Shown: positions 1 through 63,386, numbered from the whole stretch's first letter. The stretch is 63,386 nt of DNA, filler included, from 10 parts of 10 records of this genome joined end to end with filler, not necessarily neighbours in it, one strand, 5' to 3'. The notes: generated by a model not told the origin, from the sequence alone. Numbers and translations are program-made.

Positions 1-250
1 GATGCCGCCCGTCATCGAGTGCTCGGCGCTCCGAGCGAACTCGGTGGTCCAGCGCCCGAGCTCAGCCATTGTCGCCTCCGGTGACGATCTCGCGGCAGGG
101 GTCGGCAGGCCGGCAGCCAGCTGCAGTAACGGCAACGTAATGCGAACCTACAATTGTACATACTGTAATCGATTCTAGAGCACGCTCCATATACTATAAC
201 GCCCGAATAGACTACAATATGAAAGCGCAAGGATTTAGGAGTAACATATG

Positions 251-962
251 TTATATTGCGCGGGCGGGTTCGCAGGCTGGCTCGTGCTCGGCCAACTGGA
301 GCAGTTGCTCGAGGTACTCGTCAGCGCCCATCTGGAGCCCGCGCACCCCAGCCACCAGCATCCGCAGGTATTCCAGGTTGGAGCCACTCGGACCAACCGC
401 CCCCCGGATGACCATCGCCGTCTGTTCGAGCGGTTCGCCCTCCAGCAGCGCCGACTGGCCGGGCTCCCCTGATTGGTCGTAGCAGTACAGCTGCACCTGC
501 CGCCCACAGTCGGGGGGCGGCCCCGGGCGGGTGGCGGGCCTGGTGCTGCTGGCCGTCGGCGTCCAGCACCTGCCCGAGCTGCCGGGTGTACCCGTGCCTC
601 TCCCGGAAGTCGAGCCCGGCGATCGTCTGGGCCCAGGCCTCCTCCGGGACCTCATACGCCACCCCCGGCACACGGTCGGCCCCCGGGCGCGCGATCAGGG
701 TCACCACCCGACCGGGAGAGGCTGGGGTCCCCCGGTGGTCGCAGCTCTTCATCCAGAACCTCCGGATGAACCCGCCCTGCAGCGAGCACTCGAACCGCCG
801 ACAGTGCTCAAACTCGGCTTTCCAGATCAGCGAGCCGTACCCAAACACAAGCCGGCAGCTCGAGCCCGCCGCCGCCTCAGACACCTGCCCGCCCGCTCGC
901 CCGCCCACCCAGCCGCCCGCCACCCGGGCCGTCGCCCAGCATCCGTGCTCAGCCTCGCCCAT
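251..962 (-). CDS. ChaC-family glutathione-specific gamma-glutamylcyclotransferase (spliced)
   Basis: Motifs VFGYGSLIWK, RRFWMKSCDHRGTPASPGRVVTL, LDFRE and GPSGSNLEYL. Frames are joined by GC-AG intron 497-539; probable in-frame intron 885-923. Start codon uncertain (962 or 980). Confidence 0.9.
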
Positions 963-1057
963 ATCACGTTCCGTTGTCACGGCCGTTATTCATGGCAGTG
1001 GTGGGGTGGGGAGGTCCGCCTGACTTGGAGGGGCCCCGGTGCGAGCACCGGCGGGTG

Positions 1058-1921
1058 ATGAAGTACCCGCAGACGTTCAGCAGGCTGTGCCGGCAGGCGG
1101 CCGAGAACGACCCGGTGCTCCGGTCGCTCGACCTGCGCGGGTTCCAGCTCGGGCCGGACGGGGCGCGCGAGCTGGCCGCCGCCCTCTCCAGCAACAGCAA
1201 CCTGCTCGAGCTCAACCTGTGGGTCAACCACATCGGGGACCGCGGGCTCGAGCCGCTCTGCCAGGCGCTCCAACGGCACGGCTCGCTGGCCAAGCTCGAC
1301 CTGTTCAACAACGACTTGGGCGACCGGGCGGCCGCCGCCCTGGGCGAGCTGCTCGGGTGCAGCGGCAGCCTGACCGAGCTCGGACTGCGGGGCAACAATA
1401 TCAGCTGCGCCGGGGCGGCCGCGCTCGCCCGGGGGCTCGAGCGGAACAGCCGGCTGCTGGTGCTGGACCTGAGCGATAACCAGGTCGGCGAGCAGGGGAT
1501 GGCCGGGCTAGGCCGGGCGATGGCCGGCAACCGCACCCTCAAGCAGCTGCTGTTCGACGGGAACCCTGGGAGCGCGGCGGGCGACGCGGTGGAGGCCGGG
1601 CTGGAGCGGAACCAGCAGGCTTTGTATGAGGCTGAGGTGGAGCGACTGAGCGATCAGATGATACAAGACGAGCAGCTCCCGATACACTCGGGCAGCCAGC
1701 GGGCCGACCTGCGCACGCTGGCCGACTGCGCGCACGCGGACCTCGGGATCCTGCACACGGAGCTCATCTTGGACCTGGTGGACAAGCCTTCGAGCCGGGT
1801 GGACAAGACACCGGCGCACCAGATGATCAGGAAACCGGTCGTGTCGGAGCTGACCGTGTGCGACGTGAGCCAGAGGGTGCTCCACCAGGCGGCCAGCCCG
1901 ATCAACATCAATAAGGACTGA
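1058..1921 (+). CDS. RNI-like leucine-rich repeat protein
   Basis: Repeats such as LELNLWVNHIGDRG, LDLFNNDLGDRA, LGLRGNNISCAG and LDLSDNQVGEQG. An upstream in-frame ATG at 992 is possible. Confidence 0.85.
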   Translation: MKYPQTFSRLCRQAAENDPVLRSLDLRGFQLGPDGARELAAALSSNSNLLELNLWVNHIGDRGLEPLCQALQRHGSLAKLDLFNNDLGDRAAAALGELLGCSGSLTELGLRGNNISCAGAAALARGLERNSRLLVLDLSDNQVGEQGMAGLGRAMAGNRTLKQLLFDGNPGSAAGDAVEAGLERNQQALYEAEVERLSDQMIQDEQLPIHSGSQRADLRTLADCAHADLGILHTELILDLVDKPSSRVDKTPAHQMIRKPVVSELTVCDVSQRVLHQAASPININKD

Positions 1922-2178
1922 GCCGCCGGTAGACCAACGACTGAGATCCGCTCTGCTCCGCACCCACTGGTCTGATACTGGTGTGAGCTTACGTAAAGCG
2001 ATCGGCCAATCCGGGGCGTCATTAGGGCGTCATGCCACTATTAAAACTGAACCTACTCGCATCTGTAGTAGCCCCGCGAAGCCGAGATAGCAGCTCTAAA
2101 AGATTCAGTTACATTCTGTGGACGTTGTGGTCCCCCGCCAGGCTTCCAGCTCCCAACGGCAAGATTCCGGACTTAGAA

Positions 2179-3327
2179 ATGGCGAGGCACCGGGCTTCGG
2201 AAGCGGCGGCTGAGTGGGCTGCCAAACGGCGCGAGGCGGCGGCCCGGGCCAAGGCGCTGAAGGAGGAGCGCGATGACCTAGCCCCGCCCCGGCCGCCGCC
2301 CCGGCCGACCCGGCGGCCGGTGCGTCCGTCCAAGGGCCAATCGTTCGAGGAGCGCCGCCGGATGGCGATGCATAACCGGTTGATCATGTCGGCCAAGCCC
2401 AGAGTGTCCACCCAGCGGGCTACCCGCCCCCCGGCGCTCTCGGGCCCGCAGCAGCACAAGCTCGGGGCGGCGCTGGCCCGGATGGGCTCGTTCTTCTTCG
2501 AGCCAAAGTCGCCCAGCTCCACCGGCTCTCGAGTCAGGTTCGACCGGCTCAGCTCGCCCGCCCCCAGCGCCAGCCAGCCCCCGCCCCCCGCGGCCGGCAT
2601 CTCGCCCGAGTTCCCCGGCCAGCGCACCGCCCGCTCCGAGAGCAGCGGCCGCACCGGCCGGTCGGATCCCAAGTGGGGCGGGCTCCGGGTGTGCGTCGAG
2701 AGGCCGTCGGCCGAGCCGGTCCGGAGCCCGGCCGAGCGGATCAAGCAGTCTGTGAGCCTGGCGAGTGCCGGGACCATGCGCGACTCTTTGGAGGAGCTGC
2801 ACTCTGTGCTCAAGGAGGTGTGCCAGGAGAGCGAGGATGACCAATATGACTCGGACGGCACCTTTGAGAGCGACGAGGAGGAGGAGGAGGAGGAGGAGGC
2901 CCTGGCCGGCCGGGTGCTTGCGCGGGACCAGGGCCGGGCCCGGGGCTCGCCGACCGAGCAGTCTTGGGAGGGCGCGTACTTCACCAAGCTCGACCAGGAG
3001 CTCAAGGATTACTCGGACCAGGAGCTGCTCAACCGGACCTCGGAGATGGTCGAGCACCTGGCCGAGGCCGCCCCCGCCGGCACCCCGCAGGCGGCCCAGC
3101 TCGGGTCGGCCCGCCAACTGCTTGAGCAAGTCAAGGGAGTCGACAGGGCCGGCTCACTCGCCGGTGTGCGCATGCCCGACTGGATGGCCGAACTGGGCTG
3201 GGGCGCCGCCAGCCCGGCACAGAAGATACGGGCCAGCCAGCCCCAGCGCAGCTCAAAGCAGCTCCGGACCGAGCTGGCAGAGATTTGGACAAACCGACCA
3301 GCCAGCGCAGCGGCCGGCTCTTCTTGA
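2179..3327 (+). CDS. Hypothetical low-complexity protein with poly-Glu tract
   Basis: Long ORF with GC3-rich codon use, followed by an AT-rich spacer. No recognisable domain. Confidence 0.6.
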   Translation: MARHRASEAAAEWAAKRREAAARAKALKEERDDLAPPRPPPRPTRRPVRPSKGQSFEERRRMAMHNRLIMSAKPRVSTQRATRPPALSGPQQHKLGAALARMGSFFFEPKSPSSTGSRVRFDRLSSPAPSASQPPPPAAGISPEFPGQRTARSESSGRTGRSDPKWGGLRVCVERPSAEPVRSPAERIKQSVSLASAGTMRDSLEELHSVLKEVCQESEDDQYDSDGTFESDEEEEEEEEALAGRVLARDQGRARGSPTEQSWEGAYFTKLDQELKDYSDQELLNRTSEMVEHLAEAAPAGTPQAAQLGSARQLLEQVKGVDRAGSLAGVRMPDWMAELGWGAASPAQKIRASQPQRSSKQLRTELAEIWTNRPASAAAGSS

Positions 3328-3378
3328 GACGAGATTGAATTGTAGAATATAAATCAAGTCTAGAGCTTTATTTAAGCC

Positions 3379-4425
3379 TCAAATCAATTGACTGAGTTGG
3401 CGCTGGGCCAGTTGGAGCGAGCCGTTGAGCACTCGCCGGTCGAGTTGCCTGAGGATCCTGAGCCGGTGCGTCAGCCCACGCAACTTCCGGTTGGCCGGTC
3501 GGCACTTGTGCTCAAACTGTCGGCTGATCTGCTCGATCTTGGGATGTGTGGCTATCCGCAGCCCGGGGGCCAGCCAGCGTGCGAACCCTGCTCGGTAGTC
3601 GCCCATGAGCGAGTCCAGGTCCACTGACTGGCAGCTGCCCTGCTCGCCCGCCCCCACAAGCCTGCAATCGCGCGCCGCGGCCAGCATGTTCGGGATGTCC
3701 CGATAGAGCGCTCTGAGCGCCTCTAGCAGCAGCCCCTCGGCCAGCGGCAGCCGGCTGATTGCACTGGCATACGTCTCATTGCGGTGCAGCCGGCCTGCGC
3801 AGCTCGGCCAGCTGTTGAAGGCAGCCAGCGCCCCGTGCGCCTCGCCCGCGGAGCCCTCGCACTGCCGGAAGCGCACCTGCTGGCCCACAGTGTGGCACCG
3901 GGCTCGGCTGAACTGCGGGCGGTCGATCATCATCCCGAAGCTTTGGGTCACCCAGCCCTCCACCCGGCCCACCCGTCGGCCCCTGTGGTACCGCCAGCCG
4001 CTCTCGACCAGCCTGAGCGGATCGCGCACCATGTTCACTTGCCAGGCGGCCGAGCTGAACCCGCCCGACGCGTGAATGGCCGGCCGGCAGCCGATGTACG
4101 GCCGGGGCATCCGGTCCCTGCGCCAGCCGGGCCATCCTTGTCCGTTGATCTGCAGCCCGACCGGCCGGAGCACCCGGCGGAGGCACTCGTTCAGCCCGGT
4201 CCCGCTCTTGTGGTTTGAGGTCAGGTGCCGCCCGCCGAACCGGCCGCGGCCGCGCGCAGGTCCGTTCGGGCTGACCAGCGGAGCCACGGGCGAGCAGCTG
4301 GCCAGGTTGGCAGGCAGCCTGACCGGGGGCTCGACGGGCGGCGCCGCTGGCTGGACCAGCCACACCGCCAGCACGAGCAGCCAGCACAGCCCAGCCACGG
4401 CCCACCGCCGGCGGCTCGGACGCAT
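3379..4425 (-). CDS. Membrane-anchored sulfotransferase-like protein
   Basis: N-terminal TM anchor. NHKSGT resembles the 5'-PSB loop and VRDPLRLVESGWRYH the 3'-PB motif of PAPS-dependent sulfotransferases. Confidence 0.65.
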   Translation of the reverse strand: MRPSRRRWAVAGLCWLLVLAVWLVQPAAPPVEPPVRLPANLASCSPVAPLVSPNGPARGRGRFGGRHLTSNHKSGTGLNECLRRVLRPVGLQINGQGWPGWRRDRMPRPYIGCRPAIHASGGFSSAAWQVNMVRDPLRLVESGWRYHRGRRVGRVEGWVTQSFGMMIDRPQFSRARCHTVGQQVRFRQCEGSAGEAHGALAAFNSWPSCAGRLHRNETYASAISRLPLAEGLLLEALRALYRDIPNMLAAARDCRLVGAGEQGSCQSVDLDSLMGDYRAGFARWLAPGLRIATHPKIEQISRQFEHKCRPANRKLRGLTHRLRILRQLDRRVLNGSLQLAQRQLSQLI

Positions 4426-4504
4426 CGCCTACATGGGCCTCATCCAAATAACGGACTTTGTCTGGTCAAGGCCACAAGGGAGGAGACGCGGTCAATGCCA
4501 GCGG

Positions 4505-5322
4505 ATGGGCTCGGCTTCTTCCCGCCGGCTGGCCGCAGCGGGGGCTGTGGCGGCGGCTGCGTACTATCTGCTAGTCCGTGAGCCGACCATGCGGCCCACC
4601 AAGCGCCCCAAGCGCCAGCAAGAGCCGACCGCTCAGGAGGAGGCAGCGAGGGCAAAGCCCGCTCAGGAGGAGGCAGCCAGGGCAAGGCCCGCGGAGGAGG
4701 AGGCAGCCAGGGTGCAGCCCGCTGAGGAGGAGGAGGCAGCGAGGGCAAAGCCCGCTGAGGAGGAGGCAGTCGGCCAGTCGCCGGTGGCCGGGGCGCCTCG
4801 GGATTCGGCATTGGAGCGGGCGGCCCGGGCGGCGGCGGCTGACCCAACGGACCCAGGCTGCTGGTCTGAGCTGCGCGAGCTGTGCCGGGCCGCCCCGGGG
4901 CTGCTGCCCGTGGGGTGCGAGGCCGGGCTGTGCGCTCTGGCCGCGGCAGGTCCGGGCGGGCGGGAGGCCGAGCTGCTGGCCGCGACGCTGGTCCAGGCGG
5001 TCCAGCTGCCCGTGACGGCCCGGCCGGAGCTGGAGTGCCCGCAGTGCTGGGGGCTGCTGCACCGGCCGACCACCCTGCACCACGGCCGGTCGGTCTGCCT
5101 GGGCTGCGCCCCCCGGTACAGGATAGACCCGGAGGCGGCCCGGCTCGGGTTTGGGCAGGCGACCAACCTGCTGCTCGGGCAGCTGATTGAGCAGACGCTC
5201 CCTGAGGGCACCGCGGCCGCCCAGCTCCGGCAGCAGGGCAACCTGCACTTTGCGGCCGGCGAGTACCCGCAGGCGATAGAGTGCTACACCCAGGCGATCG
5301 CCCGCAGGCCCGAGGCTCCGCT
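4505..5322 (+). CDS. RING-like + TPR protein (LONRF-like architecture), 3' truncated by contig end
   Basis: ECPQCWGLLHRPTTLHHGRSVCLGC (degenerate RING), then GNLHFAAGEYPQAIECYTQAI (TPR). Confidence 0.7.
4631..4769 (+). repeat. Coding tandem repeat, ~30-nt unit x ~4.5 (AQEEAARAKP)
   Basis: GCTCAGGAGGAGGCAGCGAGGGCAAAGCCC and variants in tandem. Confidence 0.9.
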
Positions 5323-5422
5323 NNNNNNNNNNNNNNNNNNNNNNNNNNNNNNNNNNNNNNNNNNNNTTAATTAATTAANNNNNNNNNNNNNNNNNNNNNN
5401 NNNNNNNNNNNNNNNNNNNNNN
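5323..5422. other. Artificial contig linker
   Basis: N44-TTAATTAATTAA-N44 (stops in all six frames). Confidence 0.99.
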
Positions 5423-6596
5423 CTGGCGATGTGGCTGAGGCTGAGGCTGAGGAGGATTGCAGTCCAGACGACGCGGGGGCATCGGACGACCAGGCTGAGA
5501 GCCAATCTGCTTCACGACAGCACTTTGAGTCATCACGCATGGATGACTCCGAGTCAGGCCAAGACCAAGAAAAGGAGAACCATGGAGTACAGGAAGTTGT
5601 AATGGAATCCAAGTCAAGGTATGAAAAGTCTCACGCCGTGCCAGACCAGGAATCAACAGCAGAATCAGAATCAATTGGAACAGGAGAACGTCAGCGCAGG
5701 TTTGAGTCACAGAAGCGGGCAATGGAAGCTCGGCTGGAAAGAAATTCGAGAGAGTGGTCCAAGCTCAATCGGGCCAGGAGCATTGCTGGAGAGGCAGTCA
5801 CTGATGCACCATGTCAGGTTCAGTCGAACAAGGATTCGCCGTTCGCTCTGCGAGCAGCCATGGCTTCACCTTCACCATTTACCCGGCTTAAATCAGAAGC
5901 AATGCATGAAAGTCCAGGCTATGGCACCCTCACACAAGAAATTCTGTGCCCAGGTGCCATGAGCCCAGGCCCCAAGCGGAATCATGCACGATCCAGCACT
6001 CCGGAGCGTCAATGCCGATTTGGAAGTCCAGAGCGTGACCAGCGTCAGCGACGGGGAGTTCAAAATGTACAAGCTAGTTATCAAAATCGCGGAAGCCCAG
6101 AAAGAAGGTTTTGGAAGACCAGAAAGGAAGAAGCACTTGGCTCTGGTTATGCTGGATACCGTACTGTTTCACCCAACCTAGCGCATCGGTCATCACCTCA
6201 GAAGGCACACACTCCAAAAATGAGGCCCCAGCAGCGCGACGAAGAGCGTTGGTCCAAGTTTGAGGAAAAGTTCAATAAAGCTTCCGATGACCAATCTGAG
6301 CCGCCAGGAGATGGGCCACAGTCTGATATCCGTGTTGCAGACATCCCTTTCCCAATTGATAAACACTTTAGATGGGCTGCCGGATTGCAAGGTAAGCAAC
6401 GCGGCCTTAATGACGGAACTCACTCATGCATACAGGCGGCCAGAAGCAAGCTTTCAAAACACTGGCAATGCGGTGGCATCCAGACAGGTTCTTGCAGCGG
6501 TTTGGTGATAGGATCAATGCTGAAGATCGCGACCTGATTCTCGACAAGGTCAAGCAAGTATTTCAAGCTGTTCAAGCTGCTTTCCCAAAACATTGA
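5423..6596 (+). CDS. 5'-truncated protein with NFKBIL1-like C-terminal domain
   Basis: RWSKFE...DIPFP, then after GT-AG intron 6392-6435 FKTLAMRWHPDRFLQRFGDRI...KVKQVFQAV; TGA ends at 6596. Confidence 0.7.
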
Positions 6597-6849
6597 TATC
6601 GACTCAGCATGTGTGAAGGCGCTCCAGCCCTCTGGCATCCTTGCCATTGACGCACGTGTAATTCGATGCCTTGGTACAGTACAGTACCAATGTGCATAGC
6701 AGCTGTACGCTTAGTTTTTGACGATAGTAGACGATAGCAGACCCTTGATGATAGTTAATGATAGTGTACAATAGAACTACTCGTAAGAAAATCCATATGT
6801 CTTGAGTGCATGCATGTATTTAGCACTTGCAAGCGTATACTATAGGATC

Positions 6850-8134
6850 ACGCTAGTCTTACTATTGGGTGATGCGACACTAAGTGGTGTGAGTGGCGCC
6901 TCCTCTTCTTGCACTGGTTCGAAATGATAAACCGGTACCTGACCACCACAAGAGATTGAGGTGGAATACTCAAAAGGAAAAACTAGTAGCACAGCCAAGC
7001 GTTTAAGGAACTCACCGCTGTACTCTTGAGATTCTCAGATCCCTTCAGCGCTTGGGCAGATGCGCTTTCTGAGTCGAGCTTGTAAGAAGGATATTGGACT
7101 GGTCTGGACCCTGGATTTGTTTTTGTGTCATTGCTTGCTGGATCCTGAGGGGACATTCTCACAACATGATCTGCCAATGCTAGACAGCACCTCGTTAAAG
7201 CCATGGAAAATCGGAACTGCAGTCTTTGTGATCATCCCTGTGGCACCTCCGCCACGAGTGATGACGCACTTTTTCGATGAAGAGGTGCTCATAGCAGTAG
7301 AGTTTCTGGCTACCGAAGGTGCAGCTGGAATCTTGTTTGCAATATTCACTTCCTTGACTGGCTGGGTGACTGCTGCAGACAACGAGGGACGTGAGTGTGC
7401 AGCCATAGGCGGAGCTCACCGGATGCACTAAGACTCTTTCCAGGGGGTGGGCGCTGTGCGATGCTGGGCGGAGCGACCACACTACTCGGAGGCGGCCCAG
7501 CCACGCTGGTTGCTGGCGGGACCGCACTGTCAAACTCGGAACCTCGAGCGCTTGGCTGCTCTCTTATACTCATCTGACTAGGGACATGGCATGCGTTGTT
7601 CCTGAGGGCTGGATCTGCCCCCTTTGAGATCAGATAGTCTCCCACCTGGCCCGCCTCAACTCCGAGGCAACAGACAGGTCACCTCAGTAAAGTTATACGC
7701 AGAGCAGTAGTGCAACGCTGAATTGCCCTGCGTGTTCTGGGCATTGATGTCTGCCTGCCAACCGAGCACCATCTAATCACGGCGGCTCTTGCAGCCCAAC
7801 CCACCCCATAGCGCAAAAAGAGCTTTACAAATCGCTTCCGGTTGTTCTGGCTCGCCAGGGTCAGAACAGTGTTACCGTAGTTGTCCTTGCGGTGCACTAT
7901 TTCGGGATTTCTGAGCACCATCGCTTCGGCCTCGGCGAACCGGTTGGCCTGAATGTGCCTGCCAGGGCTCCCTGGTCAACCCGCTGCCGCCAGCTGCACT
8001 CGCCTCCGGATCTGCTGCAGCTCATCGGCCGGCCCATCCAGCGAGACTGGACCGGCTGCGACCGGTTCCCGGGCCCCAGCCGCTTCCCTCGGCTCTCGCC
8101 CCGATTCCCAGGCGGTATCGCGTACCGTCGCCAT
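6850..8134 (-). CDS. Ankyrin-repeat protein (multi-exon; 3' end approximate)
   Basis: DNYGNTVLTLASQNN, ADINAQNTQGNSALHYC and YLISKGADPALRNN, joined by short introns including GC-AG 7959-8003. Confidence 0.75.
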
Positions 8135-8205
8135 AGGTCACCCTGCCATAGAGTCTAGAGACCGTTGGAAGGCAGTTGAACACAGGCCGGAGCGAAGGGG
8201 GCGGG

Positions 8206-10631
8206 ATGACCTCCTACGCCGACCAGGAGCTGGAGAGCGACAGGCTGTACAGCGGCGGGGGCGCCAATGCCACCGACTACCAGGGCGGGTACCAGGAATC
8301 GCCCGGGGCCACCCGGAGCCGGCAGCAAACCGAGGCGACTGAGATGTCCGGATTCGGCGGCAGCGATTTCGGCGGGGCCGGCAAGGGGCGGTACGGTTTC
8401 CTAATGGAGGCGACCAACGTGTCGATCGTGTTCGAGGGGCTGGACTGCGAGGTGGAGGTGCAGGAGCCGCTCCCGGAGGACCCGACCAAGATGCGCAAGG
8501 TGAACAAGTGCATCATGCGGGACGCCAGCGGAGTGATTGGGCACCCGCGCCGGAGGGAGATCGACGACGATTACCGGCGGCGGCGGCACGAGGAAGACCC
8601 AGACCGGCGGGGGTTTGGCAAGGACGGCAAGAAGATCCGGCGGTCGGAGAACACCCGGTCGATGACCGCAATGATGGGCCCCTCCGGCTCGGGCAAGGTG
8701 CGGCCGGGCGGGTCGGGCGGGGGCGCGAGCGGGTGGGGCAGACCACTCTGATGGATATGGTGGCCACGGTGAAGACGCTCCCGTTCAAGGGCAGGATCAC
8801 GGTGAATGGAGCGGACGTGGTGGACAACACTCAGCGAGTGGCGGTCAATGTGCTGGACCCCAACGTGGTGGCGTTTAAGCGGATGGTCGGATACGTTGAG
8901 CAGCAGGACATCATGAACGGTGGCCCGCCCCGCCCCCGGGGCCTGAACCGTGCTGTGCCAGGGCTATGCACTGTGAAGGAGGCGCTACATTTTTGTGTGC
9001 AGCTCAAGCCGCCGCGTGCCAACCCAGAGGAGGTGAGGCGGCTGATGGAGCACGGACTCAACCCCGAGGACGACAAGGACGTGGTCGAGGAGGCGTACTG
9101 GGAGCAGGACGAGACGGGCACGCTCGTAGAAAAGCGGCGGCCGGAAGGCGTGCTCCGATACGCTGAAGGCGGCCGGTACAGATTGGGGCAGGCGGGGGCG
9201 CTGGATGTGATCGGCAAGAAGATGGTTTGCACCGTCATGAAAGAGCTCGGCCTCGAAAAGGTGCAGGACTCGCTGATTGGCGACGAGCAGGTCCGAGGGA
9301 TCAGTGGCGGCCAGAAGAAACGTGTATCAATTGCAAGGGCGCTGGTATCGAATCCTTACCTGATCTTCCTTGACGAGCCAACCTCTGGACTCTCGGCAGC
9401 AGATGCAGTGACTCTGATCCAGCAGGTCAAAAGCCTGGTAGACGGGCTGGGGATCGTGGCGGTATCAGTGATTCACCAGCCACGGAACCGACTTTTCAAA
9501 ATGTTTGACCACCTCATACTTTTGACTGGTGGTAGGATGGTCTATCAAGGCCCTCCAAAGATTGACGCTAAGAACTACTTTGACGCCGTTGGCTTCCCAC
9601 TACCCCAGAATACTAACCCCGCTGATCACTACATTGACTACATTACTGAGTCATTCAACAAGGACACGCCCAAGCTGATCGATTTCTTTGATGGCGAGAG
9701 CAAGATTGTTGGGTGCAAAGAGTGGGTGCTTCAGCAGGTCCAGAAAACCAGAGATGAGCAAGCAGTAAGCCTCGACCCGTCTGTCACAGAAATGCTAGCT
9801 GCTCTTGAAAACCAGCTCACCACCTGGGAGAAAGTGCAGGTGCTCGCAGGTCGCGAGTGGACATGTCTGCCGAGAGACCAAATCAAGTTCACGGCCAGGA
9901 TCGCTAATGCCATCTTCATGGGCCTTCTGCTTGGGGGCATCTATGCAGACATCGAGGCCAAGAACATAGCCGCATTTGCAATGATCTGTGTCGAGATGCC
10001 TGTGATCCAGTCAGTTGCGTCGCTGCCTTGTTTGTTCCGTGACCGTGCCTTCATGCACCGTGAACGAGACACAGGGCTGTACACAACCACGCCTTTTTAT
10101 CTCGTCACATACCTCCTCAGCATCGTATTCTCAGCTATTACAGTTTTCCTGCAGCTTGTTCTCACGTATGGGTTCACCAGCCTTCCGTGGTGGCCTTACT
10201 TTCCCATGATGTACATTACCTGCTTGACTGGCTTCTTCATGATGGATGCTGTACTCTTTGTCATTGCTTACACCGGCAAAGATCTTGACAGCGCCTTCCT
10301 ATTTTTCAACTTCACCCTTGGAATCTTCATGTTTTCTAATGGCTTTACAATGAACAAGGTGACTTCAGGGGATTACATCAATTGGCTGCTTTACATTTCT
10401 CCTATTTTCTACAGTATGTCAACTGTGCTGAACAATTTTGTCCATTACGGCGATTATGGCGACGCTGACGAGGTTGAGATGATCATGACTTGTGACAGCG
10501 GCCCAGGCTGCTTGGGCTTGTCCGGAGACAACGTGTTTGCCCGAAATATGTTCATCATGCTGGCTTTGGGTGTCAGCTTGCACGCCTTTGCATTTTACTG
10601 TGCACGGTTTATGCATCGCCCTCAGCGCTAA
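8206..10631 (+). CDS. ABCG (White-family) half transporter
   Basis: Walker A GPSGSGK|TT split by intron 8698-8741; in-frame intron 8920-8961; ISGGQKKRVSIA signature, FLDEPTSGL, IHQP and a C-terminal TM domain. Confidence 0.95.
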
Positions 10632-10910
10632 GTAGTGCAGTAATCACAAATGATGATACTATGATGAGAGTGAGCATCATCTTCAGCCATGTACAAAACT
10701 TGCAAATGATTAACAAATGATCACAATACGTGCGGATGTTATGTTAATTAAAATCTTATCACAACTCACGAGTTACTAAGAAAATTAGCCTTGCAGCTTG
10801 TTCATCTTGTCGAGCGCACGCGCATTCTAGACAAGTTAGTCAAAAGTTGAAAGGCCCGGGAATGAGTGAAAGCTGGGGGCAGGAGTGATATCTCGGCACC
10901 AACCGGGCCG

Positions 10911-12699
10911 ATGAGTGCCCGCTCCGGGCAGGGGCCAGGCGCCAGTCATGTCTGGGTCTGTGCCAACTGCACGTTTCACAACCCGACCGAGGCACTCGAG
11001 TGCACCATGTGCGAAGTGCCTCGACCGAGCAGCAGCCCGGCGCACAGCCGGTGCAGCTTTGCCCGGGGCCAGCTAGTGTGGGCCAAGTATCCGAATTCGC
11101 CGTGGTGGCCGGCTACAGTCGCGGCGGTGTACGAGCCGAGCGATGGTGGCGCAGTCAAGGTGAATTTTATGGGCGAGGACAGCTTTGGCGAGCTGCAGCC
11201 GGAGATGGTGCTCCCTTACGAGCTAGGACTGGACCGGGGCCTCCACAGGAAAGCCCGGAGCGCTGCATTCAAGGAGGCAGTACACGCCGCGGTGGGTGGC
11301 TGCCGCCCAGTGACCTGAGCTGTGGGGCAGGATGCAAAACAGCAAGGATCGGCGGTTACGGAGGCTCAACCTGCACCGTCGGCCTTGCTGGGCCGTCGGG
11401 TGAGGAAACACTTCGATGGGCACGGGGTTTACACAGGGCGAGTCTGTAAGTGGGACCCGGTGAAGCGTTGGTTTAGTGTTCGATACGACGACGGGGACGT
11501 AGAGGATCTGAATCCGGGCGAGCTCAGGCGGCTGCTGGTAGACGATGAGCCTGAGGCCAGAGCTCAGCCGGCCACCCCGCAGCAGCAGGTTGGAGGACCC
11601 GGGCGCGCTTTTGTCCCTCGGCCGCGAGGGCGGGCTCCTGTGGGGAAGAAGTGGGATGGTGCGACAGGCCGCTGGGCGCAGGCTGACCCTGTGGAGAAGC
11701 AATCAGGGGGCGAGGAGGTGGTATCAGTGGAAGACGAGGAGGAGAAGACAGCACCAACAGAGCAGAATGGTGAGGTGGGATCATCGGAGGAAGAGGAGGC
11801 GGGGTCGGCAGTGGAGATGTCTGCAATTGACCCAGATTCCAGACCGGCGCAAGCACTCATCCCTCGCCCTTGCGGGCGGGCACCAGCAGGCCAGACCTGG
11901 GACGGATCAACAGGCAGGTGGGTAGCCCAGGCGACTAGCCCCCAATACGATCGCTGCCGCACTTTTGGGTGCATGCTGGCGGATCGGCACGAGGGACTGC
12001 ATCTTTTTGAACAACCAGTGCCCAGGCGGCGCTGCGTGCAACAGCCCAGGGAAGAGCAGCTGCCAATAGAGCTATCCAGTGACGACGACACAGGGTCGGG
12101 GCAAGAAGACGAGGTGGACTCGGCGGATTCAGAACTGGTGCAAGTGCTTGTCCCTCGGCCGCGGGGGCGGGCTCCTGCGGGGAGGAAGTGGGATGGCCTG
12201 ACAGGCCGCTGGGTGCAGGCTGAACCCATGGAGGGTGAAGCGGATTTAGGAGAGGAGGCCACAAAGAAAGAGAGCAAGGCGGGTTTAGTTGTGGTGGAGG
12301 CGGCATCGGCGGAGGAGCAGGATGAAGCAAGTTTAGAGGGGGAGGGGAATGCAGCCGAGGAGGAGGCCGAAGCAGGGTTAGGGGAGGGGGTGGGATCAGC
12401 GGCTGAGGAGGAGGAGGTGGCTATAGCAGATTTAGAGGAGGTGGCGGCACCAGCTGAGGAGGAGGCTAAAGTAGGTCTAGAGCAGGCGGCAGAACCAGCG
12501 GTGGTGGAGTTGGCGGTGGTAGAGGAGGAGGGTGAAGCGGGTTTAGGGGAGGAGGTGGTGCCAGTGGAGGAGGCGAAACCGGATTTAGAGGAACAGGCGA
12601 CCGGGTCACCAACCAAGGCAGCAAATCTGTGTGCTGGTAGCGTACAGGACTGTAAGAGTCCAGCAGTTAAAGCGCAGAGTACGGAGCTCAAGACACAAG
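10911..12699 (+). CDS. Chromatin-reader-like protein: RanBP2 Zn finger + PWWP + Tudor-like + PRGRAP repeats, 3' truncated
   Basis: WVCANCTFHN...CTMC; LVWAKYPNSPWWPA; GRRVRKHFDGHG...VRYDDGDVEDL; intron 11292-11330. Confidence 0.8.
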
Positions 12700-12799
12700 N
12701 NNNNNNNNNNNNNNNNNNNNNNNNNNNNNNNNNNNNNNNNNNNTTAATTAATTAANNNNNNNNNNNNNNNNNNNNNNNNNNNNNNNNNNNNNNNNNNNN
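12700..12799. other. Artificial contig linker
   Basis: N44-TTAATTAATTAA-N44. Confidence 0.99.
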
Positions 12800-13244
12800 T
12801 CGTAGCCTCCGATCCGAAGACGAGAAAAGGATTGTGATATACACGGTGGATTCGATGTATGTTTCGTGGTGGCTCGAGTGCATGGGCGTTGACGTGAGTA
12901 GCGCCTCCCACCACGCCGCTGACTGCCAGCCCATGCAGGGGGTCATAACCAACTTTCCTCGGAAGCTCAAGGAGGGCTCTAAGTGTGCGGTCTCAGACGA
13001 GCTACCGGTCTATGAAAAGGCGGAACAGGCCGTAGAGACCGGCACTGGTACCCGTGGCGGATATAGGAGAGCGAGAGGCTATGAGGCTGCTTCCCAACCC
13101 GAGCTTGGCTGGGTGGATCGCAAGCAGCTTCATCATACGAGTATTAAGCTATATGATGAGCATCGAGAAAGGCGGAGCATGTCAATCCTCGGATTTGTTT
13201 GTAGTGTTGCATGGCAACTCATTCGCGATTTATATAAAACCTAA
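12800..13244 (+). CDS. 3' fragment of a glycerophosphodiester phosphodiesterase (GDPD)-like protein
   Basis: IVIYTVD...LECMGVD|GVITNFP after removing in-frame intron 12894-12938 matches the GDPD C-terminal WTVN...GVDGIITD.P motif. Confidence 0.6.
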
Positions 13245-13258
13245 AATATTGTGATGAA

Positions 13259-15130
13259 TCACTCGTCGCAAACCTGAGGCGCCACGCACTTACATTTCCC
13301 CAAACCGGTTAGCCGTGCGATAAACGGATTGGCAGGCAAACCTCCGGCCACCGTCGGGCAGCTGCCTGGCAGGCACTCGATCCCAGGAGCAGGCTGCCGC
13401 CGGCAGCACGACTGGGCTCCTTGGACATCCTGCCAAGAGTACTGTACTGCAACGGGCTTGCGTCCCTCGAGGCTCGACAGGTCCAATGTGACTGAGCTGC
13501 CATCGCCGGCTGTGACATTTACATCGATCCACACATCTGGCTGCTCGAACGGATTGGCCGGGGGCCTACCTCTGAGCATCTGATCGCTGGCCGGAGTGCA
13601 GTCTTGGTTGAGATGCTGTCCATCATATATGCACATCCAAGTTGGCTTGCCACCACAGATCCGGACCGCTGTCTGTAAGCAGAACAGCGACGCGTTCATT
13701 AGCACCCTGAACCCCGAGAAGACTCTGGACGCGTTATATGGTCTCACCTGCACCGGATGCCCGCGCAACAGCGTGCTGTTGAAGTGAACTTGCAGCTTGC
13801 CCTGCGACAGCGTGCAGCCCGACACAGTGGGTCCAGTAGCCAGCTGGTCGTGAGCCTTGTACACCGTGGCCCTGGCGGCCTGGGCCAGCCTATCTCCGAC
13901 CTGCTTCTTGTCCCTGGCGTGGATCGGGCCCATGTAGTAGTTGGTGGCCCCACTAGAGTCGCAATACGGCTTGCACACCGAAGGCCCGCCCACGGGTTGA
14001 GTGGCCTTGAGGCAGGCAGAAGCATTGTAGTTGTACCAGCAGCACTGCCAGTGGTAGCACGATATGTCACTGAAAGGATCCCCGAGGTCAAACCCCTGTG
14101 CCATGAATGTATTGGGCATCAGTGGGTTAGGCAGCACTCCGTAGTTTGCAGTCTGACTCCAGCGCATCCCACCAATATCAGGACCGCCTTCGGAAGTGCC
14201 TGCAGCAAGCGTGACCAACCCAAACGGAGCCTGAGGGTCAGTGGTGCCAGGTGTGACGCTCCAGAGTCGGCGCCAATTGGCTACGAGCTTGGGCATCAGA
14301 CATCCATAGCCCAGCTGGTCAAGACTGTTACCCATCACTCCATTGCAGTCATTTTCTCCCTGGTACCATATCCAGCCTTTGATCGTGGTGCCCACGTACG
14401 GCATCACCCGGCTATCGTGCCATTGCTGATTCTCTCCTTGGACCGTGGTGTTCCGACATTGTGCCACCGTACTGTTCTCCAGCCACTGCTCTATTGTCGA
14501 CCCGCCCCACGCTGTGTGGATGATCCCAATAGGTGGAGCTTCCGCCCCGAGTCCATCGGTCAGACTCTCGGCAAAGTAGTAGCACGTGCTCGAGTACTGC
14601 AGGAACCCGCCGGTCGCCACAGCCTCTACGAGCGGGGCCCAGGGCTGCTCCGGGTTCATGTTGCTGCGCATTCCACTCAGCCGGATGTTCCGGTAACGCC
14701 CGGCCTGGATGGCCGCAATACTCCGGTTTCGGGAGAAAGTGTGCGCCAGCGGCAGCGCCATATTTGATTGGCCGGCGCAGTAGAACACGTCACCAAAGGT
14801 GATGTTGTCCAGTTTGGCCTGGCCGCCCTGTGCAGTCCGGGCTGTCACGGTGAACCGCCCACCGGTGGGGAACGGCCTGAGCACAGTGCTCCAGTTGCCC
14901 CCAGCCACCTTGGCCTGGGCGGTGTAGCTCTGGCCGTCGGAACCGCTGATCTCAACGGCCACCGCGGCAGTCGGCGGCGAGACGTTGCCTTGCAGCTGGG
15001 CCCGTGCCGGGGCGCGCTGGAGGACCATACCCGATCCGAAGACCGGGCTGAAGCTCACGCTCGGCCCGCACCGCGCACCGGGCAGCATCAATAGGCTGGC
15101 CACGGCCAGCCAGCGGTAGGCCGCTTTCAT
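13259..15130 (-). CDS. Secreted sialate O-acetylesterase-like (SASA/DUF303, SGNH) protein
   Basis: Signal peptide; FGSGMVLQR, GDVFYCAGQSNM, WGGSTIEQW, WYQGEN and IHARDKKQVGDRLA. Apparently intronless. Confidence 0.9.
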   Translation of the reverse strand: MKAAYRWLAVASLLMLPGARCGPSVSFSPVFGSGMVLQRAPARAQLQGNVSPPTAAVAVEISGSDGQSYTAQAKVAGGNWSTVLRPFPTGGRFTVTARTAQGGQAKLDNITFGDVFYCAGQSNMALPLAHTFSRNRSIAAIQAGRYRNIRLSGMRSNMNPEQPWAPLVEAVATGGFLQYSSTCYYFAESLTDGLGAEAPPIGIIHTAWGGSTIEQWLENSTVAQCRNTTVQGENQQWHDSRVMPYVGTTIKGWIWYQGENDCNGVMGNSLDQLGYGCLMPKLVANWRRLWSVTPGTTDPQAPFGLVTLAAGTSEGGPDIGGMRWSQTANYGVLPNPLMPNTFMAQGFDLGDPFSDISCYHWQCCWYNYNASACLKATQPVGGPSVCKPYCDSSGATNYYMGPIHARDKKQVGDRLAQAARATVYKAHDQLATGPTVSGCTLSQGKLQVHFNSTLLRGHPVQVRPYNASRVFSGFRVLMNASLFCLQTAVRICGGKPTWMCIYDGQHLNQDCTPASDQMLRGRPPANPFEQPDVWIDVNVTAGDGSSVTLDLSSLEGRKPVAVQYSWQDVQGAQSCCRRQPAPGIECLPGSCPTVAGGLPANPFIARLTGLGKCKCVAPQVCDE

Positions 15131-15287
15131 CTCGGCCGGCCGCGGACAGCTGGCGGACAAGTCACAACTCTCGAGAAACTCGTCCGCTCCGCAAAACACG
15201 CTCGGGCGCGACCCGCGGCGTCGGAGGCACGCAGAAGCCGCACCTGGGCTGATTTTGCGGTGCTGCCAGGCCGACCCGCGATCGACA

Positions 15288-16108
15288 ATGACGACGAACG
15301 CGATCGTGGCGTCATGTGCCTTCTTCAGCCTGGTTCTGGGGCTATTGAACTGGGTGTTCGCCTCCGCCTGGCCGGTGTTTGGCACCAACCCGGACCTGCG
15401 CCGACTGAATGCCGAGCGCTTGCTCAGTGTCGTACACGCCCTGCTCACGACGGCGCTGTCCGGCTACGGCCTGCTCCTGGGCTGGCTGGGCGAACGGCCC
15501 CTCGGCGCGCACAGCATGTCCCCCGGCGGGTTCTACTACGACGCACCTAACTCTCCAGCCCTGACGCTCTCGCTGTGCCTGACCCAGGGGTGAGTGAGAC
15601 CGCCGGGCCGGGCTGATCGGGCTGGGGGAGCAGGTACTTCATCGTGGACATTGTGGCACTCTGGTATAACGCTGTGCTGGAGGGGAAGCGGAACTGGCCG
15701 ACTCTATTCACTGTGCACCACATTGCGTGTATGCTGTACGTGGCGGTGTGTCTGCAGCTTGGCATCGGGGCACAGACTGCAGCGGTCGCTACGCTTTTGG
15801 GAGAGGTGACAAACCCACTCATGAATCTGTGGATGATTTCAAAAGACACGCCTGGGCTCGAGTCAGTGCACGAGGCCATCTCGCCCGGGTTCACCTACTT
15901 CTACATCACCTGCCGCACCATCCTGGCTCCAGTGTGGTCGACCGATGTGATATATTTCTGTGTTGGACTACCCAACTCATTCGGCCGAATAGTCGGCTTG
16001 GTGTTTTCTGCGCTTTGCATTGGTGTAAATGTTGGCGGGTTAATCTGGTCCAAGAATCTGTGGAGAGGCTATCAGAAGTTCCTGGCAAAGAAGAAGCACT
16101 GTGAGTGA
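15288..16108 (+). CDS. TLC (TRAM/LAG1/CLN8) domain membrane protein
   Basis: LSVVHA, G|YFIVD (intron 15590-15633), TVHH, GEVTNPLMN and multiple TM segments. Confidence 0.85.
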
Positions 16109-16339
16109 GTCACATGACTAGCCAATTACAGTATAGATTGAACGCGAACGGTTGTGGTGGCGACAGACAATGATATGTAGTCTAGATATTATGAATTAAT
16201 TTAAAAGTAGATACGGTAGTACATGTAACGAGTATAGATCGTCACCTAGAAATGCAACTGAGCACACCATGGTCGTAATACGTCAATGGAGAAGTTTAAT
16301 TAATAATGCCAATTTAACTTGTTATCTACGCAACTAAAT

Positions 16340-17217
16340 TTACGTATCTTCGAGGGCTTCGGCTAGAGCATTCCTAATGTCTCTAATCATTTTCTTGGAC
16401 TCCTTTGCATTAAGCGCAATCAATTGCTCCTCCCCACGACTATCGTTCAGCATCTTCAACTTGCTGGGCGCCAGCCACTCGTAGCTGGTGTCGCCGTAAA
16501 ACGTCAGTAGCAAGTACCCAGGCTTTGGAGGCTCTAGCTGCTCGGCTTCCGGACAAGCCACTCGAGCCGGCCACCAGAGGCGCTTTCCCCAAGGGCACCA
16601 GACTTTATCCCCAACATTAAACTGCCCTGATTGAGTGGCTCGAATTTCGCTCAGGGCTAGTTCTGCTTCGGGGGCGTTAAGCTTTACAGCCTCGGGCTCC
16701 GATTCTACCTTGGGCTCGGGCTGCGCTTTGGACTCTGCTTTTAGCTTCTTTTGCGGCCGCTCCTGTGTCCCTGCAGGCTGCTCTTTGTTGCTTTTAACTT
16801 TGGTCGAAGCCGTGATGTCGAGCCCGGCCTCTGGCACTGACTCGACCATAGGCTCGGTCTTAGGCTTCGCCTGAGGCTTCTGGGCCTGCTTCATAGAGGG
16901 CACAAAACAGGCTGCAGCCGCCGCAGTCGCAATCTCTGCAGCCGTCATACTCGCCGGCGCGACGGGCTCTGGTACTGGGACACTGACAGCTGGTGGAGGT
17001 GCCTCTTCGGGGGCAGACTCTTCTGGTTCCGTCTTCTCCGGCACTGTCACACCATATTCCTGGTAGATTGCTCCTATTAAGGGCTCCTGGGCGTAGCATT
17101 GCGGGCACACGTCCTTCGCGCCGTCTGTACAATCTCCCCACATCCACGAGCTGGCTGTACAATCTGCGCCGCACAGGTCGCAGCTCATTATATCTTCTTG
17201 TAGCTCTTCTCCGTCGT
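16340..17217 (-). CDS. PWWP-domain protein with Cys-rich Zn-finger-like segment, 5' truncated
   Basis: VGDKVWCPWGKRLWWPARV...FYGDTSYEWL and CDLCGADC...CPQC. The frame is open up to the gap. Confidence 0.75.
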
Positions 17218-17317
17218 NNNNNNNNNNNNNNNNNNNNNNNNNNNNNNNNNNNNNNNNNNNNTTAATTAATTAANNNNNNNNNNNNNNNNNNNNNNNNNNN
17301 NNNNNNNNNNNNNNNNN
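17218..17317. other. Artificial contig linker
   Basis: N44-TTAATTAATTAA-N44. Confidence 0.99.
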
Positions 17318-17854
17318 CCGCGCCACCGGCCCCGGATCCGCACCGCCCCCGGGCGGGCTGCGGGCTCGAGCCGGTGCGAGTACGAGCAGCCGATGGGCGG
17401 CGAGTACGACGGGCTGGGGCTGCTCCCGCCGTTCGCGCGGGACACGGAGCACCAGGACCAGCAGCATTTCGTGATGCGCAAGCTGGGCAACGCGCACTGC
17501 TCGCGATACACCCCGTGCTTCGTGCCGGACCACAGGAAGCTGCTTGGGCAACCAAAGATAACCGTGCCCGCGGCGGCCGCCGGGCTGGTCTGGAGCCTAG
17601 ACGCGAACAGGCGGCCGCTCAGCTGCATGCGCCCGGGCGGGACGGTGCACAGGACCAGCTACACCGCCGGAACCAGCCAGGTATCCGCCCCGATCCTGCC
17701 CAAGCGGACCACGCTCCGGCCGCCGGGGCTGGACACCAACCAGACCAAGGAACGGCTGGTCAGATGGCAAAAGCGGCGGTATGTGATTGAGCGGCCGCCG
17801 CCCGGGGGGTATGAGTTGACCATGTCGGAGTGGGCTAACCTCGCATTCACGTAA
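17318..17854 (+). CDS. Hypothetical protein, 3' fragment
   Basis: GC3-biased ORF ending at an AT-rich convergent spacer. No domain recognised. Confidence 0.5.
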   Translation, partial: PRHRPRIRTAPGRAAGSSRCEYEQPMGGEYDGLGLLPPFARDTEHQDQQHFVMRKLGNAHCSRYTPCFVPDHRKLLGQPKITVPAAAAGLVWSLDANRRPLSCMRPGGTVHRTSYTAGTSQVSAPILPKRTTLRPPGLDTNQTKERLVRWQKRRYVIERPPPGGYELTMSEWANLAFT

Positions 17855-17927
17855 ACTATTGATCAATTAAATTAATTAAATAATTAATTGACGTACTCGT
17901 ACGTACATGTGCCTGCCTAGATTACGC

Positions 17928-20343
17928 CTAGGTGGCAGTCACGAGCATTTGGATCGCATCGCTGGCTCCATCACCCACCGAGATCTTGTACCTTCCCGGC
18001 CGGACCGCCACTCGGCCTGCAAGGTCGGTCGTGCAGAAGCCGCAGGCCCCGGGCAGGTTGTTGCTGCTCACTGTGAGCTCTGCTGCCTGGCCCGGCTGCA
18101 CCATCACCTTGCCGACTGCGAAAAGCGACTTGCGCGGCGGGGCGGTCTGGTTGCTCAGCAGGCTCGCGAACAGCAGCACCGCCTTCCGACTGGGCACCGG
18201 CCCAGTGTTGGTCACTCTGAGCTCGATCTGCACCCCCGCCTGCAGCGCGGCTGCCGGGATCCGGGCCGGCAGCCGGCTCCGCCATTCGAGCTGCCACGAG
18301 GTGTACGAGAGCGAGTGCCCGAACGGCCAGAGCGGCCTGCCGGTGTAGAACCGGTACGAGCGACCGGGCGGGGCACGCATGCTCATCTGCTGGTGGGCCA
18401 CTTGGGCCAGATACCCGGCTGGGTACAGCGTGTAAGGCAGCACACCACTCGGAGCCTCGAGCCCGGCCAGCACCTCCGCCGCGGCCTGCCCGCCGCTCTG
18501 GCCGCCCTCGAACGCCTCAAGCACGGCCGGGCAGTTGAGCTTTATCCAGTCGATCGCAAGCGGCCCGCCATTGATCAGGAGCACCACCAGCCGGGCCCGG
18601 CCGACCGCCCGGAGCATGGCTTGCACAAGCTCGAGCTGAGCGCCAGGCAGAGTGGTGTTCGCCCTGTCCCGGCCCTCGCCCTCGTCCTGCCCATCGATCC
18701 CGACCACCGCCACCGTGACTGCATGGGCCTTGGCACAGCCGGCTGCTTGCTCGAACAGCCCAGTGCCCCGGTCCTGGTGCGTGAGCAGCCCCGGGCTCCA
18801 GCCGACCGTTTTAAACACTCTGCGGATCCCGGCCAGCATGCTCACCGTGAACTGTGGCGAGTAGTCGGTCTTGCCGCCCTTCATCGCCAGGCTGCTGTTG
18901 GCCAGTGGCCCGACCACGCAGATCGAGCGCTTCGGGTCCAGCGGGAGCAGCCCGGCTGAGTTGTTGAGCAGCACGATCGCCTCGCGGGCCGCCTGCAGCG
19001 CCGACTGTCGATGGGCGGCCGAGTCGATCGCCTCTCTCCCGAGCTTATCGTACGGGCCGGGCGGGTCGAACTCGCCCAGCCGGAGCCGCATGAGCATCAC
19101 CCGCTCGAGCGCCCGGTCGATCATCGGCTCGCTCACCAGCCCCTGCCGCACCGCCGAGGCCCCAAAGTCGGTGTAGAAGCTCCCGCAGTCCAGGTCGCAC
19201 CCAGCCCGCAGCCCGGCACCCATCACAGTCTCAGCCGACCCGTTCCCGCCGTCGCCCTGCCCGGGCCCCCAGCGGTGCGCAAAGTGCGCGTCGGAGAGCG
19301 AGTCGCAGTCGCTCACGATGTTGCCCTCGAAGCCCCACTGGTCGCGCACGACTGTTTGCTGGAGCTCAAAGTCCAGGCAGGCCGGGGTGCTGTTGTACCC
19401 AGGCCCGCCCGGCCCCGGGAGCACTCGAATGCTGTTGTACGAGCACTGCCCCCCGGTGAGCCGGCCCGATCTGGAGGCGCACCATGAGCTGCTGCGGGTT
19501 GCCGGCCTGGACACACGCCTGGAACGGAGGCAGGTAGGTCTCACGGAGCTCCTGCAGGCTCAGATTGGCTTGGAACCGGTGCCGGGTCCAGTGCTCGCCG
19601 CCGTAGTCCGCCATCTCCAAATTATAAACCGCCAAGTGCTTGCAGGTGGCCGCCGCCAGCAGGGTCTTGTTGTCTGTGTACCCTACCTCGCCCTGCAGGC
19701 CGCGTACAAAGTTGGCTGCATACAGCCCATTCAGGTAAGGATCCTCCGAGACGCTCTCCTGGGCCCGACCCCAGCGCGGGTCCCGGATGATGTTCATGGT
19801 CGGCCCGTAGATCGACAGGAACCCGCCTCGGTCGTGCATCGGGGTCTGGTTGGCGTACAGCTTGGCCATGTAGATGTTGTGCACCGCCCGGGCCTCCAGG
19901 CCCATCACCCGGCCCATCTCGCGAATCAGGCTGCTGTTGGCCGTGGCGGCCATCCCCGTCACCTGCGGGTACAGCGTCACATTGATCCCCTGGCTCATCC
20001 GGATCCCGTGCAAGCCCTGCACAGCTCTCAGCGCTACTCGGGCGGCACTGGCCACCTCAGAGTGGTAGCAGTAGCCCGGCAGCCCCACCCGCGGCACCGA
20101 TGGGGTGTACCGGTATCGGTACTTCTTGGCGAACGAGTAGGTAGACAGCTGCTTTATCTTCTCGTCCAACCGCAGCTGCCCCACGATATCCGCCGCCCGC
20201 GCCCGCAGCCCCATCCGCAGGTCGCACCCCGCCGCGCTACCGGAGCACGGACGCACCACAGCCGGCGCCGGGCTCGGGGGCGGCCCCAGCGCACCGGCCA
20301 GTGCCAAGCACCCTGCCAAACACAGCACCAGCTGGCGTGCCAT
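17928..20343 (-). CDS. Secreted GH3 beta-xylosidase-like glycosidase
   Basis: SE|GLHG (intron 20017-20055), NIIRDPRWGRAQESVSEDP, CKH, LM|CSYN, nucleophile motif VSDCD, EGRDR, and an FN3-like C-terminus. Confidence 0.93.
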
Positions 20344-20462
20344 CGGCCGGAATTTGCTTCCGGTGTATCACCGGTGAATCCGGACGGCGCTGTCGGCGCA
20401 GCTGCGCGGGAGGCCTCATCATCAATGGCTGGCTGCCGCAGTGCGGCTGGCTGCGGCTGTAG

Positions 20463-21851
20463 ATGAGTGACGATGACCTGGCCTACTTTGGGGTAGACCA
20501 GGAGCCGCCCGCGGTGCTGGCCGTGTCTGACGTGCACCTCGAGGCGGCCCAGAACCGGCAATGGCTTGCCGAGCTGCCGGCGCGGCCCGGCTGCGTGCTG
20601 CTGCTGGCGGGCGACGTGGGCACCTCGCTCGAGATGATCGAGCAGGGGCTGCGCCAGTTCGTGCACAAGTTCGACAAGGTCTTCTTCGTGCCGGGCAACC
20701 ACGACGTCTGGCGGGACGAGCAGCATCCGGACAGCTGGACCAAGCTGCAGGCGCTGCTGGCGCTCTGTGACAGGATCGGTGTGCGCACCCGGCCGGAGCG
20801 GCTGGCCGGGCTGTGGATAGTGCCGTTGCTTTCGTGGTACCACGAGAGCTGGGACCCCGAGCCCGGGCTCCAGCCGCCCCCCGGCGCCGAGCTGGCCCGC
20901 AGCCCGCCCGAGCCGGCTGAGATAGCCTCAGACTACGGGCTGTGCCGCTGGCCGGATGGGCTGCAGAACGGTTCGCTCGAGCTGGCCGAGCGGTGGGACG
21001 GGCTGAACGACCAGCAGCTGCTGGACCGGATCGTTAGCTCGGGCGATCCTGTGGTCTCGTTCTCTCACTTTCTGCCCCGGATCGAGCTGCTCCCAGAGAA
21101 ACGATTCCTGTTCATGCCCTCGCTGCCCAAGATCGTGGGTAGCCGGCCGCTCAATGCTCAGCTGGAGCGGCTCCGTCCGGCGGTGCATCTGTTCGGGCAC
21201 ACGCATTTCCCATGGGATATGACGGTGCAGCTGGGCGCGGCTGAGCCTGAGGCCGGGCAGCTGGACGGGGTGCGCTACATGTCCTGGCCACTGGGCACCC
21301 CAGCCGAGCAGGCCCGCAGAGTGGCGAGCACGGCCGACCCAGACCTGACCGAGGCGTGGGAGCCTCGGCTAGTCTGGGCCGGAGACAGGATTGTTCAGAG
21401 GCTCTCGGGGGGCGACTGCTGGTTCTCTGCGATGTACGACAAGGTGCCCGCCTGCCTGATCCGGCTGGCTGCCATGCCGTTGACGAGATTGTGTCATAAT
21501 GGCTGATCGTAAGCTGATGTATCCATCTAAACCGAATTATGAACCGAGGCTGCCCACCTGCAGCTTGCCTGGCTGGTCCGGCCGGCTCTGGGCAAGATGG
21601 GGGCGCAGGTCAAGCGTGACCCCACCAGCAGTCAGATGGCCGAGTACACCGCCGCTATATGGTGCCCGAGCGCGCCCACAGTGCCCAACGAGGCGATCGC
21701 ACCCTTCCAGCCGCTGGTCTCAGAAGCAATGGCTGCCAAGCGCCAAAAGTACAAGGCAACCTGCGGCCGGTGCGCAAGGTGAGTTGGGTGACAGGAGCTG
21801 AGTATGCGGAGTGTGGGAAGCCAGGTGGCCAGACACCGGAACCACCCATGA
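20463..21851 (+). CDS. Calcineurin-like metallophosphoesterase (3' end approximate)
   Basis: SDVH, AGDV, PGNHD, FSHF and FGHTH motifs; introns 21225-21260, 21444-21608 and possibly 21756-21794. Confidence 0.85.
21476..21550 (+). ncRNA. Candidate intronic box C/D-like (K-turn) RNA
   Basis: AT-rich core of the only 165-nt intron: GCC..TGACGA...CTGA...TGATG...CCGA-GGC. Both terminal boxes are non-canonical. Confidence 0.3.
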
Positions 21852-22049
21852 TAAACTACTTAAAACTAAGAATAACATCATAGAGAATAAGTAGACAATA
21901 AGAGCACAAATTTTCATCTCGTGCCATCTATTAACTCGTTCTCCTTCAACTTCTCCTTCTTTGACTTCTCCCCGATCTTCACAATCTCGGCCAGATCGCA
22001 GCAAAACTCGCCAATGAAGTCAAGTTGGAGCTCCGGATCCTTCAGATCT

Positions 22050-22524
22050 TTAATCTTCTCCTATCCGATCGGCGTACTCTATCTTCTTCTTCTCCTCCTC
22101 CACGTGCTTCTTCTCAGCCCGTGTCCGCTTGGTATCGTTCTCCTGCCCGAAGCTGTCAGCAGCCGGGCCGGTGATGCGGGCTGCCTGCAGGAACTTGTTG
22201 AATCTGATCAGGTTCTCCTGCAGCTCCAGGTCCTTCTTCTTGATGATCTGCTCCCGCCGCCAGTACTGCTCCTCCCGCCTGTCCCGGCCTCGCGCCCGCG
22301 CCCGCCGCGCCGCCGCACCGGGCGTAGTCGCTCTTCTGGGCCTCGAGCGCCTCCTGCACCTCGATCTTCTGCCGGCGCTTCTCCAGCAGTCGGGTGGCCG
22401 GCGACACGTGGTCGATCGTGAGCTGCGGCGGCACATTCCTGCGGACCGGGCTGGCCGAGGCCTCTGGCCGGCCGGGGCACTTGCGCAGCAGCTTGGGCAG
22501 GAACTCGTCCGTGGCCCCCGACAT
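22050..22524 (-). CDS. CFAP73/CCDC42-family flagellar coiled-coil protein, apparently truncated
   Basis: DHVSPATRLLEKRRQ...LQENLIRFNKFLQ|ENDTKRTRAEKK with GC-AG intron 22143-22184; early stop. Confidence 0.7.
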
Positions 22525-22864
22525 CCCGACTCCAACCTCTCTCAAGCCTGTGGACGCGGACCCAAGCAAAACAGCAGCTGCCCGACCGCCTCTCAGGCCA
22601 TTGGCCCCCCAGAATAGATCTCAACGGACAAATCTTCCGTTGCAGAAAAGTCTTCGAAGCAGACTGGCTCTTCGTGCGCTGGGTGGACAACCAGCAGGTG
22701 CCCACATGTTGTATGCGCAGTAAACGCAGCAAGGTGCATGCCGGCCCGGCCCGGGGGCGGGGGGCTGATCCCAGGGGGCAGTTCACACCGCGCCAGTACC
22801 GTAGCTCCGAGACGCTTGCGATCAACAATCGCTACATAGACGATAACTTCCCGACCTAGACACC

Positions 22865-23725
22865 ATGGCTTTGACACAACAAGCCAACACTGCCAGCGAG
22901 ATCGATCAAGTGATCGACTCGGGCAAGAACGCTTTCGGAGATGAGTTCCGCAACTACGAGGACTCGGCCCGCCAGGACACGGTGGCCGAGTGCTACAGGC
23001 TGATGCACGAGAATCAGACGGTAGAGTTCGTCCAGCGCATGCACGACAAGTGGCTCGGGTTCAGCCACGGGCAGTACACGATCGAGCAGATCATCGAGAT
23101 GCTCGACCAGCTTGTGGATGACTCGGACCCAGACAACGAGCTGCCCAACTCGGTGCACGACTTCCAGACGGCCGAGCGGATCCGGCGGGCCTGGCCGGAG
23201 CACGACTGGTTCCACCTTGTCGGGCTGCTGCACGACCTGGGCAAGGTGATGGCGCTCTGGGGCGAGCCCCAATGGTGCGTGGTGGGCGACACCTTCCCGG
23301 TCGGGTGCAAGTTCTCAGACAAGATAGTGTTCCCACACCAGTTTGCCAACAACCCGGACAACAGCAACCCGGAGTACAACAGCCAGGACGGGATCTACGC
23401 GCCCGAGTGCGGGCTGGACAACCTGACCATGTCCTGGGGGCACGACGAGTACATGTACCAGATGCTAAAGCACAACAAGTGCACCATCCCAGAGGAGGGC
23501 CTCTGCATGATCAGATTCCACTCGTTCTACCCATGGCACACCGGCGGGGCGTACGAGCGGTTCTGCGGGCACCACGACCAGACGGTGATCAAGCCGTGGG
23601 TGCTCGAGTTCAACAAGTTCGACCTCTACTCCAAGGGCGACGACGTGCCAGATGTCAAGCAAGTATGGCCCTACTACAAGGAGCTGCTAGTCAAATACAA
23701 CCTGGATGGGCTGCTCAACTGGTGA
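22865..23725 (+). CDS. MIOX: myo-inositol oxygenase
   Basis: FRNYE, HENQT, LVDDSDPD, HDFQTAERIR, GLLHDLGK, QWCVVGDTFPVGC, SWGHDEYMY, IRFHSFYPWH and FNKFDLYSK. Intronless. Confidence 0.97.
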   Translation: MALTQQANTASEIDQVIDSGKNAFGDEFRNYEDSARQDTVAECYRLMHENQTVEFVQRMHDKWLGFSHGQYTIEQIIEMLDQLVDDSDPDNELPNSVHDFQTAERIRRAWPEHDWFHLVGLLHDLGKVMALWGEPQWCVVGDTFPVGCKFSDKIVFPHQFANNPDNSNPEYNSQDGIYAPECGLDNLTMSWGHDEYMYQMLKHNKCTIPEEGLCMIRFHSFYPWHTGGAYERFCGHHDQTVIKPWVLEFNKFDLYSKGDDVPDVKQVWPYYKELLVKYNLDGLLNW

Positions 23726-23916
23726 GCCCGGTCCCGTGAGGGTGCCACGCGAGGCGTATTTACGTGTCTCGGTTAGAATCATGTAGAAGGCACACATCGG
23801 AACAGGACATGGGGGACTTTAATATGTTAGACTTATATCATTATTAAAATTAAGCCTTATTTAATCACCTAGATGCCTTCTCACCAGGTTTCTCCATTCT
23901 AGATGAAAGTACTAAG

Positions 23917-25080
23917 TTACACTAGCGGAGCGGATTGTTTGGGAGGGTCCATACTTGATGAGTTCTCTATTGTGTCAATGCCACAGTACTTTGGCAGCAC
24001 CCCAAAACCCAAGTGCAACCTGCCGCACACGGCTGGCTCTGCCTAGCAGGGCGGTGGCTCACTTGAGAATATTTTGCACCAGCATCCCCGCCACAACCGA
24101 AGTTGTGCTCGCCATCGAGGGCCGGATCCCGCTATTGCCCTCCGCCAAGTCCGCAGCAAACTGTGGCACCTATCAGTAGCCGATGACCCGCTCACACCTC
24201 CAGGCAGTTTGCGCCCTCGGCCATGTACTGCACACAGCCTGCCCCAGTTGCTCAGGCCAGCTACACATACCCAGTGCCTACCTGACAGCCCGTCCGGGAA
24301 TAGGCTGGCGTCTAGCCACGGCCGTTGCATGTCGTTCCGGAGCTGGCCGGCGAGAGTCAGTCCGGCTGGCGGCGGCTGGCCACCTGGTGCACTACGAGCT
24401 TAGCCTCGCGGTTGTCCACACAGGACACAATCACGTCCACTGGCTCGTCGCCCTCCACCCCTCCCAGCGACAGCTTCTGCTGCAGCTGCACAGGCTCGCA
24501 TAGCCCCCCGGGGGTGGCACCAGCTCGAGCACCCCCGGCTGCAGCAGGTCGGCCGCAAACGTCTCCAGGTGCACGTGCGAGTTGAGGGCTGTCAGCGAGG
24601 CCTTGGCGGCCTGCGTCTTGCTCAGCCCGACGTGCTCCGGCCGGAAGAGCATCCGGTTGAGCTGAGTCGGGTCCACGCTGGCCTTGTCGACCAACCAGAG
24701 CTTGCCCACCCCGCTCCGGACCAGCATCTCGGCCGCGGCCGACCCGATCCCGCCCAGCCCCAGGATCGCCACCGAGAGCGTCTGGACCGCCTCGTAGTTG
24801 GCGATCGGGGAGGTCTGGTTGAGTCGCATCAGCCGGCTGCGCTGCCCTCAGCCCGGCCGGCCGGCGAGCTGCCTGTACGGATTGTTCTGGACGGTGGTCT
24901 CGTCCATGGCCGGGGTGCCCCCGAAGCTGTCGGTGCCCTCCGGGGCCTGCAGCTTGACGATCTGCTGGATCTCCTGCACCTGCCCCGGTCTCGCCGGCTG
25001 GGCCGCGCGCCCGGCCCGGCCTGGTCCTGCAGCCGGCTCACTTGGCCCATCAGATCCTCGGCGTGCCGCGTGGTGGCCAT
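23917..25080 (-). CDS. UBA5-like ThiF/E1 protein, divergent (catalytic Cys absent)
   Basis: NPYSRLM (via GC-AG intron 24837-24872), GLGGIGSAAAEML, LNRMLFRPEHVGLSK, SCVDN and VVAGMLVQNILK; about 7 short introns. Confidence 0.8.
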
Positions 25081-25116
25081 AGCTGCTCGAATTGGCTGCC
25101 GGAGTGCTGCCAGGAG

Positions 25117-25216
25117 NNNNNNNNNNNNNNNNNNNNNNNNNNNNNNNNNNNNNNNNNNNNTTAATTAATTAANNNNNNNNNNNNNNNNNNNNNNNNNNNN
25201 NNNNNNNNNNNNNNNN
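25117..25216. other. Artificial contig linker
   Basis: N44-TTAATTAATTAA-N44. Confidence 0.99.
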
Positions 25217-25301
25217 CTTGAAGGGTTACTCACTAAAGAGCCCCTATCTATCTGCTATCAGCATAAGCTGATACAGAATCTACTCATATAACAAGATGAT
25301 A

Positions 25302-26629
25302 TCAAATGCATTTGCGATGAACGATAGCGGGACCGCTCTCATCATACTCCTCCTTAGTGATCCACATTTGATGAAACGTATTCAGTGATGACAATATTGA
25401 ACCTCCAAACCACACACAATGGAGGCGATCCGGCATCGCATAAACTTGGGTTCTTTGCGTGGTCGGAGCCAGCAAGGCAACCTGCTCATGCAAGGGTCAC
25501 AAGTCACATCGACTTACAGGGGAAGACTCTATCGTGTATTGAGTGCATGGTGTACCTCATGTTGGAGCCTGTCTGGAAAGTTGTTGAGCAAAGACGTGCC
25601 CCCAGCAACAACAATATTCGCAAATAGGTCCTTCCGCGACTCGTATTCGCAATCCATCACCACCTAGGGCCCGTCTGAGAGCCACTTGGCCAGTGCATCC
25701 GCAGACACCTTGTACAAAATGGTGGGCAGTCCTGGAGAATCAATACCCATCAACGACGGGGTAAACAGGATCTCCGGACCACGAATTTGTGCATCACCGA
25801 CAGTGAGTGGCTGGCCATCAGGAAGGGGGAACTGCTTCTCGTTGCCTTGAAATGAACGCATTTCGTCATAGAAAGCAGGTGAGACATAGCAGAGCTCCTC
25901 CTTAATTGTTGCAGCACACTCCGCGTCAACCTGGCCAGACTCAAACTTTGCATGGTCAGAGCAGCTAGATCCTCACCTTTTTACTCTCCGATGTGAGAAT
26001 CTGGGATAAAAAGTTGGTCAGGTCGCGCCCGGCTACATGAAATTGCTGCGTGGCATACGGGAGCGGATAACCCTCCACCAGCGGCACTATCTGTGTCAGT
26101 TGATGCCCGCAGTCTACCACCACGCCTGCCAACCGATCTCGGTAGTGCCCACAGGGCAGACACCTGTTGTCCGTCCAGCCGCATACATGGCCAGCAGCGG
26201 CGCGGAGGCAATGTAAACGTTGGGCAGCTGGAACCTCTCGAACATCATGTGCGTCATCCGCTCGCGCCCATCCTTCGGGTTGTTGGGTGCATCTGCGAGC
26301 AGGGCACCGCCGTATTCCTCGGTGGGAGACATGAGCAATTGAGTGAACGCATGGGTCCAGAGCTTCTCGATCACATCCCAGTCTGTTACCACACCCTTCT
26401 CGAACGGGCACTTGAGCAGCACAGATTCGCGCCTCTGTTGGGCCTCGGCGCCGACGTGATATTGGCCCTTCCAGGTCTCACCGGACTTGAGCTCCAAGTG
26501 AGCCATCTCCGGCGGGTAGCCCACCATCGACGGGAAGATCAGCTTTGGTGCTTCCTCCCCGGCGATCCCAGCCTTGATGGCGGTGGAGCCGCTATCCATG
26601 ACAACAGACAGACCATCATCGTCTTGCAT
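25302..26629 (-). CDS. Divergent actin / actin-related protein
   Basis: [62 protein letters not shown]...[15 protein letters not shown]; about 4 introns. Confidence 0.9.
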
Positions 26630-27118
26630 TGAGTGCCTCTCGGGTAGCCGGTACACCGGCCGTACGCCGTACTGCGGTGGGGTTTGTCAGTGATAGAAAG
26701 TACAGCCGTAGTGTTTTCGTAGGTCGTTGGTGAGGCCTGCACTTGCCTTCCGCGTTTTTCAGCGCCCAGGCTGTCGCGTGCTGTCGCTCAGGCAGCGCGT
26801 TCACTACGGAGCCGGTAGCGGAAGGCACGGCTAGGCGAAGCGGTTGCTCCTCTAGCGCACCCGCCACCGTGTAAGCAATCGTTGGCGTCGATTCGATTGT
26901 GCGCGAATGTAGAGCCCCCGCCTAGACCAATCCCTGCTGGGATGATGCTGGCTGACAATAATGACAGACTTTGTGCGGTTCATAATATTTTCACTTGAGA
27001 ACTTTACATTTTAGAACGTTCGTTGAAATGTATATTTACATTAAACTTGCCCATATTGTAGAGGTACCCCGGGATCATCCCACAGAGGAAGCGAGCAAAG
27101 CGCAGCTGCACTTATCCC

Positions 27119-27678
27119 TCAGTCGAGCTCTTCAGCGGCGCCGATTATGCCCACAATCCCGAGCCCGAGCGTGCAGAGCTGGGCCACCACAAAGCACAGC
27201 GAGCGCCACGGCTGCGCCTTGGCTACGTACAAAACCAGGAAGAGCACCCGAGCTCCGACGAACACCGACATGAGAACAATCAGCGCGACGTTGTACTTGT
27301 TGTCCTTGCGGCTGGCGCAAAATACGCTCCAGATCAGGACCGCGCACGCCAGAGGCAGACTCTCGCGCTGGTTGCGCGCCACCGCGGCCCAGGTGTCAAA
27401 ACTGGCGGGCTCATCGAGCTGGTTGACTGTCACCTCGACCGCCTTAGTGTCGGCGGTCTCGCTCACAGGGTTGGCGGTCTGCTTGGTCTCAGGCGCGTCG
27501 CCGGCCTCGTGTTTATAGTTGGCTGGGTCGGAGCTCTTGAAGTGCGCTGCCCCCCAGGGCTCGGCCAGGCTTGCAGCAGTGGGTCACCAATCAGGTTGAG
27601 CAACCAGCACATGAGTACCGACACCATGGCGGTCACCAGGGTGTCCCTACTGCTCCAGCGGGAAGGATCGTCGCCCAT
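27119..27678 (-). CDS. MAPEG-family membrane protein
   Basis: VARNQRESLPL...FVGARVLFLVLY...PWRSLCF; four hydrophobic helices; one short intron near 27547-27587. Confidence 0.7.
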
Positions 27679-27704
27679 GTTCCGACTCTGTAACGGCTTT
27701 CGCG

Positions 27705-29845
27705 ATGGATCCTGCGGCCGAGCACAAGGAGGAGGAGGGTGAGGAGGTCAAACACAAGCACAAGCCAAGGGTGTACACTCCGAGCCCCAAATTCATCGAG
27801 TACTACCAGCGCTACCTCTCGTCCTCCGACTGGGAGCTGTTCATGGCCAGCATGACCCGGCCACTCCCCACCACCTTTAGGCATCCCCCTCTCCCTCGTT
27901 CGCCGGCTCAGCCCCGGCAGGCTGGCCGCCTCGGACCAGCGGGTGCAGCGGGTGCTCGAGGTGCTCGCCTGCGCCGGCTCCGCTCACTGGCTCGTGGGCA
28001 GACGCTGCAACAGGAGCACGTGGCCGGCATGGCCGACGTGGAGCTGGACGGTCAGCCCATCCGACTGCCGTCGGCGATCCCGTGGTACCCCAATAGCCTG
28101 GGCTGGCAGTTCGACTTCCCCAAGGTGGCCCTGCGCAAGCACCCGGTTCTCAAGAAATTCCACGAGTTTCTCAAAGCCGAGACCGCCGCCGGGCTGCTCT
28201 CCCGACAGGAGGCTGTCTCGATGGTGCCTGTGCTCATGCTCGGGGCGGCGCCGGAGCACCGGATCCTGGACGCGTGCGCGGCCCCGGGGATGAAGACGCT
28301 CCAGCTGCTCGAGATGCTCCACGCCGGCTGCCGCTGCCCGGCTGGGTTTGTAATGGCGAACGACGCGGATGGCCGGCGGTGCACCATGCTCGCTCACCAC
28401 TCCAAACGGATGCGCTCACCGGCGTTCATCGTGACTCACCACGATGCCACCACCCTGCCGCTGGTAGGTGGAGGTTTCGATCGAATCCTGTGTGACGTGC
28501 CGTGCAGCAGCGATGGGACGATGAGGAAGGCGCCACATCTGTGGTCCAAGTGGAAACCCACAACCGGATTAGGGATGCACGCGCTGCAACTGCGGGTGGC
28601 CTCGCACAGCGTCAGCCTGCTCAAGCCGGGTGGGCGGATGTGTTATTCAACTTGTTCTCTGAATCCAATGGAGAACGAGGCTGTTGTGGCCGAGTTGCTC
28701 AGACAATTTGAAGGACAGCTGGAGGTGGTGGACACGTCCGGTATGCTCCCAGAGCTGCACAGAGTGCCCGGGATGGAGAGCTGGCATGTTGTGCCTGACA
28801 ACAACTCTGGCCCCATAAACGACCTCCAGCAGGCGCTCGCAGCCGGGCAAACCCAAGTTGTCCGGTCCTTGTTCCCGCCTACCGAGCAAGAGCGGAGCTG
28901 GATGGGCCTGAACCGCTGTGTGCGGATATGGCCGCACCTCGGGGACACCGGCGGCTTCTTCGTATGTATTCTGGCCAAGACCGCTGCAGATGCTACAGGC
29001 CGGAAGCGCAAGCTGCCTGTAGAGGAGCCGGAGCTTGACCAAGCCGTACTCGAAAGTGTGCCCCAGGACGAGCTGGTCAGAGTGTCTGCGCTGCCCCACA
29101 ACACCTCCGAGGAGCCGTTCCGTCCGTTGCCGCCCTCGGTGCTCCAAGAGATTGTACAGTTCTACAGGTGGCTGGCTCTTGGTTGTCGGTTGAGCGTTTG
29201 AGGCAGGCTGGGTGATGAATTCCCTACAGACCAACTACTCGCACGCAGCCAGGAATCGAACAAGGTCGTGCTGGTCTCGGCAGGCGTCCGGTCCGCGCTG
29301 CTCGAAGCGGAGCCTGGCCACGAGGTGCCGACTCCCATGTTGCTTGCAGGCCAGCTTGCGGGGTAGCTCAAGGCAATATGCGGCGGCTGTCGGGTGTTTG
29401 AGCGATCCAATTTCAATCGGAAAGATCGGATCTGCGAGTATCGGCTGGTCCAGGAGGGGATCCACCTTATCGGCCCTCTGCTCAAGCACAGGGTGGTCGC
29501 GCTCACGGCCGACGAGTTCTTCGAGATTGCCACGCACAAGGCTGAGCCTGAGCCGAACGCAACTGAGTGCGGGGACAGGCAGTGGAGCTCGAGGCCATGT
29601 CCAACCAGCAGACTCGCAAGGCACTCGAGGAGCTGGATCCGGGGTCGCTGGCGCTCAGCTGCGTGACTGCGGGAGGACGGGCAGTGTGGGCTGTTGGCGA
29701 GAAGACGGGGGTGACATTGCAGCTTTTTGTGGCTAAGGAGGAGCTAGCTCAGCTGGTGGGACTTGTATGTCCCGATCGGGAATTCAAGTGGAAGGCTGGC
29801 ACACAGAGGCAAAACGAGGAACCTGCCCCGGCTGAGCAATCATGA
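27705..29845 (+). CDS. NSUN2: tRNA (cytosine-5)-methyltransferase NSUN2/Trm4
   Basis: SRQEAVSMVP, LDACAAPGMKT, FDRILCDVPCSSDGTMRK, YSTCSLNPMENEAVV, RIWPHLGDTGGFF and YRLVQEG. Introns include GC-AG 27881-27920 and 29541-29578. Confidence 0.93.
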
Positions 29846-30184
29846 GTGGTGTTCGACAAAAGATGCAGCAGAGGGCTGCAGCGCTGTATGATGCATTGTA
29901 GTGCGCTCCTTTAGGTCTTACATGTATCTTACATGTAAGCTTAACCTTACCTAACCTGCGGATCCTGAACTACTCAGTCTTAACGCAGTCTCTATCACTC
30001 TCTTGCGCCCGGCCCCTTAGAATAAATGTCTGTTCCTCTCCGTGACTTAAATCAGTATTAAATCAGTTGCTTGTTATAATGTTAAAGCGTAGGTCGTCCT
30101 ACGCCGTACGGTACTATAAATCGTATAATAATGTACTTGAGATACATGTAGTATGATTCAACGTTCTCGTTCAATGACACAACG

Positions 30185-31977
30185 CTATAACTCATCATTA
30201 GGGCGAGTTTTGGCAACTTCAAATATGTTGGAGCCGCTGTTGGACACTATGAAGTGCTGTTCATGGCCTAGGGCGTTGGACCGGGCTACAAACTTATGCC
30301 CAACGTAAGAGCCTAGCCTAACATATTTCCCTGGCGGTATCAACCCGACATCTCTTTGCTCGCCAGTAGGTGAGCTCCAAAGCATCTCTACAGCTGCAGG
30401 AAGACGATTGATGAACTGTACAGATACCTGGTCATCATCAGAACTCGAGGTCTTGAAATTGGGTATTCCGGTCCATGACCGCGTCCTGACCTGCGGCCCA
30501 AGCCAAACCTCAGGCCCAGCCCAAGCCGCCGGCACCCACGTTGGGATGCATCACGACTGGGGCAGCCTGACGAGCCCGCCGTAGCATACCCGAATAGGCT
30601 GGTCGCTTCCATGCCTGGCGTACCATGTAAACCTCTGAGCGGAGGTACCAACTAGCATTGACAAAAAGAACATCCTGTGCTGCATTTGAATCATGCCATT
30701 TTTCAGTGGCCACAGGATGGAAGCCGCCAGACATGAAGGTGGCGAAGAGCAGCTCGCCAAATATCAGCGATGGCCAGGCGCAGCCGAATTTGCTCATGCC
30801 CATCCTATGCTGTTCAATGTTGATCTGCCATGTATCCGCCAGCATTTGATCCGGATCCCGAAAAGCATGCGCAAAGAGCGGATATTCGTAACCTTCAATG
30901 TTCGCCTTCAATAGGTGGAAAGCAGTTGCGTTTGGCCGCTGCTCCTGCACGCGCGAGAGAAACTCCGGCAGAGTCTTGAATCTCGCGCGTAGATCTGGGC
31001 TGAGGTGAGCAGTATCCTCACTGTCCAACCCATGCACACACAAATGCATATATAGCACCCGCCCTGGCCATGAGTGACGATGCTCTTGCTCGGAAGGCTT
31101 GGTAAAGCAGTCTGCAATTACAACAGTCGAGTTGGTGAAGGACGACAGCACAAAGTCCTCGTAGTTGAAATCGCTCCCACTGCCGGCGCTGAACACGTAG
31201 CGAGGGACTGTCACCTGAGCCTGCCGGTCAGCCAGCGGCACGGAACCAAGCAAGACCTCGAAGAATTCCGGATTGCACCAGAACTTCATTCCACCAAGCT
31301 CTGAACCCAGCCGCGGGCTATGCCGACACTGCAGGTATGGCCGAAACTTGAGCCAAAAGTTGGTCTCAACGCCGTACTCACTGCACAGCACAGAGTCAGC
31401 CCCAACTGCAAGCAAGCATTGACCCGAACTCTTTGATGCTCGGATCTAGTTGCCGCCAGCCGTGATTCACAGTCCACTCAGCCTGCCGCCAGAAGTCCTC
31501 GGTCGAATCGAGCAGCGCCCGTGCACTGGCCATCACCAACTCCAAATCACGCTCCGGCAGCTCGCTGACCAGCAGCAGAGCCTCACGCTTGATTCGATTC
31601 AAGCCCTTGTGCAGCAGCTTTGCAATCACCAGCAGCAGATCACGCCGCTCACTCTCATGCTCGAATCGCATCGGTGGTGGTGAGTGGTGGTACTTTGTGC
31701 CTGCAGTCTCCTGTGAGTTTCGGATCTCCTCCGGGCTGTATGTGGCGACATCCGCCAGATCCCAGCTAGGTGTTTGAGGGCTTGGCGCTGGCACCACCGA
31801 CGACCCAATCCAGTAGTCGAGCACGGCTGCAGGGTCAGCCTCGTGGTCTGGTAGCTGGAGCTGTCTGTGCGCTGGCGGGAGCAGCACTGCGGGTTGCTCC
31901 GACTGGCGCAGCAGCCGGCACTGGACGGTGCGGATCTCAACGTAATCTACGTGCCTGTACAGCTCCTTCCGCTGCTC
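30185..31977 (-). CDS. FkbM/METTL24-like methyltransferase domain + VHL-beta-like domain, C-terminal NDEL; 5' end uncertain
   Basis: RLGSELGGMKFWC, VFSAGSGSDFNYE, LLKANIEGYEY, QINIEQH; then VQFINRLPAAVEMLW...SYVGHKFVAR; ends RPNDEL. Joined by two short GT-AG introns. Confidence 0.65.
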
Positions 31978-32077
31978 NNNNNNNNNNNNNNNNNNNNNNN
32001 NNNNNNNNNNNNNNNNNNNNNTTAATTAATTAANNNNNNNNNNNNNNNNNNNNNNNNNNNNNNNNNNNNNNNNNNNN
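31978..32077. other. Artificial contig linker
   Basis: N44-TTAATTAATTAA-N44. Confidence 0.99.
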
Positions 32078-32268
32078 GAGCCTAACGGAAGCAGGACGTT
32101 CCTTTAAAACGCTTGGCCTAGAATTACTAATTTTATTTAGGAATAAACCCTGTGCTATTATTACTAACCCAAGAATTTAGGAATGAGTTAATTAACGAGA
32201 TACGAATCACAAACGTGATCTGATAATGATTGTAATAATGTATCTATAATCGAATTTCGAATTATCTG

Positions 32269-33833
32269 TTAGCTATCCGGGGGCCTCATGGGTTGAGGAG
32301 AATCTAGGCTCGGGCTCATGCTCAAGTCCAAAACGGTGGTCCCGACCGGCGGGACAGCTTGAACACTAGCACGTGCTAGCACCGCCATCATCACCGTGTT
32401 GAGCGCCAGGCTTACTCCAAGCAATACCAGCAACTGGGTCGAGGTCTCACCTAGCTGCACTTGCCAGCGATTGGCGCAGTCGAACAGCGGCTTTGGTAGC
32501 CGCAACTTGACCTCACAGCCGTCATCCTCATACCCTTCCCAGCAGCTGCACTTACCCGTCTGGTGATCGCAACTGCCTCTCGCTGAGCAGTTCAACTTAC
32601 ACAACTGGAGCTCGCAGGTCGTGCCGAAGAACCCCTGATCGCACTGGCACAGGCCAGTGCTGTTATCGCAGTGTGCATGCGCCAGCGCGCACGGCTGCGT
32701 GAGACAGAGCGGGACTGAGCAGTCTCTTCCGACAAAGCGCTCGGTGCAGTTGCAGCTGCCGTCAGCGGCGCACGCCCCTCGGGGGAACGAGCAATTGCCG
32801 GGGCATGTCTGGGCGTCTGGCCGCACGCAGACCACTGTAGTCACCGGCCGAGGGCACCTGCCGCCAGATCTGCCCGGCCGGTATTGCTAATCAACCACCT
32901 GAATCTATGGATCTCAATAGGGCCACTGCCCTCCCTGTCGCAGTGATCAGACGGTGTGCCCACAAACACCCCGCGGTGAATCATCCCAGCTGACCCGCCG
33001 CCGTCCAGGTTGATTGCGTTCACTGCCGGGCCGATCAGCTGGGATCAGCGGGCGACCCACCGGCTCCGAATTCTAAGAGCAGCTGCGCCATCTGGTACAA
33101 ATCGACCCCGCGGACCCAGGTCTGGCCCTGGATGTACAGCAGCATCAGACGGCCCTGGCGGTCGTGCCCGATTGCCATCCTGGCCGAGGCTGTGGTCGTG
33201 AAACTGGTCCCCGTCTCCTGTCTCGACATGTCCTCGGCACCTCCCACTGCGCGGCTCACAAACGACTCCCCGTTTCGGACCAGCCAGACCACTCCGGTGA
33301 CTAGCTGGGCGAACTGGGGCGATGGGCCGACGGCGGTGCCGTTGAACCTGCCCTCCGGTGACAGGCGCCCACCGGGGGGTGGGGCACTGAGGGTCGGCAG
33401 TCCCGAAGTAGCCCACCACGAAGTAGCCCGAGGTGGTGATCCCGAACCGTGCGGCCCGGCGGGTGTGCCCCTGGTTGATCATCCGGCCGTTGCTCACGAC
33501 GTCCCCCATGCACCGGTCGGCCGTGGTGTTGAAGAAGCCCCCGTTGAAAGCCAGCTCGCAGCCGGCTCGAGCAGCTGTCGCATTCACGCTGGCCAGACCG
33601 CCGCACCGGTCGCCGTCCGGGAGCGGCGGCTCTATTGACCAGTGCCCCACTGGGTTGGCCAGCGTGACCAGCCGGCCGCGGGCCTTGCGGGCGGTGGGAC
33701 CCTCCTGCACGATGTGCACCGACAGCTGGGGCGCAGTGGTGCGGGGCAGCGGGTCGGCCGCCGGGGACAGCTCGAAGTCCCGGGCCCAGCCGAGCTGAGC
33801 CCAGACCAGCAGCGCCAGCACCGGCCCTATCAT
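32269..33833 (-). CDS. NAGPA: N-acetylglucosamine-1-phosphodiester alpha-N-acetylglucosaminidase (uncovering enzyme) with EGF repeats and TM
   Basis: Signal peptide; AFNGGFF, LVTGVVWLVRNG, SARMAIGHD, NAINLDGGGS, PSDHC, CPRPVTTVVCV; EGF repeats; 3 introns. Confidence 0.88.
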
Positions 33834-33960
33834 CCCCCCCGCCAACCCCCCCCAGAGAGCGTCGGTCAGCGGACCGCCTTCTCCCGGCCGGCCCACAACG
33901 GAACGCCCGCGGGTTGTTGAACGTCGGGCACACCGGGTCTGCCGTAGATTGCGCGCCAAG

Positions 33961-36717
33961 ATGTTCTCGGGGGACGACGCGGGGTGTGATGGTGGTCACC
34001 CGCACGAGGTGTTCGGCGAGGGCGCGTTGCTTCGCAGCCTCTCAGGGGGCGATGGTGCCGGCTGGCCTGGCGCCGAGGGAGAGAAGGGCAGGCGCCCCTT
34101 CCGTCCTGGGCAAGATCGCCTCAAAGGGGTGGGTCGGCTGGGCCGGCGGCTGGCTGACCCGGCGCAGGCTGCTGGTCTCGACCGGGGCCTCCAGGCCCAA
34201 GACCCCTCTCTGCGGCGGGTGGGCGCCCCTGCGGGCTGCGCTCAGTTGGGTAGGTTGGACGGGAGCGAGCGCAAGAGCAAAGTGCGCCGGATCGACGTCG
34301 AAGTTCTCTCCCGGCAGAACCCGTCGCCAGTGGCCGGCCCGTCCCCAGTGGCCGGCCAGACGCTCCGGATCCCGGAGATTTGGCTGGGGAACAGCTCGGC
34401 GCAGGATCCGAGCTCGCCGGTGCAGCAGGCGTTCAGAGGGGCAAAGGTGCCGCACCAGGCGCTGCACCTGGAGCTGCCGGAGGAGGACCTCTCGATCCCG
34501 CAGGTGGCTCCGGCTGCGTGCGCCGCTCAGCGCGAGGGGCCAGTGGATGGGTCCGCTGCCGAATCGGAAACCGCACCCGTACAAGCGGCTGCAGATCACA
34601 AACATAGAGGTCGAGACCGGCAAGACCTCGGACGAGGTCCGAGAGGTCTGCCGGATGCTGGAGGTATCCACTCCCACCGCCGGGCCCCGACGGCCGCGTG
34701 CCAGGTTGGTCTGGCGATGCGCCGCAAGTACATCGGGGCAGACCAGGACGCCTACCAGCCAGCCAGCCAGGCCAACGCCCCGCCCTCGCCCTCGCCGCCG
34801 TACCAGCCGTTCGCGGGCCCGCTCCCGCCGGCCAGCCCGCATGTGGTCACCTGGGAGGCCGGGTGTGCGGTGGTGCGACACAGCTCGAGCGACACTCCGC
34901 TGTACGCTCCGGTCTCGCTAGACGTGTTTCTATCAGATTACATGGCCTTGCTCGGGATCGTGTGCGCGGCCCCAGTCGGATCTTTCACGTTCAACCGGCT
35001 CAAACTGCTCGAGGCAGGTAATCATAGCCGGACTGTGTGACACCGGTGCTCAGGAGAGATTCAAGCTGCATTTGCACTTGAACGAGCAGCAGGAACACGA
35101 CGAGATCCGAGCCAACCCGCACCGGGACTTCCACAATGTGCGCAAGGTGGACACGCACGTGCACTTGGCGGCGGCAATGAACAAGAAGCAGCTGCTGCTG
35201 TTTATCAAGGTATTTTGGGTGGGTCGGTGGCGGTCGCTGAGCCTGGTGCAGGGCAAGTTAGACACGGAGAGCACGCTGGTGGTGCATAAATCCAAGCAGG
35301 GCGAGTTGCAGACGCTCGGCCAAGTGTTTGAAAAGCTCGAGCTCAACTCGCGCGACTTGACTCTCGACCACCTAGACATGCATGCCGACAAGGGCACCTT
35401 CCACCGGTTCGATAGATTCAACCAAAAGTCCCGGCTCGTGCTGCCCTCTTTACTGGCCGGCAGGTACAATCCGTTTGGGGCCTCGGTGCTGCGCGAGATC
35501 TTTATTAAGACAGACAACTACCTCGGCGGGAGATACTTTGCAGAGATCCTCAAACAGATTTCGAACGACCTCGAGTCCCAAAAATACCAAATGTCGGAGC
35601 CTCGCGTATCAATCTACGGAAGGCCAGTCGCCCCGGGCTCGATCTGTTCCCTGAGCTGACCGGGCAGGTCGAGCGACGAGTGGACCAAGCTGGCTCAGTG
35701 GTTTACGAGCCATCAGGTATTCTCAGATAATGTGAGATTCCTGATCCAGGTGCCTGGCTCCTTGGGCATCCCGATCACCGGTAGGTGCCCCGGCTGTACA
35801 ATGTGTATTTCAAGTCCGGAATGGTAAAGTCATTCGACCAAGTGATGCACAACCTGTTCAATCCTCTGTTTGAGGTCTCTATCGACCCGAGCTCAAACCC
35901 GGCGCTGCACTATCTGCTCCAGCAAGTGGTAGGGTTTGACTCTGTGGATGATGAAAGCAAGATGGAGATCCCCTTAGCGCAGAACATGCCTTCGGCCCAC
36001 GAGTAATCCGCTTCCAGCCCGTGGTGCGATTACACGGTGGCAGGTGGTGCAACAGCGACAACCCGCCTTACACGTATTACCTTTACTATATGCACGTGAA
36101 CATCATGTCGCTCAACCAAATCCGACGGGCGCAGGGGCTCAACATCTTCAGCTTCCGGCCGCACTGTGGCGAGGCGGGCGACTTCGCTCACCTTGTCTCT
36201 GGGTACATGCTGGGTGATGCAATCAACCACGGCGTCACGCTACGCAAGTGCCCAGGGATACAGTACTTGTACTACTTAGCTCAGGCAACGCGAGCCCCTG
36301 TCGGATCTGACCAGCCAGCAGGTGGGGATTGCGATGTCTCCAACCAGCAACAACACGCTGTTCTTGCCTTACACCAAGAATCCGTTCCCAACCTACTTCA
36401 AGCAGGGTCTCAATGTTTCGATCTCGACCGATGATCCGGTCCAGTTTCATCACACGCGCGAGCCGCTGATGGAGGAATACAACATGGTCAGCCAGTTTTA
36501 CAAGCTCTCGGCGGTCGATCAGTGCGAGCTGGCTCGGAACTCTGTGCTGCAGTCAGGATTTGAGCACTCTGTTAAGCAATACTGGCTGGGAGATGACTAC
36601 AGCAAGGGTGTGAACGACATCACCCGGACCAACGTGCCGCCCACCCGTGTCGAGTTTAGGCGAGATACGCTTAGAGACGAGCTCCGTTTGATCAAGGTGC
36701 TCGAGACCGCCCTGTGA
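33961..36717 (+). CDS. AMPD: AMP deaminase
   Basis: [54 protein letters not shown] and [12 protein letters not shown]; about 11 short introns, 3 of them GC-AG. Confidence 0.96.
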
Positions 36718-36933
36718 GATGTTGATCATGAGTCATGATCGATCGTTTCTAATACATGTGATTATAGCTATCTAGAGCACCTAGTGTTAGATACGTATAC
36801 GCGCAACGAACGACAAGTACCTGGTACTACCCGGTAGTACCTGGTATTTCAAGTACTTTATAATACCGTACCATTGAGTTATTGAGTTCATCGTCATCTC
36901 GTTTACAACGGCAACGTCGATCAAGCAATCTCG

Positions 36934-37155
36934 ATGCATCGGTCCCAGCGGGCAAATAGGACTGTGTCGGCGGCGCTACTGGCAGCCGCTGGGCTGCTGG
37001 CCAGCGTGGCCGACGGATTCGTTGCAGTGTGGAACTGCCCTTACATGGGCCGCGCCCTGGCGCACAACAACTTCGGCATCACCGCCAACCCTTCCGGCGG
37101 GTTCAACGGCTCTGCCGTGACCCTGTTCTACACTCTCAGCCATGTTAGCTAAAAT
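36934..37155 (+). CDS. GH56 hyaluronidase-like N-terminal fragment (cut by contig end)
   Basis: Signal peptide then FVAVWNCP...FGITANPSGGFNGSAVTLFY, resembling the GH56 N-terminal F..VWNAP...NP...F.G..ITIFY. Confidence 0.55.
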
Positions 37156-37255
37156 NNNNNNNNNNNNNNNNNNNNNNNNNNNNNNNNNNNNNNNNNNNNT
37201 TAATTAATTAANNNNNNNNNNNNNNNNNNNNNNNNNNNNNNNNNNNNNNNNNNNN
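37156..37255. other. Artificial contig linker
   Basis: N44-TTAATTAATTAA-N44. Confidence 0.99.
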
Positions 37256-37387
37256 CCAGCACCTTCACCAGCAACTCCCCCTCCAACCGCTCCTGCAAGC
37301 TCCGCGCCATTCCAAGTGCTGCAGCTGGGAAAACAGTTTTCTCCCGGGAAAACCCCGCAGTGTGATCTCGGCTGCCCGACTCCCAGG

Positions 37388-40324
37388 ATGGGGGCCAGCA
37401 GCTGCCTGGCCTGGCTGCTGATGTCCACCTGCCTGGCCTGGCCGCTGCTCACCGGGACGGCCGGAGACCCACTTGCGGCCCGGCTGCAATCGCTGGCCTT
37501 CCTGAACAAAGGGACAGTCCGGGCCACCGACTCCTTCAGTCGGCTGACCCAGTGCAACGGTTTCAGCGAGTGCTTGGTGGCCTGGACCTGCGCCGGTGTC
37601 CGCGACTACCTCTACGATACGACCCAACAGTCCAGGCCCAAACCTCCGCCGGTGGGTATGCGGTCGGCCGTCCCGCTCGGGGGGCTCGGCACCGGCACCT
37701 TCGAGCTCAGGGCCGACGGCAGCTTCGCCGACTGGCAGCTCGAGAATCAGGGCCCCGCGCTCGCGACCAACGAGGTCCAGAACTCGAAGCTACCCAAGCT
37801 GGCTGGGGCCGTACTCGGGGTGAAGGTCGGGCCGTTCGCCACTTCCCTCCAGACCCACCCGGAAGCCGGCCTGCCCGCCGCCGAGGCGCTCGCCTACTCT
37901 GGGGCCTACCCCTTCTCTCGGCACCGGCTCAACGACAGCCGGGTGCCGGCGGGCATGTCAGTCGAGCTTTACTCGTACTCGGCATTTGAGCTGTATAATG
38001 AGAATGCGTCAGCGTTGCCTGCAGTAGCGTTCACGTTGGTACTGCGGAACACAGGCAGTGAGCAGACAGATGCCAGCTTCCTGCTCGCACTGCCGCTGGC
38101 ATCGACAGCATCGACCTCGCGCCGCAGCAGCGACAACACCACGGTGGTCAAGACCGTAGCAGCTGCCAGCACACCCGCAGCGTGCCTCAAAGCGTGCGAT
38201 GCAGAGCCCTTGTGCTCTTACTGGGATTGGCATCTCTTGGGGCCTGGCCCTGGGTGCACCCTGCACCGTGGCGCCCCAGCAGTGCAACAGTACCTGCCAA
38301 ATCAAACAGTCTGCTCCGGTGTCAAGGGGATTTGGCAAAAGGAGTTTACCACAGCTGGCGGCAGCCCACAGCTGCGGCATACCCGTGCAAACGTGCTGTA
38401 TGATAATGCGAGCACCATGGACCCAGCGGCGGCTTTGGGCGACTACACCCTTCTTGCTGGCGCTGGGGCCACAGAGGTGACCGTATCGACAGGTGACACC
38501 GCCGGAGAGATCTGGCAAGACTTTGCTCAGGACGGCGTGCTGCAGGCTGCCGTTGCCTCCGCAGCAGGCTCGGGCGCCATAGCTGCCCGTGCCACTGTCC
38601 CTGCCGGAGGGAGCAAGAGCCTCACCCTGGTGTTTGGCTGGAGGTTTCCGAATCGAAATTATGTGGGCGAGGAGCTTGGGAACCAGTACGCAGAAATCTA
38701 CTCGTCCTCTGCTGTCGCGGCTGCAAGTATGGCCTCTCGCAGCTTGCAGATTGCCACAGAGGGCGCCAGCTTTCATCAGCTCTTCACAAACAGCTCTTAT
38801 CCATGTTGGTTCTCGGACTTTCTAATCAACAGTTTGGCGACACAGCCCAAGATGGGAATCTGGGTGACAAAGCAGTGCCCCAAGTGCAATCCGACACTGG
38901 TAAATGGCCATCTGCCTGGATCCACTGCAAATGGAAGGTATCGGACCTACGAGGCATTCTCAGGCTGCGACCTAGACCCAGTGCATGTGTCCGACTACCA
39001 CCAGATCCCATACGCGAGCTTCTACCCGTCTCTCACCAAGAACCTCATATATACCGGCTGGGCAGAGATGCAGCGGGCTGACACCGGGATGATCCAGGAA
39101 GTGCTTGGCAGCATGGGGGCAGCTGGGCGCATCACTGGACCGATGGATGAGTCTGCTGGAGGGCGCACAATGAGTGATACTACCACCATTTTCATCCTGG
39201 ACACTCTACAGGTATATCTGAACACAGCAGACCTGGCGTTTGTGAAAGCCTTGTGGCCGCACCTGGTACGCGCAGCGCAGTGGCAAATCGCCAGGACGCT
39301 GGAGGGCAGTGGCTTCCCCCACCATCTGCAGAACACGTACGACTACCTGGGGCTGGATAAGTATCCGAATGCGGCTTATTCGGGATTCACACACATGGCT
39401 GCGATGCGAGCAATTGTCAAGCTCGCTGATGCGGTTGGAGATAAGAGCGAGCTCTCGGCCAATGCAACTGCATCCGAGCTGCTCTGCGCTGCCACAATGA
39501 ACGCGAGCTTGTGGACAGGGACGCACTGGCGGGCAGCGGCACCCTGGCCGCACAAGGATGCGATCATGTCTGGCACGCTTCACGGCCAGTCGTGGAGCAA
39601 CCTTCTTGGGCTTGGGCTGCTAGCCCCGAGAGAGCAGCTACTAAGCCACATTCGGATGGAGGTTGAAACCAATTGCGCGTACGACAAGACAGGCCAGTGC
39701 GTATTGGGCCAGCAGACGCTCCCACAGGCCCCGGCCCAAGCTAGTTGGGCGCTCGACGGCTCACCAAGTATGAATTTTGACACAGCTGCCAACGCAATGT
39801 GGGTGGGTGGGGAGGGCTTTGATGGCACGAGTGTCGTTGGCGCAAAGGCGGTGATTGCACTGTACCACGCGAAGAAAAACGATCTCTGGGATTGGAAGGA
39901 CCTGCACATGGGGCCTGATGGCAAGAAGTGCGGCCTCACCGATCGGCCTCAGGGCCCTGCACTGGCCGGCGAGCCGTTTGTGAATGCGCATTATGCACGG
40001 CAGTTACAAGGCTGGATGGTCCAACGCGCTGCGACCGGCCAAATGTTCGACGCCCCAGCCAAGACACTGAGCTTCAAGCCACCACTCTCGCTTGCAACCG
40101 CTGGCTCCAAGCTTCCGTGGTTCACTGGCTCAGCTGCTGGCATGCTCATCCTTGGCACCAAGCAATCTGCTGGGGAGGTGTCGAATAGAGCGCCGCACCA
40201 GATCCTCGTCACCTTGGGCTCGTTGCCGAAGGGTCTAAATGTTTCAGTTCGGGTTAGCAGCTGGCAGAGCGAGGTGGTGCTCGACCGGGAGCTACTGCCC
40301 GGGGAGATAGCGACCCTCGCCTAA
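37388..40324 (+). CDS. Secreted GH116 (GBA2-like) glycosidase with PAN/Apple-like insert
   Basis: AVPLGGLGTGTFELRADGSFADW, YSGAYP, TYEAFSGCDLDPVHV, LQNTYD and HYAR; insert CLKACDAEPLCSYWDW...CTL. Intronless. Confidence 0.88.
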   Translation: MGASSCLAWLLMSTCLAWPLLTGTAGDPLAARLQSLAFLNKGTVRATDSFSRLTQCNGFSECLVAWTCAGVRDYLYDTTQQSRPKPPPVGMRSAVPLGGLGTGTFELRADGSFADWQLENQGPALATNEVQNSKLPKLAGAVLGVKVGPFATSLQTHPEAGLPAAEALAYSGAYPFSRHRLNDSRVPAGMSVELYSYSAFELYNENASALPAVAFTLVLRNTGSEQTDASFLLALPLASTASTSRRSSDNTTVVKTVAAASTPAACLKACDAEPLCSYWDWHLLGPGPGCTLHRGAPAVQQYLPNQTVCSGVKGIWQKEFTTAGGSPQLRHTRANVLYDNASTMDPAAALGDYTLLAGAGATEVTVSTGDTAGEIWQDFAQDGVLQAAVASAAGSGAIAARATVPAGGSKSLTLVFGWRFPNRNYVGEELGNQYAEIYSSSAVAAASMASRSLQIATEGASFHQLFTNSSYPCWFSDFLINSLATQPKMGIWVTKQCPKCNPTLVNGHLPGSTANGRYRTYEAFSGCDLDPVHVSDYHQIPYASFYPSLTKNLIYTGWAEMQRADTGMIQEVLGSMGAAGRITGPMDESAGGRTMSDTTTIFILDTLQVYLNTADLAFVKALWPHLVRAAQWQIARTLEGSGFPHHLQNTYDYLGLDKYPNAAYSGFTHMAAMRAIVKLADAVGDKSELSANATASELLCAATMNASLWTGTHWRAAAPWPHKDAIMSGTLHGQSWSNLLGLGLLAPREQLLSHIRMEVETNCAYDKTGQCVLGQQTLPQAPAQASWALDGSPSMNFDTAANAMWVGGEGFDGTSVVGAKAVIALYHAKKNDLWDWKDLHMGPDGKKCGLTDRPQGPALAGEPFVNAHYARQLQGWMVQRAATGQMFDAPAKTLSFKPPLSLATAGSKLPWFTGSAAGMLILGTKQSAGEVSNRAPHQILVTLGSLPKGLNVSVRVSSWQSEVVLDRELLPGEIATLA

Positions 40325-40400
40325 TGTATTTTTAATGTATTTTATTCGATCCTGTATGATGTGTACATATTTAGGGGTTCAAACCAGGCAAATTCCCCGT

Positions 40401-40500
40401 NNNNNNNNNNNNNNNNNNNNNNNNNNNNNNNNNNNNNNNNNNNNTTAATTAATTAANNNNNNNNNNNNNNNNNNNNNNNNNNNNNNNNNNNNNNNNNNNN
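40401..40500. other. Artificial contig linker
   Basis: N44-TTAATTAATTAA-N44. Confidence 0.99.
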
Positions 40501-40651
40501 TGGTTGGTTTTCTGGTTGGTGCTTTGGTTGATGCTTTCTTCCGACGGCGACGCCCAGCCATGCTCTCTTCTGCTCCTTCGTTGAGGTCGACCGCGGCGAC
40601 GGCAACAAGCAGGAGCGCGCACGCCAGCACGAGCAGCCGACGGCGAGCCAT
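40501..40651 (-). CDS. 5' fragment of a secreted protein with PT-repeat linker
   Basis: Signal peptide MARRRLLVLACALLLVAVAA, then KAPTRKPT running into the gap. Confidence 0.55.
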
Positions 40652-40951
40652 GTCACACGCAAATCACAAAGGAGATTAAAGTGCGGATTTCAACTATTGC
40701 GCTCTGACCGCCGCACGGCCACCGTCTCCAGAGCAGACGGCCACGAGGAAAGCCACCACCGGCGCGCACAGCGGTGTCACTTGGTGACGCCGGGTGATCA
40801 CCTGTGATTTGTGATCCACTCGTGATATTGCCAGCTGCAGGTGTGTCGACAACGGATATTGCCTGGGTTTGAGCTGACCCGGCTGTGGAGGGCGACAGTA
40901 GGTGCTGGGCGTGGGCCGTGCTGGGGCAGCTTCACACTTGAAGTCGAGCTG

Positions 40952-42890
40952 ATGATCGCTGCTGAGCGGGGTATCTCGAGCACGCGCTCCTCCTCGTCCG
41001 AGTTCCAGGCGGTCTGGGTGCTCGACGACAGCTCCTTCCCGCCTTGCAGCCCGCCGCTGCCCGTCCAGCCGCCCTCAGGTCCGGCTGCCGGCCCCGGATC
41101 GGGCCAGCCCCGGGCTCAGGCAGCGCTCTCTCGCTCGGATGCGCGGTGGTGCTGATCGTGCTCCAGTCTGTGGTATTCGGTCTGGTCCAAGCCATGCCGG
41201 TCCGCCCTGGGCCCGGCCACCGCCCGATCGGCCGGCCAGTTCGAGCACCTGGACCGGCCGCCGGGCTCGGCCCAGGACTATCAGATGTCCATGGTGATTC
41301 TAGCCGAGCTGCTGGGCGCCGCTGTCGGGTGCCTTGCCTGCTCGACCGGTCTGCTCACTCGGGCTGCAGCTCTGGGCTGGCCTTCATACCCTCAGACAGG
41401 TAGCACGCACAGCCGTCCGTGCCCAACTGGGCGGCGCAGGTGCGGCCGGCGGTGGGTGCTGCTTGCCAACAGTGGGCCGCTGATCGGCGGAAGCCTGCTG
41501 TGCACGGCCACATATATAAAGGCGTTCGGGATGGAGGCCAACCGGCTGGGCACTGTGGTGTATGGGAGTGGCCGCTGCCTGCTCGGAGTCGGGGTCGGGT
41601 CGGCTGCCGTGGTGGTTCCGGTGCTGCTGGCGGAGGTGGCGCCACCGGGCTGGTGGCTGTGTATGGAACTGCGGCTGCTCAGCTGCTCGGCAGGCGGGGG
41701 ACGTTCATAGTTTGCCACCAGTTTGCGATCAGCCTCGGGTCCCCTGAGCCTAACCCTAGCCTCCGGTTGCCGGTGCGCCCAGCTGACGCCGCTGCAGGAT
41801 CATGTTAGGCCAGACCTGGCTCTGGCTAGCTGGCAGCCAGCGGGTGCTCTATGTGAGCGCGCTGCCCGACTCGCTCAAAGTGCTGATGCACCTCGCGCTG
41901 ATCGTGCCCGTGCTGATTCAGGCAGCCCGACTCGCCCGGAGGCCACTCACCGCTGCGCAGTTGGCTGCACGCAGATGGGTGCCTGAATCCCCGCGCTATC
42001 TAGTCCGCAGGTCCAGCCCTGCCGCCGCGGCCGAGGCGCTGGCTGCTCTCCGGCCCAAGTCTTACTCGCACGAGGACCTCGAGTACGAGCTGCTCTCGCT
42101 GGTTGAGGACTACAGGGCCGAGCTCCCCTCGACCGGCTGGCTGCTCGGTGAGATCATCCGCCAGCCTGCCCAGATGTGGATAGCCGGCGGCTTGCTGCTG
42201 CTTAACGCGCTCACTGGAATCAACGTGCTGGTCTACTATGGCGCCGCGATCCTGAATGTGCGCCGGCCCGCCAGGCCCAGCCCGAGCCGTGCGGGCAGAG
42301 GCTCCCAAAGTTGGTCGGGGCCACCTGGCTGCCGCTGCTCTTCCCTGCTGCCATGTGTGTCGGGGCTCTGGTCCCGCTCGGATGGATCGACAAGTTTGGC
42401 CGGACCCGGCTGCTGCTGGCTGGTACGCTGATGATGGCGGCGGCCTACTTTGTGCTCGGGGCGCTGTTTATGGCCAAGAGCTTGCCAGTCCCGCTCCAGT
42501 GCACCGCAGTGGCCATGATGGTGCTCTATGTGAGCGGGTTTGCGATCGGACTCGGCTCGGTGCCCTGGGTGGTGATTATCGAGGCAACTGCCAGCACGGC
42601 GCAATTTAAACATGATGGGTGGTGCCCAGGTGTTTCCCACTCGGACCAGGCAAGCTGCAATCGGGTGCCCGGCTGTGGCTGACTGCGGCTGAGCCGAGCG
42701 CAGGATGTGGATGTCCCTCAACTGGATGATCAACTTTGCGTACGCCGAAGGGTTCCGGCAGGTGGGCTGGGAGAACCAGTCGAATTATGTGCTGGGCGGC
42801 TGGTTTATTGGGCTCGGGTCGATATCAGCGCTAGCCCTCGTGTTCGTGCATTGGGTACCGGAGACCTCCGGGCATAGTCTCATCATTTAA
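40952..42890 (+). CDS. MFS sugar-porter-family transporter (many introns; start approximate)
   Basis: GRCLLGVGVG...LAEVAP, VPESPRYL, LTGINVLVYYG, IDKFGRTRLLL, PWVVIIE|VFPTRTR and VPETSG. Confidence 0.85.
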
Positions 42891-43057
42891 TGATAAATTC
42901 AAGGTCGTACTAAGGCCGTACGAGGTTAGTAAGGGGCCAACATGAACATTGGTCTTCGCCATTCAATTAGCTAGCTAGGGGCCAATTGCAATAAGCTTTA
43001 TCATACCGGTACGAGTACTAAGCTTACGTACTGTATACTCATATGAGTCACGATGGA

Positions 43058-44011
43058 TCAAAAGTAGTAAACTTGCTCAAAGTAGCCGCCGTTGGCGCCG
43101 GTGTACACCGGGCTGTACGAGTAAATCAGCTCCTCAGGCGCCACCGGGCCCCGGCTGCTCAGTCGAGTCTGAGCCACAAAGAAGTCTGCGAGTGCTTGCG
43201 AGCTGGCGACCGCAGCCGCCGAGTGTGGGATGGCGTAGTCTACCCGCCACTCAAAGTTGTTCTTCTCCGGGTGGAACTGTGTCCCGAAAACCGGCCACTC
43301 CTTTGCCTGCACCACCGCAGCGAACGGCTTGCCCTTCCGGTCGCTGTTGCTCGCGAGCAATGCAAAGAACGAGCTCAGGCCGGGGTGTGTGCCAAAGCTC
43401 TCCGGTCGGACCCCCATCGAGTGCATGTTCATAGTGATGTTCTGCTCGCCCAGCGCTGCCAGCGCCACCGGGGCCTGATCGCGCAGCTGGCGCCACATCC
43501 GGCTCCGGCTGGCCGACGAGGTCCACTCGAGTGCCAGCGGCAGGTTCTCGGCGTCGTAGCCGCTCTCGAGCACCGAGTGGTCGCCCCCGCGCATCGGGTC
43601 GGCCCCGAGCACGTTGATCAGCTCGAACCCGAGGCAGGTGCCCCAGAGCGGGAACGGGTCGCCCGCTGCGGTCGAGTTGAGTCCGAACTCCCACACCCGC
43701 CGGGCGGCCTTGAAGAAGGCCGAGTCCGCGGCCAGGCTGGAGCCGCCGCCCGGGAAGAGCACCCCGTTCAGGTCAGCCAGCCGGCTGAGCAGCGCCGGAT
43801 CGTCAAACTTGAGCGGGACGGCCCGGGCGCCGGCGCTCTCGAGCCACTTGACGTAGCTGGCCGCGATGTAAGAGCTGGCGTTGGCCGGGGCTGGGCCGGA
43901 CTCGAGCGGCTGGCTCATGATCCCGATCGCCGGACCCGGCACAGGCGCCCCGCCCACCAGGGCCGCAGCGCTCAGCGCCGCGATGAAGACTACGGCAGAC
44001 ATCGGCGACAT
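43058..44011 (-). CDS. GGH: Gamma-glutamyl hydrolase (peptidase C26)
   Basis: Signal peptide; YIAASYVKWLESAGARAVP, NGVLFPGG, FPLWGTCLGFE and QFHPEK. Intronless. Confidence 0.95.
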   Translation of the reverse strand: MSPMSAVVFIAALSAAALVGGAPVPGPAIGIMSQPLESGPAPANASSYIAASYVKWLESAGARAVPLKFDDPALLSRLADLNGVLFPGGGSSLAADSAFFKAARRVWEFGLNSTAAGDPFPLWGTCLGFELINVLGADPMRGGDHSVLESGYDAENLPLALEWTSSASRSRMWRQLRDQAPVALAALGEQNITMNMHSMGVRPESFGTHPGLSSFFALLASNSDRKGKPFAAVVQAKEWPVFGTQFHPEKNNFEWRVDYAIPHSAAAVASSQALADFFVAQTRLSSRGPVAPEELIYSYSPVYTGANGGYFEQVYYF

Positions 44012-44694
44012 GAGCAGGTTGGGCCCTACTGATGTCCGTTGTTGGGGCCGGCGGGACCTCGCCTGGCCCGCGGGGGTCTCGGCAAGGTGATCGCCAAGCT
44101 CGCCAAACTCAGAATGCCCAAAAGCTGGAGGCGCGGCTCGAGGGTGGGGTAAGCGTGTGCCGCCTCTCGCTGTCTGGAAGCGCTTCAAGGGCATGGACGT
44201 TCGCCCAGCACCGAGCAAAAGCTCCAAAACTGGAGCCCACGTCTCGCGCAGTCGCGCTCAGGGCGGCCTCGGGGCTTGCCGCTGGCACTCCCTCGGGAGT
44301 GGCGGTTGGTGGCAGGACTACGAGTAGGAGAAGCTCATCCTCCCACCCAGTTTGGAGAAATGTTAAAATGTTTGTTCTGGATCGACACACATTGCACTAG
44401 ATAAAGAGTTGTTTGGAGATCGATTCTAGCTAAGCTGATAACGCGCGCGATAGATTCGATTTTTATAGGCTGTTCGACAAGGTCACGAACTGCAGTCGCA
44501 ATAGACTATAAGCGAGCTGGGTGTTTGATATATATGCCAATTAAACATAAAGGTGTATAGTGATTGGACTAACTACACCCAGCTACACAACAAGTGACCG
44601 CTAGCGCTGTTAGTACCCGCTCTCCGTCACACGAGCATCATTGAGCAACAACAACAACACAACGGACTCTGTCCGGCGACGCCGGTGCGGAGAG

Positions 44695-47600
44695 ATGGCC
44701 GACTTCGGGGCGGTGAAGGCCTGGCTGGAAGCGGACGGCCCGAAGAGCCCGGCGCTCAAACAGTTGCTCGACAACGTTCACCAGGCGGCCGATGGGGCCA
44801 TCGAGCCGGAGCAGTTCAGCCAGGCCGCGGCCGAGTGCGCCGGCGAGCGGCTGAGCTCGGCGCTGGCGGACACGCTGGCGCTGGTGACGGTGGAGTTCGA
44901 GGAGGACGGGGAGGAGCACACTCGGCTGGCCGGGCTGATCAAGAAGCTGATCGAGGCCGAGATGCTCTCCAAGCCGCTGCTGATCGAGCGGCTCGAGTTC
45001 GGCTGGCTCGAGGTGGCCGACGGGCCGGCCGGGGCCAGCGGGCGGGGCAGGAGCTGAACGTGGTGCCGTCCAAGGAGAAGCTGGCCCGGAAGGAGGTCGG
45101 CCGGCCGGGCCGGCCGGGGCGGAGCCAGGGTAGGTGCAAGTGCGAACCCGGATGTTCTTCACCCAGCAGAAATTCAACCTGTTCCGGGAGGAGTCGGAGG
45201 GCTACTCCAAGCTGATCACCGAGCTCAACCAGGGCCCCGGGGCCCCCACCGAGGCCACGGTCGGCCAAGTGATCGCCAACTGCCAGGCGAGTCCGCCGGG
45301 CGCTGCGGCTGACAGAGTGGACGCAGTCGCTGATCGGATTCTTCGACTTGGACCCCAACCGGGTGTTCGACGTGGTGCTCCAGGCGTACGAGTACAACCT
45401 GGACAACCCGAGCTTCCTCCGGATCATCGAGGCGCTTCCTCCGGGCTGCGCTGTGCGAGTAGTGCCTCTGGCAGGTGTTTAAACAGGACTTTCTGCCTCA
45501 CATCCTCGGGTTCAAGTTCCAGCTTTACAGCCGCAAACTCAAGGAGCTGGACCCGGAGGCCCCGCCCACCCTCTACCGGCTGTCGGCCCAGCTGATCAAG
45601 GCCGGGTACCTGTCTCTCGACGCGCTGTACCCGCACTTGTCGCCCGCGGATGCAGCCGGGACAGAGGAGCAGACAAAGCTGTTCAAAATGCGGATGGAGG
45701 AGGCCCGCCAGGCCGGGCTGGTCTCGCTCAACCCGGACGCCGACAAGGACAAGCCGGCCAAGCCCGAGCCGGAGCTGGATGCGAACCAGAAGTTTGGGCT
45801 GGTGTGTGGGCTACTCGAGGTGGGCGACTTTGTGAACGCAGACGGGCTGCTCACACGGCTGGGCGCGATGCTCCCGAGCCAGGACAAGCAGGTGGTAGCG
45901 GCGCTCTGCACGGCAGTCGAGCGGATGATTGAGCCGCTCTACAGGGAGACTAAGCAGGGCAAGCTGGTGCTCAGGCCGCCCGCAGACACGCTCGACATGA
46001 GTGGTGACCCAGCGCTCACACTCTCCTCGTTCGACGAGCTGGAGGATATGCTATTCCCGCTGCTCAAGCACCTGCGCGGCCGGCTGGCTCGCAGGCCGCT
46101 GCTGTTTGCCAAGCTGTGCAGAGTTCTCACAGCATACGCTGGGCAGCTGGCGGACAGCCCAGAGAAGCTGAGCAACGTGCTGCCGGTGGTGAGCCTAGTG
46201 CTGCTCCCGGCGCTCACACTGCACGGGACCGGGCCGGGCGAGCCGACTGCTGCGCGGGCCAACCCTGGTGCGACGGATGAGCTGTGGAGTCTGATCAAGC
46301 TGTGGCCGTACGAGGAGCGATTCAAGGCGTATGGCGAGTGGAAGGCGTACGGGGCGGTGAACGACCCGGAGCTGGTGCTGCTGATGAATCTAGCCACCAA
46401 GGAGGCCAAGAACCAGCTTAAGCGGCTCTCCAAGGACTCGAACAAGCAGAAGATAGTGGGCAAGGAAGTGGCCAAGCTCAGCCACGCGAGCCAGGTGGCT
46501 GGCCGGGCCGGGCCGGGCGAGCTGGGGGCAGTTCCAGCTGTTTGACGCGATGCTGGCCAACATCAAGGCATACGACAACATGATCAAGCCGACCGTGGAC
46601 GCGTGCAAGTACCTGCACCCGATGTCTTACGACATGCTCACCTTCTCGCTGATGGATCACCTCTGCGGCGAGATGAACTCGCCAAAGCTCAAGGAGGACG
46701 GCCAGAACATCGCCGACTGGCTGTGCAACCTAGCCACGCTCTGCGGCGAGCTGTTTGTCAAGTACACTGTGAGCATCGAGCTACACGCGCTGCTCATGTG
46801 ACTCGCCGCTCGGTCGAGCTGAGCACCAGGCCAGGTACGTGGCCAACCAGCTCAAGAGCAAGAACGTGTTCGACCTGCTCGTGCTCAAGGAGCTGCTCTC
46901 CAAGTCGGGGGTCGACTCGATGGAGGACGGGTCTGACTCGCAGATCGAGGCACTCGGGGGCGGACCACTGCTCCGCACCCAGACCACATTCGCTGTCCAG
47001 TCGCGACCCAAGAAGGTCAACCGGCCGGCTCGGCCCGGCTGACCGGACGGCAGGTGGCCTCTCGGATCCGCGAGTGCATGGGGCCGCTGGCAGTGCCGTT
47101 GTACATTCTGATTGGACAGAACAGGCAGAACATTATCTTTAATCTAGACTTTGGAGGCTCGATCAAACTGATCTCGGATTTGCACGATAAGTGCCAAGAC
47201 ACAATGATCCAGTTTGTGGAGTTTGTGCACACCTACTGCACCGCGGACGGCAGCCTGGCCAAGAGCGTGCCGCCCACAAACGAGTTGGTGTGCAAGTACC
47301 ACCTGGAGCCACAGGCCGCCTTCCTGCTCACGCGGCCGTTCCTAAACCCCAACGGGCACTACGGGGCCGTCTCCGGCGAGATCCCGATCTCGTTTGCCGA
47401 CGCAGTGGACAAGCTGGAAGAGATCGCCCCGCCAAACACGCTGAATGTGCTCTCCAAGGAGCTGTACTCCAGCTTCTGGTGCCTCGGGCTTTACGACCTG
47501 AGCGTGCCGTCAGAGCAGTACGAGGCCGAGGCCAAGAAGCACAAGAGCGAGGTGCAGCGGCTCGAGAACGAGCTCCGGCACGCGAGCGACAGCCAGAAGC

Positions 47601-49029
47601 GCAAGCTGGACAAGGAGAAGCAAAAGAGCTTGGACATGATCAAGAAGCTCGAGGAGGAGAGGTCAGCGCACGTCAAGCACACGCGCGAGGTGAGCAAGCG
47701 GATCAAGCTCGAGTCTGCAAAGTGGATCACCCAGTGCGACGACCACTTCCCGACCATCTTCCTGCAGGCCTGCCTGCTCCCGCGGGTGGTGATGACCGCG
47801 CCCGACGCGCTGTTCTGCTCCAAGTGGGTGTGTGGGTGGGCTTTTGCTGAGGCTGGGGCAGGTTCATGCAGCTGCTGCACCAGAACGGGGTCAAGAACTA
47901 CTTCACGCTCCAGCTGACCGCCGCTATGTTCTCTGCCATCCATGGGATTCTGTTCAAGTGCACCGAGGCCGAGGCCGGCAGGCTAGGCCGGTTCCTGCTC
48001 GCCCAGCTCTCGCTGCTGCAGCAGTGGCACTCGGACGAGGCGGTGTACAAGGACCAGTGCGAGTCCAAGCCGGGGTTTGCCACTCAGTTCAACGACCCGA
48101 CCTCCAAGCGGGCCTCGTATGCTGACTACAAGCAGATCCTAGGCAAGTGGCATCACAAGCTGGCCCGCACGCTCGTGACCAGCCTTGAGTCGAATGAGTA
48201 CCTGGACAAGCGGAACGCGCTGCTCGTGCTGATCAAGGTGGTCAAGGTCTTCCCCAAGATCAAGGTGCTCGCGGCCGCCATCGAGAAGCGAGTCAAGACC
48301 ATGGTCGAGACCGAGGACCGCGAGGACTTAAAGCTGCTCTCCAAGCGGTACCTGGCCTCTCTCACGCACGAGAAGGCCTCCTGGCTCTCGAATGAGGACT
48401 TTGGACTCAAGCCAGTTGCCGGCAAGCGCCCCAAGCCGGCCCCAGCAGAGTCAGCCCCGGCCGAGAAGCCCGCTGCCGAGCCCAAGAAGGAGCCCAAGAA
48501 GGAAGCCAAGAAGGAGTCCAAGAAGGAATCCAAGCCGAGCACGCCGCGCGAGTCCAAGGAGTCAAAACCGGAGCCGGCTGAGCGAGCCAAGCCGGCGCGA
48601 GAGTCAAAGCCAGCCGACGAGCGGAGCGCCAAGCCGAGCAAACAGGCCGAGCCGGCCAAGAGACGGCGGGAGCCGGAGGAGACGACGCGCAAGGGCAGGT
48701 CGCGCAGCCCTGCTGCAGGGGCCGACCGCCGGAGCGCCGACAAGGAGCCGAGCAGGGGTGAGGAGCGGGACAGGCGAAAGGCCGACGAGTCAGGGAGCAA
48801 AGAGTCGGCCCGGGGCAAGGAGGCAGCCGGCGGGCAGCGGGACGAGAAGGCTGCCGCCGAGGAGCCGCCGCCTAGCAAGCGGATCCGGTCTGAGCGGCTT
48901 GGAGAGAGGGAGGATTCAAGCCGACAGCGCGGCGGGAGGAGAGACGACGAACATGGCTCGGGCGCCTCCAAAAGAGGGCGGGAGGAAGAGGCACCTCCAC
49001 GCAACCGAACAGGCCGGGCCCGGAGGTAG
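44695..49029 (+). CDS. THOC2: THO complex subunit 2
   Basis: [78 protein letters not shown] and a charged tail; 8 short introns, 2 of them GC-AG. Confidence 0.95.
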
Positions 49030-49301
49030 TCGGGAACTCGGGATCCAATGTTGGATCATTCAGTGCGGACTCGTAACGAGACAATCATGACTTGTATCGA
49101 TCGAGTAGGTTTCAATAAACGATTTTACCGATTCTAAAATTTCTCATGATTGCGCCGCGCACACCTCTACGCACACCTCATCAAACTTTGCAATTGATCA
49201 GTGCTAATTGGTAGCTAATTGGTGTGCATGCACGTCTATGCACGTCGACGTCATGCACATGCATGATACATCATCGTTCAAACCAATGCATCATTTGTAC
49301 A

Positions 49302-51668
49302 TCATTTGGCGACGCACTCCGTGGCGGTATGTCCGTCATGCCCAATCGTGATTCGTGCCACCACAGACCCGGCCCGCCCGACCGTGCACGCGACCTGCGT
49401 GTGCTCGCCGTGCGCGCTCCAGCCGGTCACGACCTGCTCGGCCTCGCTTCCGAGCACTGTGACAGCCGCCCAAGCTCCATCCGGGCCAGCCCCGTACTCG
49501 AGGTTACGGTAGCGGGCCTGGCTTACAGGCACCCACTTGGCTTGCTCACCCAGCAGGGCCAGCCCGTTGGGGAGCACCGGGGCGACCGCCCACAGCTGGA
49601 AGTCCCACTTGCCGCACTTGCGCAGCTCGATCTGATCGGCCGTGCTCAGCTTGCTGGTCGAGTTGGCTTCGTACGACACAGTCGGCCCGGCGATCTGGAG
49701 TTCGTCCGCGATTGACACTTGGAAGTGGTCGCCCAAGGTAGCCCCGAGCAGCACCGCCCATCCCATCCCGGACAGCTCGGTCCGGCCGGCCCAGATCTCG
49801 CCGTTTGATTTGCCGCTGAACGCTGCCCGCTGGTGCTGCGAATCTAGCGCCATCGCCGGCTTGTCGGGCTGGAGCAGCTTCCCATCGGCCCGGCAGCTCT
49901 TGAGGATCAACTGAGCGTCCGAACGGCCGATCTTGTCAGAGGGCGCGACCGGCCCTTTGCTCAGGGTGGAGACGGCGGCCTGGAGCCGGTTGTACGGCTC
50001 CTTGATGGTCGAGTGGTCGCTGTAGGCCGAGTCAGTCTGCACGTCTGTCGACCAATAGTTGTCTTTGGTCGGAGCAACTGCCACCGCCCAGCCGAAGATC
50101 CCGGTGGTCCCAAGCGGCTGCCACTGATCGTTGCCGGCATGGTAGTCGCCGGAAGCCCTCGCGTTGGTCACAGCGGGCAGCTCGAGCGACTGCATGATGT
50201 GCCGGCAGTGCGACATGCAGTACTGGATGGTCAGGTCGTTCGCGGCGGCGGCCGAGGCCATTTGGTGCAGCCAGGTCCGGCCGGCGGTGGCGTTGGTGTT
50301 CAGGAGGAGCATGTTGTCGTACTCTGTGTCCAACCAATCCTGTCACAAACCATTCAGCGCCAGCTCTAGCGCGCGGGGCACCTGCTCGTACATAAACAGC
50401 CCCCACTGGGACGAGTTGTACATCAAGTCGTCCCAGAACCGCTGCTCGGTCGGCCAGGCAAAGTCCTTGTACTGGTCCGGCCGGTCGGCCTTCCGCTCGA
50501 CCACAAAGTCATACTGGCCGCCGTTGTCGGTTGCGTACACGTTGTCCACGGCCCAGTAGCGGTTGTGCCCCATGATAGGCCACCCAGTCTGGTTGCGCAG
50601 GTAGCTCAGTCCGTTGGGGAACACGTCGGGCCGGCCAACCCACTCGGAGACCCCGCCGCCGGTCCCCTGGTAGTACCACCAACTGTCCAGCAGCACATAC
50701 CGGTAGGGAATACCCTCAGCCTGCGCATACTTCTTGACGTCTATCAGAGTCTGCTCGTAGCTCCGGCCGTGGCTGTACGGCGGGCCCCTGCTGGTGCCGC
50801 CCTGCTCGGTGTGGTAATAATAATAAGCCCCATTATCAGTCGAGTACCCCAGGTAGTTAAGTGCGTAGTCCTTCGCCCAGCTCGCCTCACGCGATTTGCC
50901 GTACAACCCAAGCAGCTTGTCGCCCCACCGCTCAAACGCCCGGTTCACCCCGCCCGCCGGGCTGGCCGCCATCACGAACTGGATCGAGAAGCCAGCCGGT
51001 GCGCTGGTCATGCTGCCCTGGAGCCCATATTTGATCAGGTCATGCTCGGCTTGGCTGCTGGCTGCCATGAAGTTGGACCCGGACGAGATCACCAGGCTGC
51101 GCTCGAGCCCGCCGCTGAACACGCAGGCCGGCCCGAACCCGGTCACCCCGCTCGGAAGCTCGGTGTGGCCCCACTTGCCGTACTGGTACCCGGAGCCGGT
51201 CATGTCCCCCGCGAACGCGAGGAAGCCGAGCGGCTCCGAGCTCGAGTTGTCCAGCCGGAGCGACGGGAAGCTGGACGAGACCTTGTCCCGCCCGCCCTGC
51301 GGCTGGGTCTTGTTCAGGCTGGCCCCCTCGATCCCGAGAGGAAAGGATTGCTCGAACACGATCAAATCGCCGTAGCTCCGCCAGCTGGTGACGAACTTGC
51401 CCCCGTCCCAGGACATGCTGTGCGCCTCGAACTTGCCCCACCCGTCCAGCCCGGACGACTTGCTCCCGGGGCCGTCGCTCGGCAGGCTGCCGTCGGCGGT
51501 GCTCCGTGTCTTGTCTCCGGCCGTGTATTCGATCGGCCCCGAGCTGAACCAGCGCCGGCCGGCCATCAGCACCGCGTAGCCACCGTGCGCGTCGATGTCG
51601 ACCGAAATCAGGTCCGCGCCGGCCGCCGGGAGCGCGAGCAGCGTCAGGCTGAGCACCGCGATCTTCAT
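49302..51668 (-). CDS. Secreted clan GH-D-like (GH27/GH36-like) glycoside hydrolase of uncharacterised family
   Basis: Signal peptide; YLGYSTDNGAYYYY, LLDSWWY, MYEQ|DWL (one ~42-nt GT-AG intron) and RASGDY. Confidence 0.65.
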
Positions 51669-51879
51669 CACACCGGACATGTGCTCGTGCGAGCCGGGGT
51701 GTGCTGCTGACATGGAGGTGTGCGATTCGGATTGTGGTCTCGGAGGCCCCCGTCCCAGCTCATGCACATCAGCAGGATGCGGATCAGGTTGCATGGGCTA
51801 GCCGGCTAGGGCTGAGACAAGGGGTCCTGAGGCCTTTGAGGATGACGACGGCGGGGGCTGGTGGTAAAGCCCCCGTCTC

Positions 51880-51979
51880 NNNNNNNNNNNNNNNNNNNNN
51901 NNNNNNNNNNNNNNNNNNNNNNNTTAATTAATTAANNNNNNNNNNNNNNNNNNNNNNNNNNNNNNNNNNNNNNNNNNNN
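51880..51979. other. Artificial contig linker
   Basis: N44-TTAATTAATTAA-N44. Confidence 0.99.
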
Positions 51980-52037
51980 TAGCCACCGATGACTCGATCA
52001 CTGGCTCGATCCCGTGCTTTGCGTTAAACGGACACTC

Positions 52038-53070
52038 TCACATGTTTTCTAGATCATGTGCCGGATCTAGTTCATCCATTGTGAGGCTAGTGTCTGCGTC
52101 CTCAGCTGCGGCCTCCTTCATAAGCGGCAGTTCATCCTCTTCAAGCGGTTCGTCCTGCTGACCAATTCAAACCAGTTCACTGCTAAGCTTGCACCTCTAA
52201 AATTTCCACATCCGGGCTGTCTGGCTCCTCAGACTCTGCTGCTTCCGCCGCAGCCCGGGTGCGATCTAATTCCTGTAATTCCTGCTTAGCCTGGGCCACA
52301 ATCACTCGATCCATTTCAACGCCTGGCCCACGTTTCACAGGGCCAACGATACCAGGTCAGACCTGTCTCAAAGAAACCCATCGAGACCAGCACCTTGATG
52401 AACGCTATTGCAGGCAGGGATGGCGCCAGCGACTGGTGCAGCCCATCCAGCGATTCGTGGTTGATCACCACCGCCCAATCCCGCTCGTCACCCTCGTTGC
52501 TGCAGCTGTTCTCGCTTACCCGAGCACCTGTCCCTGAGTCTGTCTGAGTCTGTGAGGTGCGCACCGCAGATTCGGTGCCACTGGCCGTCATCCGGAAGCA
52601 GAAACGAGACGGTGTACAGCATCTGCACCGTCATCCCGTCGTCCGACGGCACTCGACGGTACAGGTGGCGCACGCTCACAGCGCCCTCCAGGAAGCACGT
52701 ACACGTCTCCATGCTGTCCCCTGGGTCAGCGGCAACCACCGGCCCGCGGGTGCCTGTAGTTGCCGTCGTCCTCGACCACCCGCTGGTCCTCGATCTCCAG
52801 CGTATCTAGGAGTACCTTGGCCTCGGCCTTGGCGTGGTCGGACAGGCTCCGGAGTTTGTTTAGCCAGCAAGTCACTTTGTCCACCGCCTCGGAGTGTAGC
52901 TGCATTTCCCGGGCGGCCTGATGCAGCATCGCCAGCAGGGCAATTGCCTCGGGCCCACCACCCGGAGCGTGCCGGGAGACCAGCCCCTTGATCATGCCCC
53001 GGGCCGCTTTCAGGTCCGCCTGCCCCTCTGCCTTCAGCTGGAGGGCACCCGCTGCGGCCTGCACCTTCAT
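52038..53070 (-). CDS. Hypothetical protein (about 4 short introns)
   Basis: Four ~37-40-nt introns (one tentatively GC-AG, 52714-52753) give a continuous frame with an acidic C-terminus. No homology recognised. Confidence 0.5.
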
Positions 53071-53171
53071 TGAGCAAATCTCTATGTAAAATATTCGGTG
53101 CGAACGTGCACTCCGAGTTCTGGTCGATGCGGCTAGCGACGGTATAGCGACGGGCCCGATGTTCCCGGGGT

Positions 53172-53700
53172 GATGGCTATACGGCTTGGGTTCAGGAGCA
53201 TCTGCCTTACCGTAAGGCGACAGACCATTTTGGAGGCAGGTATGAGCACTACCGGTACTTCAACCCGGGATTCCTTTCCCGGCTCATGATCAGCTAGTCA
53301 GCTCGCGTGCCAAGAAGCTAGGGCCCACGTGATGGCCCACGTGATGGCAAAGGCTCGGGTGAGAAGGGCGCCTATAAGAAGCCAGGAGCTAATGCCTCGG
53401 TCATATCATACCCCAAGCCAGGGAAGATCAAGATTGGCGCGACGACCTTTGACATCGCGAAGGTCAGAGAGTATGTAGTCTACGCTGTCGAGATTGGCGT
53501 CTCCCAGAAAGACGCTGAGGCGATGTGCCTGCCGGTTGCCCTGAACACCTTCCAGGGCATGGCAAGGTTTTGCACATGCGACAAGTGGGGACAACCTGGT
53601 CACGAATCGGCTACATCCTCAGCCCATGCCGCCACCGATCTCGAGAAGTCGAGAAGTCTGATTTCGGTCTGCTCACTCACAAGCATACTGGTTCGGCGAG
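53172..53700 (+). pseudogene. Decayed ORF with two in-frame TAGs; possible retroelement gag/ORF1-like remnant
   Basis: Single frame with TAG at 53295 and 53319, a 12-bp tandem duplication GGCCCACGTGAT, and a C...C...H...H cluster (CLPVAL...FCTC...GH...SAH). Confidence 0.3.
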
Positions 53701-53898
53701 CTGGATGTTCAGGAGGATTCGATTGTTGTCCAGCCAGTGCCGAATACAAGAAGTGGCAAGAAGAGCAAACGCCAAACAGGGACGGCTCGCTACGGACCAT
53801 GAGCGACACAGTGTTCTATGACAACATATGTTTTTGCATGCATATGAGCAGAGGCAACAACAACAATCTGCCGTTCGGACTTTATAAGAAAAACAGCA

Positions 53899-56800
53899 AT
53901 GGGAGGAGGCCGCTGGGCGCACACTTTGCTGCTCGGCGTGGCGCTCGTGCTGAGCCTGGGCCCGGGAGCAAGGGCGGAGTGCCCGGATCTGGCGCATGTT
54001 GAGGCCGGCTTCACTTTTTGCGCCTGGATCCGGACCAACCAGCTCGGGCGGGCGGTGCTCTTGAGCAGCCAGGCCGGAGCACTCTATGAGCATCAGGGCG
54101 CCGTGCTCTTCGCGGACAAAGGCCGGCTCGGGCTGATGCTGATCCGCCGGCTTTTCCGGGGAGAACTGCTCGAGCTTGTGACAGGGCCGGCCGGTTTGAA
54201 CGACGGAGCGCGGCACCACGTCTGCGCTAGCTATGACGGCTCCGGCCGGGCGGACGGAGTCAAGCTTCAGGTGGACGGCGTGCTCCGGCGCAAGCATGTG
54301 CGGCGCGACAAGCTGCCGGCCGGGCCGCTCTCGTCGGTGCCGCTGCACACCCGTTGCGGCACGGCCGGCCCGAGCGCCCCCAAGTCGCTCGGCCGGCCTC
54401 TGGAGGGCGGACTCAGGCAGCTGGTGCTGGTGGCACGCCAACTGACCAATCCAGAAATGGCGCGGTTAGCAGCGATGGCCGGCGGCCGCAAGAGCCGCGT
54501 GCCGGAGGCTGGCTCGCTCGAGTTGCCGGTCCACCAGAAGTTCCCTGACTGCGTACAAGAATGCCGCCAGCAACCGGCGTGCTCAGGGGTGACCTACAGG
54601 GGCAAGCAATGCCGGGTGCGAATCAGACCCGGGACAAGCCGAGCGGCATGGCTGAACTCTGGGAAGCGGTCAAAAGGCTGGAACAACTGGGTCAAGTACA
54701 GCAACTCAACTCAGAGTCCACTCCAGCTGAGGATTCGACTGGCCGGATCGCAACAGATAGCCGATCAGGTCCGCAGCCTGGTGCCTGGCCGATCGGTCCG
54801 AGTCAACAAGCGAGTGCGGATAGAGTCCATCTATCGGATTGATGGCGTGCCGTCCGTGCGAGCTGTAGTCGGACAACGGGCAGGCCGGTGGGTTTGGCAG
54901 GCCACGCAGCAGTCGTGCGCACGGCTGCCACTGCGTAAGTGGCATGCGTGTGTCAAGCTGAGCCGGCAGCCCGCAGCAGCTCAGGTCAGTGCTCAGCGGC
55001 AGTTGGGCGAGCTTAGTCCGAACATGCCCAAGGTTGGATCTGTGCACTGCAGCTCGCAAGTCAACCTGGCTCGGAACGCTGCGGTCAGAATGTCGAGCAC
55101 TCAAGGCAGCACGCAAGACTTCGGTGGTCAACTGGTGGTTGATGGCCGCACGGCGGCTCTTGATGCTCCTGGTCATACTTGCTTGACTAAGAAGGAGTTC
55201 AATGCTTGGATCGAGCTCGACTTAGGCAGCCCTGCCACCGTAGCCGAAGTGCGAGTATTTAACGGCTTCACCGATGAGCAGGGCATCCCAACGAACTGTA
55301 CCTGTGATCTAAATCCTTTCACAATCACACTGAGCGACAGCAGCGGAGCAAAATTGCGTGAGCACCAGATCTCGAGTGTTTGCCGGACTACAATAGCAGG
55401 ATTCGAGCTCGACCAGGGGCATGGCAGCTGCGACCGCATGCTCGAAGATGGGCCTGTGCTGCGCTGGAGTGGATTCCAACAGCCTCATGTCCGGTTTGTC
55501 CGTATTACGCTTGCCAACCACACAGCTGCGCTGCATGTGGCCGAAGTGGAGGTGGCTCCTAGCTGCAGCTCCGTAGACTTTTCAGAATGGGCCGGGCGAT
55601 GGCAAGTGCATTTCGACGATCCAGCCAACACAACAGCGGCTTACGAATTCACTGTGGCTGGAGGCGTCGAGTCTCCTGCAGCCGGTGGGGTCCAAGTCTC
55701 GAATGGGCAGTTATATCCTACTGAGACGCCCGCTCTGTACAGGGTTTCTGGAGGGCTAGGCATTCCGGCGTTGGAATTTGCATCATTGAGCATGCCAGGA
55801 AATGTATTGACTCTCGATAGGTATCTGTTGCAGCCATACAAAGTGCCTGCTGAGCCCGGCTGGCGGTGTCGACTGCCCCTCGTGGGCCAGCAGCAACATG
55901 GTGGAGGCGTTGGGCTTGGCAGTGCGCAAGACTTCTTGTCATTACCTCGTGACTAAGCACCCCGCTCCTGGAGTGATCGCTGGCCAGGTTTCGAGTACGG
56001 ATTCCAAATTCCAGATGTCGCTGCATGCTTCAACGTTTGTGAACGATTCCCAGAATGCCAGCAGGCATCCTTCAACAAACAAACCGCGGTGAGAGTGCTG
56101 GGCCCACGCAGTTTCTCACAGCTCTGTTGCTTTAGGTGTGCAGTCTTCTCAACAAGGCGTTTGTTGGCCATCGAGCCGATCCAGATGTTGTGTCGACTAT
56201 ATGCGCAGACAACTTGGTCAAAGAAATAGTCCATGGAATTGGCGCCCCCGACTTTCAGGCTTGGGGCGGGCCTTGTCCATTAGGATATACACCATTGGCT
56301 AACCTAAGCGATCCCCTTTGCTGCCATGGGTCATGCTTGCCGGGAAAGGAAAAAGCCAAGCACAACTTGCTGTGCACCCGAGCTGGCTTCAAACTCCAAA
56401 GCGCACCAACATGTGCCCAGCTGATAGCCCAGGGCAATCCGCTAGAGATTGCTCAGCGGCCTGATGAATCCCACGCAGACGATCTATCACCTGCGACTGG
56501 TGCCTCTACTGTAACCTGGAATGGAGGAGTATCCAAGCAAGAAGCAAAGGCTATCCAACTCATGCAGCGCCAAGGTTACTGCTTTCGGTTTCAGCCGCTG
56601 AGTGCAAAGGAAATGCGGATCACGACTCAAGGTGGGCTCGATTCCAGCAGCATGGCAAGTTTCCGGTGCTGCTGCCTGTCTGTTAGATGATTGACTGTGT
56701 GTGCATAGGGCTATTGCAGGCCTTGCAGTGAATAGTTCTACGTCACTTGCCTCATGCGATGCTCCTCACCAATCTTATGTTCTGCACACTTCAACTTCAG

Positions 56801-58588
56801 GCCTGGTCACCGTTTCTAAAGTGCCAGCGCAGCCTTCACAGGCCTTTAGAAGTCACGCGTCGTTCTGGCTTCACCTGAACAAGTGGCACCGACACACAGT
56901 TGCATTGGAATCAGTTTTGCACCAGGGGCAGTTTGTGGTGGCAACCCCCACTGGAACTGGGGAGCAACTTCGACTAGAGCCGTACTCGTCCACACCCGAT
57001 TTCCACAGTCGAGCCAGCTTCGCACTGCACAAAAAAGGAGAAAGAATGGGCAGCTTCGTCACGCCTGAGTACCGTGGCTTTACTGCAATATACACTGGTG
57101 CCAGTGGAGATGGGCGTATGTGGGCTCCTGGCATCTGGCTTGGGACATCCACACTAGAAGAGTGCGCCACAGCTTGCCTTGAGCAAAAGGACCGGCCCAA
57201 AGCAAAAGACGGGCCATGTCGTGGATTCATCTTCCTCCGAAGTGGAAACTGCTCTCTGGTAAAAGATCTGGTCATGAACCGGGTTCGGACAACAGAAGGT
57301 GCTGCTCGGGGCTGCAAATGAGCTGAGGGTGCCTGTGGTAGGAATTTCTTACATGCGCGCTGCACATAATCCGGAGGAGCAGCTCTCTTCGGTGCGCTGC
57401 TCACTGCTGAGTATAACCTGCCTGTAACATGCTGCCTCGTGCTACAAGTACGAGTGTTTTGAGTGTCATGTCGCAGGTTGCACTGGCACGAAAAGCCGAA
57501 GGGCAGCCAGAATTTGATGATTTGAACGCTCACAAGCTGGCCGCACAGAACGCCGCAATGGCCAGGAGCCTCCGCAAAGAGATCGATCTAGCGTTAGTCA
57601 GCGACTCTCAGGCCTCCGCACAGGAAATGCTTCAGTCTAGACACAAAAACAAACTAACGATGCTCAACCGCAAACGACATTTGCAGCGCGAGGAGACCCA
57701 GACAAACTTGACACAGCAGCACAGAGTGCTGGAGTCTCGCATGAGCATTAATTTGACAGGCATACTTCAAACCGAAAAGTCTGAGGAGCTCAAGGCGGTC
57801 GAGCAATATCATCTGGCCTACAAGCAAGCGGTCAATCGTTGGACCAACAAAAAGCAGAAAGCACGAATAGACGAGGCAGCAGCATACAGCAAGGCGGAGG
57901 CGAGGCGGATGCAGGAGGTTCGAACGCTACGTAGTACCAACAGGCTCAAGCGGCTCAGTTTGCAACAGTGGTTTACCCGAAAGGTTAGGGTTCTGAAAGA
58001 AGCGGCGGACGCGGCACTCCAAGCCAAGTACACTCAGGATGAGGCTGAGTGGCGGGCGGCCCTTGTCAAGAGCCTGACTCAATCGAGTGTGCTCGGGCCT
58101 GCTGCGTGGCCTCGTGACTTGGTGAGCGCTGCTACTCGTCTCACTGACCAGTGCAATGCAGGAGAGCCGAGACTCGTATTCTGGGTTTGGTGTTCCTCAT
58201 TGGGTTCTCGGCCGCTCCGGCGAGAGCTGCTCCAGTGCTTGCTCGGAGCATGGCGGGTTTGTGCAGCCGGCCCAGCAGCCGGACCACCCGCTGGCTGGAT
58301 GCCTGGTTGCTAAAGATGAGACACCCCCGAGCTGCAACTCGTCGAGGCTCTCGTATGGCCGGGGCTGGTCTGCAGTGGTGCATAGCCCCATAATGCAATA
58401 ATATAATCATATGGGTGTACTGCTCACCGGATTTGGTTCGGCAGGAGTGCACGGTGCCAGCTGAGGGAAAGGTCTACCCGGCGGTCAAGTCCGGGGTCGG
58501 ATCCGAGGACCCAGCCAACTTCGAGTGGTCAGTGTGCCAACTCAGTTGCTCGTGTGCGGGTAAGTTTGCTACCAACGCGTACAATTAG
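53899..58588 (+). CDS. Large secreted multidomain protein (LamG-like, PAN/Apple, F5/8-C/fucolectin-like, AbfB-like, coiled coil); 3' end approximate
   Basis: Signal peptide; FTFCAWIRT..LNDGARHHVCASYDG; CVQECRQQPACSGVTY; NLARNAAVRMSST..WIELDLG..LHVAEVEV; SFR|AIAGL..VALES; LEECATACLE. Short introns restore the frame (e.g. 55949-55987). Confidence 0.65.
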
Positions 58589-58602
58589 TGGCATTTAGTG
58601 CA

Positions 58603-58702
58603 NNNNNNNNNNNNNNNNNNNNNNNNNNNNNNNNNNNNNNNNNNNNTTAATTAATTAANNNNNNNNNNNNNNNNNNNNNNNNNNNNNNNNNNNNNNNNNN
58701 NN
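58603..58702. other. Artificial contig linker
   Basis: N44-TTAATTAATTAA-N44. Confidence 0.99.
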
Positions 58703-59304
58703 AAGGTTAAGCACCTTAAGCCCTTCTTGACTAGCCATTGGGAGGGCCTATGGAGGGCGACGTCGCCGAGGACGACACGGAGGACGGGCTGGCAGCCAAG
58801 CTTCAAAGCATCATGGGGCAACTTGGCATGGCCTTCAAGCTGGCTGGTGACCGGTCGGAGGTACAACGCTTCCAGCAGCTGGTTGGCTCGCAAGCTGCCG
58901 CCAAGGCGGCGCTTTCCAACCACAGCGCCCACGAGACCTGCACGTTTGAATGCCGTGCGGGCACCACACCTGTCGCCGACCAAGAGCACAATGCATCAGC
59001 GATATCAGACGGATGTGGCAAGCCTGGGTTGCGTGTCAATGCTGATTTCCCTTTCCACACGTGCTGTCACAGCCATGATGTTTGCTACGGCACATGCAAC
59101 ACCAACAAGAATCGCTGTGACCTGGACTTCATCTTTTGCATGAATTCTACCTGTAACTATGTGGCCCCTAACGACCAATGCCGCCACGCTGCAGTCAATC
59201 TCTTTGACGATACGGTGGCGCTATCGCAGGAGGCTTGCAGTGATTACGTCGAGTCTCAAACAAAGGCATGCACCTGTATCACCGGCAAGGGAGCAGAGTT
59301 GTGA
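58703..59304 (+). CDS. Group XII secretory phospholipase A2-like, probably 5' truncated
   Basis: DGCG...FHTCCHSHDVCYGTCNTNKNRCDLDFIFCM...C...YVESQTKACTC (His-Asp dyad and PLA2G12 Cys pattern). Confidence 0.85.
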
Positions 59305-59598
59305 GACCACAAGAAACTAGCACAAGCAATCAACTTAGCTAATCCATCCAATCCAAGTTTTCACATTCAAGGATCGGTGCTTGGTCACTTCAAGATGTGT
59401 ATCGGCCATGTATCCGCGTATTTAGAAGCTCAAAATTGTAGGCTGAGGCCAATCACGGAGGACAATTGTTGCGTATTAATCATTCTTTGTGAACGTGTTG
59501 CCAGCCAACTTTTTAATTAAACATTACAAAGACCGTATACACACGCCTTAATGCGGTCCACACATGCGTAGAGGTACGTGTTTGCTCATCTTTTGTGC

Positions 59599-60491
59599 TC
59601 ATTCTTTATCCTTCAACGCTTCTGCCGTGAGTTGCCCTCGTAACAACCTGTGCCACCTTACCCGGCTTCTTAAGTGCCAATTCCACCTCACCAGCAGCTG
59701 CTTCTCTTGGCTGTTTTGGTCCATCCGCTCCTCCAACGGCCACCACCTGGCGCGAAAGGCTCGCCCTCAGCATTCGGCGGGCGCATGCGGGACCTTAAAG
59801 TGAGAATATAAGTCTTGTCGTCTGCTACAATCATCGGGAAGAACGTCGACTGAGCCGCCGCCGCCACCACTCTGTACGGCAACCCTTCGAACGGCGCCAC
59901 CACCCGACTCAAATCGACTAGCGTGTCCTGTCACCCAGCGCTCGGCCCGTCCAGGCCGGATCCTTTGCCTGCCGTTGCCCCCAGAACGATAGAGTGCTGA
60001 TCCTCAGCTGGTTGGTCGGCCGTTTCAGCGCGAGCAGCCCCACATACCTGGGCCCAATCGCCTGGCCCGTCCCAACAACGGCCACCGCCGTCCGTAAAAG
60101 TACAAGGCGCCGGAGGCCACTCCACAGCCGGCCAGGATCGCACCGCTGCAGCTCGGGTGAGTGCCGGCCAGCGGCGCCCGACCTGAGGGCCAGCATGGCG
60201 GGCGAGGGGGCGGTGCCCATGGCCTGCATCGCTATCGGGGTGGCGAACGCGCTGGCGGCGCTGCCCGGCAGGGTGGGCGTGGCAGCCAGGCCGGTGTCAC
60301 CCGAGCTGGGCGAGTTTGGCCCGCAGGAGCAGCCGGAGCGGCATCAGAAAGGCGCCCTTGTACAGCCGGATCTCGCCCTCCACGCCAGCGCCGGCAGAGC
60401 ACCAGCGCAGCCCGTGCCCGCGAGGCTGGTGACACGCCGGCCGGCGAGGAGCTGCGTGAACGACCGAGCGACTCGCCACTCGGGCCAGCAT
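59599..60491 (-). CDS. TMEM186-like mitochondrial membrane protein
   Basis: Arg-rich transit-like N-terminus; RYVGLLAL...LRISTLSFWGQRQ|D across GC-AG intron 59928-59968. Confidence 0.6.
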
Positions 60492-60571
60492 CTTCCGTCA
60501 GTTTCCGTTATGCTGCCAGCTGCTCCGAGATCCAGGGGTCGGCACGCTGATCCTTGGCAGTGGCGGCTGCG

Positions 60572-62323
60572 ATGAGCGAGATGGCGAGCCCCCGGAGCCA
60601 CGAGCACCAGCGTGCGTTCGGGCTGCCTCACGGGGTGCCTGGCTGGGTGTGGTGCCTGGCCGACTGGTCGGGCAGGAGGTGCTAGTGGATGACTTCGCTT
60701 GTTCGCTCTGGCATAAGTTCCACCTGCCGGGCCGGATGTACGTATTCCAATATCACCTTTGCTTCCTGCACAAGATGCCCCCGATGAACGAGGCGCCCCC
60801 CCGGCCCGCCCAACGGCCAGCCCGACCGCAGATGACCATAACCATTCCGCTGCCAGAGGTTCAGGCGGTCGACAAGGCGCGCTCCATGGGAATCCTCTCC
60901 AACGCGATCGAGGCGCCCGCCCGGCGGCGGCCGGGGCGGATGCGGGGCAGGTGCTGCACGCGGGCGATCAGCTGGACGGCAAGCCCGGCCCGGCCAAGCT
61001 CTTCTTCTCGAACTTTATGAAAAGGGACACGGCCTTCGAGGTACTAACCCGAACCTGGAAGCTCGCCGTGGAGGCCCAGACCACCCGGGACGCCCAGGGC
61101 GGCCGGTGGACCCCAGCCAACGAGACCCGGCCCGAAGACGCCGCCCGGCCGTCCTCACCTGTCAGCAAGCCGGGCTCTGGCAAGTCGTCACCTGGTACTC
61201 CCGTGCGGCAGCACACGACCAGCCAGCCGCCCGGCGGGCTGATGCTACCCGAGCCGCAGCTGACCGACGATATCTCGCCGGCCGGGTCGGTCTCGCCGAG
61301 CCGAGCGGCCGAGTCACCGGAGCCGACGGCGCAGCACACTCGGAAGCGAAGCTTTGACCAGGCAACCGTGTCCTTGGGGAAAGATTTCGGGCTACCTACG
61401 GAGGTCTGGGGGGAGGGGGAGGGGGTCGGGACGGGCGGGGCAGGAGGCGGTGCTGATCAAAGAGTTCAGCTGCAAGGGAGAGATCAAGGATCTGATCACC
61501 ACGAGGGACACTGTGGACGAGATCAAGCTCGAGGGAAAAGCCTACCTGTTCAAGAACTACTTCTGCTTCCAGGCGCGCCCGGCCGGCTGACGGCGGCCAG
61601 CCGGTGCAGGCGAACGAGATGCGCCGGACGTCTTGCGATATCACCGGGGAGCCCGAGGCCTGTGAGTCTGCAGGGAACATCGGGCGCAAAAAGTGGACTG
61701 TGCCTCTGCGAGAGGTGACTGCGATAGAGAAGGCCCGGACGGTGCTGGTGATAACGGACGCGATCCGGCTTTACACCAACAAAGTCCAGTTCTTTCTCTC
61801 TAACATCAAGAATCGAGATCAGGTCGGCTCTGGCTGTTGCTTGGGCGTGATCTGCCTGCAGGTGCTCACCACACTTAATTCCGTCTGGGGGGTCTCGAAG
61901 GCCATGATAGACATCGCCGGTCCCTGCCCCGACCCGACCCCGATCGAGGAGCCCAAGCCGGCCAGCTCTCCGTCTGAGTCGGCTCACGCTACCCCACCCG
62001 GATCTCCACCACAGGGGCCAGATGCCGAGCCCGCCGAAAGCTCGAGCTTGCTCCTGAAGGGCACTGAGTTGGCGGCGGCGATCAGGCCGGCGGTGCTCCC
62101 GTGGCTGCCCACTTTGGCGCTGGTGCTGCTGGTGCTGCTTGCCGGCTGGCTTTGGGTGCTTTGGGGGCGACTGGATGCTTTGGGAGGGGCAAACGGATCG
62201 CAGCCGGTGTGCCAGGAGCCTGGGGCGGCTACCCAGCCAAACGCAATAGAGACGGAGGTCCGAGCAGAGCTGGAGGCTATGCGCACACACATACAACAAT
62301 TACTCGACAAGCTGCCTACCTAA
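60572..62323 (+). CDS. Tandem-GRAM-domain membrane protein
   Basis: EVLVDDFACSL..GRMYVFQYHLCF..NAIE..FFSNFMKRDTAF; second GRAM FSC..GKAYLFKNYFCF..IEKART..DAIRL; C-terminal TM; 6 introns, 3 of them GC-AG. Confidence 0.85.
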
Positions 62324-62518
62324 TCAAAGGCACGATCGATGGAGCACAATCATGAAAGTGCCGTCTAACATTATACTGTAATCTCGTCTGGCATGGCGCA
62401 CATACGTTATTGATAATCGTGAACGGACCTGTTTCCACCTGCAGTAAGCGCCGAGTGATGTCTCATAAACGACTTTATGCTTTGTATACAGCCTTTAATT
62501 AAGATTTTTAACAATGCT

Positions 62519-63386
62519 TCAAGTGTTAGCGGTCGCTCGTGCCATCATCACTGCCCTTTGGGAGGACTCTTGCTTACGTTGTGAGACTTGATTTTCAACC
62601 TTTTGTTTCATTTTTAGTGCCGATGCAGCAGCCTGGTTCAACTTGACATTCATGGCATGGCTCTTGCCACCCCCATCATTAGAATTGGTTTTCGGAACAG
62701 CCATCTCTTGGACATATGCCACTAACTCATCCGACATTGGCTTGGCTCCACCATATATCGCGTGGTTCTTTCGATCGCGCGCTAATCTTTGGCAGCTGAC
62801 CAACCCATCTGACGGCGGAATATAGTCGTCAGGTCTCCAGAATGTTGTTGAGTAAGACCTCGGTCTTCTTGCTTCCTTGATCCCGGCCATCTGTCGAGCA
62901 AAGTCGTATTTCTCTAAGTAACGTGAGTCCTGGCCCGTGCAGCCTTGTGGCATGATCCCTGGACCGTTCTTTTTGCCGTACCTGCGAGAGATATCTAAGA
63001 ACCAACCAGATGAGGCAGGCGGCTTACTGGTCTGGGTTGTTTCGAAAGTATCTTTCAAACGCCTGCGGGTCGAGCCAACGCAGCTGCGTTTGTATGCCCT
63101 TATTAGTGGCCCCATGCGCCCCCTTGGCCGCCTCAGGGTACATCCTGTACCCAATGGAAAACTTCCTCGTGACTGAGGAGTCCCATCCCATGGTCTGAGG
63201 CGGAACCAGGCCCTCGAATATCTTGAGCGACCGCTCCTCCCTAGTTTGTGGCACATGCTCCTTCGGCGGCCAGTCGCCCCTGGGGCACTCGTTGAGGGTG
63301 GTAGAGTCCAGCCTGCAACCGCCACTGATGGGCTGCGACCGTTGCACTCGAATTCCGCATCCTGCATGTACAGCTGTCTTCGTAGT
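62519..63386 (-). CDS. Hypothetical protein, 5' truncated
   Basis: Frames 63024-63347 and 62519-62981 are joined by a GTAAG...CAG intron; an AT-rich spacer follows the stop. Confidence 0.5.
   Translation of the reverse strand, partial: LRRQLYMQDAEFECNGRSPSVAVAGWTLPPSTSAPGATGRRRSMCHKLGRSGRSRYSRAWFRLRPWDGTPQSRGSFPLGTGCTLRRPRGRMGPLIRAYKRSCVGSTRRRLKDTFETTQTSKPPASSGWFLDISRRYGKKNGPGIMPQGCTGQDSRYLEKYDFARQMAGIKEARRPRSYSTTFWRPDDYIPPSDGLVSCQRLARDRKNHAIYGGAKPMSDELVAYVQEMAVPKTNSNDGGGKSHAMNVKLNQAAASALKMKQKVENQVSQRKQESSQRAVMMARATANT

Follow-up and report, generated by a model that had tools for sequence, protein, structure and literature searches.

Dinoflagellate nuclear introns use GC or GA donors, the +2 position being relaxed, and GC-AG introns elsewhere carry, as a rule, a compensating consensus at +3 to +6. 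GC-AG introns amount to 1.3% of introns over 61 species (Iwata & Gotoh 2011, BMC Genomics 12:45, PMC3033335) and about 1% of human introns (PMC3167603), but the figures given in the former survey reach 39.6% in Aureococcus anophagefferens and 22.2% in Micromonas pusilla, marine unicellular eukaryotes with G+C-rich genomes (69.5% and 65.9%, respectively) and otherwise U2-type introns.

The window analysed here, a stretch of 63,386 nucleotides with filler included, consists of ten contigs separated by artificial stop-codon linkers and has a G+C content of about 60%. The nearest relative of the organism by AMP deaminase (AMPD) identity is Telonema subtile (83%), and NSUN2 matches are phylogenetically mixed; judged from one gene, AMPD, the DNA appears to come from a GC-rich, uncultured marine protist of telonemid-like affinity. 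Roughly between a fifth and a third of its introns seem to start with a GC donor. A window-wide gene-finder run, crude in that it overlooks in-frame introns and calls antisense false positives, gave 12 AG/GC introns out of 55, and 9 of 25 introns are GC-AG in four curated genes, which were selected for being flagged. This share, counted over one window rather than a genome, is compatible with the 20-25% estimated in an earlier note on this DNA; it lies in the tens of percent, as in Aureococcus and M. pusilla, and is 20- to 30-fold higher than in animals and plants, whose U2-type GC-AG introns likewise have GC at +1/+2, a 3' AG and a preceding exonic AG and lie in normal genes. The premise that such a frequency is unheard of is wrong: by the published figures it has been reached in other marine microbes with GC-rich genomes, from which the present case differs in its telonemid-like lineage and its intron length, restricted to 35-46 nt. 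We regard it as quite probable that these are ordinary U2-type introns, very short and with a large minority of GC donors, in a GC-rich, Telonema-related marine protist.

Seventeen segments had been proposed as GC-AG introns; all 17 begin with GC, end with AG, follow an exonic AG and span 36-46 nt. Intron boundaries were scanned with no dinucleotide or splice-site assumption imposed, using as references T. subtile AMPD (P0003, 83% identity), Dictyostelium AMPD, an intronless UBA5-like relative (P0123, 75%), Peronospora THOC2 and a 70-sequence NSUN2 profile. The scans returned a GY-AG cut at all 19 scored junctions. Eight of these cuts are GC-AG (seven listed segments and one further intron, 24980-25020), and there GT alternatives scored 20-40 points lower or were nonexistent. 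Thus, although a protist lineage with a relaxed donor +2 recalls dinoflagellates, no GA or other non-GY donor is needed here, GT-AG or GC-AG solving every scored junction. The listed sites fall into tier A (seven), where the unrestricted scan itself returned the GC-AG cut; tier B (five), delimited by how domains or structures are spaced or by an exact acceptor; tier C (four), by frame and coding-score logic only, with alternatives; and tier D (one), a candidate only.

Three of the tier A introns lie in the AMPD gene:

35014-35053, plus strand: GC-AG intron, tier A, 40 nt; gag/GCAGGT scores 47 against a top score of 48
35210-35251, plus strand: GT-AG intron, in frame, 42 nt
35428-35463, plus strand: GT-AG intron, in frame, 36 nt, without exonic AG; aaa/GTCCCG is the sole solution
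35623-35667, plus strand: GC-AG intron, tier A, 45 nt, with an in-frame stop
35750-35784, plus strand: GT-AG intron, 35 nt; cag/GTGCCT is the sole AG-acceptor solution
36003-36043, plus strand: GT-AG intron, 41 nt, without exonic AG
36285-36321, plus strand: GC-AG intron, tier A, 37 nt

At 35014-35053 the other two AG-acceptor options start with GG or TA and the best GT-AG option scores 27; a GT four bases 3' of the donor was rejected as the true donor because it breaks the frame. The second GC-AG intron is the sole AG-acceptor solution against the Telonema sequence (113; best GT-AG 85), and an intronless contig (L001, 1510 nt, 86% identity) runs colinearly with AMPD in its spliced form, including across 35623-35667. 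The third has the top score of 142, tied only with a CA-AG shift (best GT-AG 102). Among the GT-AG introns, aag/GTATTT at 35210-35251 is the sole solution against P0003 and P0009, and cga/GTAATC at 36003-36043 (101 against a top score of 106) is the sole AG-acceptor option.

The UBA5-like ThiF gene contains the intron outside the earlier list:

24837-24872, minus strand: GC-AG intron, tier A, 36 nt, cag/GCAGCT
24980-25020, minus strand: GC-AG intron, newly added, 41 nt, cag/GCCGGG
24486-24520, minus strand: GT-AG intron, 35 nt; ctg/GTGCCA scores 87 against a top score of 90
24343-24383, minus strand: GT-AG intron, 41 nt, cag/GTGGCC
24239-24281, minus strand: GT-AG intron, 43 nt; cag/GTAGGC is the top option, colinear with P0123
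24161-24197, minus strand: GT-AG intron, 37 nt; gag/GTGTGA is the sole solution, score 101
24020-24062, minus strand: GT-AG intron, 43 nt; caa/GTGAGC is the sole solution, score 90

Compared with four intronless relatives, 24837-24872 is an exact 12-residue gap with a stop inside, and the scan gave one AG-acceptor solution (105; best GT-AG 82). Against P0123, 24980-25020 also has one AG-acceptor solution (105; best GT-AG 73), with which the gene finder agrees. The GT cut at 24343-24383 makes the P0123 match gapless in a by-eye comparison, whereas the GC option leaves one residue more.

In the NSUN2 gene a GC-AG and a GT-AG intron enclose a micro-exon:

27881-27920, plus strand: GC-AG intron, tier A, 40 nt
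27921-27960, plus strand: micro-exon, 40 nt, GC-AG intron before and GT-AG intron after
27961-28001, plus strand: GT-AG intron, 41 nt; gag/GTGCTC at 688.6 bits, at most 2 bits off the top
29168-29206, plus strand: GT-AG intron, 39 nt; cag/GTGGCT in the top class
29325-29366, plus strand: GT-AG intron, 42 nt; gag/GTGCCG at most 2.1 bits off the top
29541-29578, plus strand: GC-AG intron, tier A (weaker), 38 nt, frameshift

The first of these is the sole GY-AG cut in the top class of the profile scan (688.6 bits), no in-frame GT-AG was found within 18 nt on either side, and its spliced model exceeds read-through by 29 bits. The earlier note held that retaining any of 14 required segments gives a frameshift or stop. 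Taken singly this is so, 11 having lengths that are not multiples of three and the three in-frame ones (7959, 24837 and 35623) each containing an in-frame stop; but 27881-27920 and 27961-28001 together make 81 nt (40 + 41), and the frame stays open when both are retained. On the 70-homolog profile the doubly spliced form scores 688.8 bits against 659.8 with both retained. With the micro-exon the profile matches as one domain (HMM 36-452); when it is omitted, HMM 91-102 are skipped. At 29541-29578, aag/GCTGAG is the sole GY-AG cut in the top class, across which the profile is flat, and no GT-AG was found within 18 nt on either side; in the exon 3' of it the profile reaches residue 636 of 647.

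The THOC2 gene adds two GC-AG introns and both junctions seen in RNA:

45287-45326, plus strand: GC-AG intron, tier B, 40 nt; the homolog HSP begins exactly at 45327
45432-45474, plus strand: GC-AG intron, tier A, 43 nt, gag/GCGCTT
46495-46531, plus strand: probable GT-AG intron, 37 nt
46798-46834, plus strand: probable GT-AG intron, 37 nt
47016-47053, plus strand: GT-AG intron, spliced in RNA, 38 nt
47824-47861, plus strand: GT-AG intron, spliced in RNA, 38 nt

The HSP stops at 45431, and colinearity resumes with the next exon at 45475, this cut being the sole solution (65; best GT-AG 38). The 45287 donor was picked from three options, of which a 52-nt GC option outscores it with a homolog only 28% identical. 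The best GT-AG at 46495-46531 scores 54 against a top score of 60 with a distant homolog, and the gene finder agrees; at 46798-46834 a frame change is needed and cat/GTGACT tops the options by coding score. Contigs of a metatranscriptome (X4) from a sample also containing this DNA skip the two 38-nt introns, both GT-AG: one joins 47013 to 47052 ("cut +2"; shorter side 77 letters) and one joins 47823 to 47862, the cut that the boundary scan also gives. None of the RNA reads or contigs spans a GC-AG intron; for these, we infer splicing from the intronless sequences of relatives.

A DNA contig of a strain variant from another run differs from the window in THOC2, with six of seven listed substitutions and a 1-nt deletion falling within the two GC introns (at 45295 and 45296 in the first; four substitutions and the deletion in the second). 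Since no difference is listed at either GC donor, though the contig differs elsewhere, this bears on the idea that the GC donors are artefacts of assembly or consensus in a metagenome bin, arising from T/C polymorphism or chimeric contigs. The window does consist of ten artificially linked contigs, and only small shares of its words occur in public runs; nevertheless, GC-AG sites are present on 7 of the 10 contigs and their length and context are constant, so that an artefact is hardly credible.

The remaining listed sites lie in other genes:

497-539, minus strand: GC-AG intron, tier B, 43 nt, ChaC-like gene, cag/GCCCGC
7959-8003, minus strand: GC-AG intron candidate, tier C, 45 nt, ankyrin-repeat gene, gag/GCGAGT, in-frame stop
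22143-22184, minus strand: GC-AG intron, in frame, tier B, 42 nt, DUF4200 gene
41922-41960, plus strand: GC-AG intron candidate, in frame, tier D, 39 nt, sugar transporter, cag/GCAGCC
42584-42629, plus strand: GC-AG intron candidate, tier C, 46 nt, frameshift, sugar transporter
59928-59968, minus strand: GC-AG intron candidate, tier C, 41 nt, frameshift, gene without family
60793-60831, plus strand: GC-AG intron, in frame, tier B, 39 nt, GRAM-domain gene
60913-60950, plus strand: GC-AG intron, tier B, 38 nt, GRAM-domain gene
61573-61609, plus strand: GC-AG intron candidate, tier C, 37 nt, frameshift, GRAM-domain gene

In the ChaC-like gene, exon A matches Pfam ChaC to HMM 97 and exon B from HMM 120 (23 residues for 22 positions), and 34 residues stand for 32 chain residues of PDB 6ky0; the GT alternative (569-497, 73 nt) leaves only 24 residues for these 32. 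In the DUF4200 gene the upstream exon reaches HMM 55/56 and the downstream one starts from HMM 56 with a weak E-value (0.11); a CTGAC motif has its A at -14, but in the sole GT alternative (22194-22153) this A is only three bases off the acceptor. Reading through 60793-60831 places 80 residues on 67 GRAM positions, a surplus of 13 residues that equals 39 nt, and the cut has the top coding score among 11 options. The last codon before the 60913 donor is the end of the GRAM alignment, and the gene finder agrees. The tier C sites leave more choice. The segment 7959-8003 has 21 frame-compatible GY-AG options (3 GT, 18 GC), and a search with its 5' exon found no homolog. At 42584, gag/GCAACT has the top coding score among 15 options, 6 of them GT, and the Sugar_tr alignment stops 9 nt beyond the donor. 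For 59928-59968 there are eight options, one of them GT (50 nt), and the gene finder agrees; a Pfam search with this gene gave no match. The 61573 donor, cag/GCGCGC, is also compatible with acceptors at 61600 and 61618, and 1 of 11 options is GT. In the tier D candidate, which has 18 frame-compatible options, a CTCAC motif has its A at -12; the Pfam alignment begins near the 3' end of the segment, and the upstream piece has no match.

These sites bear on whether the introns were mis-delimited, the true donors being nearby GTs or the segments being retained and coding, which would bring the GC share down to a few percent. The five tier C and D sites of the 17 have 8-21 frame-compatible GY-AG options each, three in-frame, stop-free segments are translatable, and GC is twofold commoner than GT as a dinucleotide in the window (0.106 versus 0.052). 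Against this, seven listed sites and the added one pass the unrestricted scans and alone account for 8 of the 25 introns of the curated genes, and at 60913-60950 none of nine frame-compatible options is GT-AG. When the gene finder was allowed GT plus one AG/XY donor, AG/GC yielded 12 introns versus 0-5 (mean 2.4) for 14 decoys (Poisson P about 7e-6). The test did not discriminate when the exonic AG was not required (29 for GC, 7-25 for decoys), and with all 16 donors allowed neither GT nor GC was in excess. Mis-delimitation on this scale is thus quite improbable, and scans and decoy control uphold the claim that GC-AG introns exist here far above the usual 1% or so.

An exonic AG precedes all 9 verified GC donors and 10 of 16 GT donors, a borderline difference (Fisher p = 0.057). 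The +3 to +6 bases of the 17 GC donors vary as the earlier note had quoted, and, unlike in animals and plants, there is no compensating consensus; but the degeneracy it ascribed to GC donors is shared by GT donors, almost no information lying beyond A-2 G-1 / G+1 Y+2 in either. In the same genes the sole +3 to +6 preference of GT donors is G at +3 (10 of 14). Its view that donors are set mainly by exonic AG and length captured two features that are both seen and missed a strong 3' signal, GGCAG/G (C at -3 in 30 of 32 introns, G at -4 in 26 of 32). About half of the verified introns also have a branch-like motif, CT[CG]A[CG], whose A lies 9-20 nt before the 3' end (10 of 21, versus 105 of 2129 exon 40-mers).

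The absence of a +3 to +6 consensus in both donor classes and the near parity of GC and GT after exonic AG (9 versus 10), a state more extreme than that of animal and plant GC-AG introns, would suit an altered spliceosome (a changed U1 5' arm, U6 ACAGAGA box, U5 loop I or Prp8/U1C) in which C equals T at +2 and +3 to +6 pairing is no longer needed. An Rfam search of the window gave no match, snRNAs included. The putative U1 5' end given for Aureococcus and M. pusilla is the canonical 11-mer consensus (Iwata & Gotoh 2011, PMC3033335); such frequencies (22-40%) thus do not need an altered U1, and an altered spliceosome is rather unlikely here. U12-type introns, also a non-GT-AG minority class, have the donor consensus ATATCC and branch CCTTAAC (same source). 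That identity was rejected, as these occur in 0 of 18 GC introns and introns making up tens of percent do not suit a minor class.

Introners have been linked with GC donors. They are reported in M. pusilla, which is among the two species known to be rich in GC-AG introns, and recent insertions of an introner-like mobile family could carry or create AG/GC...AG ends. However, the 33-34 introns compared here showed neither a repeat family nor target-site duplications: flanking direct repeats average 3.24 in length versus 3.25 for shuffled donor-acceptor pairs (permutation p = 0.56, 33 introns), and the top pairwise intron similarity, 16, lies within the 12-19 obtained on shuffling (34 introns). 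With introns of merely 36-46 nt, this origin is very improbable.

The preferred reading is therefore that of ordinary, very short U2-type introns. Because they are so short and uniform, both ends may be recognised jointly across the intron, with the information residing mainly in length, branch and 3' signals and exonic A-2 G-1. T at +2 would be dispensable wherever the exon ends in AG, as suggested by 9 GC and 10 GT donors in that context and 0 GC and 6 GT donors elsewhere. GC-donor introns show no significant excess of G+C over GT-donor introns (p = 0.73 and 0.25), so a local link to mutation pressure is not shown. At the level of the 60% G+C genome, GC-biased mutation pressure, the explanation offered for Aureococcus and M. 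pusilla, may convert GT donors to GC donors while splicing is kept.

The earlier note had read 17 segments of the window as GC-AG introns, and a check of the sequence bore out the ends of all 17: each begins with GC directly after an exonic AG, ends with AG and measures 36-46 nt. The cuts were examined without any assumption about splice signals by enumerating every donor/acceptor pair around a gap in a homolog alignment, keeping the pairs that preserved the frame and left no stop, and scoring the peptide that each one yields, with either the homolog or a profile built from 70 NSUN2 homologs as reference. These unrestricted boundary scans recovered eight GC-AG cuts, seven of them among the 17 and one (24980-25020) additional. 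Intronless relatives, namely a Telonema transcript protein, an AMP deaminase (AMPD) contig (L001) and the cluster of a UBA5-like protein (P0123; contigs of 971-1162 nt encoding 225-303 amino acids), lack the segments. The introns of AMPD and the GC-AG introns of the UBA5-like gene and THOC2 are the following (a slash marks the splice junction):

35014-35053, GC-AG intron in AMPD, score 47 versus 27 for the best GT-AG pair
35623-35667, GC-AG intron in AMPD, score 113 versus 85 for the best GT-AG pair
36285-36321, GC-AG intron in AMPD, score 142 versus 102 for the best GT-AG pair
35210-35251, 35428-35463, 35750-35784 and 36003-36043, GT-AG introns in AMPD
24837-24872, minus strand, GC-AG intron in the UBA5-like gene, already in the earlier list, score 105 versus 82 for the best GT-AG pair
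24980-25020, minus strand, GC-AG intron in the UBA5-like gene, absent from the earlier list, donor cag/GCCGGG, 41 nt, 90% G+C, score 105 versus 73 for the best GT-AG pair
45432-45474, GC-AG intron in THOC2, single solution, score 65 versus 38 for the best GT-AG pair
45287-45326, GC-AG intron in THOC2, acceptor exact, donor in a variable loop where a 52-nt GC option scores higher

Scanned against the proteins of Telonema subtile (P0003) and Dictyostelium (P0009), AMPD contains seven introns, three GC and four GT, and its spliced sequence is colinear with the 1510-nt L001 at 86% identity. The UBA5-like gene also has seven introns relative to P0123, two GC-AG and five GT-AG, two of the latter having been settled through enumeration and comparison by eye; the UBA5 search returned ten homologs and the extended THOC2 search two. 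Against a Peronospora THOC2 homolog, alignment begins precisely at 45327, stops precisely at 45431 and resumes colinearly at 45475 with the following exon. For NSUN2, the spliced form reaches 688.8 bits in a single domain, versus 659.8 bits for the read-through, which skips profile positions 91-102. These positions are encoded by a 40-nt micro-exon (27921-27960, plus strand), and both GC cuts in this gene (27881-27920 and 29541-29578) are the sole GT-AG or GC-AG solutions in the top class, with no in-frame GT-AG pair within 18 nt on either side. The micro-exon lies between a 40-nt GC-AG intron and a 41-nt GT-AG intron; because these total 81 nt and the main frame stays open, annotation based on open reading frames (ORFs) would read through them.

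Across the stretch compared (40501-51879), RNA contigs from X4, a metatranscriptome run whose sample also contains this DNA, omit two 38-nt GT-AG introns, 47016-47053 and 47824-47861. Introns of this small size are thus spliced in this organism, and because the boundary tool finds 47824-47861 independently, the RNA validates the tool. X4 contigs also span 50578-51267 of a raffinose-synthase-like gene, where they show no joint; the organism is therefore represented transcriptionally in X4. Public-run contigs matching 40501-51879 included no RNA over the GC sites at 41922, 42584, 45287 and 45432. In a metagenome DNA contig from a strain variant (45140-45488), the two GC introns of THOC2 contain six of seven listed substitutions as well as a 1-nt deletion; one listed change (45338) is exonic, and no listed difference falls at either GC donor.

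Homology bears on several of the other listed segments. With 497-539 removed, the ChaC gene has 23 residues where the profile has 22 positions and 34 where PDB 6ky0 has 32, a number that a 73-nt GT alternative would reduce to 24. Profile continuity in the DUF4200 gene runs from position 55 to 56 over the cut at 22143-22184, with a weak downstream piece (E-value 0.11). In the GRAM-domain gene, 60793-60831 corresponds to the 13 surplus residues of the read-through alignment, and the alignment stops at the codon preceding 60913, where 0 of 9 options are GT-AG. The segments at 7959, 42584, 59928 and 61573 are candidate introns judged from reading frame and coding score, and for each there are 8-21 alternatives. 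The piece upstream of the sugar-transporter candidate at 41922 (41787-41921) has no Pfam match, and Pfam likewise returned none for the other short exon pieces searched (42630-42689, 42693-42887, 60832-60912, 60951-61100 and 8006-8137). A context-dependent gene finder predicts further candidate AG/GC...AG introns at 52714-52753 (minus strand) and 53909-53954 (plus strand), the latter in a LamG-like gene.

The two donor classes are of similar length: GT introns measure 35-43 nt and GC introns 36-46 nt. Position -2 of the donor is A in 12/14 GT and 18/18 GC introns, position -1 is G in 9/14 and 18/18, and position +3 is G in 10/14 GT introns and mixed in the GC class. Positions +4 to +6 show no consensus in either class, and no compensating consensus resembling AG/GCAAGT was found among the GC donors, whose exonic AG is present in 18 of 18 and whose positions +3 to +6 are free. 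Nine GC and ten GT donors follow an exonic AG, whereas zero GC and six GT donors do without it (Fisher p=0.057). After five of these six GT donors (35428, 36003, 24062, 47824 and 46798) the next exon starts with GT, and after the sixth (24520) it does not. Acceptors (n=32) carry C at -3 in 30/32, G at -4 in 26/32, G at -5 in 21/32 and G at +1 in 23/32; the 3' ends thus form a strong GGCAG/G signal holding more information than the donor, and a pyrimidine tract is absent. The branch-like motif CT[CG]A[CG], with its A at -9 to -20, occurs in 10/21 verified introns versus 105/2129 exon 40-mers (4.9%); by class it is found in 6/9 verified GC introns, 4/12 verified GT introns and 3/9 other GC candidates. 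GC-donor introns showed no significant excess of G+C over GT-donor introns.

Chance was assessed with a gene finder in which non-GT donors were forced to follow an exonic AG. The total score was highest for AG/GC, which yielded 12 introns, versus 0-5 introns (mean 2.4) for 14 AG/XY decoys, although three decoys have more sites. Other versions were set aside: a context-free finder with GT plus XY donors (29 for GC versus 7-25 for decoys) and one allowing all 16 donors did not discriminate, and a naive one with GT and GC donors and flat lengths was too noisy for use. The share of 20-25% GC-AG introns estimated in the earlier note appears reasonable in the light of 12/55 across the window, a noisy gene-finder count, and 9/25 in four curated genes (Wilson interval 20-55%), a count that is biased because the genes were chosen as flagged.

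The window joins ten separate contigs, and the blocks between them (5323-5422, 12700-12799, 17218-17317, 25117-25216, 31978-32077, 37156-37255, 40401-40500, 51880-51979 and 58603-58702) are artificial, each consisting of 44 N, a 12-letter all-frame stop linker and 44 N (18 N blocks in all), so that gene order across them has no meaning. Pfam scans of stop-to-stop ORFs identified eukaryotic genes for ChaC, ABCG, GH3, MIOX, a UBA5-like ThiF protein, an actin-related protein, NSUN2, AMP deaminase, GH116, a sugar porter, THOC2, PLA2G12 and a GRAM-domain protein; Rfam gave 0 matches in the window at the gathering threshold. In a run search, 5-10% of sampled window words were present in marine and aquatic metagenome DNA runs, and no RNA run was among the runs listed as carrying them. 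The closest AMPD relatives are two transcript-derived proteins (86% and 83% identity), the latter labelled Telonema subtile. A representative search found no close relative of NSUN2, the top identities being 41-57% in mixed taxa; placement as a telonemid thus comes from one gene, AMPD. None of four loci from a metagenome locus scan was a related genomic copy bearing introns.

Judged by their ends and branch-like motif, the segments are probably U2-type GC-AG spliceosomal introns. A strong remaining donor consensus is typical of that class and does not define it, so its absence is compatible with membership. The conserved U12 donor (ATATCC or GTATCC) and branch site CCTTAAC are absent from all 18 GC introns. 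For the 33-34 introns of this one window, target-site duplications of the kind carried by introner-like mobile introns were rejected, since flanking repeats are not enriched (p=0.56), and so was an intron sequence family, the best pairwise similarity among them lying inside the shuffled range.

Abundant GC-AG introns are already known from two other marine lineages. Iwata and Gotoh (2011) give shares of 39.6% for Aureococcus and 22.2% for Micromonas pusilla, tied to high G+C and accompanied by a consensus U1 5' end, and call the cause an enigma. The window resembles these genomes in its high G+C (0.53-0.68 per 4 kb; approximately 0.71-0.76 in introns), and the GC-AG share counted within this one window also lies in the tens of percent. 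It differs in that its introns of approximately 40 nt show no sign of introner repeats and its lineage is distant from both.

Beyond the cuts and the distribution of signals that we observe, the spliceosome may define these probable U2-type introns across their whole span, which is very short and constrained in length, drawing its information from the 3' end, the branch region and the exonic AG. T at +2 would then be dispensable in the AG/ context, and GC-biased mutation could fix GC donors. The altered snRNA envisaged in the earlier note would not be required, since abundant GC-AG introns exist alongside a consensus U1 5' end. A bolder reading, which we consider rather unlikely, is that telonemids follow a true GY-AG rule (GT-AG or GC-AG), with +2 nearly neutral after an exonic AG, U1/U6 contacts at +3 to +6 close to nil, and recognition by a 35-46-nt length ruler, the branch and GGCAG/G. 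If true, this would be a distinct, lineage-wide definition of the 5' splice site in an orphan eukaryote branch, perhaps involving altered U1/U6/U5 or protein contacts, and a GY-AG mode that arose independently of the introner-linked cases.

Among the papers listed by literature searches, none pairs GC-AG introns with Telonema, and none on the genomes and introns of Telonemia/Telonema was seen to describe telonemid nuclear introns. The organism would represent a third, phylogenetically distant lineage with tens of percent of GC-AG introns, here approximately 40 nt long and with no introner sign; the question raised in 2011, what allows certain spliceosomes to ignore +2, could then be addressed by comparing three lineages. 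With two to three GC-AG introns in each of the four checked genes, plus one 40-nt micro-exon, gene callers restricted to GT-AG would break a large proportion of gene models here, and probably in relatives too, which matters for all protein catalogues drawn from such environmental eukaryote assemblies.
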